The notes below the pieces were generated by a model that was not told where the DNA came from, searched no databases, and saw nothing but the letters and a program-made list of their open reading frames with translations. Below, piece after piece: positions 1 through 64,000 of a DNA stretch of 64,000 bases. The number at the start of each line of letters is the position of its first letter. Position 1 is the stretch's first letter. This stretch comes from an uncultured Gemmatimonadaceae bacterium (GTDB lineage: Bacteria > Gemmatimonadota > Gemmatimonadetes > Gemmatimonadales > Gemmatimonadaceae). The position numbers and the translations under genes are program-made. Location: assembly GCA_963829055.1 (NCBI GenBank), contig CAWHHI010000016.1, forward strand, positions 1,152,001 through 1,216,000. Direction: 5' to 3'.

Positions 1-174
1 AATGCGGTCGTCGACGCCCGACCCGTACACCGCCGCGTCGATGCGTCCCGCGAGTGCGGCAACGTCACCGTCGGCGATCAGCCCGACCGCGTGTCCATCG
101 ATTCCCGGAGGCGCGGCCTCGATCGCGATGTTCGCCGGCACGACCGCGTACACGTAGTAGAGATGATCAGCCAT
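1..174 (-). CDS. GvpF/GvpL family gas vesicle protein, 5' part (runs off window)
   Basis: Manual translation from ATG 174: MADHLYYVYAVVPANIAIEAAPPGIDGHAVGLIADGDVAALAGRID. YVYAVV...GIDG is the GvpF/L N-terminal pattern; the start overlaps the stop of the upstream ATPase. Confidence 0.7.
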   Translation of the reverse strand, partial: MADHLYYVYAVVPANIAIEAAPPGIDGHAVGLIADGDVAALAGRIDAAVYGSGVDDRI

Positions 175-2067
175 CGAGTCCCAGCGATCTCCAGTCTTCG
201 AGCCATTGTAGTAATCGCGGCGCACCGACCGGTGGGGGCATGACGTCGGCGGCAACAAACTGCCGGACGGATGGCTCGACTGGAAGAGGCGCGGGGACGC
301 CCTCTGCTCGATTCCAGAGGATCGCGGGCACGTGGTTGCCGAGCGCGCGCACGCGGTCGATGACGCGGACGGCCTCGAGCCGTACGACCGGCTCGTCGAG
401 CGCCACGACCATCACGCCGGCGCGCGCGGGGTCACGCAACAGCGCGCCCACCGCACGCGTGCGACGAGCGAACGCCAGCAGCTCGGCCGACACCTCGTTG
501 CCACCAGCGAGCTCGCGGTACTTGAGCATCAGCCGCAGCAGTCGGTGAGACCAGTCGAGGGCGAGTGCCGGCATCTCGAGCAACCGTACGAGGTGGCCCG
601 TGGGCGCCGGGTCGATGACGATCCGTTCGTACCGTCCGTCGGCGAGTGCGTCCCCAAGCCAGACGAGCGCGTACAGTTCGTCGATCCCGGGCGGCGCCAG
701 CGCGAGCAGTTGACGTGCGATCGCCCGATCGTGCGTGGCGTCGAGGCCGGGGCCCATCAAGGCGTCGAACGCGCCGTCGACGCGCGATTCGTATTCCGCT
801 CGCCAGCGGGCGAACGCGGCGCTCGCGTCGATCTGCCGGGCGACGAGACCGAACCCGTCGCGGACCAGCCGGTCCTCGTCACCAATGGGCTGATCGAGCG
901 CGTCGCCAATGGACGGCGCGGGATCGGTCGAGACGAGAAACGTGCGGTGGCCTACGCGCGCGTGAGCGAGCGCGATCGCGCACGAGGCAGACGTCTTTCC
1001 CACCCCACCCTTGCCGCCAACGATGAGCACCGGCGGAACTGTCGCAATGAAGTCGGTCGCGAACGGCAGCGCGCGCGTCGACGTGGACGGTCTCGTTTGG
1101 CGAGCGCGCTGTCCGGCCGCGGAGCGGCGAGCGCGCGACCAGCGCCTAACGTTGCTGCTCCACAGCTCGACACCATCGGGCCCGGCCGGAACGACATCGA
1201 GCGCGCGCACCGTGAACAGCGCGCCTCCAGGGGCGGCACCGCGCACGGCGTCGACTGCACTCGCGACGTTCTCGCCGTGCACCAACGGCACGGCGTTCAT
1301 CACGATCGCGCGCACAGTCAGTCCGCTGTTCGCGAGCGCGGCTGCATAACGCGTGGTTTCCGCCACGACGACGGGCTCAGGGCGCGTCACCAGCACGACC
1401 GCGGTGTGACTCGCGTCGCTCGTGATCGCATGAAGCCGCGCGATCCGCGAGCGCAGGCTCGCGATGAACGAGTCCGCCGCATCCGGTTTGTAGCGGTGGA
1501 GCAGCGCCGAGACCATGAACCGGTGCTTGGCCTGCATCGTGTCGAGCAGATCGATGACGGCCTGGAACGTGTCCGGGAGCGCGAGCAGCCGTAGCGTGTG
1601 CCCCGTGGGCGCGGTGTCGAGAATCACGCGCTCCCAGTCGCCATCGTCGGCGAGATCCGCGAGCGCCAGCAGCGCCATCGTCTCGTCGATCCCCGGAAGC
1701 GTCGCATCGATGAGTCCCTGAATGTCGTCGCGATCCAGGTACGTGCCGCGATCGATGATCGTCGCCAGGGTCTCGCCCCATTGCTGGATGAACTTCGCGC
1801 GCGCGGCGGTCGCGTCGAGCTGACACGCGAACAGATTCGGCACCGCCGCGACCGGCGACGGTGCGCCGCCGAGCGGGGATCCGAGCACGTCGGCGAGCGC
1901 GCCAGCCGGGTCGGTCGAGAGGACGAGCGTGCGGACGCCATCGCGCGCGCTCCGGGTGCCTAACGCGGCAGCACAGGTCGTCTTGCCGACGCCTCCCTTC
2001 CCCCCAACGAGCGTCCAGGACGCGAGCGACGCGAGCAGCGCGTCGATCCCGCTCAGCCGGCGGTCAT
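167..2067 (-). CDS. Tandem ArsA/GET3-family ATPase (two ATPase domains)
   Basis: Two deviant Walker A motifs (GGKGGVGKTT upstream of the listed ORF start, GGKGGVGKTS internally), two STDPA motifs, DTAPTGH and DPAPTGH. Likely start is ATG 2067 overlapping the gvpG stop, with a 1-bp slip near 2058. Confidence 0.85.
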
Positions 2068-2369
2068 TCGGCGTCGTCGCTCTCCCGCGCCACTCGCACC
2101 GGGCCGCCAGCGGTGGCCATGCCGAGCCGCTCCCGCCACGCGCGCACCTCGCGCAGGCGCGCCATCACGTCCGCCTCTCGGCGCACGTATTCCTCGTCGT
2201 CAATGTCGCCGAGCTCGACCAGCATCTGGAGCTCCATGAGCTCCTGCTTGATGGGGGTGTCGTCGACGAGCTGCTCCTCCACGACGCGCTGCACCTTGCC
2301 TAACGACCAGCGGATGCCCGCGACAGGTCCCGCGACGGGAAAGAAGAGGAGCTTACTCAGCAGGCCCAT
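2064..2369 (-). CDS. gvpG: Gas vesicle protein GvpG
   Basis: MGLLSKLLFFPVAGPVAGIRW...ELMELQMLVELGDIDDEEYVRRE matches the GvpG pattern; lies between gvpF/L and the ATPase. Confidence 0.85.
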   Translation of the reverse strand: MGLLSKLLFFPVAGPVAGIRWSLGKVQRVVEEQLVDDTPIKQELMELQMLVELGDIDDEEYVRREADVMARLREVRAWRERLGMATAGGPVRVARESDDAE

Positions 2370-2385
2370 CGTCCAGACCCGGAAC

Positions 2386-2446
2386 GCGGATGGCGGATGG
2401 CGGATGGCGGAACATTCGATTCCCCATTCCCGATTCCCTATTCCCG
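2386..2446. repeat. Short tandem heptamer repeats (GCGGATG x3; ATTCCCN x4)
   Basis: Read directly in the gvpF-gvpG spacer. Confidence 0.8.
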
Positions 2447-2447
2447 A

Positions 2448-3269
2448 TCAGTTGGCTTTCTCGAGCTTCAGCTTGATGTTCACGAAGTTGTACGGCGGCC
2501 ACGGACCGGTGTACTTGAACGTCAGCAGCTCGTCGTAGCGGCGGCTCACTTCTTTCACCTTGTCGTCGAACAGGCGCTCCTGCGTGCGGTCGACGAGGAA
2601 GGCCGCGTTCAGAATCATGCGGTCGCCGATGACCTTGTTGCTGCGGCTCGCGACGGCGACCGGCTTCAGCGCCTCGTGAATGTCCGCGACGTAGCGACCC
2701 TGCACGCCTTCGAGCGCCGATTCTACGAGGCGTCCGAGCTGCATCCGCGCGAAGTACGTCGAGGACGCTGTGTTCCGGCTGATCTCGTCCTTGAGACGGC
2801 GGATCTCGTCGTTCTCACGCTCGAGGTTCGCGATCACCTTCTCGCGCTCCCAGAGGACCTTGAGGCCGAACTCGATCTTGTCCTGCATCTTGTCCAGGAC
2901 ATCGCTGAACGCCTGATAGGTCGACCGCAGCAATTCGGTCACATCGTCTTCTGACCGGAAGACCGTCCCGAATGACATCGGGATGACCGTGAACTCGCGC
3001 ATGACTGTCTCGTTCACGAACTCGTGCGCCAGCACGTGCTCACGCGTCGGATCGTAGATGACGAGCGGCGTATCACTCACGATCGCCGCGAGATCCTGGA
3101 AATGCACGGTGTACACGCGCTGTCCGCCGCCAATGCCGACGCTTCCGAAGTCGCGTTGCTTGTCGAGCCGGATGATGCAGTAGACGTACTTGCCGTCGAC
3201 CGCGGGTTGCGTGAGCCCAGGCTGCGGGAGAACGGGCGTGTCGCTTCGAACGGTCTGAGGCTCGGTCAT
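2448..3269 (-). CDS. gvpF: GvpF/GvpL family gas vesicle protein
   Basis: GKYVYCII, HEFVNETVM, VIPMSFGTVF, ILNAAFLV and C-terminal GPWPPYNFV; start ATG 3269 (MTEPQ). Confidence 0.9.
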   Translation of the reverse strand: MTEPQTVRSDTPVLPQPGLTQPAVDGKYVYCIIRLDKQRDFGSVGIGGGQRVYTVHFQDLAAIVSDTPLVIYDPTREHVLAHEFVNETVMREFTVIPMSFGTVFRSEDDVTELLRSTYQAFSDVLDKMQDKIEFGLKVLWEREKVIANLERENDEIRRLKDEISRNTASSTYFARMQLGRLVESALEGVQGRYVADIHEALKPVAVASRSNKVIGDRMILNAAFLVDRTQERLFDDKVKEVSRRYDELLTFKYTGPWPPYNFVNIKLKLEKAN

Positions 3270-3455
3270 CACAGGGTCCCGGTTGGCGACAATCGTACGG
3301 CTCCCGAAGCCGAGGAGAGATTCGCCAGAAAGTAGCAATCGGGCAGGATCGGGGAAAGACTCGATGTTACGCTGCGGACGGCACGGGTTGTCGGTTGGGA
3401 TTCCCAGCGGAGCCAGCCGCCCGAGAACCAGCAGGCGCGGCGAGTCCGCCATCAC

Positions 3456-3484
3456 TTGCGACCGATTCTTCGCCGCGCCATAAT
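3456..3484 (+). promoter_or_regulatory. Putative sigma70 promoter of the lipase gene
   Basis: TTGCGA-17 bp-CATAAT, about 40 bp upstream of the ATG. Confidence 0.5.
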
Positions 3485-3524
3485 CGGCGCCCCCCGCCCT
3501 CAGTACCCTCCACTGGATCGTCCG

Positions 3525-4259
3525 ATGCGCCTCACTATGCGTCCGCTCGCCGCCGTCGCGCTCACGGTACTCGCTGCCTGCGGGTCCATCACCGATCCGG
3601 TCGATCCCCTGGCCAAACGGACACCGCCGCCGCCTCCGCCTCCGGCGCACCCGATCATTCTGTTCGTGCACGGATGGAACGCGAACGCGACTACGTGGAC
3701 GACCATGGTCGGACGCTTCAAGGCGGACGGGTGGCAGAGCTCGGAGCTGTCTGCCTTCTCGTACGACTTCTCGAAGTCGAACGCGACCACGGCGGCGCTG
3801 ATCGCCGGGAAGGTGGACTCCATCCGCGCCAAGACGGGCGTGGCCCAGGTAACGATCATCTCACACTCGATGGGCGCCCTCTCGGCGCGCTACTACGTCC
3901 GCAACCTGGGCGGCGACGGTAAGGTCGCGGCGCTCATTACGCTCGGCGGCACGAACCACGGCACGAACACGGCCGTGTTCTGCCTGCAGACATCGTGCAG
4001 GGAGATGATCCCGGGATCGTCGTTCCTGACCGCGCTCAACGCGACGGATGAATCGTGGGGATTGCCGCGGTACGCTACGTGGTGGTCGCCGTGCGACGAG
4101 GTGATCAATCCCCGTGACAGCGCACTGCTCAGCGGCGGCGCGGAGAACTATCAGACCGCATGCATTCAGCACAGTCAGCTGCACGAGGACGCCACCGTGT
4201 ACGCGTCGGTGCGTGACTGGGTGAAACAGCCGGCGACGGTCCTGGCGAGCGTGCGTTAG
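3525..4259 (+). CDS. Secreted lipoprotein triacylglycerol lipase (alpha/beta hydrolase)
   Basis: Lipobox LAAC, FVHGW oxyanion motif, SHSMG nucleophile, GGTNHGT, catalytic Asp/His region. Confidence 0.85.
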   Translation: MRLTMRPLAAVALTVLAACGSITDPVDPLAKRTPPPPPPPAHPIILFVHGWNANATTWTTMVGRFKADGWQSSELSAFSYDFSKSNATTAALIAGKVDSIRAKTGVAQVTIISHSMGALSARYYVRNLGGDGKVAALITLGGTNHGTNTAVFCLQTSCREMIPGSSFLTALNATDESWGLPRYATWWSPCDEVINPRDSALLSGGAENYQTACIQHSQLHEDATVYASVRDWVKQPATVLASVR

Positions 4260-4277
4260 GCAGCCAGCGTCGCAAGC

Positions 4278-4311
4278 AAAAGGCGGCACCGCTCGAGCGG
4301 TGCCGCCTTTT
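4278..4311. terminator. Bidirectional intrinsic terminator
   Basis: Perfect palindrome AAAAGGCGGCACCGCTCGAGCGGTGCCGCCTTTT between convergent genes. Confidence 0.85.
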
Positions 4312-4350
4312 TCGCAAGACGGTGGTTGTGTCCGACCGCGTCGATTTACG

Positions 4351-6873
<2,523 letters not shown>

Positions 6874-7355
6874 ATTTACATCTCCCTGGAAAGCGTAAAA
6901 AGCGTAGCGTTACGACGACTGACAGGGCGGCGGGGCGGGAACCTCGCTTCGCGCGGAGCGGCGAAGAGGGCGCAGTTTATCGGCGTTCGTGAAACCGCGC
7001 CAGTCCGCACGTAAGTGGTCATACAGCAACGACTTATTCTTTGCACATCACGAATCTCAATCCGAGCTCGACTTTTCCACGGCCGCAGGATTACACCGCT
7101 CTCACGTTCGCCACGAAATCTACCCCGTTCGCGACTGCGATGGCTGCCTAACGCGTCGTGCATGGTCAACTCGATGACGCTAAAGCGGTTGCCCAATCCA
7201 ACGACCACATTCTCGGTCACGCCGCAGCCCTCCGTCCGTCGAGCACGGTAGTCGGCCGTTGGGAGCGCGCCGATCGCACGTCGGGTGTTCTTGCCCGGAA
7301 ACACGTGCAGCGTGCGTGCCACCGGCGCCCTCGCAGGCCGAACGCCGACAAGCAC

Positions 7356-7877
7356 TTAGGCTGAGTTCGGCTGCTCCGACGTTATTCTGCGGGCGAACTC
7401 GCCGCGACGGTGGCGCTCGGCCAACTCGAGATACGCGGCCACCGCTGATGCTCCTCGAGTGCGCAACGTCTCGTCCGCCGAACGCACGATCCGGCCAGGC
7501 ACGCCGAGCACCAGGGAATTCGGTGGGATCACCATCCCCTCGCTACACACCGCGCCAGCGCCGACGAGAGATCCACGACCCACGACGACGCGATTGAGCA
7601 CGATCGCGCCCATCGCGATGAGACAGTCGTCCTCGACGGTCGCACCATGCACGATCGCTCGATGCCCGATCGCGACGCGCGCGCCGATCGTGCAGGGCAA
7701 CCCGGGATCGACGTGAATCACGACGCCGTCCTGCACGTTGCTCGACTCACCGATGGTGATCGGTGCGGAATCGGCGCGGATCACGGCGCCCGGCCACACC
7801 GAGGCGCGCGGGCCGAGCGTGACGTCGCCGCACACGAAGGCGGCGGGGTGGATGAATGCCGTCGGATGAATGGTCAC
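7356..7877 (-). CDS. Gamma carbonic anhydrase family (YrdA/PaaY-like) hexapeptide protein
   Basis: IRAD, SNVQDGVVIH, IGHRAIVHGATV. Confidence 0.9.
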   Translation of the reverse strand: MTIHPTAFIHPAAFVCGDVTLGPRASVWPGAVIRADSAPITIGESSNVQDGVVIHVDPGLPCTIGARVAIGHRAIVHGATVEDDCLIAMGAIVLNRVVVGRGSLVGAGAVCSEGMVIPPNSLVLGVPGRIVRSADETLRTRGASAVAAYLELAERHRRGEFARRITSEQPNSA

Positions 7878-9778
7878 GGCTGCTGGACCTGTCGGCCCAA
7901 CGCGCGGAAATACGCCACGAGGCCGTCGGCGACGCCTAACGCGTAGCGCTCCTGGAATTCCACCGTACGCACCGCCGCCTCCTGCTCGGGAATCATGATG
8001 AATGCGCCCTCACAGAGAACCGATGGCATCCAGGGGTGTCGCAGATCCGACAGGTTGTCGTAGAAGATGCCGAGGTCGCGGAGCCCCATCCGGAGAACCA
8101 TGCCGCGCTGGACCTCGCGCGCGAGCGGCTCGGACGACGGATGAAAATAGTACGATCCCGTCCCGTTCGCGGTGAACGGATTCACGCCGTCGGGAAGGGC
8201 GTTGAGGTGAATGGATACGAAGGCGTGTGCGCCCGCCTGACGTGCGAGCACGGGACGGATCGCCAGCGCAAGCGGATCGGCCGTCGTCCGCGTCATCACC
8301 ACGCGGGCTCCGCGCGCCTCGAGAATCGTCTTGAGACGCTGGCTGATCGCGAGCGTCGGGACCGCTTCGTACAAGCCTGTGGGACCTGTGGAGCCCGCTG
8401 GCGGATGGCCGGCATTCACCACGATCGTCAGCCCCTTGAGTGGCGACGCCGCATCGATCGCCGGCTGGCGACGGATGCGAAGCGTGAACGCGCCGCGATC
8501 CCACATGGGGAGGTAGCCGTATGGCGCGTGAGCGAGGTCGATCTCGAAGCGGGCGCGGTCGCTCGTCTCCTGGTACCAGCGCACGCGTCGCACGAGGGAG
8601 TCATCGCCGACGTAGCCGATGATATCCGTGTTCGCCTGCACGCCATACATCACCAGCACCAGCGTGTTGCCCTGCTCGCGAACCTCGAACGGCGGTCGAT
8701 CTCCAGTCGGGATGACGACGTCCACCCAGTCGCGCGACGCGACGACGCGCGCGTTGCCCGCGGTGCGGCGCGGCCCTGCAATGCCGGCCGGAAGCTCCGT
8801 CACGTCGCCGGCCGCGGCCCACGCCTCGAGCCCGGAATCGAGTCGAACGCGGACCATGTCGCCGACCCGACCCGTGGCTTCCAGCGTGGTCCCGGCGAAC
8901 AGCAGCCACTTGTACGTCCCGTTAGGCACCGGCCGCAGGATCACCACCCGGTCGGTATCGGGCACGCCGGCTCCGCCGGTGAGACGGACCCACCGTACCC
9001 GCAGTGGGTCGTCGACCGTGACGTCCCGGATCGCGAAGCGGGCCGTGTCGAGTCCGCGGCCAACGACCAGCTCCGCGCCAGCCGCGAGCGCCTCGGCAGG
9101 GGCGTCGGTCGACCAGACGAACGGGTCGACGTCGTTCGGACCGACGGTAACACGCAGGGAATCCAGTGCACGCGCGGCGTTCACGAGCCGGCGTTCGCTT
9201 CCGTCCCTCAGCCGAACGGTTACGACCGCGTTTCTCGGTGCGCGCAGGCTCACGCGAACGCGCTCGCCGGCGCGCGCGATGCGGACGCCGCGCGGCGATA
9301 CACTGGCCGTGTCCACCACCAGGCGACCGGTGTCAGCGAGCACGAGGCGCGGCGGCAGCAGCTTGATGGGATGATCGGCCCGCGCTGTATCGGCCCCACG
9401 CGCAGCGACGATCGCGTATCGCGGCGCGGTCGCTGGAGGTACCGGCAAGTACGCGATGAAGCTTCCGTTGGGTACGACGGGCACCGGCGTCCCGTTGATG
9501 CGGAGGGTCGCCCGCCCGCTGCCAACGGTGCCGAAAATGAAGTTCGAGTCTCGCGCCTGAACAACGGCGCCGGCCGGCGGGTAAACCACACGGACGGCGA
9601 GCGGCCCATCGACCAGCGGGACGGGCGGGAGGGCCGCCGCAGCGACGGGTGCCGCCGATCGGGCCGCCGGTGACCGCGCCGGAGCGCATGCCAGCACCGC
9701 TGCCGCGACGCCGGCGATGAGGCGAGGAACACGCGTTCGTGCGCGAACTCGTGAGCAGTGGGGCCTATCATCGAGCAT
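7874..9778 (-). CDS. N-acetylmuramoyl-L-alanine amidase (Amidase_3), probable lipoprotein
   Basis: C-terminal NAGH..E..SIHLNA..VLCEGAFI zinc motifs; N-terminal AVLAC lipobox; start approximate. Confidence 0.85.
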   Translation of the reverse strand: MLDDRPHCSRVRARTRVPRLIAGVAAAVLACAPARSPAARSAAPVAAAALPPVPLVDGPLAVRVVYPPAGAVVQARDSNFIFGTVGSGRATLRINGTPVPVVPNGSFIAYLPVPPATAPRYAIVAARGADTARADHPIKLLPPRLVLADTGRLVVDTASVSPRGVRIARAGERVRVSLRAPRNAVVTVRLRDGSERRLVNAARALDSLRVTVGPNDVDPFVWSTDAPAEALAAGAELVVGRGLDTARFAIRDVTVDDPLRVRWVRLTGGAGVPDTDRVVILRPVPNGTYKWLLFAGTTLEATGRVGDMVRVRLDSGLEAWAAAGDVTELPAGIAGPRRTAGNARVVASRDWVDVVIPTGDRPPFEVREQGNTLVLVMYGVQANTDIIGYVGDDSLVRRVRWYQETSDRARFEIDLAHAPYGYLPMWDRGAFTLRIRRQPAIDAASPLKGLTIVVNAGHPPAGSTGPTGLYEAVPTLAISQRLKTILEARGARVVMTRTTADPLALAIRPVLARQAGAHAFVSIHLNALPDGVNPFTANGTGSYYFHPSSEPLAREVQRGMVLRMGLRDLGIFYDNLSDLRHPWMPSVLCEGAFIMIPEQEAAVRTVEFQERYALGVADGLVAYFRALGRQVQQP

Positions 9779-9854
9779 GGCGGTGAAAGTAATGTCGTGC
9801 CATTCGCTCTCGCGACCGTCGAACGACCCGTCTGCTTCGATTCGACAGTCGAAA

Positions 9855-9883
9855 TTGCCCCTGGTTTTGCCGACCCGTATATA
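9855..9883 (+). promoter_or_regulatory. Possible sigma70 promoter of the PP2C gene
   Basis: TTGCCC-17 bp-TATATA in the AT-richer divergent spacer. Confidence 0.35.
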
Positions 9884-9945
9884 TTCGTGACCTTCGCGCG
9901 CCTCTGGCCGCCATACCCGTCCGCCCCGACGCTTCCGGAGCACGT

Positions 9946-11055
9946 TTGACGGTCAACCACCATCCGACGCCGACGGATCCGATCACGCCTCCTGGCGCGA
10001 TCGTGCTGCACGTCTTTGCGCATTCGGACGTGGGGCGCACGCGAGAGCACAACGAGGACGCGTTCGTCGTCGCGGACCTCGCACGGGGCGAACCCCTCTC
10101 GTTCGACCACCTCCGGACGGAACGCGTCGGTCCACGCGGCACGCTGTTCATGGTGGCCGACGGCATGGGCGGGGCCGCCGCTGGCGAGATCGCGAGCGAG
10201 ATGGCCGTCGAGGTCGTGCTCCAGCAGATGCGCCGGCGCTGGCGCGACGGGGCTACGGTAGAACCCGTCGCCTTCGTGGGAACGCTCAAGGCCGCGACCG
10301 AAGTCGCGAACGCCACGATCCACCACTACGCGGCCGACCACCCCGAGCTTCGGGGTATGGGCACGACCGCGACGATCGCCGGTCTGCTCGGCGACACGCT
10401 CTACCTCGCCCAGGTTGGCGATAGCCGGGCGTACCTGGTGCGGGACGGGGTCGCGATTCAGATCACGAAGGACCAGTCCCTGATGCAGAAGCTCATCGAG
10501 GCTGGCGAGATCACGGTCGAAGAAGCGGAGTTGAGCGACCGCCGCAACATCATTCTGCAGGCGCTCGGACCCGAGCCGCACGTGAAGATCGATCTCACGC
10601 ACCAGCGCGTGCGGCGCGACGACGTGCTCGTACTCTGCAGCGACGGGCTATCGGGGCTCGTGAAGCCGGATCAGATCGCGCGGGCGGTGACCGAGGAGGC
10701 GAGCCCCGAGCTCGCGGCTGAGCGACTGGTGGAGCTCGCGAACTCCTCGGGTGGCCCGGACAACATTACCGTCGTCGTTGCGCGGTTCGACGGCTCAGGG
10801 CTCGAATCCGCTGCTCCGGTCGACGAAGTCGGGCATCGGGTGTTCGACTCACCGGACCTCGTAACCCCGACGTCGACGTCGCCCATCGTGCGGGTGGAGT
10901 CCATTCCGGAGCCCGTCAGCATCATTCCCCAGGTGGAGGAGCCGCCGCCGGACATCGAGCGAAAGAAGCGCGGCGTCCTGTATGTCCGTGTCCTCGCGGC
11001 GGTCGGAATCGGGCTGACGCTCGTGTTTCTCTGGCAGGTGCTGACGAAGCTCTGA
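9946..11055 (+). CDS. PP2C-family Ser/Thr phosphatase (Stp1/PrpC-like) with C-terminal TM helix
   Basis: SDVGRTREHNED, VADGMGG, GMGTT, VGDSRAY, LCSDGL, GGPDNIT. Confidence 0.93.
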   Translation: MTVNHHPTPTDPITPPGAIVLHVFAHSDVGRTREHNEDAFVVADLARGEPLSFDHLRTERVGPRGTLFMVADGMGGAAAGEIASEMAVEVVLQQMRRRWRDGATVEPVAFVGTLKAATEVANATIHHYAADHPELRGMGTTATIAGLLGDTLYLAQVGDSRAYLVRDGVAIQITKDQSLMQKLIEAGEITVEEAELSDRRNIILQALGPEPHVKIDLTHQRVRRDDVLVLCSDGLSGLVKPDQIARAVTEEASPELAAERLVELANSSGGPDNITVVVARFDGSGLESAAPVDEVGHRVFDSPDLVTPTSTSPIVRVESIPEPVSIIPQVEEPPPDIERKKRGVLYVRVLAAVGIGLTLVFLWQVLTKL

Positions 11056-11082
11056 ACCGCACGCGCCCTGCCTGTCGGCGGG

Positions 11083-12525
11083 TCACACGCGGCGAACGAG
11101 CCACCGGCCGGCAGCCCTGACCATCGCCGGGACGGCACTCCAGCATGCGACAACGAGGCTCGCGCCCGCGAGCGAGAGCTCGTGCGCGGGATGGCCGCAC
11201 CAGACGACAGCCGTATCGCGGCCAAGGCGTCGCGCCTCGGCGCATAACGCGGCCGCATCGCTGATGGCGCGAGCGTCAACGTGGCTCAGTGTGGACGCGT
11301 TCGTGCCGGGCGGCAGGAGCACCACCACGAGCGTGGACCGCACCACACCCGACGGCGTCGTCACGTGCCTAACGCTCGACCCATCCGCGCCCGCGTCCGC
11401 GATGCCGGCCGCGAATGCGGCGACGATGGACGGCACGCCGGCCTGCTGGGATGCGCCGACAACTGCAACCTCGATGGGCGACGCGACGCGCACGCTGCGC
11501 CCGCGAATCACGGAGATCGCGCGCTCTCCGACGTCGCCGAGCCACGCGTGGTCGTCCGCGGAGCGCGCGAGGAACGACGAGGGCGCGCTCGCCATTTCCG
11601 CCCTGAGGCGCTGCCGACTACCCGCATCGTGCACGCGTTCGCGGTCGAGGCGTCCGGCCTGCACGGCATCCATCAACGCTCGCAGCTCGACGTCGACGTT
11701 CGCAGGGCGCACGACGAGATCGATCCCGGCAGCAACCATGTCCGCGGCAGCTACGCGCGCGCCGGTCTGAATGGCGAGCGACTCGGCGTCGGCGATGGCG
11801 AGACCGTCGAAGCCGAGTTGACCGCGGAGCAGCTTCTGAAGAATGGGCCGTGACAACGGAGCCGGAGCGCCGCTGGGATCGAGCGCCGAGTACCTCGCGT
11901 CGGCGATCATGACGCCGGCGACGCCGGCGTCGATGGTTGCGCGAAACGGAACGAGGTCCGTCGCATAGAGAGAATCATCGCTGTCGCGCACGGTTGGCAT
12001 CTCGAAGGCAGTCCGGATGATGCGACCAGCGCCGGGAAAGTGCCCCGCGAAACAGAGCACGCCTTCCGCCTGCGCGGCATCCACCCACTCCGATGCAGCG
12101 GCTGAGACCAGCGTCGCATCCGTGCCGAACATGTCGGCGCTGGCGCTGACAGCGACGTCACACGACGGCGCGAACAACGCGTTGCATCCGGCACGCCGAG
12201 CCTCCCGCGCCACGATGTGCGCGACGCGTCGGACGACGAGCGACTCGCGGAGCGACGCGATGGCGCCCGGTGGTGGCAACGCGACGGGATCACCCCACTC
12301 GGCAGCCGCGATCGTCGATGGCGCAATCGCGATGATCGGAGCGCTGTCAGCCTGACGCCGGATGTCCGCGGCCAGGGCCGAAACGGCATCGCACGACCCG
12401 CCCTCGATCAGGAACCCGCCGACGCCGGCCGCGAGCGCGCGGCTCACCGCCGGTCGCACCGGCGCGAACCCAAGCGTCGCATCCCACCGGATCGACGGCA
12501 GCAGGAGTCGCGCGATCTCGCGCAT
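11083..12525 (-). CDS. GH3 beta-N-acetylhexosaminidase (NagZ)-like protein with degenerate active site
   Basis: GHFPGAG, DLVPFR, LLRGQLGFDGLAIAD; directly downstream of anmK and murQ. Confidence 0.7.
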   Translation of the reverse strand: MREIARLLLPSIRWDATLGFAPVRPAVSRALAAGVGGFLIEGGSCDAVSALAADIRRQADSAPIIAIAPSTIAAAEWGDPVALPPPGAIASLRESLVVRRVAHIVAREARRAGCNALFAPSCDVAVSASADMFGTDATLVSAAASEWVDAAQAEGVLCFAGHFPGAGRIIRTAFEMPTVRDSDDSLYATDLVPFRATIDAGVAGVMIADARYSALDPSGAPAPLSRPILQKLLRGQLGFDGLAIADAESLAIQTGARVAAADMVAAGIDLVVRPANVDVELRALMDAVQAGRLDRERVHDAGSRQRLRAEMASAPSSFLARSADDHAWLGDVGERAISVIRGRSVRVASPIEVAVVGASQQAGVPSIVAAFAAGIADAGADGSSVRHVTTPSGVVRSTLVVVLLPPGTNASTLSHVDARAISDAAALCAEARRLGRDTAVVWCGHPAHELSLAGASLVVACWSAVPAMVRAAGRWLVRRV

Positions 12526-12553
12526 TGGCTCTCGTGACCTATGCCTAACGCAT

Positions 12554-13702
12554 TCAGGCTGGCGTGCGCTGGCCCAGGATGCGCGGCCCACGCGCGCCGG
12601 TGACGCTAGGCAAGTTGCCGGGCTCGCCCACGAGGTGCAGGTAACCGAGCAGGGCGAACGCCACCGCCTCCTTGGCCTCACCGTCAAAGAAGACGTCGCT
12701 GAAGCGCCGAACGACGACCGACGGAAGCGCGCTCGTGATCGCGTCGACGAGCGCCGGATTCTCGGCACCGCCGCCAGAGACGACGAGCTCGCGCACTGGC
12801 TCGGGCACGAACCGGCTGAACGCATCCGCAATGCTGGCCGCCGTTAGGCTGACGGCCGTCGCGACAATGTCGCCGGGAGATGCGGCCGGCTTCTCGGTGC
12901 GGCACCGCTCGATGAACGCGGAGATGAACGCCGGATCGAACAGCTCACGACCGGTCGACTTGGGCGGCGCACTCGCGAAGTACGGATCCGCGAGCACGTG
13001 CCGCACGACCGCGTCGATCGGCGTGCCGCTCCGCGCCAGCTTGCCATCGACATCGTACTCGAGGCCGGGAGCGACGACACGCGTGACGCCATCGATGACG
13101 ACGACGCCCGGCCCGGTGTCGAACGCGCGAGTGGAGATCGTGACGCCGCCCGGCGGAACGATGGTCACGTTGCCAATGCCGCCGAGGTTCTGGAGGGCAC
13201 GCCAATCGGTCGGGTGCGCGAACAAGAGTGCGTCGGCGGCCGGGACGAGCGGAGCGCCCTGCCCCGCGGCGGCGACGTCGCGGACACGAAAGTCGCTGAC
13301 CACGTCGATCCCGGTGCGCTCGGCGATCACGGCCGGTTGGCCGAACTGCCACGTCGAGTGACCGGGCTCGTGCCACACGGTCTGGCCGTGGCTTGCGATC
13401 GCGGCAACGTCGGCGCGTCCGACGCCTGCGTCGGCGATGGCGGCGATCGCGGCGTCGGCCAGCCAGTCGCCGAGGTCGAACGCGAGGCGGCAGTACTCGC
13501 GCGGCGTCGTTCCGATGAGTGCCGTCGCGAGTCGCTGGCGCTGGGCGGCGTCGTACGACCTGACGCTCATGCCTAACAACTCGTAGGTGAATCGTCCGTC
13601 ATCGCCGCGATCGAAGCGGACGACGGCGGCGGAGATGCCGTCGAGCGACGTGCCGGACATGAGTCCGACGAGGACGCGCGATGTTGAAGCCGGCTGCGTC
13701 AC
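12554..13702 (-). CDS. anmK: Anhydro-N-acetylmuramic acid kinase
   Basis: GLMSGTSLDG, SHGQTVWH, DFRVRDVAAAGQGAPLVP, NLGGIGN, PKSTGRE, KEAVAFA; GTG start overlaps the murQ stop. Confidence 0.95.
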   Translation of the reverse strand: MTQPASTSRVLVGLMSGTSLDGISAAVVRFDRGDDGRFTYELLGMSVRSYDAAQRQRLATALIGTTPREYCRLAFDLGDWLADAAIAAIADAGVGRADVAAIASHGQTVWHEPGHSTWQFGQPAVIAERTGIDVVSDFRVRDVAAAGQGAPLVPAADALLFAHPTDWRALQNLGGIGNVTIVPPGGVTISTRAFDTGPGVVVIDGVTRVVAPGLEYDVDGKLARSGTPIDAVVRHVLADPYFASAPPKSTGRELFDPAFISAFIERCRTEKPAASPGDIVATAVSLTAASIADAFSRFVPEPVRELVVSGGGAENPALVDAITSALPSVVVRRFSDVFFDGEAKEAVAFALLGYLHLVGEPGNLPSVTGARGPRILGQRTPA

Positions 13703-14631
13703 GTCGGTACCGGTGGGGGTGCGTCGGCGACCACGCGGCGAATGACGCCACCGGCGGCTTCGAGCGCTTTCAAGGCGCCGTCGCGATCGACGCCGAGCTT
13801 CTGCATCACGATCGCGGTCTTCACGCTGCGGTCGGCCGCGGCGATGAACACACGCGCTTCGTCGCGCGAGATGCCGCACACTTCGGCGACGATGCGCTCG
13901 CTGCGGTCGACGAGCTTCGCGTTCGTGGCGCGCAGGTCGACCATCAGGTTGCCGTACGTCTTGCCGATGCGGATCATCGCGCCGGTGGTGATCATGTTGA
14001 GCACCATCTTCGTCGCGGTCCCGGCCTTGAGCCGCGTGGAGCCAGTGACGACTTCGGGTCCGACGATCGCGATGATGGCGACGTCGAGTTGCGCGGTGAG
14101 CTCGGCGGAGATCGGCGTGCAGGCGACGAATGCGGTGCGCGCGTGCCTCGCGCGCGCGCGCGCAATCGCGCCGTGCACGAAGGGTGTGGTGCCTGACGCG
14201 GCCACACCGACGACGATGTCACGGTCGCCGACTGCATGCTCGTCCATCACCGCTGCGCCACCGGCGGGCGAGTCCTCAGCGCCTTCCTGCGCACGGAGGA
14301 TGGCCGGGAATCCGCCGGCGATTATCCCCTGCACCATCTCGGGGTCGCTGCCGAACGTCGGCGGGCACTCGCTCGCATCGAGCACACCGAGCCGTCCCGA
14401 GGTGCCAGCACCGACGTAGAACAGCCGACCGCCGCGGCGGAACGCGTCTTCGGTGATCGCGATGACACGCGCGATCTGCTCGCGCTGGCTGGCGACCGCG
14501 TCAGCGACCGAGCGGTCTTCGGCGTTCATGAGATCGACGATCTCGAGTGGCGTGGCGAGATCGATGTTCGCCGTTCGCGGATTGCGCCGTTCGGTGACGC
14601 GCGGATCGAGTGGTGGCGCCTGACGAGTCAC
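13699..14631 (-). CDS. murQ: N-acetylmuramic acid 6-phosphate etherase
   Basis: TERRNP, GAGTSGRLGVLDASECPPTF, GPEVVTGSTRLKAGTATK. Confidence 0.97.
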   Translation of the reverse strand: MTRQAPPLDPRVTERRNPRTANIDLATPLEIVDLMNAEDRSVADAVASQREQIARVIAITEDAFRRGGRLFYVGAGTSGRLGVLDASECPPTFGSDPEMVQGIIAGGFPAILRAQEGAEDSPAGGAAVMDEHAVGDRDIVVGVAASGTTPFVHGAIARARARHARTAFVACTPISAELTAQLDVAIIAIVGPEVVTGSTRLKAGTATKMVLNMITTGAMIRIGKTYGNLMVDLRATNAKLVDRSERIVAEVCGISRDEARVFIAAADRSVKTAIVMQKLGVDRDGALKALEAAGGVIRRVVADAPPPVPT

Positions 14632-14794
14632 GACGAAGTCACGACGAGATGATGGGAGTGACAGGCAGTGCCGCTCGTTGACGGCGGCGCGCGTTCACTG
14701 TCGGGGGCGGGGATCGCGCGGCTAAGTTATCCAACACGCGCGAACGAAGGCAAGCGTTCGGCGTCCGTCCTCTCGTCGCGACCGGAGTCGTCCG

Positions 14795-16630
14795 ATGCCG
14801 ACCACGCTTCTCAGCAAATTCACCGCAGGCGCCACGGTGCTCGCCGCGTGCGCCGCAGTCGCCGCGTGTCGCACCGCGCGCACGTCGGATCCCATCGCCG
14901 ACAAGTGTGTGACATCAGTCGGCCTCGTAGAGGGCGCGCCGGCGAGCGTCGTCACGCAGGCGGCGGGTGTAAGTCGCACGCGAGCAGCCGCGTTTCCCGC
15001 CGAGTGGCGCTTCAAGGCCGGCGAGCAGGGCACGGTGGCGCCGACCGCCATGGTCGCGAGCAACAACGCGCTCGCGAGCGCCGCCGGCGATGAGATCATG
15101 AAGGCTGGCGGCAACGCCGTCGATGCCGCGGTCGCGACAGGCTTCGCGCTCGCCGTCACGTTCCCGTTCGCCGGCAACCTCGGCGGCGGTGGGTACATGG
15201 TGATCCGCATGGCCGACGGACGCACCGCTGCCGTGGACTATCGCGAGATCGCGCCGCTCGCGGCGATCCGCGACATGTACATCGGCCCCGACGGCAAGCT
15301 CACGAACGAGAGCGTGGTCGGATATCGCGCGTCGGGCGTGCCGGGCGCGGTGGCTGGAATGACCGCGGCGCTCGCGAAGTTCGGCAGCAAGCCGCTCCGC
15401 GAGGTGCTGCAACCCGCGATCAGGCTCGCCGAAGAGGGCTTCATCGTCGACAGCGTGTTGTTCGCGTCGCTGCGCGGCAGTCGCGCGTACCTCGAGCGCT
15501 TTGACGGGAAGACCGTCTTCTACCCGAATGGAGAACCGCTCCAACCGGGCACACGGTTCCGTCAGCCGGCGCTCGCGCGCACGCTCAAGCTGATCGCCGA
15601 GCAGGGTGCGGACGCCTTCTATCGAGGTGAAGTCGGTGATTCGCTCGTCGCGGGCATGAAGCGCGGCGGCGGGATCATCACGAAGGAGGATCTCGCGCGC
15701 TACAAGCCCGAGATGCGCCAGCCCATCGCGTCCACGTATCGCGGCTATCACCTGCTCACGATGCCGCCGTCGTCGTCAGGCGGCGTGACGATCACCGAGA
15801 CGCTCAACATTCTCGAGACGTACGACAACCTGCCGCCATTCGGCAGCGTGGGGTACGCGCATGCGCTGGCGTCGGCGTATCAACGCGCGTTCATCGATCG
15901 CAACTCGAAGCTCGCCGATCCGGCGTTCGCGCAGGTGCCGCTCGACAAGCTCACGAGCAAGTCGTACGCGCGCGAGCTTCGCAAGACGATCGCGAACGAC
16001 AAGGCGACGCCGACGCCAACGCTCGAGCGTACGATCGCCGACGGCATGCACACCACGCACTACTCGGTGGTGGACGGTTCGGGCAACGCCGTCGCGACGA
16101 CGACGACGATCAACAACGGCTACGGCTCGGGCGTGTACCTAACGGGACCGGGCTTCTTCATGAACGACGAGATGGACGACTTCGCCGCGCAGCCGGGCAA
16201 GCCGAACATGTTCGGCCTCGTGCAGGGCGAGGCGAACGCGATCGCGCCGGGCAAGCGGATGCTGAGCGCGATGTCGCCGACGATCGTGCTCGACCCGCAG
16301 GGCAAGCTGTTGCTGGTGGTCGGCGCGGCGGGCGGCCCACGCATCATCACGGCGACGTCGCAGGTGATTCTGAACGTGATTCAGAATCACATGACGCTCG
16401 CGGACGCGATGCGCGCGCCGCGGCTGCATCACCAGGCGCTGCCGGATACGCTGCGGTTCGAGAGTGCGGGCCTAACGCCGGCGGTCGTGGATTCGCTGCG
16501 CGCGATGGGATGGGGCATCGTGTCGACGGGCTCGGTGGCGAACGTCAACGCCATCATGCGCATCCCGGGCGGCCTGGTTGGAGTCACAGAACCGCGGGAT
16601 CGTGGGCCGAGTCGGGCGGTAGGACACTGA
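14795..16630 (+). CDS. ggt: Gamma-glutamyltranspeptidase (lipoprotein)
   Basis: GGNAVDAAVA, DYREIAP, autoprocessing HTTHYSVVD, NDEMDDF, PGKRMLSAMSP, GAAGGPRI. Confidence 0.95.
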   Translation: MPTTLLSKFTAGATVLAACAAVAACRTARTSDPIADKCVTSVGLVEGAPASVVTQAAGVSRTRAAAFPAEWRFKAGEQGTVAPTAMVASNNALASAAGDEIMKAGGNAVDAAVATGFALAVTFPFAGNLGGGGYMVIRMADGRTAAVDYREIAPLAAIRDMYIGPDGKLTNESVVGYRASGVPGAVAGMTAALAKFGSKPLREVLQPAIRLAEEGFIVDSVLFASLRGSRAYLERFDGKTVFYPNGEPLQPGTRFRQPALARTLKLIAEQGADAFYRGEVGDSLVAGMKRGGGIITKEDLARYKPEMRQPIASTYRGYHLLTMPPSSSGGVTITETLNILETYDNLPPFGSVGYAHALASAYQRAFIDRNSKLADPAFAQVPLDKLTSKSYARELRKTIANDKATPTPTLERTIADGMHTTHYSVVDGSGNAVATTTTINNGYGSGVYLTGPGFFMNDEMDDFAAQPGKPNMFGLVQGEANAIAPGKRMLSAMSPTIVLDPQGKLLLVVGAAGGPRIITATSQVILNVIQNHMTLADAMRAPRLHHQALPDTLRFESAGLTPAVVDSLRAMGWGIVSTGSVANVNAIMRIPGGLVGVTEPRDRGPSRAVGH

Positions 16631-16635
16631 ACCGT

Positions 16636-16790
16636 CGGGAATCGGGAATCGGGAATCGGGAATCGGGAATCGGGAATGAAACCCCGGGATGCTCACTCGA
16701 GCGTCCCGGGGTTTTTGCTTGTCGACCAGCGACCAGCACGAGCGACCAGCTACCAGCCTGCAGTTCCCTATTCCCGATTCCCGATTCCCG
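16636..16790. repeat. Heptamer tandem arrays: (CGGGAAT)6 and inverted (ATTCCCG)3, plus a CGACCAG-like array
   Basis: Read directly at 16636-16677, 16723-16757 and 16770-16790. Confidence 0.9.
16679..16716 (+). terminator. Intrinsic terminator after ggt (possibly bidirectional)
   Basis: AAACCCCGGGATGCTC-loop-GAGCGTCCCGGGGTTTTT. Confidence 0.8.
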
Positions 16791-16795
16791 AACCG

Positions 16796-17671
16796 TTAGG
16801 CTTTAATGGTCAGCGGCGACGTCAGCTTGACGACGATGCGTCCGCCATCGTTCACGCAGCCATCGTAGTTCGCCGTCGCGGCAGCGGCGGCCGTGCCAGC
16901 GGCGGCGCCACCGGCCGCACCGATGACCGTGCCCTTCGCGTCCTTGCCGATCACCTGGCCGATCACCGCACCGAGCACCGCGCCACCGAGCACCTTCTTC
17001 GCGTCGTTGCCCTTCGTCGACGCGCGCACGCGGTCGACCGCGGCGGACGAGACGTCGGCATCGACGTTGTACGTGTTCCCGCCGAACGAGATCGTGCGGA
17101 CGGCGAAGCCCATCTCGATGTTGTCGTTCGCGTTCTCGCTCTTCTTGAGCTTCGTCACTTCGATCTCGGCGGTCGCGCCGGCCGGAATCACCGCGCCGTT
17201 GCTGCCCGTGACGGCCTCGCTCAGCGTCGCGGTGAAGCGATCGCCGACCTTGTTCGTGTTCGTGCAGACCTTGGACGTCGACGCCATCGTCAGCGTCGTG
17301 CCCGACGCGATCGCGCCAACACCGCCAGCCGAGCTCTTCTCGCCCGGCGTTACCGTGTTGCCGGACGCCGTGCGCGGCGGTGCAGCCGGCTCCGGCGTCG
17401 GGGCAGGCGTGGTCGGCCGTGTCGTCGGCCGCGTGGTCGGACGTGTCGCAGGCGCCTTTGGCGCCGGCTCCGGCGTGGCGGTCGCGGGCGGTACGTCCTT
17501 GAGCTGCGGCTGCGCGGCACTGTCGCCGGTCGCCAGCTGCAGATCGCGATTGAGCGCCGAATCCTGCGCCAGCGTCGTATCAGTCTTCTCGCCGCCGTTG
17601 CTGCAAGCGGCAATAGCGAACGTGATCGTCAACGCCAATGGCGCGCCAGCTCGCCGAATATATTTGGACAT
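16796..17671 (-). CDS. Hypothetical lipoprotein with Pro/Thr linker and glycine-zipper C-terminus
   Basis: Lipobox AIAAC; GGAVLGAVIGQVIG...GAAGGAAAGTA; strong high-GC codon pattern. Confidence 0.75.
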   Translation of the reverse strand: MSKYIRRAGAPLALTITFAIAACSNGGEKTDTTLAQDSALNRDLQLATGDSAAQPQLKDVPPATATPEPAPKAPATRPTTRPTTRPTTPAPTPEPAAPPRTASGNTVTPGEKSSAGGVGAIASGTTLTMASTSKVCTNTNKVGDRFTATLSEAVTGSNGAVIPAGATAEIEVTKLKKSENANDNIEMGFAVRTISFGGNTYNVDADVSSAAVDRVRASTKGNDAKKVLGGAVLGAVIGQVIGKDAKGTVIGAAGGAAAGTAAAAATANYDGCVNDGGRIVVKLTSPLTIKA

Positions 17672-17756
17672 TCATAGCCTCCGAATTGTGGTGCTGTAGT
17701 TCGTACCAACAGCGCTGAAAAATGTGCCTTCAGCAGGGATACAGGGGGCAATCCAT

Positions 17757-19553
17757 ATGCCAACCATGAGGGCGCTTCGACGGCTCCTGCCGTACTTTCG
17801 CCCATATCGCTGGCAAGTCTTTCTCGGGCTTGCCTGTGTGATCGTATCGGCAGCGTTCGCGAGCGTGACCCCATGGCTCCTTCGCTCGGCGCTGGACGGC
17901 ATTGGATCTGGCGCGCCCGCGCGCCGCATCTGGACGCTCGCCGCTTCCATGGTCGCCCTCGCTCTCGTTGCCGGCGTCCTCCGCTATGGCATGCGCGATC
18001 TGATCAACGGCCTCAGTCGACGCATTGAGTACGACCTACGCAACGACCTATTCGTACACCTCCTGAAACTCGACGCCGCTTACTTCGGGCGCACCCGAAC
18101 GGGTGACATCATGGCCCGGCTGACGAACGACCTGAGCGCTGTGCGTCAGGCAGCCGGGCCCGCCATAATGTACCTCACCAATACCGTGGCCGGCGCCGCC
18201 TTCGCGCTGTACTTCATGTTACGAATCGACGTCCGGCTGACGCTTCTGGCGCTCACGCCAATGGTCGTGCTGCCGGTGATGACCATGTGGCTCGGACGCG
18301 CGATTCACGAGCGTTTCGAGGCCGTCCAGGAGCACTTCAGTACCATGACCACGCGTGCCCAGGAGAACCTCGCCGGCGCGCGTATCGTCCGGGCCTACCG
18401 CCAGGAGCAGGCGGAGCTCGACCGGTTCGCCGCGCTGAACGAGCAGTACCTCGACGAAGAACATGGGGCTCGTTCGTCTGTACGGGATCATGAACCCCGC
18501 GTTTGGCCTGCTCGCCGGACTGGGCGCCGTGACGGTGCTTGGCGTCGGCGGGGCGCTCGCCGTCAGCGGTACGATCTCCGTCGGGGCCTTCGTCGCGTTC
18601 GGGCTCTACCTCGGCATGCTGACCTGGCCGCTCATCGCGTTAGGCTGGGTAGTGAACCTGTTTCAGCGCGGCGCGGCGTCCATGGCTCGGCTGGCTCGAG
18701 ATCCTCGACCAGGCACCCACCGTGGCGAATCCGCCGGCTCCGGCTTCCCTGCCCGCGGCGGCCGCTGGACGATCTGTCGAGTTCCGAGGCGTCGGGTTCC
18801 ATTATCCGTCTCCGGGCGACGCGCGCGACGCGCTGGGTGCTCCGCGACATCTCCTTCCGCGTAGAGGCGGGGTCGACGCTCGCCGTGGTCGGTGCCACGG
18901 GCAGCGGCAAGAGCGCGCTGCTCGAGCTGCTCGCGCGCGTCTACGATCCGCAGGAAGGACAGGTCCTGGTCGACGGCGTCCCGGTGCAATCGCTGACGCT
19001 CGACCAGCTCAGACGCGAGATCGGATTCGTGCCGCAGGAGAGCCTCCTGTTCAGCGAGACGATCCGCGAGAACCTGACGTACGGAACGGACGACACGGCG
19101 GCGGCGGAGTGGGCCGCGGGCGTCGCCCAGCTGGACACCACGATCGAAAATTTTCCCGGCGGCTACGACACCCTGCTCGGCGAGCGCGGGATCAACCTGT
19201 CGGGCGGGCAGAAACAGCGTGCGGCCCTTGCCCGCGCGCTCGCGAGACGTCCATCGATCGTCGTGCTCGACGACGCCCTGTCGGCAGTCGACACGCACAC
19301 GGAGGCGGACATCCTTCGAGGGCTGCGCGAGGCGCTCCGTGGACGGACGGCGATCATCGCATCGCACCGCATCAGCGCCGTGCGCGACGCGAGCTGGATC
19401 ATCGTGCTCGATGAAGGACGCATCGTCGAACAGGGACGCCACACGGACCTGATCGTGGCCGGCGGGCGCTACTGGACGCTGCTCCGGCGCCAGCAGCTCG
19501 AGGACGCGATCGAGGACGAATCTGTCACCCCGCAAGGGGTGGCAGCCGGCTGA
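17757..19553 (+). CDS. ABC exporter ATP-binding/permease (MdlA/YheI-like), frameshifted
   Basis: TM domain with RTGDIMARLTND, Walker A GATGSGKS, LSGGQKQR, LDDALSAVD; frame slips at about 18455, 18700 and 18830. Confidence 0.9.
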   Translation: MPTMRALRRLLPYFRPYRWQVFLGLACVIVSAAFASVTPWLLRSALDGIGSGAPARRIWTLAASMVALALVAGVLRYGMRDLINGLSRRIEYDLRNDLFVHLLKLDAAYFGRTRTGDIMARLTNDLSAVRQAAGPAIMYLTNTVAGAAFALYFMLRIDVRLTLLALTPMVVLPVMTMWLGRAIHERFEAVQEHFSTMTTRAQENLAGARIVRAYRQEQAELDRFAALNEQYLDEEHGARSSVRDHEPRVWPARRTGRRDGAWRRRGARRQRYDLRRGLRRVRALPRHADLAAHRVRLGSEPVSARRGVHGSAGSRSSTRHPPWRIRRLRLPCPRRPLDDLSSSEASGSIIRLRATRATRWVLRDISFRVEAGSTLAVVGATGSGKSALLELLARVYDPQEGQVLVDGVPVQSLTLDQLRREIGFVPQESLLFSETIRENLTYGTDDTAAAEWAAGVAQLDTTIENFPGGYDTLLGERGINLSGGQKQRAALARALARRPSIVVLDDALSAVDTHTEADILRGLREALRGRTAIIASHRISAVRDASWIIVLDEGRIVEQGRHTDLIVAGGRYWTLLRRQQLEDAIEDESVTPQGVAAG

Positions 19554-19575
19554 CGTCACGAGATACAATAGAACC

Positions 19576-20388
19576 ATGCATCCTGTGGATTCATCGACCA
19601 CGGCCGAGCACCGTGTCACGCTGCTCGAAGAAGCGCTGAACGAGGCCGCACAGGTCAATGCGGAGCTGCAGTCGCGCGACGCACTGAAGACGCAATTCCT
19701 GTCGAACATCTCGCACGACCTGCGCACGCCGCTCACGGCGATCATCACGCACGCCGAGATCCTTCGTGACGGCATCCTCGGGCCGTTGTCCGAGCGGCAG
19801 CGCGATAGCGTGGCGAGCATCATCGGCGGCGGGCGACAGCTGCTCGACGCCGTCGGCGAGATTCTCACGTATGCGCGTGGCGCGGCGAATCAGCTCACGG
19901 TATCACCCAGCGAGTTTCACATCTCCGCGGTCGTGGCGCAGGTGTCCGCGCTCAACGAGCCGTTGATCGCGAAGAAGGGATTGTCGCTGAGCGTCGATGT
20001 GGCCGACGGCGTTCCGTCGCTCGTCGCGGACCGCGAGCAGGTCACGCACGTGGTGAGCAACCTCCTCGGCAACGCCATCGCGTTCACGCCGGCCGGCGGA
20101 CGCGTGTGGGTGAACGTGACGTGCGTGCGCGACGCCGCGACGACGAACGTGCAGGTGGAAGTGGGCGACACCGGCATCGGCATCGCGCCGGAACACCACG
20201 ACCTGGTGTTCCGCGAGTTCGCGCAGGTCGACCCCTCTCCGTCACGCCGGCATCACGGCACGGGGCTCGGCCTAACGATTGCGCGGCGGCTCGTGGAGCT
20301 GAACGGCGGACGGATCTGGCTCGAGAGCCAGCTCGGAGAAGGCAGTCGGTTCTTCTTCGCCCTGCCGGCCGGCGACGTCACGCGCTGA
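19576..20388 (+). CDS. Cytoplasmic histidine kinase (HisKA + HATPase, no obvious sensor)
   Basis: SHDLRTPL, NLLGNAIAFT, DTGIGI, GTGLGL. Confidence 0.92.
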   Translation: MHPVDSSTTAEHRVTLLEEALNEAAQVNAELQSRDALKTQFLSNISHDLRTPLTAIITHAEILRDGILGPLSERQRDSVASIIGGGRQLLDAVGEILTYARGAANQLTVSPSEFHISAVVAQVSALNEPLIAKKGLSLSVDVADGVPSLVADREQVTHVVSNLLGNAIAFTPAGGRVWVNVTCVRDAATTNVQVEVGDTGIGIAPEHHDLVFREFAQVDPSPSRRHHGTGLGLTIARRLVELNGGRIWLESQLGEGSRFFFALPAGDVTR

Positions 20389-20763
20389 GTGGTGGAGGCG
20401 CGCCCGCACATCCTGATCGTGGATGACAGCGCGCTCGTGACGGGGGCGCTCACGATTCTGTTCGAGGAGACCGGCCACGACGTGTCGGTCGCTGGAAGCA
20501 TCCGCGATGCGGTGGCAGCGGGAAGCGCACGTTCTGTCGACGTCATGCTGCTCGACCTGACGTTGCCTGATGGCGACGGTCTTGCAACGCTGCTGGAATT
20601 GCGGGCGCGAAACGCGGAGCCGCGCGTCACGGCGGCCTTGACGGGCCGCGACGCGGCGGAGGTTCAGGCGCGCTGCACGGCGGCTGGATGCCGGGCGGTG
20701 CTGGTGAAGCCGGTACCCATCGCGGAGCTGCTCGCACGAGTTCGGGAGTGGACGGCTGCTTGA
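20389..20763 (+). CDS. Single-domain response regulator
   Basis: LIVDDS, LLDLTLPDGDG, LTG, KP. Confidence 0.9.
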   Translation: MVEARPHILIVDDSALVTGALTILFEETGHDVSVAGSIRDAVAAGSARSVDVMLLDLTLPDGDGLATLLELRARNAEPRVTAALTGRDAAEVQARCTAAGCRAVLVKPVPIAELLARVREWTAA

Positions 20764-20780
20764 TCAGCAGGGCTGGGTGT

Positions 20781-20974
20781 GCGGCGGCATGGCCAGTACC
20801 AAGTGCGTCAGTCGACTCAGCAGGAGTCATCAGGCTTCAGGTCCCGTATCCGCTGGCTTGGGTCGCGCGTGGGGTCGTGCTTTGGTCGCGGCGGACTGGT
20901 GACTGGGCTCGGAGACTGATGCCTGACAACTCGTACTCGACGCTGGCGTGCTGAGTGACTGGCCGCGACGCCGC
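20781..20974. ncRNA. Candidate structured rod-like RNA or imperfect inverted-repeat element
   Basis: Nested complementary blocks: GCGGCG/CGCCGC, GGCCAGT/ACTGGCC, AGTGCGTCAG/CTGGCGTGCT (G-U pairs), GAGTCATCAGGCTTCAG/CTGATGCCTGACAACTC, TCCGCTG/CGGCGGA. Confidence 0.35.
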
Positions 20975-21042
20975 GAGATGCGGGCATCGCCAACTCCTCA
21001 GGCGACTGTATTCGGTCCGCTTCGCTCGCTCGGAATGACAGG

Positions 21043-21768
21043 CTAGAGCCGGCTGCGGAGCGATTCGGGGGTGTACTGCTGAAGAAACGCCGCCATGATC
21101 GTGAAGTAGTTCGTCACCATCAGGATGCCCACCGCGATCATGAGCACACCGGACGTGCGCGTGATCCAGTTCATCTGTCGCTTCATGCGCGAGAAGAAAT
21201 CGAGAAACCGCTCGACCGCCACGGCGGCGAGGAGAAACGGGACGGCAAGGCCGAGCGAGTAGGCGAGCAGCAGCCACAGGCCGCGAGACATGTCGGCGGA
21301 GCTCGCGGCGTACGTGAGAATCGACCCGAGAATCGGTCCGATGCACGGCGTCCAGCCAGCGCCGAACGCGATGCCGACGAGTAACGTTCCGAGGTACCCG
21401 ACGGGTTTGTCGGCAATGTGAACGCGACGTTCCCGCGAGAACAGCGCGATGTTGAAGACGCCGAGCATGTACAGGCCGAACACGATGATCAGCACACCGC
21501 CAATGCGACTGATCCACACGCGTTGGTAGTTGAGCAGCTGACCGAGCGCCGTCGCCGTCGCGCCGAGCGCGAGGAAGATCAGCGTGAAGCCGAGAACGAA
21601 CAGCAGCGAGTGGACGAGCGCCGCGCGCCGGGATTTCTGCACGTCCTCGAGGCTCAGTCCCGTGATGAACGTCACGTAGCTCGGGATGAGCGGCAGTACG
21701 CAGGGTGACAGGAAACTCAGCAACCCAGCCGTGAACGCGATCGCGATGCCCAACGACGAACCTTCCAT
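21043..21768 (-). CDS. ccdA: Cytochrome c biogenesis protein CcdA (DsbD TM domain)
   Basis: SFLSPCVLPLIP and GWTPCIGPILG; AGGAG RBS. Confidence 0.95.
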   Translation of the reverse strand: MEGSSLGIAIAFTAGLLSFLSPCVLPLIPSYVTFITGLSLEDVQKSRRAALVHSLLFVLGFTLIFLALGATATALGQLLNYQRVWISRIGGVLIIVFGLYMLGVFNIALFSRERRVHIADKPVGYLGTLLVGIAFGAGWTPCIGPILGSILTYAASSADMSRGLWLLLAYSLGLAVPFLLAAVAVERFLDFFSRMKRQMNWITRTSGVLMIAVGILMVTNYFTIMAAFLQQYTPESLRSRL

Positions 21769-23577
21769 GTCTTCTCCTCTCGCGGATCGCCGCGCTCGAC
21801 CACGAGCGGGGCGCTTCCTGCGTTGGTATTACCGCGTAAAGTATCGACCATTCCGGCGCGAGAAACGTCCGCACGACGGCCGGCGCGGCCTGATCATGCT
21901 CCAGATCGACGCCCTCGCGTATGCCGACCTGCGCCGCGCGATGGAGCTTGGCTACACGCCGACGTTGTCGCGCATGGTGAACGAGGACGAGTTCACGCTG
22001 CGCCGGTGGTTCTGCGGCCTTCCGTCGGCGACGCCGTACTGCCAGGCCGGCATCTTCCACGGCGAGAACGACGGGATCCCGGCCTTCCGCTTCTATGACA
22101 AGGCGGCGCGTCGAGTGGTCACGTGCAACGCGCCGGAAGGCGTGCAGTACATCCGCGACCGGATCCGCGCCCCCGGCGCTCTGGCGGACGGGTCGAGCTA
22201 CGTGAACCTGCTCGATGGCGACGCGCGCACGGTCGCGTTCACGGTCGCGACCCGGGAACGCATGTCGGTCTACCGCCGACTCGGTGGGACGCGCATGGCG
22301 CTGCTGATTCTGCTCCATCCGCTGCGCGTCGTTCGCATGCTGCTGCAAGGCGGTGGGCGAGTGGCTGCGCGAGGAGTGGGAGCGTGCGCGCGGCGAATGG
22401 GCGGGACGTTTCACGCACGCGGAAGGCATCTTCCCGTTCTTGCGGATCCTCACGAACGTCGTCGTGCGCGAGCTGCAGACGATCGCGATCCTGCTCGACG
22501 TGTACCTCGGCGTGCCGGTCATCTACAGCACGTTCATGCAGTACGATGAGCTCGCGCATCACTTCGGGTCCACGAGCCGGTTCGCGCTCTCCGACCTGCG
22601 GCGCACGGACGCGCGCATCGGCGAGATCGAACGCATGGCGCTCGCGGCGGGCGGCCGCGGATACGATCTCGTGATCCTGAGCGATCACGGCATGACGCCG
22701 TCGGTCGAGCTATCGGGTGCGCTTTCGCGAAACGCTCGGCACGACGGTCCAGCACATTCTCGACGGCGATGCGTTCCGCACGGGCGAGATGCCGATTCGT
22801 TCGCTCGCCAGCTTCGCCGAGACGAGCGAGTATGCCGACGTTGGACCACGCGTCGTGGAGTCGGTGGCGGGCGTGACAACATCGCGTCGTGGGCGTCGCA
22901 CGCTGCGCCGGCTGCGCGATTGGGTGCGGTCGCGCTACGGCCTGCGCGAGCTGGTGTTGCCCGAGAAGTATCGGGTCGACGCGAAGCACGGCGTCGTGGT
23001 GACGTACAGCTCGTGCCTCGCGCTCGTCTACTTCGCGCAGGAAGAAACGCGCCTCGCGCTCGAGGACATCGCCCGCAACGCACGGCACGTGGTCCTGTAC
23101 GACGCGCTGCGTGAGCACCCGGGCATCGGCCTCATCGCGGCGCTGGACGCGCGCGGCGTTCACGTGCAGAGCCGCGCCGGTCGCGCGCGCATCATCGACG
23201 GCGCGGTGGAAGTGCTGGACGGGGAGAATCCGCTGGAGCCGTACGGGGCGGACCCGCTCACCGTCCGCGCGATCGAGTCGCTCGTCAGGCAACCGAACGC
23301 CGGAGACCTCGTGCTGTTCGGTGCGTACGACGGCTACGAGATCGTCTCGTTCGACGACCAGATCGGCGCGCACGGCTCGGCGGGCGGCGACCAGGTGTGG
23401 CCGTTCCTCATCGCGCCAGGGGCGTTAGGCATCGGCAGCGAGCGCATCGAGAATGCGCGCGACATCCACCGCGTCATCATGCGGCGCTACGCGCGCGAGC
23501 CGGTCGCGATGGAAGACGTGCTGGAGCCGGATGAGGAACAGGCAGCAGCCAGTGGAGCAAATCAGCGATCGGGGTAG
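21767..23577 (+). CDS. Alkaline phosphatase / type I phosphodiesterase superfamily protein, frameshifted
   Basis: LQIDAL, LPSATPYCQAGI, YDELAHH, ILSDHG, GAHGSAGG; slips at about 22350 and 22710; start uncertain. Confidence 0.75.
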
Positions 23578-23629
23578 CGTGTCACTACTCGACGCCTAAC
23601 GCGGCTGGCCGGCGACGACACCGGCAATT

Positions 23630-23863
23630 CACCGCAGAGGACGGCTTCGACAACCCTCTCAGACGAGGGGAGCGAACGGATTCGTCTGATCTGGCGGATT
23701 GGCTCCTCGAGCGCGAAGGACGCTACAGCAACGAGCCGAATTGAAGAGGAACAGCCCGGGACATGAATCCGATCATCCGTTCGACGCCTTTCACTCTGAG
23801 CAGCCCGCGCGAGAGCAGTCCTCGGCTTGCATGGTGCGATCCGTCAAATCCCAGGAACGGATC
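23630..23863. repeat. Long imperfect inverted repeat between convergent genes
   Basis: GAGGAC/GTCCTC, CTCAGA/TCTGAG and CGAACGGAT/ATCCGTTCG nested, followed by a GATCCGT/ACGGATC hairpin. Confidence 0.5.
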
Positions 23864-24581
23864 AGCGCTCCAGCGTCGCGAGCGGGGCTTCGAGGGCATC
23901 GCGGAATGCTTCGGTCGACAGGCGGTCCGGTTCGGCACCCTCGCCGGCGCGGCGCTGCACGCCCCTAACGACCGCGTCCAGCGCGTCGAGCGGCGCATCC
24001 GCCTCGGCGACGACGTCCACCTCCCACTTGCCGCGGTCGGCGCCCTTGAGCGTGAGGCGGTAGCGGGCGGTGTGGATCGTGAATCGAGATGCAACGCGCG
24101 CGGCGCTCGCGACGGCGGAACCGGTCAGCACATCGTCGTCATCTGCATCATCGACATCGGCGTCGTCATCCATCTCGTCTTCGTCGGCATCCTCGCCGTC
24201 CTCGTCGCCGTCGTACTCCTCGTCGTCCTCATCGTCATCATCACGCGCGTAGGGCGACTCATGCTCATCATCGTCGATGACTTCAACGACTTCCGTGACT
24301 TCGATGACTTCGTCGCTCTCGACTTCCGCGACCTGAGCCAACGCCGGCGAGATCTCCTCGCTCTCCGCGAGGATGACTACGTCGGTTGCCTCCGATAACT
24401 CCGCCTGCGGCTCCGCTGACGCCAGTACTGGTGCCGGCCGCCGAGGATCTTCCGCGACGACGGCCACGCCCGTCTCCACGCCGCCCTGGCGAATGGGCGG
24501 AAAGAGGTGAAGCTCGATCACGTGTTCGACCGGCACGCGTTGCGCGATGGCGCGCAGGAATCGCTGCTGCGTTTCCGTCAT
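23862..24581 (-). CDS. Hypothetical protein with internal Asp/Glu-rich tract
   Basis: Open frame coupled by ATGA overlap to the upstream gene; folded-looking ends flank an acidic low-complexity insert. Confidence 0.7.
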   Translation of the reverse strand: MTETQQRFLRAIAQRVPVEHVIELHLFPPIRQGGVETGVAVVAEDPRRPAPVLASAEPQAELSEATDVVILAESEEISPALAQVAEVESDEVIEVTEVVEVIDDDEHESPYARDDDDEDDEEYDGDEDGEDADEDEMDDDADVDDADDDDVLTGSAVASAARVASRFTIHTARYRLTLKGADRGKWEVDVVAEADAPLDALDAVVRGVQRRAGEGAEPDRLSTEAFRDALEAPLATLER

Positions 24582-25702
24582 CGCGCGACCGCCGCCGGTC
24601 GAGCCGACGGGAGTGTGGCAGTACGACTGTCGAGCTCGCGCTCCACGAAGAGCCGAAGGATGTGCATGAAGTCCTGAGCGTTGGTGACGACGCCGAAAGC
24701 CTGATGAGTGCCGCGATCCTTGAGCTTGCTCACGACGAATTCGGCGGAGTCGACGCAGATGGTCGGCATCTCGCGCAGAGTGCCGTCGGGTTCCGTGACG
24801 AACGCGGGCAGCATGTTGCCAGTCGCGATGGCGTGCAGGGCGGTCGCGATCATCACGGCCATCGTCGCCTTCGTGGTGTGATGCTTCATCGCGTCCTGCG
24901 CGACCGCCGTGTCCGTGTAGACGCCAGGCAGCGGGCCGTCATCGCGAATCGAGCCGCACAGCACGTACGGGATCTTCTTCACCACGCACGCGTGCATGAT
25001 GCCGTCGGTGATGACGCCGGTCTCCACAGCACGCTCGATCGAACCGGCAGCGCGCACCTTGTTGATGGCGCGCATGTGCAGCCCGTGTCCGCCGACGGTG
25101 GATTCGCCCTTCCCCGTCATGCCGAGCGTCGTACCGAAGATGGACGCTTCGATGTCGTGAACGGCGACGGCGTTGCCCGCCAGCAGCGCGTGGACGAAGC
25201 CGTTCATGATGAACCACGTCATGTCCGACCGCGCGCGTGAATGCACGAGCGCCGGACCTGTCACCCACACGACGTAGCCGCCACGCTCGCGCTCCTCGAT
25301 GAGCAATCTCGCGAGGTGCACGTAGTCGATCGGCTTCTCGCGCGACACCTCGCTCGCCATGAACTTGAACTCGCCATCGTCGTGCCCGCCGGCCGCTTCG
25401 GTGTGCACGTAGATGCCTTCGGTTCCGTCCTCTTTCTTGCCGACGGCGACGAGGTCGCCGGAGCGGACGCGTCGCATCTCGCGGACCCAGAGCACGCCTT
25501 CGCGGTCGATGACGAGGGCCGAGTCCATCCGGGGCTCGCGCGGAAGGCGCCATTCGCCGCGGACACGGACGTAGGTCGGCAGGTTCGTCGTCGAGAAAAA
25601 GTCCTCGGGCAGCACGCCGTCCGCCGGCGCCGGGACGAAGCGGGCATCCGGCGCAGTCGAGAACCGCGCCGCACTGAAATCGGGGTGTGGAATCGTCGTC
25701 AC
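24578..25702 (-). CDS. TIGR00300 / LOR-SDH family protein (ArgZ/AgrE C-terminal-like, putative ornithine cyclodeaminase)
   Basis: [65 protein letters not shown]. Confidence 0.75.
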
Positions 25703-25803
25703 GGGGGGAAAGATGCTCAGCCGGTGGCGGGTGGGCCAACCCCCTGCGCCCCTCGGGCGTAAGTTCAGGTAGGGGAATCCATGATCCGCGTCCGGAGGAT
25801 TGC

Positions 25804-27796
25804 ATGAGCACCGCGAGTACGGCGCATCGCCGCTTCAAGCTGCCTGGCCTGGCGTTCGCGCTGGCCGTCACCTGCGCCGTCAACGCAGCGGCGCAAGGGC
25901 GCGCTCCACGGGACACGGCGCTCGTCGCGCGGCGCGATTCGCTCGAGCGCGAGCTGCAGCGGATCGCAGTCGTCGATCGGAAGCTCATGGTGCCCATGCG
26001 GGATGGGGCGAAGATGCAGTTCGACGTGTATCGCCCGAAGAACGCGAACGGGCCGGTGCCGGCGATCTTCGTCCGCACGCCCTACAACATGAACTTCTGG
26101 GACGTCACCCTCGGCGCCCCGGCCGATATGACGGCGCAGCTCGACGCGGTGAAGCGCGGCTACGCGTACGTCGGCGCCAACGAGCGCGGACACTTCTTCT
26201 CCGAGGGGAACTACGACATTCTCGGACCGCCGACCACGGACGGAACGGATGAGATCCAGTGGATCTCGTCGCAGAACTGGTCGAACGGCAAGGTCGGCCT
26301 GATCGGCTGCTCGTCGACCGCGGAGTGGCAGATGGCCGTCGCGGCGCAGGCGCCCGAAGGGCCTCGCGACGATCATCCCGCAGGGGTTCGGCGCCGGTGT
26401 CGGTCGCGTGAAGCCGTACTACGAGCAGGGCAACTGGTACCGCGGCGGCGCGGTGCAGATGCTGTTCATCGACTGGCTGTACGGCGAGCAGAACCAGGTG
26501 CGACCGACGTTCCCGCCGAACACGTCGCAGGAAGATCTCATTCGCGCAGCCAGGTCGTTCGACCTCGCTGACCATCAGCCGCCGGTCGACTGGGACAAGG
26601 CGTTCTGGCATTTGCCGGAGAAGGATCTGCTGAAAGCCGTCGGTGGCCCGCGCGGCATCTTCGCGGATTCGATGCCGGGGATCGCGACCGGTGGGGCGAT
26701 GATCCAGCGCACGCCTAACGATCCGGCGTGGTACCGCGGTGGGCTGTTCAACGACGACATGAAGATCAACGTGCCCGGCCTGTGGTTCATGTCGTGGTAC
26801 GACGTGTCCGTCGGGCCGAACCTCGCGACGTACAACTACGTGCGCCGCACAGCCGACCCGGCTATCGCGAATCAGCAGTATGCGGTGATCGCGCCGACGC
26901 TTCACTGCTCGTACAAGCGCGCGACGGAGAACACGATCGTCGGTGAGCGGAGCGTTGGTGACGCGCGGCTCGACTACGACGCGCTCACGTACGGGTGGTT
27001 CGACATGTTCCTCAAAGGCGAGAAGAACGGGCTGCTCGACACGCTGCCGAAGATCCGCTACTACACGATGGGCTCGAACAAATGGCAGTCGACGGACACA
27101 TGGCCGCCGCGTGGCGCAGAGGGCATGTCGTTTTATCTGTCGAGTGAAGGCGGCGCCAACACGCGGAATGGAAACGGCGTGCTGACCACGAAGGCACCGT
27201 CCGACGACAAGCCGGACACGTTCGCGTATGACCCCATGCACCCGGTGATGTCACACGGCGGCAACGTGTGCTGCCAGGGCAATGCGCTCGCGGGTGGCGC
27301 GCTCGATCAGCAGGAGACGGAGTTGCGGCCCGACGTGCTCGTGTACACGACGGAGCCGTTCAAGGAAGGCATGGAGATGAGCGGGCCGATCGACGCAACG
27401 ATCTACCTCTCGTCGGACCGGAAGGACACGGATGTCACGGTGAAGATCATCGACGTGTATCCGGACGGCAAAGCGTACAACCTGGACGAGACGATCCAGC
27501 GTGTGCGCTATCGCGACGGCTACGACAAACCGGTGACGTTCATGGAGCCGGGCAAGGTCTACAAGGTCGCGCTGCAGCCGATGACGACGAGCAACTACTT
27601 CGCGCCGGGCCATCGCATCCGGATCGAGGTGTCGAGCTCGAACTTCCCGCGCTTCGATCGCAACCTGAACACGGGCGGGAAGAACTACGACGAAACGACG
27701 GGACTGGTGGCGAAAAACGTCATTCACCACTCGAAGCAATATCCGTCGTCGATCAAGATCACAGTGGTGAAGAAACCGCCGACCGCGGACAACTAG
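25804..27796 (+). CDS. CocE/NonD family serine hydrolase (secreted), one frameshift
   Basis: [44 protein letters not shown]; slip at about 26360. Confidence 0.9.
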
Positions 27797-27805
27797 GAGT
27801 CCGCG

Positions 27806-27865
27806 GGAAGGAGGCCTGAGGAAGGAGGTTGTCTCCTCTGGCCTCTTCCCCGGCCTCCTTCCTCA
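27806..27865. terminator. Purine/pyrimidine inverted repeat between convergent cocE-like gene and priA
   Basis: GGAAGGAGGCC ... GGCCTCCTTCC. Confidence 0.5.
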
Positions 27866-30142
27866 CAGCAGACTGACCGGATCCCGATCGAGCGCGACGC
27901 GCAACTGACTTCGGTTCTTCGGCACCTCGAGACGCTCGACGAGAAAGCGACACGCGCGCGTCAGCAGCGCGGGGTTCGTACTCTTGAGCAGGAGGTGCCA
28001 GCGCCACCGGGTCTTCACGCGCTCGATCGGGCACGGTGCCGGACCCACCACCGAGATGTCGCTGCCGTACTTCGCGACCGCTCGACGTAGGCGATCCGAC
28101 GTCGTCGACGCGAGCTTCTGCGTCTCGTTCTCGTGGAGCCCCGAAAAGATCACGTTCGCGAGACGCGTGTACGGCGGATACGCCGGCTCACCGCGGCCGC
28201 CTAACTCCTGCTCGACGAATCCGCTGTAGTCGTGCGCGACCGCGCAAACGACGGCGTGATGCCCTGGCACGCGCGTCTGAATCAGCACTCGGCCACCCTT
28301 CGGCCCGCGGCCTGCGCGCCCAGCCACCTGACTCAGCAGCTGGAAGCAACGCTCCGATGAGCGGAAGTCCGGCAGGTTGATGCCGACGTCCGCATCGATC
28401 ACGCCGACGAGCGTCACGTTAGGGAAGTCGAGTCCCTTCGCGATCATCTGCGTGCCGAGCAGGATGTCGACCTCGCCGCGGCCGACACGATCGAGAATGT
28501 CGGCGTGCGCCCACTTCCCTGTCGTCGTATCGACGTCCATGCGCGCGATCCGCGCCGACGGAAAGCGCTCCGACAACAGACGCTCCACCTGCTGCGTGCC
28601 GAGTCCACGCCTGCGCAATGTGTCGCCGCCGCACCGCTTGCAGCGTGGTGTCGGCTCTTCCTTGTGCAGGCAGTAGTGGCAGACCAGCCGCTCAGGCGTG
28701 CAATGGTACGTGAGCGAGATCGTACAATTCGGGCACGTCGATACGTCGCCGCACTGACTGCACTGCACGAACGACGCGTACCCGCGGCGGTTGAGCAGGA
28801 GAATGCTCTGCTCTCCGCGGGCGAGACAGTCGACGAGCTCACGCTCGAGCGGGTCGCTCACGACGAGCGTGAAGGGATCGGGCGGCGCCTGAGAATCACG
28901 CGCCGGCAGGCGGCGCATGTTGACCACATCGATCTTCGGAAGGCTTCCACCACCGACGCGCTCCGGCAACGAGAGCCGTTTGTACTTCCCCGACGTCGCG
29001 TTCGTCCAGCTCTCCAGGCTCGGGGTCGCGCTACCGAGCACGACGACCGCGCCCTCATTGCGCGCGCGCACGATCGCGACCTCGCGCGCGTGATAGCGCG
29101 GCGATTCGGCCTGCTTGTAGCTGCCCTCGTGCTCCTCGTCGACGATGATCGCGCCGACGTTGCGAAGCGGCGCGAAGATGGCCGACCGCGCGCCGACGGC
29201 AATGCGCTTCTCGCCTCGACGAAGAGCGAGCCATGCGTCGTAGCGCTCGCCGTCGCTCAGCGCTGAATGGAGTACGGCAACGTCATCTCCGAAGACGAGA
29301 CGGAATCGATCGACGGTCTGTGGCGTCAGCGCGATCTCGGGCACGAGCACGATGGCCGTCTGCCCGCGATCGCGCACCACACGTTCGAGCAGCTCGATGT
29401 ACACGAGCGTCTTGCCACTGCCCGTGATCCCGTGCAGGAGAAACACTTCGCCCGGCGCACCCGCCGCGAGTGCGGAGATCGCCTGCTGCTGATCGGCCGT
29501 TGGCGCGTGGCGACGCGTCGAGATCTGCGGCCGCGCGGCGAATGGATCACGCTGCACGATCTCTTCGCGGACCGTGACGAGATTTCGCGCGACGAGTCCC
29601 TTGAGCACCGACGGCGAGAAGCTGAGCTGCTCGAGGAGATGCTCGACCGGCGAGCGGCCGCCTAACGATTCCATGAGCTCGTACAACGCGCGCTGCTGCG
29701 GCGCACGGGCGAAGATGCGGTCGCGATGCATCAGCGACGACAGCTCGTTCGTGATCACGGCAATCCGGCGGACCTTCTGCTGCGGCGTCGGGACCGCCGC
29801 GCCGGTCATGAGCGCGGGCAGCACTCCGCGAAGCACGACGCCCAGCGGAACGACGTAGTACGCCGCCATCCAGCGACACAACTCCAGCATCGCGGCGTCG
29901 ATCGCCGGCTCGGCGTCCGGCGCCTCGATGATCGACTTGTAGCGGCGCGCCGTGTCGGTCTCTTCGACGAAGCCCACACACACACCGACCTCCTTCCGGT
30001 TCCGGAAGGGGACCACGACGCGCGTGCCGGGCACGATGGCGTTCGCGTACTGATCGTCAGCGCGATACGAGAACGTGTTGAACAGCGGCAGCGCCAGCGC
30101 GACCTCGACGAGCACGTCAGCGGCCGTGGTCGACGCTCGCAT
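27863..30142 (-). CDS. priA: Primosomal protein N' (replication restart helicase)
   Basis: LLHGITGSGKT, LVPEIALTPQ, DEEH, GSATPS, four CxxC motifs, GTQMIAKGLDFPNVTLVG, QVAGRAGR. Confidence 0.97.
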   Translation of the reverse strand: MRASTTAADVLVEVALALPLFNTFSYRADDQYANAIVPGTRVVVPFRNRKEVGVCVGFVEETDTARRYKSIIEAPDAEPAIDAAMLELCRWMAAYYVVPLGVVLRGVLPALMTGAAVPTPQQKVRRIAVITNELSSLMHRDRIFARAPQQRALYELMESLGGRSPVEHLLEQLSFSPSVLKGLVARNLVTVREEIVQRDPFAARPQISTRRHAPTADQQQAISALAAGAPGEVFLLHGITGSGKTLVYIELLERVVRDRGQTAIVLVPEIALTPQTVDRFRLVFGDDVAVLHSALSDGERYDAWLALRRGEKRIAVGARSAIFAPLRNVGAIIVDEEHEGSYKQAESPRYHAREVAIVRARNEGAVVVLGSATPSLESWTNATSGKYKRLSLPERVGGGSLPKIDVVNMRRLPARDSQAPPDPFTLVVSDPLERELVDCLARGEQSILLLNRRGYASFVQCSQCGDVSTCPNCTISLTYHCTPERLVCHYCLHKEEPTPRCKRCGGDTLRRRGLGTQQVERLLSERFPSARIARMDVDTTTGKWAHADILDRVGRGEVDILLGTQMIAKGLDFPNVTLVGVIDADVGINLPDFRSSERCFQLLSQVAGRAGRGPKGGRVLIQTRVPGHHAVVCAVAHDYSGFVEQELGGRGEPAYPPYTRLANVIFSGLHENETQKLASTTSDRLRRAVAKYGSDISVVGPAPCPIERVKTRWRWHLLLKSTNPALLTRACRFLVERLEVPKNRSQLRVALDRDPVSLL

Positions 30143-31175
30143 CGTGGCGCGGCCTAACGCCGAGCCCGGGGGTGGCCGGCAGCGTGATGACGCCGCCGGC
30201 GATCGACGCGCCTTCGAAGGGATCGTTCGCGAGCAGCGCCGCCCCGTCGAGGTCCGCGTAGTCGAGCAATGGTGCGAGGTGCGCGACCGCCGTGATCCCA
30301 AGGCTCGTCTCGACCATGCAGCCGGCCATGACGGACATGTCGTGCGCCCGCGCGGCGGCAATGATTCGCATGGCTTCCCGAATCCCGCCGCATTTCGCGA
30401 GTTTGAGGTTGATGCCATCGACCGCGCCGGCGAGCTTCGGCACGTCCGTCGCGACGAGACACGACTCATCGGCGATGATCGGGAGCGGCGAACGGTCGCG
30501 CACGAAGCGAAGTCCCTCGATGTCGTGCGCAGCGACAGGTTGCTCGACGAACTCGACATCATAGTCCAACAGCAGGTCGATCATGCGCAACGCGCTCTTC
30601 GGCGTCCACGCCGCATTCGCGTCCACGCGAAGAATCTTGTCTGGCTCGGCCGCACGAACGGCGGCAATCGTGTGCGCATCACGGGTGCCACCGAGCTTCA
30701 CCTTGAGCACCGGGTATGGGGCCGCATCCTCCAGCGCGCGATGCAGCCCCTCGTCATCGTTGGTGAGCGGGATGGTGAAGCTCGACTGCGGCGCGCGCGC
30801 GGGATCGAGGCTCAGCATGCGATGCAGCGGCACGCCGAGCCGTTTGGCCGCGAGGTCATGCAGCGCCGCGCTCACGGCCGATTTCGCCGAGCCGTTGAAC
30901 CGGATCACGCGATGCATCTCGGCCTCGATGGCCTCGAGCGACCATGCATGCATGCCATGCAGCGCCGCGAAAAGCCGGTCGATCACCGCGATCACCGTCT
31001 CCGTCGTCTCTCCATAGAAGCGACTCGGCGCAGCTTCACCCCAGCCCTCGGCGCCGTCGTCATCGATGATGCGAACCCAGACGAGACGCCACTCGCTCGC
31101 GCCCCCACGCGCGATGACGAATGGCGTTCGCGTTCGCACCGTCATGATCTCATGCTCGAGCCTCAGTGTGCTCAT
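30117..31175 (-). CDS. L-Ala-D/L-Glu dipeptide epimerase (enolase superfamily)
   Basis: GWGEAAP, KVKLG, RVDANAAW, EQP, ADES, NLKLAKCGG, DLDG. Confidence 0.9.
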   Translation of the reverse strand: MSTLRLEHEIMTVRTRTPFVIARGGASEWRLVWVRIIDDDGAEGWGEAAPSRFYGETTETVIAVIDRLFAALHGMHAWSLEAIEAEMHRVIRFNGSAKSAVSAALHDLAAKRLGVPLHRMLSLDPARAPQSSFTIPLTNDDEGLHRALEDAAPYPVLKVKLGGTRDAHTIAAVRAAEPDKILRVDANAAWTPKSALRMIDLLLDYDVEFVEQPVAAHDIEGLRFVRDRSPLPIIADESCLVATDVPKLAGAVDGINLKLAKCGGIREAMRIIAAARAHDMSVMAGCMVETSLGITAVAHLAPLLDYADLDGAALLANDPFEGASIAGGVITLPATPGLGVRPRHDASVDHGR

Positions 31176-32182
31176 ATCGGCGTCGCCGGTGCTCCGCCGC
31201 CACGGCGAGCGAACCACGCCGCGCGCGTTTCGCCGGGAGAGCCAACCGTCATGAGGAAGTCGAGCAGCGCATCTGCGAGCTCGGCTCCGGTCTGGAAGCG
31301 CACATCAGCGGGCTTCGCGAGACAGCGCATCACGAGCGCCGACAGCTCGGGCGAAACGCGCGAGTCCACGACCTCGGGCGCAGCGGCCGTCTCGTGGACG
31401 TGCTTGTAGCCCACCGAATACGAATCCGCGCCATCGAATGGCGGGAAACCAAGCAGCATCTCGTACAGCATGACGCCGACGGCGTAGATGTCGCTGCGGC
31501 CGTCCACCATCTTGCCCATCGCCTGCTCCGGCGACATGTAGTGCGGCGTGCCCATCGCCCGGCCCGTTCCCGTTAGGCGCCCGTGAAAGCGAGCCGTCGC
31601 GATCCCGAAGTCCGTGATCAGTGCGTGGCCGTCCTCGTCGAACAGCACGTTGTCCGGCTTCACGTCGCGATGGACGACACCGCGGCGATGCGCGTAGTCG
31701 AGCGCCGTCGCGATCTGTGCGCAGACCGCCGCTGCCGAACCCGCGCCTACCGTCCGCTCCTTCACGAGCACGTCCGCCAGCGACCCGCCAGCGAGATACG
31801 GCATGACGATGAACACGGCTTCGGCCGCTTCGGCGTAGTCGATGATCGTGCAGATGTGCGGGTGCACGAGCTGACTCGCCGACTCCGCCTCTCGCCGGAA
31901 ACGCTCGCGCATCTCTTCGTCACGCGCGAGGTGCGTGTGCAGCACCTTGATGACGAGCGGCCGCTCGAGCAATTGATGCTCGGCGTAGTAGACGTTCGCC
32001 ATGCCGCCGCTGCCGAGGCGGCGGATCACGCGGTAGCGGCTCCCCGTTAGGCGCCGGAGTGCGCTCAACTCCTCCTCGGGACGCTCGCGCGGAGCGTCCG
32101 CGATCTCGGGGAGCTCGGTGGTGCATCGCGTGCAGCGCACCGCGCGGGCGCGATTCCAGGTGCCGCAGTCGGGACAGAACAT
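31172..32182 (-). CDS. Soluble Hanks-type Ser/Thr kinase with N-terminal zinc ribbon
   Basis: CPDC..CTRC, LGSGGMANVY, HRDVKPDN, DFGIA, GTPHYMSPEQ. Confidence 0.93.
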   Translation of the reverse strand: MFCPDCGTWNRARAVRCTRCTTELPEIADAPRERPEEELSALRRLTGSRYRVIRRLGSGGMANVYYAEHQLLERPLVIKVLHTHLARDEEMRERFRREAESASQLVHPHICTIIDYAEAAEAVFIVMPYLAGGSLADVLVKERTVGAGSAAAVCAQIATALDYAHRRGVVHRDVKPDNVLFDEDGHALITDFGIATARFHGRLTGTGRAMGTPHYMSPEQAMGKMVDGRSDIYAVGVMLYEMLLGFPPFDGADSYSVGYKHVHETAAAPEVVDSRVSPELSALVMRCLAKPADVRFQTGAELADALLDFLMTVGSPGETRAAWFARRGGGAPATPI

Positions 32183-32183
32183 G

Positions 32184-32828
32184 TCAGGCTCCGAACTGCA
32201 TGCGGACGAAATCGTACGGCGGCCAGGGCCCCGTACACTCGAGCTGCATCTCGCGCAGTCGTTTCTGTTCCTCGCGAACGATGTCGTAGAATGCGTCCCA
32301 GCGCTCGCGCTCGATCAGAAACGACGCGCGCGCGGCCGGCCCGGACTCGCCAGCGTGGTTGTTGATCACGAGCAATGTCACCGCGTGGCGGCGAAGAACG
32401 CGGAAGCTCTCGTTCGCCGCGTTCTCGACGAGATCCGCGTCGATGGCCATCGTCGTCGTGGTGTCCGGCTCGTCGCCGTATGACACGGTCACGCGCGCCA
32501 TGGCGCGATCGGCCACGAACGTGACCGCTTCGATGAGCGTGAAGTAGTGAAGCTCCAGCCAGCGCATCAGCGAGTCACGTCCACGAAACACCGAACCGAA
32601 TGGCGCCGGCACGATCGTCTGTCGCGCGAACGCGCCCTCGACGACGCTCCTGTATTCCGCAATGTGCTGCGGTGACGGCGTCGGAGCGGCGTAGGGCGAC
32701 TCGGACACCAGGGCGCCGAGGTCGCGAAAGGCAATGACAGTCGCACCGCGCACCGGAGACGCAGAACCACCGACGTCGAGCGAGATGATCCCGTACAACT
32801 GCAGCGCGCGTTGCTGCGCCGAAGGCAC
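32184..32828 (-). CDS. GvpF/GvpL family protein (stand-alone)
   Basis: LYGII, FRDLGALVS, IVPAPFGSVF, SFLIER and terminal GPWPPYDFV. Confidence 0.8.
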   Translation of the reverse strand: MPSAQQRALQLYGIISLDVGGSASPVRGATVIAFRDLGALVSESPYAAPTPSPQHIAEYRSVVEGAFARQTIVPAPFGSVFRGRDSLMRWLELHYFTLIEAVTFVADRAMARVTVSYGDEPDTTTTMAIDADLVENAANESFRVLRRHAVTLLVINNHAGESGPAARASFLIERERWDAFYDIVREEQKRLREMQLECTGPWPPYDFVRMQFGA

Positions 32829-32829
32829 G

Positions 32830-33642
32830 TCAGCTCTCCTGTTTCGCGTAAGGCCACTTCACTCCCTTCAGCAGCTGAAATCCGAGCGCGCGCTCCCGTG
32901 TGAGCTCCTTGAGCAGCGCGCTCTCGCGCGCCACCGCGCCACGAGCACCCTTCCACCCGAGCTGACGCCACGCGCGGCCGGCAATCTGCACCTTCTGCTG
33001 CCACGTCAGCACCGCCTCTTCGTCCGACTCGGCGGCAGCCTTGGCGCCGGCTTCCGTCCAGTCCTGCACCTGAATCTCGACGAGTCCCGCTTCACGCATC
33101 ATCTGCTTCCACTCGATCAGCAGGTGTGGTCGTAATCCGAGACGCTCGACGAGCATCTCGCGCGCGGACTGGCTCATGTCCGAGCTCCAGGTCAACTGTA
33201 ACAGGACGACGGGGCCCATCGGCTTGGTCACACGCGTCAGCTCCGCGACGGCGCGCTCGGGATCTGCGGCGGAGGACAGCAGCGGTTCGGCGAGGCCAGC
33301 GTCGAAGACGTTGCTCTCGTGGGGGAGGTCGTCGAGCGGTGCCTGCTGATACGAAAGCGGCAATGGCGTCTGGAGCGCGCGCAGACGTGCCTCGGCTCGT
33401 TCGATCCGATCCTCGTTGGGGTCGACGCCGGTAATGGACGCGCCGGTTTTCGCGGCAAGCCACTCGCTGGTCTCACCCTCGCCTGAGCCCGAAACGACGA
33501 TCTCCTTGCCGGATCCCGCGTCGACGAGGTCGGCGACTTCGCGGTAGAGCTCTTCGCCTGTCGCTCGCCAGCGGCCGAGAACCATCATCTGGACGAGGCG
33601 CAGTACGGCGGGAACCGGCGGTACGCGCGGCGGGGCGGGCAT
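32830..33642 (-). CDS. Class I SAM-dependent methyltransferase domain protein
   Basis: SGSGEG motif I variant, ITGVD, LPHESNVFD, ELTRVTKPMG. Confidence 0.7.
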   Translation of the reverse strand: MPAPPRVPPVPAVLRLVQMMVLGRWRATGEELYREVADLVDAGSGKEIVVSGSGEGETSEWLAAKTGASITGVDPNEDRIERAEARLRALQTPLPLSYQQAPLDDLPHESNVFDAGLAEPLLSSAADPERAVAELTRVTKPMGPVVLLQLTWSSDMSQSAREMLVERLGLRPHLLIEWKQMMREAGLVEIQVQDWTEAGAKAAAESDEEAVLTWQQKVQIAGRAWRQLGWKGARGAVARESALLKELTRERALGFQLLKGVKWPYAKQES

Positions 33643-33665
33643 GGAAGGGGAAAGTATACGGCAGT

Positions 33666-33699
33666 GAACCGGGTACTGGGAACCGGGAACGGAAACCGG
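33666..33699. repeat. Degenerate GAACCGG heptamer array
   Basis: gaaccgg gtactgg gaaccgg gaacgg aaaccgg. Confidence 0.6.
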
Positions 33700-33703
33700 A
33701 CAG

Positions 33704-34631
33704 TCACGCCAGCGCTTTCAGGTGCGCCACCGCGGCCGCGGCCATCCGGTCGGGGGCATAGCCGCCTTCCAGGGCGCTCACAATTCTGCCGTCGCACCAC
33801 GACTCGGCGCGGGCGACCAGGTCGCGCGTCATCGTCACGAAGTCGTCGATCTCCAGCGTGAACGCGCCGAGCGGGTCGCCGGCAAGCGAGTCGAAGCCCG
33901 CGGAGACGAGCACGAGGTCCGGCGTCCAGCCATCGGTCGCGGCATCGATCGCGCGCGTCCACGCCTCGACGTAACGCTCGCGCGGCTGCGACGCGGGCAT
34001 CGGCACGTTCCAGATCGAGCGGAGTGGGCCGCGGTCGTCCGCGGCTCCTGTACCCGGATACCACGGCCACTGATGCATCGAGACGAAGCGGATATCGCGC
34101 TCGCGTTCGACCAGCGCCTGTGTGCCGTTCCCGTGGTGCACGTCCCAGTCGACGATCAACACGCGCTCGACACCGTGACGCTGTCGGGCGTAGTGCGCCG
34201 CGATCGCGACGTTTCCGAACAGACAGAATCCCATGCCGCGCGCCGCGAGCGCGTGGTGGCCCGGCGGACGAACAGCGCTGAAGCTGCGCACCGCGCGACC
34301 GTCGAACGCCATGTCGACGCCGTCGAGCACACAGCCCGCGCCTGCGGTTGCGGCGTCCCAGCTTCCCTCGCTGATCACTGTGTCGGCGTCGAGGCGCCCA
34401 CCGCCACCGGCGGCGATACGCGCGGACCTGATCAATGTAGGACGCTTCATGCGCGAGCGCCAACTCGTCAGGCGTCGCGTGACGGCCTTCGACGTGTGCG
34501 AGCGCATGAAACAGATCTGCGTCCTCACGCAACGCACGTGGGATGGCGCGCAGCCGCCCGACGTGTTCCGGATGGCCCCACCCGGTGTCATGGCGACCGC
34601 AGTCAGAATGCGAGATGTAGGCGACTGTCAT
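33704..34631 (-). CDS. Histone deacetylase family (Zn-dependent) amidohydrolase, one frameshift
   Basis: GHPEH, RPPGHHA, GFCLFGN, DWDVHHGNGTQ, SAGFD, LEGGY; slip at about 34420. Confidence 0.92.
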
Positions 34632-35927
34632 CGTGCTCCACGAAGTCGTCGTGATGCCCACTCGAGCAGGAGCGCCCCGACCGCGAGCAGGAAAAGAAAT
34701 CGGGTCGTCCGCGTGCCGTCGCTTGCCGGCGCGACCCGCGTGTCCATCGTCGCCGGCGGACCGAGTGCGTCGATGAGTGACGCGAGCGGCGTCTCATCGA
34801 TCACCTCGTCCGCCGCTGGTACGCGCGCGACGAGCGGTGCATACGCGACCGCGGCGGCGAGCCGGGACCACCATTCGCGGTGAGCCGCAGCCGCCTCATC
34901 GCCGCCGGCCATTCTCCAGCGCCATGTCTCGTCGTAGCCGGTCTGCACCACGCGGCCCGCGGTCGACGCGTCGTGCCGCGACGGTCACGGCGCTCGCTCT
35001 CGACTCGAGCACCACGCCATCGCTCACGAGCGACGTCACAGGGAACACTCCAAGTCCCGTCCGCGGCGAGGCGCTCGTCACGCCGCCGGCGACGCCCGCG
35101 ATCCGCCGTCCGACGTCACCGGGAGCGATGGATGACAGGCCTCCAATGCGAGCAGAGGCGCCAGCGAGTATCACGCCGCCACCGTCGTGCGCGTACCGTG
35201 CGATCGCGGTCGCGGAGGACGCGGCAGTGCTGTCGAGCGCGATCACGGCCGAGTAGCGCGCTGTATCGATGGCGCCGAGCGGGCCCTGTGTGACTTCCAC
35301 GTTAGGCGCGACTCGCACGCGCGACGCCACGCGCCACCCTCGCTCCTCGAGCGCCGCAATGGTGAACTTCGACTCCCAGCCAGCGGCGCCAAGCACGAGC
35401 AGGGGCTTGAGCGCGATCGAGTCCCGCGCCGCCGTGGCTGCGGTGAACGTCGCGCCCGACGCGCGCACGCTCCCGGCAACCGACGCGAGCTCCAGCTCCG
35501 CGGCGCCTCCGCGAGAGAGTGTGTCGATCGTGCCCGCGGCATCTCCGATCGATACAGGCTCTCCTCCGGCAGCGGCGAACCGCACCCGCGTCGCGCCGCT
35601 CGGTTCTGATGCTGGTTCCGCGATGACGGCCGATCCACGGATCGGTCGCGACGCGGCCCACTGCGCCCGCGAGCCCGAGTGCGCGAGCGCGCGAATCCAG
35701 TCGCGCGTGCGCGCGTCCGGCGCCTTGTCGAGCACCACCCGAAGCTCAGCCGGACCGGCCAGCGTCCAACGCTCGAGCGCACGCGTTAGGTCGCCCGCTG
35801 CAACGCTGACGCCAGCCGCCGTCGGCGGCCGCAGCGCACGCCACAGCAGCACCGCCAGCGCGGCCAGCGCCGTCGCTCGGAGCACCAATTCGGCGACTCG
35901 GCGGACGCGCTCAGCGGGTGAGGGCAT
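34628..35927 (-). CDS. Membrane protein of the MoxR/Bat-type cluster, frameshifted
   Basis: N-terminal TM; C-terminal LLLEWASRRLRG typical of Bat-cluster proteins; slip at about 34960. Confidence 0.6.
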
Positions 35928-36522
35928 ACACGATCACGTTGACGCCGAACTTCGTGTTGTCGATCGAGAGAAACCGCTTGTTGTCGGGATGGTAACCCCA
36001 CTCCGAGCTGTAGTCCTTGTTGCTGTACAGCACCGCGATCCGGTCGCCACGCATGGCGGCGAGCAGGTGCGAGTGGACGAGATTGTCGCCCCAGCCGTTC
36101 AGCTCGTGCGACGTGTTAGGCGGCCCATCGGGGAACTTGAAGAAGGACGAGTACAGCGGGTGCGTATTCGCCAGTTGCGTCAACTTCCCCACCGCGCGCC
36201 CGAGCTCCTCTACCGCCGTCTTGTGAAACGCGCCGTCGATGTCGTGGTTATGGTCGTCGACGAACAGCATACCCCCGCGGTCCGCGAAGCGGCGCACGTT
36301 CGCGCGCTCGGCTTCGGTGAACCGCACGGGGAGATGGCCGGTCAGATACACGAGCGGGAATCGGAACAGATCATCGCTGGCCAGCGCGACGATCGCGCCC
36401 GTTGGTGCGACGGGAAGGCTCGTGTACTTCGCGAGCGAATCAATGAGATTGGCCGGCACCAGTGGCGCGCTGTCCCAGTCTCCTGATTCGTACTGCCCGG
36501 TCGCGAACACGAATTCGCTCAC
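35911..36522 (-). CDS. DUF4159 domain protein
   Basis: FVFATGQYESGDWD, FPLVYLTGH, GGMLFVDD, HPLYSSFF, KFGVNVIVYALT; GTGA overlap with the upstream gene. Confidence 0.8.
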   Translation of the reverse strand: MSEFVFATGQYESGDWDSAPLVPANLIDSLAKYTSLPVAPTGAIVALASDDLFRFPLVYLTGHLPVRFTEAERANVRRFADRGGMLFVDDHNHDIDGAFHKTAVEELGRAVGKLTQLANTHPLYSSFFKFPDGPPNTSHELNGWGDNLVHSHLLAAMRGDRIAVLYSNKDYSSEWGYHPDNKRFLSIDNTKFGVNVIVYALTR

Positions 36523-38678
36523 CACACGCCGCTCCACGCCCCGAGGCGTCCGGCGCCACGCACGGTACCGTCCGCGACGCGTCGCGCGCGCGCGAGCAGC
36601 GTGGTCGCGTCGCGGCCATTGCGCATCGCGTCCAGCGCGTCGGCAATGGCTGCAGCGAGACGCGGGGCTGCGTCCAGCGATTCTACTCGCAGCAACACCA
36701 GGGAGTCGATGGCTGCGGCAGGCGTTCGCGACGCCAGCTCTATCGCCGCGGCCAGTCGCTCGGCGCGTCGCGCAGCGCCGGGATCGACCGGTTGGCGTGG
36801 TACGCGCGTACTCGCGGCGCCTGTCTCCTTGCCCGTTAGGCGGACGCGCGCCAGATCCACCACGACCGTCGGCGCCTTGCCGCGAAGGTAGATTCGCTCT
36901 GCCTGACGCGCGCGCTGAATGGCTGCCAGTGCGCGTCGCATCGGCGGGAGCGCGCGAGCGGTCTCGCCCTGATCCAGCTCGCGGCTGGCTTCCCACATCG
37001 CGTTGTACGCCTCGAGGAGCGGCCGGTTGATCGCAACGACGGGCGTCTCGTCGCCCTCGAAGTCGAGGATCTCGTCGCCCTTCCCCGTTGCCGCGCTCGC
37101 GGCTCTCAGCAACGCGGCGCGCGCGGAATCGGCCGAGTCCGCAGCCGCGATCTCGCGAGCGGGACGGCCAGCACGAGTCGCCGCACGCCGCGCAGCGTCG
37201 CGAGATGCCGAATCCGCGCGTACCGAGGTATCGGCCGAAGCGGGATCATCGTCCGGATCGCGCCCTTCCTCACCGCTCGGGTTGTTACCAAGCCGAGCGA
37301 AGATGATATCGCCGACACGCTTCCGGAGCCTCGTCTGATCGCGGCCGATGGCACGCGACTCCGACATGAGAGTCTCGCGCGCGAGTGTCGGGCGACGCCG
37401 ATCGAGCGCTTCCGTCATCATGATCAGCATGCGCTCGCTGATCATCGACTTGTCGGCTTCCGGCGGAGGCGCGCCTTCCACAGCGATGGAGTCGTACTCG
37501 CCAGCGCGGGCGACCCGCAGCACACGTGTCTCTGACGCACCCACGCCCGGTCCGCTCACGGTGTTGCCGTCACGAGCGACGGCACGGAGGTGCACCATGT
37601 CGCCCGGCTTGAGATTCAGGGCGTCGAGCGCGAGCGAGGCGGCGAGCGTGCCGTTCGCCGCGCCACTGTACTGCCGGGCGCCTAACGTCCCGGACCGGAA
37701 CTGAAAGCTCTCGCCCTCCCCAGAGCTCACGATGTACTCGAACGCGCCGCTGGCGAGCCCAATGTCGTCGTGCGTTTCCGCGGACAGCGACAGCGCGCCC
37801 CTGGCGACACGCATGACCGTATCGCGCGACGGCGCCAGCAGTCGCACGGTCGGAACCGAATCCGCGCGCGGCTCGAGCGCCACGATCCGCTCGCCGGACG
37901 CATGGCGGAATCGTACGAGCGTCGGCCGATCGCCGACCGTGAGCGCGACGCGCCAGCCGGCGCTGGCCGGTTGCACGGCGAGCGTCTGGCCGCTGACGTC
38001 TGCGGTGACGCCGGCGCCCGCCCCGGGCGCATCGAACGTGACGCTGCTCCCGACGAGCGCCACAATGGACGCCGGCGACTCCACGCGCAAAACGCGACCT
38101 CCCGCATACGCGGGCGCACGCACCGTCGCAGAGAGTCGCGCGAACGGCGACGCTACGTCTCGCGACGCTGTGGACGTGGCCGAGACAGTTCCGTCTGGTG
38201 CGGATGCCGACCGCGCAAAGGCGACACGCTGCGCGAGCAGCAGGGCGCCGAAGGCAGCGACGGTCGCCAACGCAGGCCAGGCAATCGCTCGGCTAACCGC
38301 ACGTCGCGTCTCCGCGGTCCACGACACCTGAGCGATCTGTTGCTCGAGCAATGCAGTCGTCGGCGCGCGCTCCGCCGCCGGATCGACGGCCGTAACGAGC
38401 GCGTACTCCAGTCGCGGCACGCGCTCCTCGATCCAGAGCGCGACGCGAGGCACCGTTAGGCGACGCCATGGCATCAGCAACACGACGAGCACGATGGCGC
38501 CGATCACGGCAGCTGCCAGCCACGGAGCGACCCCATCCACCCGACCAGTGCGCCTGCTGGCAATCGTGGCAAGGGCACCGACCGTCAGCGTCGTGGCGGT
38601 CGCCCACAGCGCAGCACGAGTGGCGATGGCGGTCGCGAGTGCGCGACGCGTTCGAAGCACGCGCTCAAGCGGTCGCAT
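36519..38678 (-). CDS. DUF4175-like membrane protein
   Basis: Three N-terminal TMs, IEERVPRLEYALVTA, Ig-like region HDDIGL...LKPGD..ARDGNTVSGPG, helical C-terminus. Confidence 0.65.
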   Translation of the reverse strand: MRPLERVLRTRRALATAIATRAALWATATTLTVGALATIASRRTGRVDGVAPWLAAAVIGAIVLVVLLMPWRRLTVPRVALWIEERVPRLEYALVTAVDPAAERAPTTALLEQQIAQVSWTAETRRAVSRAIAWPALATVAAFGALLLAQRVAFARSASAPDGTVSATSTASRDVASPFARLSATVRAPAYAGGRVLRVESPASIVALVGSSVTFDAPGAGAGVTADVSGQTLAVQPASAGWRVALTVGDRPTLVRFRHASGERIVALEPRADSVPTVRLLAPSRDTVMRVARGALSLSAETHDDIGLASGAFEYIVSSGEGESFQFRSGTLGARQYSGAANGTLAASLALDALNLKPGDMVHLRAVARDGNTVSGPGVGASETRVLRVARAGEYDSIAVEGAPPPEADKSMISERMLIMMTEALDRRRPTLARETLMSESRAIGRDQTRLRKRVGDIIFARLGNNPSGEEGRDPDDDPASADTSVRADSASRDAARRAATRAGRPAREIAAADSADSARAALLRAASAATGKGDEILDFEGDETPVVAINRPLLEAYNAMWEASRELDQGETARALPPMRRALAAIQRARQAERIYLRGKAPTVVVDLARVRLTGKETGAASTRVPRQPVDPGAARRAERLAAAIELASRTPAAAIDSLVLLRVESLDAAPRLAAAIADALDAMRNGRDATTLLARARRVADGTVRGAGRLGAWSGVW

Positions 38679-39990
38679 TGGCCTCGGATCCTCGACGTAC
38701 GAGCATCTCGGCGACGGCCGCGGCCAGCGCGATCGCCAGCAGCCACGCCGCCAGCCTCGACGCCGGCGGCTCACCCATCACCGCGGCGGTCGCTTCGGTC
38801 GATGCCCGCGCGATCGTTGCGGGAAGCGCCTGCGCAAGCACGCTGTCGGAGGCCGCGACCCACGGCAACGCGCTCGCGCACGGCTCCAGCAGGCGCGCCG
38901 CGAACCGGCGGAATGCCGGTGTGAGCGGCAGATCGCCCGTTGATGACACGGGGACTGCGACGGACCGGATGCAGCCGGTGCCTAACGTGCTCTCGGTGAC
39001 CGCCGGCTCGCCGTCACTCCACCGGGCGATGACGCGTCCCGCAGGTGGATTGGTAGCCCGCACCATGGGCGCGACGACCGTGGCGGCTCGAGCCGCGGCG
39101 CGCGACCCTCCGCCCGAGCCAGCGAGGGCAGTCACCGCGAACGCGGTGTCGGGCGGGGTTCGTTTCGCCCACGCGCTAGGCGCTATCGCAGCAGGCCACA
39201 GCACCGTCGCGCGGCCATCGCGCGCCCATGCGCTATCGGCCGCTGTCACCGAGTCGCGAACCACTCGCACGGCGGCACCTGCGCGAACGTCTCCGATGAG
39301 TGCCACGGACACGGCAACGGGGTCGCCGACCGTGGCGCGCACGACGGGGCGCCCGAGCGGGCCTGAGTCGTTAGGCGCCGTGCCGGCGCGCACGAGCCGA
39401 ACGGGCCCGGTCCATGTGCGTCTGATGGCGGCGGTCGCGTCATCGAGCTCGCCCGCCGCGAACGGCGAGACGATCACGATTTCTACCGAATCCCGCTCGC
39501 GTTCGAGGCGCCGGCCGGAGCGGACTGCACCCACGAGCGCGGCCGATAGCGAGCCTGACGCAGTCGACGCCGCCGCGGCGATGGAGTCCGGAGTCGGGCC
39601 GATGACTTCCCGCGCAGTGGAGTCGAACAGGACCAACGCGTCGCCCGGCCGGAATACAGCGCGCGCGGCCGAAGGAACCTCCGGTCCCACGCCCGCGAAG
39701 CGGGATCGGTCAACGACGACAACTCGTGCGGTCCCACGTCGCTGCGGCACCAACTGCGGTCGAGCGAGCGCGAGACCAACGAGCAGGACGATCGCGACGC
39801 GCAGCGCGAGCAGCGCAATGTCCGCGGGCCGCACCGCGCGGGACACCATGCGGACTGGCCGCTCCGGTGCGAACCGCGCCGTGGGCAGCGGGGACTCCGG
39901 CGGTCGCCGCCACGCCAACAGGTGCAGGGCGACCGTGCCAAGCGCGACGACGCCGGCGACCCACGCGAAGAACGGAGCGGCGAACGTCAT
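38665..39990 (-). CDS. BatA N-terminal domain protein (vWA-like)
   Basis: MTFAAPFF...LHLLAWRRP...ARF...LLALRVAIVLLVGLALARP; VVVDRS. Confidence 0.75.
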   Translation of the reverse strand: MTFAAPFFAWVAGVVALGTVALHLLAWRRPPESPLPTARFAPERPVRMVSRAVRPADIALLALRVAIVLLVGLALARPQLVPQRRGTARVVVVDRSRFAGVGPEVPSAARAVFRPGDALVLFDSTAREVIGPTPDSIAAAASTASGSLSAALVGAVRSGRRLERERDSVEIVIVSPFAAGELDDATAAIRRTWTGPVRLVRAGTAPNDSGPLGRPVVRATVGDPVAVSVALIGDVRAGAAVRVVRDSVTAADSAWARDGRATVLWPAAIAPSAWAKRTPPDTAFAVTALAGSGGGSRAAARAATVVAPMVRATNPPAGRVIARWSDGEPAVTESTLGTGCIRSVAVPVSSTGDLPLTPAFRRFAARLLEPCASALPWVAASDSVLAQALPATIARASTEATAAVMGEPPASRLAAWLLAIALAAAVAEMLVRRGSEANATA

Positions 39991-40923
39991 CGCGCTTCGC
40001 TCCGCGCATTGAGGGCGGCGTCGCGGCCGGCGCCTAACGCCCCACCGGCTACACGCCGCACGACACGCGACGCCGGCTCCGACGTGGTCGCCATCGTGTA
40101 CGTCAGTCCTTCCCCTCGCCACGCCGCCGCGAGCTGACTACGCCACTCGCCAAAACGCTCCACGTACGCTGCGCGCGCATCCGCGATGAATGGCCGCGCG
40201 ACCGTCGCGTCCTCCGGATCGATCACGAGCATCGACCGGGTGGGCGGGTTCAGCTCCTCCTCCGCGACGACGTGAATCGCATGCACTTCCCCGCCCGCGG
40301 CCGCGATTTCGCCGGCGCGTCGCCGTATGTCGTCCGCGTCGCCAAGAAAATCGCTGATGACGACGATCCGCATTCGTGCTCGAGTGCGCACGACAGCCGA
40401 GGCGATCGCCGCGCTCCCTTCGGGAACGGCAGAGTCGAGCGCCCTCGCAATCTCACCGACGATCCCCCGTCGCGTGCGCGGCGGCAATTGCCGCAGTCCA
40501 CCACCGCCGACGATCACGAGTCCAACAGGATCGCGACTCGCGTGCGCGACCGCCGCGAGACCGATGGCGATGTCGGACGCCGACTTTCCACTTGCCGAGC
40601 GTGTCGACAGGGAATGCCATCGACGCCGTCGCATCGACGACGATCAACGTCGACACGATGGAGCGGTCTTCCGCGAGGCGGATGTACGCACGATCGCTGC
40701 GCGCGAGCAGGCGCCAGTCTATGCGCTTGGGATCGTCACCCTGTCGGTAGACCCGGTACTCACTCAACTCCGGCGCCGACCCGCGAAGTCGGGAGTGGTG
40801 CGCACCTGGCAGCGCGCCGCCGATCGGGCGCAGCGCCGGCCACTTCACGCCGCGAATGGCGTCGAGGAGCGAGCCGCGGGTCTCGATACCCGGTTTCTCG
40901 GCTCCCACCCGTCGTTCGCGCAT
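39987..40923 (-). CDS. DUF58 (vWA-like) protein, one frameshift
   Basis: EYRVYRQGDDPKRIDW, VDATASM, VVISDF; slip at about 40580. Confidence 0.88.
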
Positions 40924-40941
40924 TCAGGCCGCCTCGCTGGA

Positions 40942-42004
40942 TTAGACGCGGATTCCGCTCTCCGGAGCCGGCACGTGACGGATGACTGCCGCCACGATCT
41001 GCTCGGCGGTGACTGCGTCAGCGTCGGCAGCGAAGTTGGGCAGCACGCGGTGCCGCAGCACCGGCTGCGCGACCCGCCGTACGTCGTCGGGCGTGACCGC
41101 CGCGCGGCCGGACAGGAGCGCGTGGGCCTTGGCGCCTAACACGAGTGCCTGCCCCGCGCGCGGACCCGCGCCCCAGCGCACGTAGCGCTTCACGAGATCG
41201 GGCGGTGGCGCGGACGCACCGTTGGTCGCGCCATCCTCGGTTGGCGGACGCGTCGCTCGCGCCAGCGCCGCCGCATATCGCAGGATCGGCTCGGCCGCCG
41301 GCAACTCTCGCGTCAGGCGCTGCAGCGCACTCGTCTGCGCCGCGTCCAGCATGGGCTCGAGCGCGACTTCACTGGCACCCGTGGTGGAGCGGAGAATGCC
41401 GACTTCCTCTTCTTCGTTCGGGTACCCGATGCGAATGTCGAAGAGAAAGCGGTCCAGCTGCGCTTCGGGCAGCGGATACGTTCCTTCCTGCTCGATCGGG
41501 TTCTGCGTCGCGAGCACGAAGAACGGCTCCGGTAGACGCATCGTCTCGCCCGCCGCCGTCACGCGATGCTCCTGCATCGCTTCGAGCAGCGCGGCCTGCG
41601 TGCGTGGTGGCGCGCGGTTGATCTCATCCGCCAACACGATGTTCGCGAACACCGGGCCGCGCACGAACCGGAAGCTGCGAGCGCCCGTGGCCGCATTCTC
41701 CTCGAGCAGCTCGGTGCCCGTGATGTCGCTCGGTACGAGGTCCGGCGTGAACTGAATCCGGCGGAAATCCAGCCGCATCGACTCGGCCACCGAGCGAACC
41801 ATCAGCGTCTTGGCGAGACCGGGAACGCCGACGAGCAGCGCATGGCCACCCGCCAGTACCGCCATGAGGATCTCGTCCAGCACCGCGCGTTGCCCGACGA
41901 TGCGTCTGCGAGACCTCATCACGCAGGCGGACAGCGGCGGCGAGGAGCGACTCGCGCTCCGCGGCGGATGCGGGCGCGTTAGGCGTGGGCAGCGTCGTGC
42001 TCAG
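40942..42004 (-). CDS. MoxR-family AAA+ ATPase
   Basis: IVGQ, GVPGLAKT, RIQFTPDLVPSDITG, DEINRAPPRTQAALLEAMQE, ATQNPIEQEGTYPLPEAQLDRF. The N-terminus (...AAAVRLRDEVS) is in another frame, with a slip at about 41908. Confidence 0.93.
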
Positions 42005-42327
42005 CGGACCGGACGGCGACGGCGATAGGTGACGAGAAACGTCGAGCCGTTCGTCGCGCCCGTGTCGGCAATCGACACGTTCTCATCGAGGATCTCGAAG
42101 CCATTGAGCTTCAGAACGTACGCATCGGCCGGGCCACCGTCGGGCTGCAGCGCCGCAATCGCCTGCGCTTTGAGCGTGCCGACGCGCTCGCTCGCCGGCG
42201 TCTCGACGCGCACCACGTCCCAGGCTTCCAGCATCTGTACCCGAACCGTGATCCGCGGCTGACCATCGGCGCCAAGGCGGAGCACGCCAGGCCGCGAGCG
42301 GATCTGTGACACGAAGGGAGCGGTCAC
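42001..42327 (-). CDS. Small ubiquitin-like (beta-grasp; YukD/EsaB-like) protein
   Basis: ITVRVQ...VRVETPASERVGTLKAQAIAAL...YVLKLNGFEILDENVSIADTGATNGSTFLVT follows the ubiquitin pattern; ends RRRRPVR, with no diGly. Confidence 0.65.
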   Translation of the reverse strand: MTAPFVSQIRSRPGVLRLGADGQPRITVRVQMLEAWDVVRVETPASERVGTLKAQAIAALQPDGGPADAYVLKLNGFEILDENVSIADTGATNGSTFLVTYRRRRPVR

Positions 42328-42623
42328 GACGCGGCCTGGGCAACGGGAGGCAGCGTCGCGAAGAACCGCGCGATCTGCTGGTCGAACAGGTAGCTCGATC
42401 CGGTCACGCGAGTGCCGGCGCCTTCCGAGGCCGGCACGGCGCCGATCAACACTTCCTCGCCGCCCTGCCCGCGAAGGCTCACGAACGACGGGCCTTCTCT
42501 CTCCACGAACGCGGCGTAGATGTTGTTGCGCCGAGCGAAGAACACCTTGGCTGCACTGATCACGTCTGGGACGCTGAGACTCGTAGCGGCTTCCTGTAGC
42601 GTGCGGTCTTGCTGAATGTTCAT
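42324..42623 (-). CDS. Hypothetical protein
   Basis: 99-aa ORF with GTGA coupling to the downstream gene and plausible composition. Confidence 0.65.
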   Translation of the reverse strand: MNIQQDRTLQEAATSLSVPDVISAAKVFFARRNNIYAAFVEREGPSFVSLRGQGGEEVLIGAVPASEGAGTRVTGSSYLFDQQIARFFATLPPVAQAAS

Positions 42624-42644
42624 CCGTGAGGTGACTGGCTGTCG

Positions 42645-44003
42645 TCAGGCATCTCCCGCCAGCTCGACGGGAGACTCGTACTCGAGCGGCAGCGCGACGC
42701 TGAACGTCGAGCCCTCGCCGAGCGTCGATCGCAACTCGATGCTGCCACCGAGCAACTGCGCGAGACGCTGCGCAAGTGCCAGACCGAGACCCGAGCCGCC
42801 GTACCGACGCGTCGCCGACCCGTCGACCTGGCGGAACTCATCGAACACGTACTGCTGAGCGTCGACCGAGATCCCGATACCGGTGTCCTGTACGCGGTAC
42901 ACGACCCGGTCGTTGGCCAGTGCAACACTCGCCACGATCTCGCCGCGCTCGGTGAACTTCACCGCGTTGCCGAGTAAGCTAACGAGGATGCGGAAGATTT
43001 TCTTCCGATCGCTGTGGATCTTCGGCAGGATCGTCGTCGGCTCTTCGAGTCGGATCTCGACGCGCACGCCAGGTGCGGCTACCGAGGCCACCGCCTCGCG
43101 AAGCGGCGCACGTGGGTCGACGGCTTCGATGAACAAATCGAGCTCACCGCGCTTGAGCGTCGTGAGCTCGATGAGATTCTCGATCAGATCGAGCAGCCGC
43201 TCGCTCGCGCCCTTCACGTGCGTGAGGTCGTGGCGCTGGCCGTCGGTGAGTGGACCGGAGATCCCTTCCTGAAGGATCGAGATGTACCCGAGCACCGCCG
43301 TCAGCGGCGTGCGAAGCTCGTGCGAGATGTTGGCGAGGAACTCGTCCTTCAACCGGCGCGCCTGTAGCACGGCAGCGTATTGGCGCTCGAGCTCGGCGTT
43401 CGCTTCGACCAGCGCGCCATTCGACCGGCGCAGTTGGTCGATGAGCAGCGATTTCTCCGCCGTCGCGGCCATCTGGTCCGCGACAATGCGGAGCAGGCTT
43501 CGTTTCTCCGGCGAGAACGACTCCGCATCGGCGAAGTAGAACGTGACTGCACCGAGCACCCGAGACCCGGTCTGCAGCGGAAGCGCGATCAGCGCGCGGA
43601 AGCCGAGCTCCGCGGCGACTTCCTGCCAGTCCTCCAGCTCGTTGTCGGCGAATACGTCGGGGACTTCGATCGTCCGCCGCTCGCTCGCGGCCTCGCCACT
43701 GGGACCGAACCCGAGTCGCACGCGCGCTTCGCCAAGCCACGGTCGGAACCGCTGCGGCCAGTTGTGCGCGCCACCAAGCCGCATCAGCTCTGACGCGCCA
43801 TCGACGAGGTACACCGATGCGAACGTCGCGCCGACCAGTGGACTCACTCGGTCAAGCGCGAATTGATAAACCTCTTCTGGGCGGTCGGCGGTCAGGAAGG
43901 CGTGTATGACCTCCCTGACCGCCAGCAGCTCCCGCATTGCCTGATCGGGAGCGCCAGCGGGCGGACGAAAGCGGTCCGTGCGTGAGACGGATGACTTTGG
44001 CAC
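42645..44003 (-). CDS. GAF-domain sensor histidine kinase
   Basis: GAF domain (IEVPDVFAD, IALPLQ..VLGAV), SHELRTPL, GNAVKFT, DTGIGI, GSGLGL; start approximate. Confidence 0.92.
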   Translation of the reverse strand: MPKSSVSRTDRFRPPAGAPDQAMRELLAVREVIHAFLTADRPEEVYQFALDRVSPLVGATFASVYLVDGASELMRLGGAHNWPQRFRPWLGEARVRLGFGPSGEAASERRTIEVPDVFADNELEDWQEVAAELGFRALIALPLQTGSRVLGAVTFYFADAESFSPEKRSLLRIVADQMAATAEKSLLIDQLRRSNGALVEANAELERQYAAVLQARRLKDEFLANISHELRTPLTAVLGYISILQEGISGPLTDGQRHDLTHVKGASERLLDLIENLIELTTLKRGELDLFIEAVDPRAPLREAVASVAAPGVRVEIRLEEPTTILPKIHSDRKKIFRILVSLLGNAVKFTERGEIVASVALANDRVVYRVQDTGIGISVDAQQYVFDEFRQVDGSATRRYGGSGLGLALAQRLAQLLGGSIELRSTLGEGSTFSVALPLEYESPVELAGDA

Positions 44004-44151
44004 AGGGTGCAATCTAAAGATGGAACGGCAGATGCGCGACAACTGCCGAGGTTGTCGTCGCGACCGAGTGGGCGCAGCCGCATGTTTCGCGTTGCGCCCT
44101 CATCTGTTTCCATCAGACGACGCTGCCGTGAGGACGGCACCAAAGTCAACC

Positions 44152-47100
44152 CTACTGAACCGCTTTCGTCGCGCAGCTCAAGCCCGAGAAGAACGCCGGG
44201 TCGCCCAATCCAGCGGGGACGCTCATCTCCACCGGCACGCGCACCTGGCCGAATACCACCTCGTAAATCTTGGTCCCTGCCACCGGTCCGGGCTTGGCCT
44301 CGTTCCAGTACATCAGGAGCGGCGCCCATGTCCCGTTGTCGCGCGACGTCCCCGAACCGGAGCGAGAGAACTCGACGCCCGCCTCCTCCTTGAACCGCCA
44401 CGTCGGCGTGACCGTGTGTTCTCCACCGCGCGCGAACTGAAACGTCTCGTCGCCGAACGTCATCGTCATGATCGGAACCGCCTCGGTCAGCTGCGGGCGC
44501 AGGCTGAACTGCAGGCGCGGCTCGGCGGCACCAGCCGGAAATAGTGCGTCCGTAATGCGACGCGAGTTGTTCATGAAGCGCAGCAGTTGATCCGTGGGCA
44601 CCGGCCCGCCCGGTATGGCGCGATAGTCGCTACCAGCGCGCGCGAGCACCTTGCCCTGCAGCGCCGCTTCGAAGAACTGGTTGATCTGTCCCGTCGGCTT
44701 GAACAGCTTCGTGAGCTCCGCGCCCGTGGCCCTCGCCTCGGCCTTCGCGAACGGAAATTTCTCGAGCACGTCGCGCGCTTCGGTGCAGAACGCCGCGGCC
44801 GCGGCATTGATCGCGCTCACATCGCCTTCCTTTTTCTTCCCAACGATCTCGGTCGTGAGCAGCGACTGGATCAGCCGTTCGATGCGCTCGGCGGGCGTCA
44901 GAAAGAGCCGGCTCAGCGCGAGTTGGCGCTCGGGCTCTGTCGCGAACAGCCGCGACAATTTCCCGACCGAGCCTCGTACTGCGCCTGCCGCGGTGCTGGC
45001 GGCCTGCAGCGGACCCGAGGCGTCGGCTCCGGCTGGCACCGCGGCAACCTGGTGGAGGGCTGTCGCCAGGGCGCCGAGTTGGTCCATGTAGTCCTGGTTC
45101 GCGCCGCCGATGTAGGTGTCCTTGTTCTTGAGCGGCATCACGACGTCGACGGGCTGCAGCGGAACGCGGATGCCGACACTGTCAACGACCGCGTTCTCCG
45201 AAACCCTGAGGAGCATGCCGAGGAGTGGCGACGTCGGGCCGGCGAGCACGTCGAGCTTGCGGGCCGCATCATCCAGCGTGGCGAAGCCCACGATGCTCGC
45301 CGAGCTCACGTAGCGTCGCCACGCGGCGACGTAGTCGTCCGTGTAGCGCTTCTTGAGATCGCGCGCGAGCTGATCTCGGTCGTTAGGCGGCTTCGCGACC
45401 CCGCCGGTCACCCAGGGCTCGCCCTGGAGGAACCGATCGAGGTCTTTCGTGAGCGCGGTATCGACGAGGTACGCCCAGGCTTCCTTCGTGAACTGCGCGG
45501 GCACTTCCACGGGATTCACGACCACGCCGCCACCGGCGGAGCCGAGCCTCACGGGTTGACCGCGACGAGCGGCCTCGGTGACCATGGAGATGTAGATCGG
45601 CGTGATGCCGACCGACTTCGCGAGCACGGCGCGCGCCGAGCCGATGAGCGAGGCGTCGCCCTTGTCCGTGTACGGATTGCCGTACGGCAGCTCGCTCCCG
45701 AAGAACTCGAACTGTCGGCGCGCGATCTCGCGAGCGGACGAGTCGACGCTGCTCGCCTGTGGCCACGCGCCGAGCAGTGCCGGCCCCACGAACTCCGGCG
45801 TGCTGTGATCCGGTGCGTCGGTGGTGACGAGATAGGCGCGAAGCAGGCGATACGCGGAGTCGTACGGGACCGTCGCGTTAGGTGCGGACAACGCCGTCGT
45901 GGCCCGTCGCAACCCGACCCGCGTCGAGTCGTACAGGAGCCGCGCGAAGCGATCGAAGTACAGCGCACGCGCGCGTGGATACATCCGATCGCCGGAGTAC
46001 AGCCCCCACTGCAGCCAGAACGGCGGGCCATCGTGGACGTGACGACTCAGCACGTCGGCCTGCTCGCGAAGCGAATCGAGCCGCGCGAGCGCATCCGTCG
46101 GGGGAATCGCAATCGTCTCACGGGGGAGCGTCGAAGCGGATGCCGCCGCCGCACTGACGGCGCGTTGCAGCCGACGATTGCCGATGAACGACGTCGTGAA
46201 CGCGATCGCGAGCGCTGCCGCGAGTCCTACGCCCACGGCAGCAAGGGTTCGTCGTAACGCAGAAATGCGCGCGCCGCCGCGCGTCGCACCCATCGCGAAC
46301 GAGTCAGCGAGGACCACGTCCTGAATCAGCCCGGAGAGGAAAACCCATTCCGGCTTCTTGCGCCCACCACTGGCCGCGGGCTGCGGTGCCATCGATGACG
46401 CGGCCGCGACCGGCCGAAAGACGCTCGTCGCGCCAGCCGGCTGCGCCTCACGCGCTGGCATGAGCGACGGAATCGCGGCTGCCCCATCAGCCGAGACAAC
46501 GGCCCGTACGCCGGTGAGGTAGAACCCACGCAGCACCGGGCCGACACCCAGCTCCGTCGGGCGACAGAGCTCGACGAGGAACTGCACCGCGGCGGGGGCG
46601 AGCTTGCGCACCTCGCGCGGGAACTCGTACGCCGCGGGCTTCCGATCCCCAGCGCTCTCGCGCGCGAGCACCTCGATGCGCCGCGACGCCATCCCGGAGA
46701 AGAGGCGCGACCACGCGTCCGTCAGGCGGCGACTCTCTCGCTCGGCGTAGCTCGCGCCGTCCGTTCGCGCCGAGAGCGGCAACGTCGCCCCCAGCACCAC
46801 GCGTGTTTCATCGCGCGTGAAGTTCTGCACGTACTCGGCGAATCCGGGAACGCGATCGACCTTCGAGAACACCACGTACACCGGGAGGCGGATCCCGAAT
46901 TCCTGCGCGAGTTGCCCAAGCCGATCGCGAAGCGCGCGTGCGGCGGCGGCAGCCGCGTCGCCGGCGCCGCCGGCGGCAAGCCCTTCGCAGCTGTAGCACA
47001 CGACCGCGACGCGCGGCGCCTGCTGTCCACTCGACAGCGCGCCCCGGACGCGCGCCGGACGCAGACGCCGCATGAACCAGCGCCACCGCGCCGGCTCGTC

Positions 47101-47586
47101 CGCGATGTCGCGGCCCGTCTCGACGAATAGGGTGCTGCGGCCGAACCAGAGGTTGACGCCGCGCGTCGCCAACACGGCATCGTCGCGGAACACATCGCCC
47201 GTGAGCAGCTCGACGTCCACGCCCGACCGCACGACCGATGACGTCTTCGTGCTGCCCGGTGGACCGAGCAGCAGCACGATCGGCAGCCTGCCTAACGCGC
47301 CAGACGGCGCGACCTTCGCCAGCGCGAGCTTCTTCTCCGCCGCGACGAGCGATTTCTGCACTTCGTCGACGACGCCGTCCTTGGGCTGCGGCGCCGGCGC
47401 CGGCTTGCGCAGCAGATAGATGAGCAGGACGGCGGCGACGAGCACGCCGAGCAGCGCCAGACCGCCTCGCAGAATCATCGCGTTGCGCCCTTGCAGCCCG
47501 AGTATGGTCGCCAGCCGCCACACGCCGAGGAGGTAGAGGGCGAGGCCGGCCACGACGATCGCCGACATTCCGAGCTTGCGCTTCAT
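44152..47586 (-). CDS. tssM: T6SS membrane complex TssM (IcmF)
   Basis: Two N-terminal TMs, LLLGPPGSTKTS, RLPVYVVFSKVD, FPRE, LRGFYLTG, third TM, WGLYSG, KFPF; 1144 aa next to tssL. Confidence 0.88.
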   Translation of the reverse strand: MKRKLGMSAIVVAGLALYLLGVWRLATILGLQGRNAMILRGGLALLGVLVAAVLLIYLLRKPAPAPQPKDGVVDEVQKSLVAAEKKLALAKVAPSGALGRLPIVLLLGPPGSTKTSSVVRSGVDVELLTGDVFRDDAVLATRGVNLWFGRSTLFVETGRDIADEPARWRWFMRRLRPARVRGALSSGQQAPRVAVVCYSCEGLAAGGAGDAAAAAARALRDRLGQLAQEFGIRLPVYVVFSKVDRVPGFAEYVQNFTRDETRVVLGATLPLSARTDGASYAERESRRLTDAWSRLFSGMASRRIEVLARESAGDRKPAAYEFPREVRKLAPAAVQFLVELCRPTELGVGPVLRGFYLTGVRAVVSADGAAAIPSLMPAREAQPAGATSVFRPVAAASSMAPQPAASGGRKKPEWVFLSGLIQDVVLADSFAMGATRGGARISALRRTLAAVGVGLAAALAIAFTTSFIGNRRLQRAVSAAAASASTLPRETIAIPPTDALARLDSLREQADVLSRHVHDGPPFWLQWGLYSGDRMYPRARALYFDRFARLLYDSTRVGLRRATTALSAPNATVPYDSAYRLLRAYLVTTDAPDHSTPEFVGPALLGAWPQASSVDSSAREIARRQFEFFGSELPYGNPYTDKGDASLIGSARAVLAKSVGITPIYISMVTEAARRGQPVRLGSAGGGVVVNPVEVPAQFTKEAWAYLVDTALTKDLDRFLQGEPWVTGGVAKPPNDRDQLARDLKKRYTDDYVAAWRRYVSSASIVGFATLDDAARKLDVLAGPTSPLLGMLLRVSENAVVDSVGIRVPLQPVDVVMPLKNKDTYIGGANQDYMDQLGALATALHQVAAVPAGADASGPLQAASTAAGAVRGSVGKLSRLFATEPERQLALSRLFLTPAERIERLIQSLLTTEIVGKKKEGDVSAINAAAAAFCTEARDVLEKFPFAKAEARATGAELTKLFKPTGQINQFFEAALQGKVLARAGSDYRAIPGGPVPTDQLLRFMNNSRRITDALFPAGAAEPRLQFSLRPQLTEAVPIMTMTFGDETFQFARGGEHTVTPTWRFKEEAGVEFSRSGSGTSRDNGTWAPLLMYWNEAKPGPVAGTKIYEVVFGQVRVPVEMSVPAGLGDPAFFSGLSCATKAVQ

Positions 47587-47650
47587 GACATCACCGGCCG
47601 TACCGATGGGTCGTTAGGCGCGACGCGCGCGCCCAGGCATGGGGTCTCGA

Positions 47651-48355
47651 TCACGCGATGGTTCCCCCGGAGCGCAACACGACGAAGTAGATGATGTAGA
47701 GCGCGACAGCCACCGCGAGCGTTGCGGCACCGGCGAACACCAGACGCCGTAACCACGGGTCTCGCGTTCGCGGCAAGACTTCGCCAGTCGGGATCGCCCA
47801 ATCGGGCGCGAGCGGCGGCGTACCACCGCGGATGCGGGTCACCTGTTCGCGAACACGCGACGTCCAGAGCCCGAGCTCATCGCGATTCGTCGCGCTATAG
47901 CGGCCCTGGAATCCGAGCAGGAGGCAGAGGAGATAGACCTCGAGCACATCCGCCAGATCCTGCGACGGGTCGCGTGTCATGAGTTGTTGCAGGTACTGAA
48001 AGAATGCTTCGCCACCGACGTGGCCACCGAACAGCTCATCCTGCAACGGCCGGCGAGGCCAGTCGCGGAACATCGGCTGCGCGGAATTCAGAATCGACTC
48101 GTCGATGAACGCGACGACGGCGTAGAGGACGTAGCGAACGTCGCCCTGCGCGTAGCCTGCCTGACGCGCGTCCTGATCGGCGGCGGCAATCAGCTGCTTG
48201 AGGTGCGTACGAAAGCTTTCGGCGTCGGTGGGTCCTTGCCGATTCGCGCGAAGACGAACGGTCGCCGTCAGCAACTCCTGCACGATCAGCGCGAGCTGCC
48301 CTGCTCGACTCGCCACAGGCGTCGGCACGGAATCGATCGCTGCGGGATGACTCAT
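47651..48355 (-). CDS. tssL: T6SS TssL (DotU), no OmpA domain
   Basis: YAVVAFIDESIL, WPRRPLQDELFGGHVGGEAFF, EVYLLCLLLGFQGRY, C-terminal TM. Confidence 0.93.
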   Translation of the reverse strand: MSHPAAIDSVPTPVASRAGQLALIVQELLTATVRLRANRQGPTDAESFRTHLKQLIAAADQDARQAGYAQGDVRYVLYAVVAFIDESILNSAQPMFRDWPRRPLQDELFGGHVGGEAFFQYLQQLMTRDPSQDLADVLEVYLLCLLLGFQGRYSATNRDELGLWTSRVREQVTRIRGGTPPLAPDWAIPTGEVLPRTRDPWLRRLVFAGAATLAVAVALYIIYFVVLRSGGTIA

Positions 48356-48449
48356 GATTGGTCCGGGAAACGAAGCGGTAACTTGTCGCCGACGGCAACG
48401 GGGCGCCATCCCTGGCGCGTGGCGATGGAGTGCACGACTGCGGCGTTCG

Positions 48450-49805
48450 TCAAGACTCCAGGACGATCAGCAGCTCGACCTCGGCGTCGGGGAACGAGTC
48501 GGGCACGTAGACGCCGATCTCGCCTGTGTCGGACAGATCGGTCCAGCACGGTCCGACTCGACCCAACGCGAAGTAGTGCGTGTCTGCGCGCGGAGAGATG
48601 GCGACAGGCGGAACAGCGACGTGCTCGACCGTCAGACCACTGCGCGCCCGACGCACCAACTCGACGGTGAAGCGCTTCGAGCAGACTTTCACGAGTTGCG
48701 GTGCGCGACCGATGATCGTCGCGTCGGGCGCGCTCGAGCGAAGTGCGAGCAACCACCGCGCGCGCCCGAAGCATTGCCGGTCCGTGATGGTGCCGCTGAA
48801 CAGGTAGTCGGCATCGCGTTTGAGCGGCACGCGCACACAGTTCGACGGAATGATGACGCCAAGGCTGCTGCGGATTCGCTGTTCCAGCACCGCGAAGCAG
48901 GTGCCGAGGTCGTCGTGATCGTATGACGGGAGATCGCGCGGGTGCGCGTCGAGTGCGAACGTGCAGAGCGATCCGGCGAGCCGAGAAAGATCCGCGAACA
49001 GACGCTCGGGATGCGCATCGCGCGCGATCAGGTGATGTCGCAACGCGGCGACGTTCGCGTTCACCGTGTGCTGAATCCAGAACGTCGCCACCTCGTGCGC
49101 GGCATACTCGGCGAACCCCTGGCCTGATGCTTGTCGCGCTCGGGACAGCTCGTCGCTCTTCGTATCGAGCATCTGCACGAGCCGAGCGAGCGTCGTCATC
49201 AGCGGTTCACTTGCCGCCAGATGCAGCGACGGTGGAATGAACGTCGGATCGTATGCGAACTTCCCGGCGCCATCGCGATGCACGCGCGCAATTGGAAGCG
49301 CGATCTCATCCTCGCGGCGTTCGGAGTCGAGAATCAGACGAAAATTCTTGCGGCCCAGCTCGACGGCGTGATCGTCGCGTCCCGTGGTGTCATCGCGCAC
49401 CGATCGCGTCTCGAGCTGAAACCGCGGCCCGCCGCCATTGCCTGATCGCGGCTGATCGCAGTTCGCGCCATTCTGGACGAAGGGTGGAACCGCGAGCATC
49501 ACGAGATGGCTGTCGTGCGTCGGCGAGAATACGTTTCGAATCTCGCGGGCGTCTGGAATCGGATCGGCATCGGGCATGTAGAACGCGAGGCCGTCGGGCA
49601 TCACGCCCTGCGCGTGCACGAGCGAAACGACGCCATTCGCGATGGCGTGTGCGTCCAGCTCGAACGCCGTCACGCCGTAGGGCTTGTAGTACAGCTGGCC
49701 GAGGGCGAAGCGAACGGAATCTTCGAAGTACCGACTCTGCGTCTGAAAATGGTGCTGCGCGAGGTGCATGCCCTCGTGCCATACTACCTTCGACAAAAGC
49801 GTCAT
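48450..49805 (-). CDS. tssK: T6SS baseplate TssK, paralogue 1
   Basis: KVVWHEGMHLAQHHFQTQSRY, GVMPDG, FIPPSL, HPERLF..LAGSLCTF, YDHDDL. Confidence 0.92.
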   Translation of the reverse strand: MTLLSKVVWHEGMHLAQHHFQTQSRYFEDSVRFALGQLYYKPYGVTAFELDAHAIANGVVSLVHAQGVMPDGLAFYMPDADPIPDAREIRNVFSPTHDSHLVMLAVPPFVQNGANCDQPRSGNGGGPRFQLETRSVRDDTTGRDDHAVELGRKNFRLILDSERREDEIALPIARVHRDGAGKFAYDPTFIPPSLHLAASEPLMTTLARLVQMLDTKSDELSRARQASGQGFAEYAAHEVATFWIQHTVNANVAALRHHLIARDAHPERLFADLSRLAGSLCTFALDAHPRDLPSYDHDDLGTCFAVLEQRIRSSLGVIIPSNCVRVPLKRDADYLFSGTITDRQCFGRARWLLALRSSAPDATIIGRAPQLVKVCSKRFTVELVRRARSGLTVEHVAVPPVAISPRADTHYFALGRVGPCWTDLSDTGEIGVYVPDSFPDAEVELLIVLES

Positions 49806-49965
49806 GTCGCCCCTTGGTGACGCGCCCCGCGAGCACGTTCGTCGCCGCACCCGTTTGCGCCGACTCGCGGTTTCAGCAACTATACAACCGAATCTCCGTG
49901 GCGGCACGCAGCACGCGTGCGCGACTTGAAACATTGTCAAACACTTCCAACACCACGCGGCGCCG

Positions 49966-51744
49966 ATGACCGGCAACGAGTTCAACGCGGAATACAAACT
50001 GGGACAGCGCATCGCGTCGAGTAGCGTCGAGAGTTATCTCGCGCACGTGACGGCCACGCGCCGACTCGTGATGGTGCACCGGATGGCCGGCGCGAACGAT
50101 GGCGAGCGCCGACGCATCCGCGCGCTGCTCGATGCACTTCCGACGAGGAGCACGACCGTGCTCGCGCGGCTCGACGTCGATGGCGAGCCGGTAATCGTGA
50201 CCGAGTTTCTCCCCGATTTCGTGAACCTGCGCGATTGGCTCGAGGCCGCGGTGGCGGTGCAGACGACGGTCGTCATCCGTACCGGACTGCCGACGCCTCC
50301 CCCGGCTGCGCCGCCTGCGGAGCCGGAGCCTCCGCAGGCGTCAGGTGGTAGTGATTTCACGCGGATCTTTGGCCAGCCTCTGTCTTCGGGTGCGCCCACT
50401 CCGCCAATCGCATCGCCCGCGTTCGTGGCGCGAGACGAGCCCGCCCCGCAGGGACCACCGGCAGCGCCGCCTGCACCTACCATCACGCCCGCCGCTCCTG
50501 CCGGCCCACGGAAACCGCCGCACCAGCGCCGGGGTCGGCGACCGAGAGCTTCACGGCGATCTTCGGTGCGGCTCCAGTACCGACGCCCCCGTCGGTCAGC
50601 GCCGCCCGCGCCGATTGTGCAGCCACCGGTTGTGCAGCCACCAGTTGCACAGCCACCGGTTCTACAACCGCAGGTTGCACAACCGCAGGCCGTCGCTCCA
50701 GAGCCAACGCCCGTAGCGCCACCTCAAGTACCAAAGCCGCCGGTGACAGCGCCGCCCGTGGCGGCGCAGCAGCCTGGGAACTTCACCGCGCTGTTCGGCG
50801 CGCCGGTCGCGCCTCCCGCGCCACCACTGGCGCCGCATGCATCCACGCCGACGCCCTCGGCGTCAACACCATCCGCGCCGCCACGGCCCGCGCCTGGCGG
50901 GGAGTTTACGCAGATGTTCGGAGCGGCGGCCGCATCATCGACCCCGCCGCCATCGTCGCAATCACCCGGTAGCGTCGCGCCACCCGGACCGCCGCTGGCT
51001 GCGTCGCCACCACCGTACGCACCGCCACCACAGGCGCATGCGCCGTCCCCGCCAGCTCCGCCGAGTCGCGCGCCCAACGCGAGCGACGCAAGCGTCCCCA
51101 CGGATCCGGGAAAGATCCGGGTGATGTGGCGGCCGCGTGAAGGTGCCACCGGCCCGACCAGCGGTGAGGCTCCGCCTCCGAGCGCCACGAGCGCGTTGGC
51201 GCCGACACCGCCACGCGCGCCCGATCCCGGCCCCCCTCCGATGTTCGCGCCGCCTCCCGCACGCCCGACGACGCCGCCGTTCGCAGCACCGCAGGCGCCG
51301 GTCTATGGCGCGCCGCCACTCGCGCCGTCATCGGCATCGCCGGACTTTCCGACCGCACCACCATTCGCGGCGCCGCGTGGGGCGTCTCCATTCGACGCAC
51401 CGTCGATGTCTCCATCGCCGCGCGGCGACGCACAATCGCTCGGTCCTCCGGAGCTACGACTGTTCGCGAACGAGGCTGGAGAACGCGTCGAGCCTCACGC
51501 ACCGCCGCCGGTGCCGTCGAGCGGACCGGCGCCACGCGCATCGGGGCCGAGTGACTTCACGCGAATGCTGACACCGGTCGAGGCGCTGCCGTCAGCCCCA
51601 GCGCCAGCGGCAGTGAAGCCAGCGCCGAAGGCAGAACCGGCCGCCGGCGGGCGACGACCGTCGATGCTGCCGCTCATCATCGTCATCATGTTCGCGTTCG
51701 TCTCGGCGGCCGCGCTGATCGTGTTCTTCGCGCTGCGAAAATAG
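49966..51744 (+). CDS. Pro-rich membrane-anchored protein with kinase-N-lobe-like start and FTxxF repeats
   Basis: N-terminal ~100-aa globular region, long Pro/Ala linker with repeated FTxxF(G), C-terminal TM; compensating slips at about 50505-50605. Confidence 0.65.
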   Translation: MTGNEFNAEYKLGQRIASSSVESYLAHVTATRRLVMVHRMAGANDGERRRIRALLDALPTRSTTVLARLDVDGEPVIVTEFLPDFVNLRDWLEAAVAVQTTVVIRTGLPTPPPAAPPAEPEPPQASGGSDFTRIFGQPLSSGAPTPPIASPAFVARDEPAPQGPPAAPPAPTITPAAPAGPRKPPHQRRGRRPRASRRSSVRLQYRRPRRSAPPAPIVQPPVVQPPVAQPPVLQPQVAQPQAVAPEPTPVAPPQVPKPPVTAPPVAAQQPGNFTALFGAPVAPPAPPLAPHASTPTPSASTPSAPPRPAPGGEFTQMFGAAAASSTPPPSSQSPGSVAPPGPPLAASPPPYAPPPQAHAPSPPAPPSRAPNASDASVPTDPGKIRVMWRPREGATGPTSGEAPPPSATSALAPTPPRAPDPGPPPMFAPPPARPTTPPFAAPQAPVYGAPPLAPSSASPDFPTAPPFAAPRGASPFDAPSMSPSPRGDAQSLGPPELRLFANEAGERVEPHAPPPVPSSGPAPRASGPSDFTRMLTPVEALPSAPAPAAVKPAPKAEPAAGGRRPSMLPLIIVIMFAFVSAAALIVFFALRK

Positions 51745-51759
51745 TCCGAGGCCAATCCG

Positions 51760-51775
51760 GCGTTAGGCCTAACGC
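51760..51775. repeat. Perfect 16-bp palindrome made of two overlapping GCCTAACG motifs
   Basis: GCGTTAGGCCTAACGC between convergent genes. Confidence 0.9.
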
Positions 51776-51785
51776 GATGAGAGCT

Positions 51786-51857
51786 GCCTGACGATCATCG
51801 ACCCTCGTCAGGCCACAAGACGCTCACGGAAGATCCCTCGCTACCGCTCGGGATGAC
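51786..51857. repeat. Hairpin plus REP-like element
   Basis: GCCTGACGA/TCGTCAGGC hairpin; minus-strand GTCATCCCGAGCGGTAGCGAGG resembles GTCATTCCGAGCGAGCGAAG at 21020-21039. Confidence 0.5.
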
Positions 51858-51862
51858 GCGCA

Positions 51863-53218
51863 TTAGGCGCGCGCCGGGAGCAGGATCACCAGTTCCAGCT
51901 GCGCGTTCGTCAGCTCGGATGGGACGTACGCCGCGAGATTTCGCGCGCGCGTGATCGCATCCCATTCGGGGCCCATCTTCGCCAGCTGGAAGTACTGGTA
52001 GTTCAGCTTCACCGGAATCGCGCTCGGCGGCGACGGCGTGTGCGTGAGCTCCACGCCGGACATTGCGTGCCGAATGAGATGCGTGATCCGATCGCCCGAC
52101 GAGACCTTCACCAATTGCGGTACGGCGCGAATGAGGTCCGCCACTTTCACCGCGCTGCTGACGGCGAGATAGAGCTGTGGCGCGGTGAGAAAGCGATCCT
52201 CGTCGAGCGCGACCGCGTGCACCAGCGGCTGCTCGCTCCGCAGCGGCAGCGCTACGAAGTTCGACGGCACCACCGTGTCGAGAAGATCGCGGAGCATCGC
52301 GTCGAGACGCGTGAAGCAGTCCGACAGATTCGCGTGGTCGTACGACGGAATCGAGCGCGGGTGCACGACCGTCGAGAACGTCGTGAGCGCACCGGCAAGT
52401 GCCGTCATCGCCGCGAACAGCTCGGCCGGATGTCCGCGGCGCGTCTCGTAGAGATGCCGCACCGCCGGGAGATGCGTGTTCACCGTGTACAGCAACCAGA
52501 AGTTCGCGACGTCGCTGATGCCGAAATCGGCGAGACTCTGGTTTCGCTGACGCCGCATGCCTGACAGCGTCGTGCTCTTCGCGGCGAGTAGCTCGACGAG
52601 CCGCCGGTTGATCGTCATCAAGTACTCGTTCGCGGCGATGTCGAGCAGCGGCGGAACGAATCGCGGGTCGAGCGTCGTTTCGCCGGTCGGTCCGCGGACG
52701 ACTCGCGCGACGGGAAGCGCCGAGCTGCCGTCGAGCGACTCGCCTTCCACGAGAAAGCGCAGATTCTTTCTCGCCACCTGCACAGGCTTCTCGGCCAACC
52801 CGTTGTTCTCGTCGCGCCGCATGAGCAGCTCGGCACGATAGCGCGTGCTCTGATCGCGCTGCAGTGAGCCGACGTTGAACCCATCGGGGCGATACTCCGG
52901 CACCGTGAGATACACGTCGAGCGTCGGACGATCGGGATCCCACGCCTCATCGAGCGGCTTGGGTGGCGGTACCGCGTCCGACATCGGCGCCTCGAACAGC
53001 AGGCCGTCCGGCATGATGCCGCTCGCCGACGTCACGGCGAACGCGCCGCCCGCCAATGCTTCGCGGTCGATCTCGAGCTGATGAAATCCCCAGGGCCGAA
53101 ACGCCAGCGCGCCCAGCCGAAAGCTGAGCAGGTCCTCCAGATAACGATCCTGCATCTGGAGATGCTGCGGGCTGAGGAGAACGCCTTTTGTCCAGAGCAC
53201 CGGTTGGAGTTGCCGCAT
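51863..53218 (-). CDS. tssK: T6SS baseplate TssK, paralogue 2
   Basis: PVLWTKGVLLSPQHLQMQDRY, GIMPDG, FVPPLL, HPAELF..LAGALTTF, YDHANL. Confidence 0.92.
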   Translation of the reverse strand: MRQLQPVLWTKGVLLSPQHLQMQDRYLEDLLSFRLGALAFRPWGFHQLEIDREALAGGAFAVTSASGIMPDGLLFEAPMSDAVPPPKPLDEAWDPDRPTLDVYLTVPEYRPDGFNVGSLQRDQSTRYRAELLMRRDENNGLAEKPVQVARKNLRFLVEGESLDGSSALPVARVVRGPTGETTLDPRFVPPLLDIAANEYLMTINRRLVELLAAKSTTLSGMRRQRNQSLADFGISDVANFWLLYTVNTHLPAVRHLYETRRGHPAELFAAMTALAGALTTFSTVVHPRSIPSYDHANLSDCFTRLDAMLRDLLDTVVPSNFVALPLRSEQPLVHAVALDEDRFLTAPQLYLAVSSAVKVADLIRAVPQLVKVSSGDRITHLIRHAMSGVELTHTPSPPSAIPVKLNYQYFQLAKMGPEWDAITRARNLAAYVPSELTNAQLELVILLPARA

Positions 53219-53312
53219 GGCCGGTAACGTAGCACCTTCGCTCGACCATAGCGATCACTACGACGCGTGTTGCGTCGCGGGTCGCCATCAACCACCGGCA
53301 AGGAACGAAGCG

Positions 53313-54731
53313 ATGCGTGACCAGCGCGCCGAAGTCTCGTTGAACATTGCACCCGATGAGCGCTACGAATCCGCGGAGCTCGAGCCGCGGGCGTTCCGCA
53401 TTCTCATCGTCGGCGACTTCAGCGCCCGCGGCGACGACGCCGCGACGGCCAACGACACACCGCGCCGCGTGGACCGCGACGATCTCGACGCGCATCTCGC
53501 GCGCATTGCACCGCGACTTCGCGTGACGTGGACGGGCAGCCACTCGACCTCGCGTTCACGTCGATGGAGGATTTCCTCCCCGATCGACTCGTGCAGCGCG
53601 TGTCGATGCTCTCGCGCAATGCCGAGAGCGCGGACGTCGATGCTCCAGTCGTGCGGCGGGCGGCGGATGTCGCGCAACGGCCGGTCGACCTCGGCCGAGC
53701 CGTGTCGGGCGGATCGCTGCTCGACGACATGCTCGACGATGTCCCCGGAGCACCTCGGCGAGCCGATGAGCTGTCGGCGTTCGTGGAGCGCGCGGTTGCG
53801 CCACATCTCGTGCGGCCGCCTGATTCCGAGACGGCCGCTCGCGATGCCGCAAAAGACCAGGCGACGACGCGCCTGCTTCGCGCCGCGCTCCATCACCCGC
53901 GCGTCCAGGCGCTCGAGGCCTCGTGGCAATCCCTCGACTTTCTCGTGAGACGCCTCGACACCGACGGCGACCTCGCGCTCTTTCTGCTCGACGCGCCACG
54001 CGCCGGCGTCGCCGCGGCGCTCGAACGACTCGCGCAGCATCGCGACGTGGCAGGCGGTGAGGAGTGGGCGCTGGTGGTGTCGCTGCACAGCGTCGCCGAT
54101 GGAGACGAAGGGGCCGAGTGGCTCGCGCGCGTCGCGATGGCGGCGCGCGCGCTCGAGGCGCCGATCATTGCCGGTGCGCCCGCGAGCTTCGCGGGGCGCA
54201 CCTCGGCGACCGCGCTCGACGATGACAGCGCGCCGAGCGCGGAACCGGAAGTGTTCACACTCATCCGTCGTTCGCTCGAAGCACGGTTCCTCGGCCTAAC
54301 GTTTCCGCGACGTGCTGCTGCGCGTGCCGTACGGCGGCGAGAATCCGTGCGAGACGATCGCGTTCGAGGAGATCGAGGATCCGGAGCGACACGACGACTA
54401 CCTGTGGGGGAGCGGCGCTGTTCTCGTCGCGCTGCTGGTCGGTGAGGCGTTCAACGCGCGCGGCTGGGCGATCGGCCCGCGGATGCCGCTCGACGTCGGG
54501 TCGCTCCCGCTGTTCACGTATCGCCGCGGACCCGAGACCGTGGCCACGCCGTGTGCGGAGACGCTCATGTCCGAGCGCGTCGCGCGGCATCTGTTGTCTC
54601 GCGGGCTCATGCCGCTCGCGTGGATCAAGAACACCGATCGGGTGCGGCTCGTCGAGCTGCGATCCGTCGCCGAGCCAACGGCGCCGCTCGCGGCCGCATG
54701 GGCGGGCACATCGTCGAGGAGCAACGCATGA
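53313..54731 (+). CDS. TssB-TssC fusion-like sheath-domain protein, frameshifted
   Basis: TssB-like FRILIVGDFS..VDRDDLD..FTSMEDFLPD, then TssC-like LHHPRVQALEASWQSLDFLV, PR.LLRVPYG, FEE, YLWG; slips at about 53530 and 54310. Confidence 0.75.
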
Positions 54732-56263
54732 GCGCAGGCGTGATCAAGCTCGCCTTCGTCCGAGGCGCCGGTGCCGACGCCGAGTCCGCTCCGCCTCGAG
54801 CCCGCGTCGGCGTTCGAGACCGATCCGTCGCTTCCTGCGTGACGCCGCGTTCGAGGAGCACGAGCTCTGTCGTCGACTGGAGGTCGAATCGCTGAACCGA
54901 TTCCGCGCGCTCCGCCATGGCCGGCCGGCGACACCGCTCGGCGACGCGACTGACGCGCTCATCCGGCTTGTTCCTGGACAACGAGCCGATGTCATGGTCC
55001 GACGCGCGGCACATGGATTCCCGCGGCGCCGCTCGATGCCATGCACTCGTTAGGCCTGCTGCGTGACCATCGGTCCGATCCGAGCCAGCGTGGTCATCGA
55101 ATGTCCTGCTCTACCCGACGGAGTCGCTGTTCATGGCGTCCGATGTCGCCGCGCTGCCCGAGGGTGGCGAGGCAGAGTGGTGGGATCTCGTCTACGCGGC
55201 GATCACGTCCAACACCCGAACGTTCATGTCGACGATCCCGCGGTCGCGCTGCGCGGCGTTTCTCGAGCTCTGCGCGGGGACAGGCGTGGCTGCGCTGGCG
55301 GCCGGCGCGACGTTCGCCGATCGGGCGTGGGCGATCGATGTCACCAGATCGGTCGACCGAGTTCGCGCGGTTCAACGCGCGGCTCAACGCGCTCGATACC
55401 GTGACCGCGATGTGCGGGGATCTGTATGCGCCGGTCGCCGGCATGACGTTCGACCGGATCGTCGCGCACCCACCGTACGTCCCGTCCCGCCAGACGACGC
55501 TCGTGTACCGGGATGGCGGCACGGATGGTGAGGACGTGACGCGCCGGATCATCGCCGGCTTGCCCGACCACCTCCGCCCGGGCGGCTCGTTCTACTGTAC
55601 GTGCACGGCGACCGACCGCACCGACGCGCCGCTCGAACACCGGCTGCGCACGATGCTCGGGCGAGCGTGGCGACGAGTTCGACATCGCTGTGGTCGTCAC
55701 CAACGACTTCAATCCGACGCAGTATTACGTCGGCCGGGCGGTCGCTGGTCGCGACACCTGGCAGGAAGCGGAAGCCTGGCACAAGCACTTCGCGGCGCTC
55801 GACGTGACGAAGATGGTGTACGCCACCGTCGCGATCGTGCGTCACGAGCACGCGCACGAGCCGTACACCGTGCGCCGGCGGGCGGGATCACGGACGTGCG
55901 GGACGGAAGTCGCCGCTCTGCTCTCTGCCGCCGAGATCGTCCGCGACTGCCGGGCGCGCTCGAGCGGCTGCTCGACAGTCGGCCGGTGCTGCCGACGCAC
56001 GTCGCCCTCGAGTCGACGCACGTCCGCGAGGGCAGCGGGTGGGCTGTGCGGACGGCCATGGTCTCGAGCACGGTACCGTTCGACGTTCGTCTTCCGTGTC
56101 CGCCGGAGATGATCACGTTCTCGCGCGGATGGACGGCACGCGAACGGTCCGCGAGCTGTATGCGGATCTCTCGGCCGCCGACTCGCTCGCCGAGGGTGCA
56201 TCGATCGACCGACTCGCGTCGTACATCCACATGCTGGCGTCGCACGGTTTCGTGGAGTTGTAA
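54728..56263 (+). CDS. SAM-dependent methyltransferase (PrmC/HemK-like motif) with C-terminal winged-helix/PqqD-like segment, multiply frameshifted
   Basis: LELCAGTG, AIDV, GDLYAPV..FDRIVAHPPYVP, RDGGTDGED, HLRPGG; C-terminal MDGTRTVRELY...LASHGFVEL. Confidence 0.7.
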
Positions 56264-56297
56264 CGTCCGCCCGCACAAGCAAAGCGGGTTTCCTTTC

Positions 56298-56326
56298 TTG
56301 ACACCGCGATCCGCCGCAGATACTCT
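56298..56326 (+). promoter_or_regulatory. Putative sigma70 promoter of the tssB operon
   Basis: TTGACA-17 bp-TACTCT, about 130 bp upstream of tssB. Confidence 0.55.
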
Positions 56327-56458
56327 CGCACGCGTCGAATCGAACGCCCACGCCCGACCCCGTGCGCAGTCCCAGGCACCGGGCTTCCCATCGCCATCCG
56401 CGCCGCAACGCGGTGGCCACGACAGCCCTCACGGCACTGCCGAGAGCGAGGAGCCAGC

Positions 56459-56977
56459 ATGGCACGAGAGAGTACACAGAAGAAACTGGAGCGTGTGCGT
56501 CCGCCACGCGTCCAGATCAGCTACGATGTCGAGACCGGCGGCGCGATCGAGATGAAGGAGCTCCCGTTCGTGATGGGTGTGCTCGGGGATTTCTCCGGTC
56601 AGCCAGTCGAGCCACTCGCCAAGCTGAAGGAGCGTCAATTCGTCGAGGTCACCCCCGACAACTTCGACGACGTGCTCGCGAGCATGAAGCCTCACCTGCA
56701 GTTCTCGGTGGAGAACAAGCTCAGCGAAGATGCGAATGCCGGAAAGCTCGGCGTCGATCTGAACTTCCGATCGCTGGACGATTTCTCGCCGGAAGCCGTC
56801 GCGCGTCAGGTGAAGCCGCTCAAGGAGCTGCTCGACCTGCGCACGAAGCTCGCCGATCTGCGCGGCACGCTGCAGGGCAACGACAAGCTCGAGGAGATCC
56901 TGCAGGCCACGTTAGGCGATGAGGCCAAGATGAAGCGCCTGAAGGACGAGATGGGCGGGCAAGGAGGCGCGTCATGA
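56459..56977 (+). CDS. tssB: T6SS sheath small subunit TssB (VipA)
   Basis: RVRPPRVQISYDVE, ELPFVMGVLGDFSG, FRSLDDFSPE. Confidence 0.97.
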   Translation: MARESTQKKLERVRPPRVQISYDVETGGAIEMKELPFVMGVLGDFSGQPVEPLAKLKERQFVEVTPDNFDDVLASMKPHLQFSVENKLSEDANAGKLGVDLNFRSLDDFSPEAVARQVKPLKELLDLRTKLADLRGTLQGNDKLEEILQATLGDEAKMKRLKDEMGGQGGAS

Positions 56978-58462
56978 CCAATCCGCAGACGTCCGCGGCG
57001 TCGACGCCGCTCGAGGCGACCACCGAAGTGTCGCTGCTCGACCAGATCATCGAAGACGGTCGCGTCGGTGGACGCGACGCCGCGGCGAAGGAACGCGGCA
57101 AGGACATGGTCAAGAACTTCGTGTCCGAGGTGCTGGCCGGTTCGATGACGATGTCGCGCGATACGGAAGCGATGATCAACGCGCGTATCGCACAGATCGA
57201 CCATCTGATCTCGCTGCAGTTGAACGAGGTGATGCACGCGCCCGAGTTCCAGAAGCTCGAGGCGTCGTGGCGCGGATTGCGCTATCTCCTCAACAACTCG
57301 GAGACGGGCACGACGCTCAAGATCAAGGTGCTCAACGTCTCGAAGAAGGATCTGCTGCGTGACCTGCAGCGCGCGCCCGAATTCGATCAGAGCGCGCTGT
57401 TCAAGAAGGTGTACGAGGAGGAGTACGGCGTCTTCGGCGGCGCTCCGTTCGGGGCGTTGCTCGGCGACTACGAGTTCGGCAAGTCCGGTCAGGACATCGA
57501 GCTGCTCGAGAAGATCTCGAACGTTGCCGCCGCCGCGCACGCGCCGTTTCTCACCGCGGCGTCGTCCGACATGCTCAACCTCGAGAGCTACGCGCAGATC
57601 GACGCGCCGCGCGACATGGGCAAGGTGTTCGACACGACCGAGTACGCGAAGTGGAAGGCGTTCCGCGCGTCGGAGGATTCGCGCTACGTCGCGTTGACGC
57701 TGCCGCGCATCCTGATGCGCGAGCCGTACGGCAAGGACACCGTCCCCGTAGAGGCGTTCGACTACGAGGAGCACGTCGACGGTACGGACCACAACAAGTA
57801 CCTGTGGGGCAATGCCGCCTGGGCACTCGGCGCGCGCGTGACGAACGCGTTCGCGATCGTACGGCTGGTGCGCGACGATCCGCGGTGTGGAGTCCGGCGG
57901 ACTGGTGGATGGACTGCCGGTCCACAACTTCCGCACGGAGTCGGGCGACATCGCCATGAAGTGCCCGACCGAGGCACCGATCACCGACCGTCGCGAGAAG
58001 GAGCTCGCGGATCTCGGCTTCGTACCGCTCGTGCACCAGAAGAACACGCCGAACGCGTGCTTCTTCAGCGTGCAGTCCGCGCAGAAGGCGAAGGTCTACA
58101 ACACGGATGCGGCGACGGCCAACGCGAGGATTTCGGCTCAGCTTCCGTATATCTTCGCGACGTCGCGATTCGCGCATTATCTGAAGTCGATCATGCGCGA
58201 CAAGATCGGCGGGTACATGTCGCGTACCGAGGCGCAGTCGTTCCTGAACACGTGGATCTCCAAGTACGTGATCAGCAACGACGACGCGCCGTTCGCCATG
58301 AAGGCACAGCGTCCGCTCAAGGAAGCTCGCATCGACGTCATGGAGATCCCAGGCAAGCCGGGTGCGTATCGCGCCGTCGCCTTCATGCGTCCGCACTTCC
58401 AGCTCGACGAGTTGAGCATGTCCATGCGTCTCGTGGCGGAGCTGCCGCCCCCGGCGAAGTAA
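56974..58462 (+). CDS. tssC: T6SS sheath large subunit TssC (VipB), one frameshift
   Basis: FQKLEASWRGL, EEEYGVFGGAPFG, YLWGNAA, KCPTE, LPYIFATSRFAHYLK, RPHFQL; slip at about 57857. Confidence 0.97.
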
Positions 58463-58523
58463 GCTCGCACCGTAGTCTCGTTCCCGTCGGTCAACTGTTT
58501 GCCCTCACAACGGAGCACGTCCT

Positions 58524-59021
58524 ATGTCGTTGGAAGCTTTCCTCAAGATCGAAGGGATTCCCGGTGAGTCCCGTAAGGATGGACACGCAGACGAGATCGA
58601 CATTCTCAGCTTCAGCTTCGGTGCGTCGAACCCGACGACGGTTGCCAAGGGTACCGGCGCGGGCGCGAGCCAGGTGAACATCTCGTCGTTCAACATCATG
58701 AAGATGACGGACCTCTCGAGCACCGCGTTCTTCCTGCGCTGCGCGAAGGGCGAGCACATCCCGGAAGCGCTCGTCACGCTTCGGAAGTCGGGCGGCACGA
58801 CCCCGCTCGAGTACCTCACGTACAAGTTCACGAAGGTGTACGTGGACAGCATTCAGTGGTCCGGCTCGGGCGGCGGCGATGACACGCCGACGGAGTCGCT
58901 GTCGCTCGCCTTCGAGAAGGTCGAGATCGTGTACAGCTCGCAGAACGATGACGGCACCGCGAAGAAGACGGTCGGCTCGGGATGGGATATCCCGACGGGC
59001 ACGCCGAGCGGTGTGAAGTAA
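58524..59021 (+). CDS. hcp: T6SS tube protein Hcp (TssD)
   Basis: FLKIEGIPGES..H.DEIDILSFSFG, G.HIPEA, ESLSLAFEKVEIVY, GWD. Confidence 0.95.
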   Translation: MSLEAFLKIEGIPGESRKDGHADEIDILSFSFGASNPTTVAKGTGAGASQVNISSFNIMKMTDLSSTAFFLRCAKGEHIPEALVTLRKSGGTTPLEYLTYKFTKVYVDSIQWSGSGGGDDTPTESLSLAFEKVEIVYSSQNDDGTAKKTVGSGWDIPTGTPSGVK

Positions 59022-59053
59022 GTGCCGGTGAACGTGACACAACCGATGCGCCG

Positions 59054-59773
59054 ATGACCGCCCAGACGCTGTTCAAGGCTGGGCGGCTCGACGACGCCAT
59101 CGGGGCGCTGAGCACGGAGCTTCGGGACAACCCGACCGATGCTCAGCGCCGCACGTTCCTGTTCGAGCTCCTGTGCTTCGCGGGCAATTTCGATCGCGCC
59201 GCGAAGCAGCTGGATATTCTCGCGCAGGGCGGCAAGGAAGCGGCAATGGGCACGCTCCTCTACCAGAGCGCCCTGCACGCCGAGCGCACGCGTCAGTCGA
59301 TGTTCGCTGAGGATCGTCTGCCGTTGTTCAGCGAGGCGCCGCAAGCGGTCAGCGGCACGCTGAACGGGAAGCCGTTCACGTCCATCGAGGACGGCGATCC
59401 GCGCGTCGGGCCCCGCGTCGAGCTGTTCGCGGCGGGACAGTACACGCTGATTCCGTTCGCGCACATCGAGTCCATCCGGATGCAGCCGCCGAAGCGGCTT
59501 CGCGACCTGCTCTGGGCCCCTGTGATCGTCAGGACCGCACCTTCGTTCAAGGGTGTGGAGTTGGGAGAAGTGATGATGCCAGTCATGACGCCCGCCAGTT
59601 GGCAGGACGAGGACGACGCCATCCGCCTCGGCCGCTCGACGGCGTGGATTGCCCTCGAGGATGGGCGCGAGGCTCCCATCGGTCAGCGCGTGCTGCGTAT
59701 CGACGACGAAGAAGTCCCGTTGCTCGAGCTGCGTGACCTCGTGATGACGTCGGCGACTGGTGGGACTTCGTGA
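59054..59773 (+). CDS. tagJ: T6SS accessory TagJ (ImpE/SciE)
   Basis: RTFLFELLCFAGNFDRAAKQL, IEDGDPRVGP, RDLLW, LGRSTAW, GQR. Confidence 0.9.
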   Translation: MTAQTLFKAGRLDDAIGALSTELRDNPTDAQRRTFLFELLCFAGNFDRAAKQLDILAQGGKEAAMGTLLYQSALHAERTRQSMFAEDRLPLFSEAPQAVSGTLNGKPFTSIEDGDPRVGPRVELFAAGQYTLIPFAHIESIRMQPPKRLRDLLWAPVIVRTAPSFKGVELGEVMMPVMTPASWQDEDDAIRLGRSTAWIALEDGREAPIGQRVLRIDDEEVPLLELRDLVMTSATGGTS

Positions 59774-59779
59774 GCCTGC

Positions 59780-61579
59780 ATGCCACTGCGCGATGACCTG
59801 CTGACGCCGATCCCGGGCGCGAACCCGGGCGGCACCGATCTGCGGTACGAGCTATACGACATCGTGAGGGAGGCGCGGCGCGAGGAGATCGACGCGCCGA
59901 CGGGCGGCTGGGATCGCCCGCGCAAGACGGCCGATTGGATGGTCGTCGCGAAGGAAACGAGCGCCGCCCTCGCCACGAAGTCGAAGGATCTGCAGCTCGC
60001 GGTGTGGCTCGCCGAGGCGAGCTACCATCGCGAATCCTTCGGCGGGTTCGCCGCGGCTGTGCGCTTCACCGCACAGATGCTCGAGCAGTTCTGGGATCAT
60101 CTCTACCCGGAGCTCGAAGACGGCGACGTCGAGGCACGGGTTGCCCCACTGGCGTGGCTCGGGGGTGACAAGCAGCCGCTCGTGCAGGCGATTCGGCTCG
60201 CGCCCATTACGCTGAGCGGCCTCACCATCTTCAAGTTTCGCGACTCGCAGGACGTCGGCTTCGAGTCGCCGTCGGACGACTACGACAAGAAGCAGGCGCG
60301 AAAGAAGAAGATGGACTCCGGCAAGATGTCCGGAGAGGAATTCGATCAGGCGTTCAGCGCGACGCCGAAGGCCTGGTACAAGCAGCTCGCCGCGGACCTC
60401 GCCGCCGTGCTCGACGCGATCAGCGTGCTCGATCGCGTCGGCAACGACAAGTTCGGGCGCGACGCACCCGGATACTCGCAGCTGCGGAAGCCGATCGAGG
60501 AAGTGCAAGGCATTGTCCGCGAGCTGCTGGCGAAGAAGCTGGAACTGGAGCCGGACCCGATCGAGGTCGCGCCCGTCGTCGAGGAGGCGCCGGAAGCGTT
60601 AGGCAGCGAGAGTGCCGCCGCGGCGGCATCCGGAACCGGCGTGCTGAGCGTCGAGCCGACCAGCCGCGATGATGCGAACCAGCGAGTGATCGTCGTGGCG
60701 CGTTGGCTTCGGCGCGCCGAGCCGACGGGCCCGACGTCGTACATGATGCTGCGCGCGCTCCGATGGGGAGAGCTGCGTGCGCAAGCGCCCGAGCCGGACC
60801 CACGTCTCCTGGCGGCGCCGCAGCCGGCGTCGCGCATGCAGCTGCGCACGCTCATGCTCGACGCGAAATGGGCTGATCTGCTCGAAGCAGCGGAAACGGT
60901 GATGGCGACGCCGGCCGGTCGCGGGTGGCTGGACCTGCAGCGCTACACCTTGCGCGCGACGGACGAGCTGGGCGCCTCATACGGGCAGGTCGGCTCGGCG
61001 ATTCGGAGCGAGCTGCGGTCCCTGCTGCGCGAGATCCCGTCACTCGTCGACCAAACGCTGATGGACGGCCTCCCGACGGCCTCGCCCGAGACTCGCAACT
61101 GGTTGCGCGCGGAGTTCGCGGGCGCCGACGCCGACGAGGTGTCGATCTCGGCAGAGGCCGAGGCCAGCAGCGGTCCGGTGGTCGCCGCCGGTGGCGACGC
61201 GCGCGATCGCAGCTACGAGCGCGCGTTAGGCGAGGTGCGCGCCGGCCGGCCGGAGAAAGCGATCGAGATGCTGCTCCGCGACCTCGATCGTGAGAAGAGC
61301 GCGCGCGGCCGGTTCCTTCGTCAGACCCAGCTCACGCGCATCATGGTCGAAGCGGGCTTCGACGCGATCGCCCGCCCGATCCTCGATGAGATGTTGCAGC
61401 GTGTCGAGACGCATCGGCTCGAGGAGTGGGAAGCCGGAGCGCTCCTCGCGCAGCCGCTGGCAGCACTGTACCGATGTCTCGAGAAGAGCGGCGAGGACGC
61501 TGCTCGTCAGAAGCAGCTGTACCTCCGGATCTGCCGCCTCGACCCGGTGCAGGCAATGGGCTTCGGCCCGCGGAGCTGA
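59780..61579 (+). CDS. tssA: T6SS TssA (ImpA N-domain)
   Basis: LLTPIPGANPGGTDLRY, SKDLQLAVWL, FWDHLYP, WLDLQRY, LEEWE, ICRLDP. Confidence 0.92.
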   Translation: MPLRDDLLTPIPGANPGGTDLRYELYDIVREARREEIDAPTGGWDRPRKTADWMVVAKETSAALATKSKDLQLAVWLAEASYHRESFGGFAAAVRFTAQMLEQFWDHLYPELEDGDVEARVAPLAWLGGDKQPLVQAIRLAPITLSGLTIFKFRDSQDVGFESPSDDYDKKQARKKKMDSGKMSGEEFDQAFSATPKAWYKQLAADLAAVLDAISVLDRVGNDKFGRDAPGYSQLRKPIEEVQGIVRELLAKKLELEPDPIEVAPVVEEAPEALGSESAAAAASGTGVLSVEPTSRDDANQRVIVVARWLRRAEPTGPTSYMMLRALRWGELRAQAPEPDPRLLAAPQPASRMQLRTLMLDAKWADLLEAAETVMATPAGRGWLDLQRYTLRATDELGASYGQVGSAIRSELRSLLREIPSLVDQTLMDGLPTASPETRNWLRAEFAGADADEVSISAEAEASSGPVVAAGGDARDRSYERALGEVRAGRPEKAIEMLLRDLDREKSARGRFLRQTQLTRIMVEAGFDAIARPILDEMLQRVETHRLEEWEAGALLAQPLAALYRCLEKSGEDAARQKQLYLRICRLDPVQAMGFGPRS

Positions 61580-61582
61580 GTC

Positions 61583-62080
61583 ATGGCGAACTCCGAGATC
61601 GAGCGCCCGGTCCGACCGTCGGTGCTCGATCGGCTCATCGACGATGATCACCGCAGCAATGTGGAGCCGGCGCTCACGCGATCGCAGTCGGTGCGCCAGT
61701 TCAAGACCGCGCTCCGACGTGATCTCGAGTGGCTGCTGAACGCGCGTCGCACGATTACCCCGGTGCCCGAGGATTCCGAGCAGCTCGCAAGATCCGTGTT
61801 CACGTTCGGCCTGCCGGACATCACGTCCATGAGCAAGGACTCGCGCGAGTCGTTCGAGAAGCTGGCGCGGATGATCCAGTCGGCGATCGACGTATTCGAG
61901 CCACGCCTCACGGACGTGACCGTGCAGCTCCGCGAGGGGAATTCGAAGCTGTTGCGCGACGTGCACTTCGTGATCGATGGCATCCTCAAGCTCGATCCCA
62001 TGCCCGAACGCGTGATGTTCGACACGCGCCAGGACGAACGCGGCGCCATGAAGGTGCAGGAGGGTGCCGGTGGCGAATGA
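61583..62080 (+). CDS. tssE: T6SS baseplate TssE (gp25-like)
   Basis: PSVLDRLID, RRDLEWLLNAR, FGLPD, FEPRL. Confidence 0.93.
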   Translation: MANSEIERPVRPSVLDRLIDDDHRSNVEPALTRSQSVRQFKTALRRDLEWLLNARRTITPVPEDSEQLARSVFTFGLPDITSMSKDSRESFEKLARMIQSAIDVFEPRLTDVTVQLREGNSKLLRDVHFVIDGILKLDPMPERVMFDTRQDERGAMKVQEGAGGE

Positions 62081-63909
62081 CCAGCTGCTCCAGTACTACG
62101 AGCGTGAGCTGACGTTCCTGCGCCGCATGGGCGCCCGCTTCGCGCAGGAATATCCGAAGATCGCGTCGCGCCTCGATCTCGAGCCGAGCAAGTGTGAGGA
62201 TCCGCACGTCGAGCGGATGCTCGAGGCGTTCGCGTTTCTCGCCGCCCGCGTGCACAAGCGGATCGACGAGGATGTGCCCGAGGTCAGCGAGGCGCTGCTC
62301 GAGATCGTGTACCCGCACTACGTGCGGCCTATCCCGGCGATGTCGCTCGTCGAGTTCGAGCTGGATCGCGAGCAGGGCAAGCTCACGTCGGGGTTGCCCG
62401 TGCCTCGCAATTCGCTGCTCTACTCGCGACCCGTGGCCGGCGTGCCGTGCAAGTTCACCACGTGCTACGACACCACGCTCTGGCCCGTCCGCGTGGCGTC
62501 GCTCGAGTGGATGACACCCGATCGGCTCAAGCCGGCTGTGCGTGTCACCGATGCGGTGGCCGCGCTGCGGCTCGAGCTGCACTGCTTCGCCGATCTCGAG
62601 TTCAAGGCGCTCGACCTCTCCGCGCTCCGGCTGCACCTCGCGGGCGACAGCGGCGTGACGTTCGCGCTGTACGAGCTCCTGTGCAACAATTGCACGTCGA
62701 TCATCGTGCGCGAGCCGGGAGGCAAGAAGAGCCTAACGCTGCCGGCGTCTTCGCTGCAGCCCGTCGGGTTTGCCGAGGGCGACGGCCTGCTGCCCTACCC
62801 GCGCCGCTCGTTTCTTGGCTACCGGTTGCTGCAGGAGTACTTCACGTTCCCGGAGAAGTTTCTCTTCTTCGATCTGGCGATCTTCGACGCGGTGCGGTCT
62901 GCCGGCTTCGGCGAGAAGGCGGAAATCATCTTTCTCATTCCGCCAGTTCGAGCGCGGCGAGCGACGTGCGCTGCTCGAGACCGGGCTGTCGCCGCGCTCC
63001 ATGCGCGTCGGCTGCACGCCGGTGGTGAATCTGTTCCCGCAGGTCTCGGAACCGATTCTGTTGACGCAGCGGAAGACGGAATACGAGTGTCGTGCCCGAT
63101 GCCAGGCGACGGCGCACCACACAGGTCTTCTCGGTCGACGAGGTCGTCGGCATCACGCCCGGATCGTCCGAGCCGCTGCGCATCGAGCCGCTGTACTCGT
63201 ACCGCCACGCGCGGAACGGGCAAGGCGCCGAGCTGTTCTGGACGGCGCGACGCCGACCGGCCGAGTGGCGGCTGGACAGCGGAACGGACGTCCATCTCTC
63301 GTTCGTCGACCTGTCGGCTCGCACGGTGCATCCCGACCGCGACGCGATCACGGCACGCCTAACGTGTTTCAACGGCGACCTGCCGGGCCGGCTGCCGTTC
63401 GGCGATGAGACGGGCGACTTCGAGCTCGAGAACGGCGGGCCGGTACGACGGATCGTGGCGCTCAGCAAGCCGACCGATGTCGTGCATCCGCCACTCGGGC
63501 AGGCGCAGCTCTGGCGGCTCCTGTCGCAGCTGTCGCTCAACTATCTGCCGCTCGCCGACGGCGGTGCCGACGCGCTTCGCGAGATCCTCCGGTTACACAA
63601 CTTCTCCGGCACGACGGCGGGTGAGCGTCACATTCGAAGGCATCGTGTCGGTGGCTGGCGAGCCGACCTACGCGCGCGTCGTGACGGAGCACGGTGTCGC
63701 GTTCGCGCGCGGCCGCCGCGTGGACATGATGTTCGATGAGGAGCAGTACGCGGGCGGCGGGCGTGTATCTGTTTGCGAGCGTGCTGGAACGATTCTTCGG
63801 CATGTACGCGTCCGTGAACAGCTTCACGACGCTCGTGGCGCGATCGAACAAACGGAAGGAGATGGTTCGCGCGTGGCCACCGAGAGCGGGATGGAAGAGC
63901 CTCGTGTAA
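62070..63909 (+). CDS. tssF: T6SS baseplate TssF, frameshifted
   Basis: LLQYYERELTFLR, DPHVERMLEAFAFL, GYRLLQEYFTFPEKFLF, CTPVVNLF, LWRLLSQLSLNYL, ends WPPRAGWKSLV; slips at about 62940, 63090, 63640 and 63760. Confidence 0.95.
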
Positions 63910-64000
63910 GGCTCGGCGCCATCGAGGAAGCGCTCGAGCGAGAACCCTACTCGTTCGACTTCTTCCAGGCGGTGCAGCTGCTCCAGCAGCTGCACCCGGA
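63873..64000 (+). CDS. tssG: T6SS baseplate TssG, 5' part
   Basis: Manual translation (V/M)ATESGMEEPRVRLGAIEEALEREPYSFDFFQAVQLLQQ; FDFFQAV motif; overlaps the tssF end. Confidence 0.85.
   Translation, partial: MATESGMEEPRVRLGAIEEALEREPYSFDFFQAVQLLQQLHP

What the first reader, a model, noticed from the sequence alone, without database searches (positions are those of the whole stretch)
1144..63364. Highly iterated non-palindromic octamer GCCTAACG/CGTTAGGC throughout the window (uptake-sequence/HIP-like signature)
Seen: about 41 exact copies counted by eye, e.g. 1144, 1958, 2298, 4254, 7146, 7934, 8920, 11367, 12543, 12842, 16470, 16794, 18638, 20270, 23423, 23594, 26713, 29660, 30152, 31571, 32045, 35300, 36834, 37680, 38454, 38980, 39369, 40032, 41977, 45381, 47290, 47612, 51761, 51767, 54294, 55048, 56910, 60597, 61224, 62731, 63357. 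About 9 further one-mismatch copies keep the CCTAAC core. A rough composition-only expectation at ~70% GC is 2-3. Copies lie on both strands, mostly inside genes, in several frames, and force codons otherwise rare here (TTA-GGC Leu-Gly, CTA-ACG Leu-Thr, GTT-AGG Val-Arg, CCT-AAC Pro-Asn); some coincide with stop codons. Established: comparable behaviour is shown by Neisseria DUS/Pasteurellaceae USS, cyanobacterial HIP1 and Chi. Inference: this is a lineage-specific DNA-level signal (self-DNA uptake, methylation-linked repair/recombination, or nucleoid-protein binding). I do not recognise it as a described motif.
Basis: partly seen in the sequence, partly recalled or inferred. Interest (0 to 1): 0.85.

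Follow-up and report, generated by a model that had tools for sequence, protein, structure and literature searches.

The report
Hyper-abundant GCCTAACG word in Gemmatimonadaceae
This soil bacterium and scattered relatives have written one eight-letter DNA word about once every 1.5 kb through their own genes against their codon habits, much like the self-recognition tags that Neisseria and Haemophilus use when they take up DNA, and what reads the word is still unknown.

Summary
Observation confirmed exactly: 41 copies of GCCTAACG/CGTTAGGC at the listed places (0.85 expected), plus 9 further CCTAAC cores. It is genome-wide: 5004 copies in 7.78 Mb, the most over-represented 8-mer (about 60 expected after masking; 3253 in genes against 150 after synonymous shuffling). 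It lies on both strands equally, in all four stop-free frames and in spacers, with no flank information, no replication polarity and no helical phasing. Copies avoid each other below about 200 bp. Word sites are kept in six sister species (41 of 69 against 14-17% for any 8-mer) and stand in independent short-read contigs, so it is not an artefact. The word is rich in 13 of 300 other Gemmatimonadota genomes sampled, all in one order, with an on/off contrast inside one genus and two 'dialects' of tolerated variants. It equals the R'/R'' core of this order's integron attC sites, but integrase, Vsr and DNA methyltransferases do not track it. This scan found the same word before in other Gemmatimonadaceae genomes.

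The parts
1144..1151 (+). word copy, in gene 167-1888(-) read AAC GTT AGG CGC
1958..1965 (+). word copy, between called genes
2298..2305 (+). word copy, in gene 2064-2369(-) read TCG TTA GGC
4254..4261 (-). word copy, between called genes
7146..7153 (+). word copy, between called genes
7934..7941 (+). word copy, in amidase gene 7874-9697(-) read GCG TTA GGC
8920..8927 (-). word copy, same gene read GTG CCT AAC GGG
11367..11374 (+). word copy, in GH3 gene 11083-12525(-) read AGC GTT AGG CAC
12543..12550 (+). word copy, between called genes
12842..12849 (-). word copy, in anmK 12554-13702(-) read AGC CTA ACG
16470..16477 (+). word copy, in ggt 14795-16630(+) read GGC CTA ACG
16794..16801 (-). 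word copy supplying the called stop GCC TAA of gene 16796-17671(-)
   Evidence: own gene call
18638..18645 (-). word copy, in ABC transporter gene 17757-19553(+) read CGC GTT AGG CTG
20270..20277 (+). word copy, in histidine kinase gene 19576-20388(+) read GGC CTA ACG
23423..23430 (-). word copy, in gene 22717-23577(+) read GCG TTA GGC
23594..23601 (+). word copy, between called genes
26713..26720 (+). word copy, in gene 26408-27796(+) read ACG CCT AAC GAT; exact in 5 of 6 sister species
29660..29667 (+). word copy, in priA 27863-30142(-) read TCG TTA GGC at conserved Ser-Leu-Gly; stands in an independent run's contig
30152..30159 (+). word copy, in gene 30117-31217(-) read GGC GTT AGG CCG
31571..31578 (-). 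word copy, in Ser/Thr kinase gene 31172-32182(-) read CGC CTA ACG; exact in 5 of 6
32045..32052 (-). word copy, same gene read CGC CTA ACG; exact in 4 of 6
35300..35307 (-). word copy, in gene 34896-35888(-) read GCG CCT AAC GTG; exact in 0 of 5 aligned
36834..36841 (-). word copy, in gene 36519-38540(-) read CGC CTA ACG; exact in 5 of 5 aligned
37680..37687 (+). word copy, same gene read ACG TTA GGC
38454..38461 (-). word copy, same gene read CGC CTA ACG
38980..38987 (+). word copy, in batA-like gene 38665-39990(-) read ACG TTA GGC
39369..39376 (-). word copy, same gene read GCG CCT AAC GAC
40032..40039 (+). word copy, in gene 39987-40373(-) read GCG TTA GGC
41977..41984 (-). word copy, between called genes; exact in 5 of 5 aligned sister species
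45381..45388 (-). word copy, in tssM/icmF-like gene 44152-47586(-) read CCG CCT AAC GAC
47290..47297 (+). word copy, same gene read GCG TTA GGC
47612..47619 (-). word copy, between called genes
51761..51768 (-). word copy, overlapping inverted pair CGTTAGGCCTAACG with the next
51767..51774 (+). word copy, second half of the overlapping inverted pair
54294..54301 (+). word copy, between called genes
55048..55055 (-). word copy, between called genes
56910..56917 (-). word copy, in tssB/vipA 56459-56977(+) read ACG TTA GGC
60597..60604 (-). word copy, in tssA-like gene 59780-61579(+) read GCG TTA GGC
61224..61231 (-). word copy, same gene read GCG TTA GGC
62731..62738 (+). word copy, in tssF 62064-63362(+) read AGC CTA ACG
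63357..63364 (+). word copy inside tssF; reads as stop GCC TAA only in a frame displaced by assembly indels

Best explanation
GCCTAACG is a genome-wide 'self word': a DNA-level signal read as duplex or single-stranded DNA by a sequence-specific protein of this lineage. That protein demands the inner bases (positions 2, 4 and 7 absolutely) and tolerates variants at the two ends. The word is written into ordinary genes by point substitutions, typically CTS-Leu to TTA, wherever the protein sequence nearly allows it. It is then kept. I think it most likely works like the DNA uptake sequences of Neisseriaceae (DUS) and Pasteurellaceae (USS). In that model the type IV pilus/ComEC uptake machinery, or a step just after it, prefers fragments carrying the word. 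Recombination of such fragments into the chromosome then drives the word up in native DNA (molecular drive), and one copy per short stretch is enough. Shown here: the enrichment, the DNA-level nature, the conservation, the even spacing, the absence from foreign DNA, the patchy distribution and the dialects. Inferred: that a protein reads it and that uptake or recombination bias is the drive.
For: Enrichment: 5004 copies; about 60 expected from a word-masked order-3 Markov model. In called genes 3253 copies against 150 +/- 8 after within-gene synonymous shuffling. DNA-level: both strands (2457/2547), four frames plus spacers, no information in the flanks. In priA it recodes conserved Ser-Leu-Gly from CTC/CTG to TTA, and another lineage (L001) gained five different sites, one changing Ser to Gly. 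Kept: 41 of 69 aligned sites are exact in six sister species at 77-78% DNA identity, against 14-17% for all 8-mers. Even spacing: gaps under 200 bp number 215 against 611 expected; gaps of 500-2000 bp are in excess. This fits a per-fragment benefit, not a site-autonomous process. Graded specificity: one-offs at positions 1, 3(A) and 8 are 9-21x enriched, while those at positions 2, 4 and 7 are at or below expectation. Self versus foreign: three word-free stretches of 31-50 kb have no synteny in six sister genomes. Lineage distribution with dialects. Uptake genes are present: ComEC, a ComEA-like HHH, PilM/N/O/Q, pilins and PilT/B-type ATPases. Not an artefact: short-read sister assemblies and independent public contigs.
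Against: No uptake experiment exists, and I found no report of competence in this phylum. The competence genes found are near-universal and occur in word-poor relatives too. Two unannotated pilin-cluster proteins are present in rich and poor genomes alike. Inverted pairs serving as terminators, typical of DUS, are not in excess. The dialects do not follow a priA tree, whereas DUS dialects follow phylogeny (abstract of PMC3630211). The avoidance range of about 200 bp is short for uptake fragments. The exact identity with the integron core site is unexplained by this reading.
Confidence: 0.4

Rival explanations
1. Integron-linked reading. The word is a double-stranded R box (GTTRRRY/RYYYAAC). 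It is read by the integron integrase or another factor of the integron system, for example as attI/attG-like landing or exchange sites for cassettes all over the genome, or the reader evolved from that system.
For: The word fits both core consensus sequences (passages of PMC12901181). In word-poor relatives it occurs mainly as the R' end of canonical attC sites in one-strand cassette arrays beside intI (G021:C95, 24 copies in 20 kb; G021:C80). G000's own integron uses it. Word-rich genomes were found only in the order that has these arrays: 13 of 198 sampled there against 0 of 102 elsewhere in the phylum. IntI is reported to insert cassettes at genomic attG sites (passage in PMC12901181 citing Loot 2024; that paper itself was not read).
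Against: IntI scores over its cut-off in 5 of 10 word-rich and 13 of 21 word-poor relatives. It is broken in the densest genome G014 and was not found in G002, G004 and G010. It is present in G288 (poor) as in G235/G292 (rich). The IntI tree has no rich-only clade (5 label changes). Only 283 of 5628 GTTAGGC sites have an RYYYAAC partner 41-140 nt upstream, against 258 in the control orientation, and only 6 fold as strong hairpins. The tolerated variants of the g1/g9 dialect (position 3 A; position 2 T not tolerated) do not follow RYYYAAC.
Confidence: 0.12
2. HIP1-like, methylation- or repair-linked drive. A methyltransferase marks the inner hexamer, and a methyl-directed or very-short-patch mismatch repair converts near-matches into the word.
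For: One-off variants are concentrated at the first and last base, as reported for HIP1 (abstract of PMC4390886). Patchy, phylogeny-incongruent distribution is typical of restriction-modification genes. One-offs at position 2 are depleted to 0.4x, as if drained.
Against: Vsr was found in 0 of 10 word-rich genomes and 3 of 21 word-poor ones. In the seven genus genomes PF00145 scored 0 of 7, PF01555 0 of 7 and PF02384 1 of 7. G000's two methyltransferase-like genes do not track the word. The MmeI/Eco57I-SNF2-like gene is in 29 of 31 relatives. The D12-like gene is in 6 word-poor genomes and was not found in G014, G010 or G030. A site-autonomous repair does not explain avoidance of close pairs. 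The word is not palindromic. An 80-250-fold excess is far beyond known VSP effects (recalled).
Confidence: 0.13
3. Binding site of a chromosome-organising or recombination-guiding protein (nucleoid-associated protein, Chi-like or KOPS-like signal) selected for its function in the cell, not by transfer.
For: Regular spacing. The same density on the large and the two roughly 1-Mb contigs of G299 (0.77 and 0.74 per kb). Strong conservation.
Against: There is no replication polarity: bins with positive GC skew hold 327 forward and 377 reverse copies, and bins with negative skew 624 and 603. The strand z-score has sd 1.01 across 137 bins, despite a clear terminus-like switch on C16. There is no helical phasing (period 10.5: Rayleigh z 3.5 among 11 periods tried). 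An essential organiser would not be on or off within one genus (G235/G292 against G288).
Confidence: 0.1
4. Not a real feature: chance, codon or peptide bias, remnants of a repeat element, or a long-read basecalling or polishing artefact.
For: The assembly does carry single-base indels.
Against: All null models are exceeded by 20-80 fold. Flanks carry no repeat-element signal. Six short-read-type sister assemblies of 260-1170 contigs hold 2501-5112 copies. An independent run's contig covers 29560-29913 with 0 differences. The encoded Leu-Gly agrees with homologues.
Confidence: 0.01

Closest known systems
DNA uptake sequences: DUS of Neisseriaceae (read by the minor pilin ComP) and USS of Pasteurellaceae, together DUES (abstracts of PMC3630211, PMC3868556 and 10.1101/2025.10.24.684340)
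   Same: A short non-palindromic word in thousands of copies at about 1 per kb. It sits on both strands and inside genes regardless of frame. It has a strict core with graded outer positions, lineage dialects and absence from foreign DNA. Spacing is even (recalled for USS from Karlin et al. 1996, not read here).
   Different: Another phylum; no uptake or transformation data; no receptor identified. No excess of inverted pairs at terminators. On/off within a genus, and dialects that do not follow a priA tree. No AT-rich flanking segments. The word equals the integron core site.
HIP1 and alternate highly iterated palindromes of cyanobacteria (Elhai 2015, PMC4390886, abstract read)
   Same: An octamer at very high frequency across genes. 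It is patchy among relatives, with replacement or absence in some. One-off variants concentrate at the first and last base. Function is unproven.
   Different: HIP words are palindromes with cognate methyltransferases. This word is asymmetric, and no methyltransferase or Vsr tracks it in the families searched.
Integron attC/attI core sites (R'' RYYYAAC, R' GTTRRRY; PMC12901181, passages read)
   Same: Letter-for-letter instance of both consensus sequences, and the actual R' end of cassette arrays in this order.
   Different: 95% of copies have no R'' partner and no hairpin. They lie inside ordinary genes on both strands, are not near intI, and integrase presence does not track abundance.
Chi and KOPS/SRS polar octamers
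   Same: Asymmetric 8-mers over-represented in native DNA.
   Different: Those are strongly co-oriented with replication and only modestly enriched (recalled). This word shows no polarity and 80-fold or greater enrichment.

Membership tests
DUS/USS (DNA uptake sequences) | Short word, hundreds to thousands of copies, about 1 per kb, both strands | tested here: met
   5004 copies in 7.78 Mb, 2457 forward and 2547 reverse
DUS/USS (DNA uptake sequences) | Strict core with graded tolerance elsewhere; dialects between lineages | tested here: met
   Positions 2, 4 and 7 are strict, positions 1, 3 and 8 tolerant. The g1/g9 dialect differs from the g40/g43 dialect (samples of 260-380 kb).
DUS/USS (DNA uptake sequences) | Dialects distributed in line with phylogeny (abstract of PMC3630211) | tested here: not met
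   In a single-gene priA tree the two dialects each occur in non-sister clades. This is weak: one gene, FastTree, midpoint root.
DUS/USS (DNA uptake sequences) | Rare in foreign or recently acquired DNA | tested here: met
   Word-free stretches of 31-50 kb lack synteny in six sister genomes. They lie at contig ends, so they may be assembly chimeras.
DUS/USS (DNA uptake sequences) | Frequent inverted pairs forming terminators (DUS; part of USS) | tested here: not met
   At 20-150 bp: forward-reverse 29, reverse-forward 23, forward-forward 32, reverse-reverse 40 pairs
DUS/USS (DNA uptake sequences) | Competence machinery encoded | tested here: met
   ComEC, ComEA-like HHH_3, PilMNOQ, pilins and T2SSE ATPases. 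Permissive only.
DUS/USS (DNA uptake sequences) | Word-dependent DNA uptake or transformation; a specific receptor (ComP) | not testable with these tools
   Needs bench work. Two pilin-cluster unknowns do not track the word.
HIP1-type iterated palindromes | Palindromic octamer | tested here: not met
   GCCTAACG is not its own reverse complement
HIP1-type iterated palindromes | Cognate DNA methyltransferase present where the word is abundant | tested here: not met
   In the genus: PF00145 0 of 7, PF01555 0 of 7, PF02384 1 of 7. The other two candidates do not track the word. Families outside these five were not searched.
HIP1-type iterated palindromes | One-off variants biased to first and last base | tested here: met
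   ACCTAACG 20.6x, CCCTAACG 13.7x, GCCTAACA 17.3x
Integron attC site | R'' RYYYAAC and R' GTTRRRY | tested here: met
   GCCTAAC and GTTAGGC fit the consensus sequences (for the consensus)
Integron attC site | Paired R''...R' 50-140 nt apart folding into a hairpin, in one-strand arrays next to intI | tested here: not met
   283 of 5628 sites have a partner against 258 in the control; 6 strong hairpins; strands are mixed
Chi / KOPS | Strand polarity relative to replication | tested here: not met
   no skew beyond binomial; about 55% on the leading strand of C16, matching the mild in-gene orientation bias (1732 against 1505)

The most novel reading that the evidence does not exclude
The self word is the integron R box put to genome-wide use. 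In several Gemmatimonadales lineages a transferable reader would recognise the cassette crossover core. This could be an uptake receptor tuned to fish integron cassettes out of environmental DNA, or a factor derived from the integron system. Its drive would then have stamped that core every 1.5 kb through the whole genome, so that every gene is bracketed by integrase-type sites. That would link natural transformation to integrons and offer a route to the unsolved origin of gene cassettes.
Probability: 0.08. Interest if true: 0.95.

Novelty: new variant of a known kind. Interest (0 to 1): 0.74.

Why it matters
Sequence-specific self tags are experimentally established in only two proteobacterial families; the 2025 preprint abstract (10.1101/2025.10.24.684340) treats DUES as DUS plus USS. 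A third case, in an environmental phylum, would show that the phenomenon is general. This case also offers a natural experiment. Sister genomes of one genus have about 4000 copies or about 66, and there are at least four separate word-rich clades with two dialects. The identity with the integron core site gives a concrete, falsifiable link between two gene-transfer systems. Practically, the word is a strong marker of native against foreign or mis-binned DNA in Gemmatimonadaceae MAGs. It also explains much of their rare-codon use: 46% of called TTA codons.

Tried and rejected
(1) Literature: the word itself gives only primer-type hits (478 papers, 20 listed). 'Gemmatimon' plus 'uptake sequence' gives 0 papers. 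'Gemmatimon' + attC + integron gives 6 papers, none on this.

(2) Max-order Markov ranking hid the word because its sub-words are enriched too. I replaced it with order-3 and word-masked models.

(3) My first GC3-threshold gene caller covered only 49% of the genome. I replaced it with a codon log-odds caller covering 75%, which is still crude.

(4) Alternative words in the word-poor genus-mate G288 and in G206: the top 8-mers there are tandem heptamers and a REP-like element, not dispersed words.

(5) Integrase as reader: rejected.

(6) Vsr and methyltransferases: no association.

(7) Pilin-cluster unknowns as receptor: present in rich and poor genomes alike.

(8) attC-like partners of dispersed words: none in excess.

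(9) Helical phasing: none. Position along genes: flat.

(10) A word-borne premature stop in tssF at 63360: rejected. The middle of the gene is read out of frame in this assembly, and relatives show stops in the same displaced frame. For the same reason the genome-wide share of stops supplied by the word (211 of 837 TAA, 178 of 1746 TAG) is an upper bound.

(11) One search failed on my wrong coordinates; I redid it.

Full report
OBSERVATION. Dinucleotide-preserving shuffles give 0.85 on average and never more than 3. The window is 64-70% G+C throughout. It carries ordinary chromosomal genes: gas-vesicle genes, murein recycling, priA, a BatA/MoxR cluster and a type VI secretion cluster.

GENOME-WIDE. 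The window is G000:C16:1152001-1216000 of a 7.78-Mb, 20-contig assembly. Titles of the closest priA loci name Gemmatimonadaceae MAGs.
- The genome holds 5004 copies, 0.48-0.80 per kb on every contig. The window's 0.64 per kb is the genome mean.
- Under an order-3 Markov model the word is the top 8-mer (257 expected, z 296), and the next ranks are its own sub-words.
- When the model is trained with the word masked, the expectation falls to 60, an 83-fold excess.
- Inside my called genes there are 3253 copies. Ten within-gene synonymous shuffles give 136-161 (mean 150), and resampling from genome codon usage gives 81-128.

A DNA-LEVEL SIGNAL.
- The 15 bases on either side carry at most 0.13 bit each, so the unit is the octamer and not a repeat element.
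- Gene calls come from my own crude log-odds ORF caller, which covers 75% of the genome. By these calls the copies fall as xCG-TTA-GGC 1299, xxG-CCT-AAC-G 901, xGC-CTA-ACG 604, xxC-GTT-AGG-C 433, between genes 1401, and across gene borders 366. The two remaining frames would read TAA or TAG.
- 46% of all called TTA codons lie in the word (1297 of 2829).
- A codon alignment of priA shows what happens at one site. At a Ser-Leu-Gly conserved across the family, word-less relatives use TCG CTC GGT, TCC CTG GGA and the like, while the window has TCG TTA GGC. A different lineage (L001) gained five other sites in the same gene, one with a Ser-to-Gly change.

NOT AN ARTEFACT.
- The six other genomes of the genus are assemblies of 260-1170 contigs and hold 2501-5112 copies.
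- The stretch 26000-35999 is held, at half of its sampled words or more, by 16 public runs (20 runs from 14 studies hold at least part of it).
- Contigs of four of these runs were laid on it. One piece (X5, 29560-29913) covers the word at 29660 with 0 differences.
- None of the 40 listed differences falls in any of the six words of the stretch. A further 329 differences were not shown.
- The same call shows single-base indels of the window against all four runs near 26352, 34419 and 34964, so this assembly has indel errors.

ANATOMY OF THE DISTRIBUTION.
- There is no replication polarity. In 137 bins of 50 kb the strand z-score has sd 1.01. Bins with GC skew above +0.01 hold 327 forward and 377 reverse copies, and bins below -0.01 hold 624 and 603. 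This holds although C16 shows a sharp terminus-like switch of skew and gene orientation near 550 kb.
- Spacing is not random. Gaps under 200 bp number 215 against 611 expected for an exponential with the same mean, while gaps of 500-2000 bp number 2776 against 2246. Copies avoid each other within about 200 bp.
- The four orientation classes are alike, so there is no excess of attC-like or terminator-like inverted pairs.
- There is no helical phasing, only codon periodicity, and copies are spread evenly along genes.

CONSERVATION. The segment 24000-43900 aligns to all six sister genomes at 77-78% identity. There 14-17% of all 8-mers are unchanged. Of 78 word-site comparisons (13 sites by 6 genomes) 69 are aligned and 41 are exact. 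The two sister genomes with about half the genome-wide count (G003, G004) mostly show ordinary sequence differing at two or more bases at the missing sites, not one-off decay products.

SPECIFICITY OF THE PRESUMED READER. One-off variants are very uneven.
- Enriched: ACCTAACG 20.6x, CCCTAACG 13.7x, GCATAACG 9.3x, GCCTAACA 17.3x.
- All variants at positions 2, 4 and 7 lie between 0.4x and 1.2x, although transitions there should be the commonest decay products.

This looks like a protein recognition profile, not mutational debris.

SELF AGAINST FOREIGN. The three largest word-free stretches are C6:5440-55037, C11:0-46789 and C6:591808-623330. All lie at contig ends, and two have deviant G+C of 0.70 and 0.73. 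They carry housekeeping-type genes such as FtsK-like, TrpB/A, DAHP synthase, IlvD, GlnA and GreA. A 20-kb piece of the first has no syntenic match in any of six sister genomes. It shows only 66-72% gene-level hits, including hits to G000's own second copies. They are foreign DNA or assembly chimeras. Either way the word marks the lineage's own DNA.

WHO HAS IT.
- Among 30 relatives, the six other genus genomes, G014 of another genus (6360 copies in 5.1 Mb), G010 (605) and G030 (345) are enriched. G018 has 194 and the remaining 20 have 65 or fewer.
- In an even sample of 300 further Gemmatimonadota genomes, 13 have 300 or more copies on both strands: 9 of 70 in the window's family, 4 of 125 in a second family of the order, and 0 of 102 in the nine families outside the order.
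- These tallies include genomes flagged as unpublished: G013 throughout, and G078, G117 and G198. All are word-poor rows, and no conclusion rests on them.
- Inside genus g40, G235 and G292 have 3896 and 4141 copies and G288 has 66. A 227-kb sample of G288 (of 5.2 Mb) has 1 copy and no other dispersed word; its top 8-mers are tandem heptamers and a REP-like element.
- At G235's word sites G288 has ordinary codons, for example CGCTCGGC.
- On a single-gene priA tree (33 rows, FastTree, midpoint root; densities of L-rows rest on 4-22 kb only) the word-rich rows form at least four separate clades, each with word-poor sisters.

DIALECTS. Samples of 260-380 kb show two patterns of tolerated variants.
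- G014 (g9) matches G000 (g1): position 1 A or C, position 3 A, position 8 A.
- G235 (g40) and G299 (g43) instead tolerate GCCCAACG, and G235 any base at position 8. They lack the position-1 A/C and position-3 A variants. In G235, ACCTAACG occurs once where about 42 would be expected from G000's ratio.
- The two dialects do not group as sisters on the priA tree.

THE INTEGRON LINK. Earlier notes of this scan pointed out that the word equals the integron core site. I tested this.
- In word-poor G021 the copies cluster on one strand about 550-650 bp apart. Each ends a canonical attC site: GCCTAACA, then an inverted repeat, then CGTTAGGC. One array lies beside an integron integrase.
- G000 has its own integrase at C20:208041-208958 with a small array.
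- The published consensus is R'' RYYYAAC and R' GTTRRRY, with the crossover after the G (passages of PMC12901181).

The dispersed copies, however, are not attC sites, and the integrase does not track them.
- Only 283 of 5628 GTTAGGC sites have an RYYYAAC 41-140 nt upstream, against 258 in the control orientation.
- IntI scores over its cut-off in 5 of 10 word-rich and 13 of 21 word-poor relatives, and is in three fragments in G014.
- IntI is present in all of G235, G292, G288, G299 and G159.
- The IntI tree needs 5 label changes and has no rich-only clade.

The identity is too exact to dismiss. An arbitrary 8-mer contains a given 7-mer in either orientation with probability about 2x10^-4. It remains unexplained.

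OTHER CANDIDATE READERS.
- Vsr was found in 0 of 10 word-rich and 3 of 21 word-poor genomes.
- In the seven genus genomes C5 methyltransferases scored 0, N6/N4 (PF01555) 0 and N6_Mtase (PF02384) 1.
- G000 has an Eco57I/MmeI-type methyltransferase domain fused to an SNF2 helicase, and a D12-like gene. The first is a vertically inherited single-copy gene in 29 of 31 relatives.
- The second is in all 7 genus genomes and 6 word-poor ones, and was not found in G014, G010 or G030.
- Uptake genes are present: ComEC with its metallo-beta-lactamase domain, a weak ComEA-like HHH, PilM/N/O/Q, three pilin-like genes and PilT/B-type ATPases. Two unannotated genes of the pilin cluster occur in rich and poor genomes alike at 31-38% identity.

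VERDICT.
- It is a selected, lineage-specific DNA word with a protein-like recognition profile, even spacing, absence from foreign DNA and dialects. In all these respects it works like DUS/USS. I put about 0.4 on an uptake- or recombination-type drive.
- Membership in DUS/USS is not established. The defining experiment is missing, terminator pairs are absent, and the dialects do not follow phylogeny.
- Rivals: an integron-linked reader (0.12), a HIP1-like methylation or repair drive (0.13) and a structural binding site (0.10).
- I found nothing in print on such a word in Gemmatimonadota (abstracts and listings only).
- The same word was reported before by this scan in other Gemmatimonadaceae genomes.
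- New here: the even-spacing result, the position-by-position tolerance and its two dialects, the within-genus on/off pair with ordinary codons at orthologous sites, and the negative tests of integrase, Vsr and methyltransferases.

Noticed in passing
window 26352-26353, 34419-34420, 34964-34965; tssF 62052-63998; vipB 56974-58677: The assembly carries single-base indels relative to contigs of four independent runs. tssF and vipB/tssC are read in shifted frames for part of their length. This probably explains the 86% completeness estimate and inflates ORF-based counts of stops supplied by the word.
   Followed up: partly
G000 C6:5440-55037, C11:1-46789, C6:591808-623330: Word-free stretches of 31-50 kb at contig ends have deviant G+C and hold second copies of housekeeping genes. 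One tested piece has no synteny in six sister genomes. They may be chimeric joins or mis-binned DNA rather than islands.
   Followed up: partly
window 44152-64000: A type VI secretion cluster with two tssK (VasE) paralogues (48450-49805 and 51863-53218). They are separated by the overlapping inverted word pair at 51761-51774.
   Followed up: no
window 167-3671 and 32184-32828: Gas-vesicle genes (two GvpL/GvpF homologues) next to an ArsA-type ATPase, in a soil or rhizosphere Gemmatimonadaceae genome.
   Followed up: no
L147 (G288:C5) 600-5810 and 12040-12110; L229 (G206:C5) 4314-4492: Word-poor or word-sparse relatives carry short tandem arrays of heptamers (GAAAGCA, AGGGTTC, GTCTTGA), often as two inverted arrays about 130 bp apart. 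G288 also has a REP-like element around GACCTGACCCCG.
   Followed up: partly
G000 C8:73551-78317 (L265 5551-10317): A protein of about 1000-1130 aa with an MmeI/Eco57I-type methyltransferase domain followed by an SNF2/ResIII helicase. It is single-copy and vertically conserved in 29 of 31 relatives, which is unusual for a restriction-modification-like architecture. It is frameshifted in this assembly.
   Followed up: partly
G000 C16 around 550 kb: Sharp switch of GC skew and of gene orientation (up to 47:1 and 1:50 genes per 50 kb), terminus-like. Gene-strand bias is very strong for a high-G+C Gram-negative lineage.
   Followed up: no
G000 C20:190000-209000 (L091): The genome's own integron. 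An integrase scores just over the family cut-off (265.7 bits). It is transcribed towards a small cassette array whose attC sites end in the word.
   Followed up: partly
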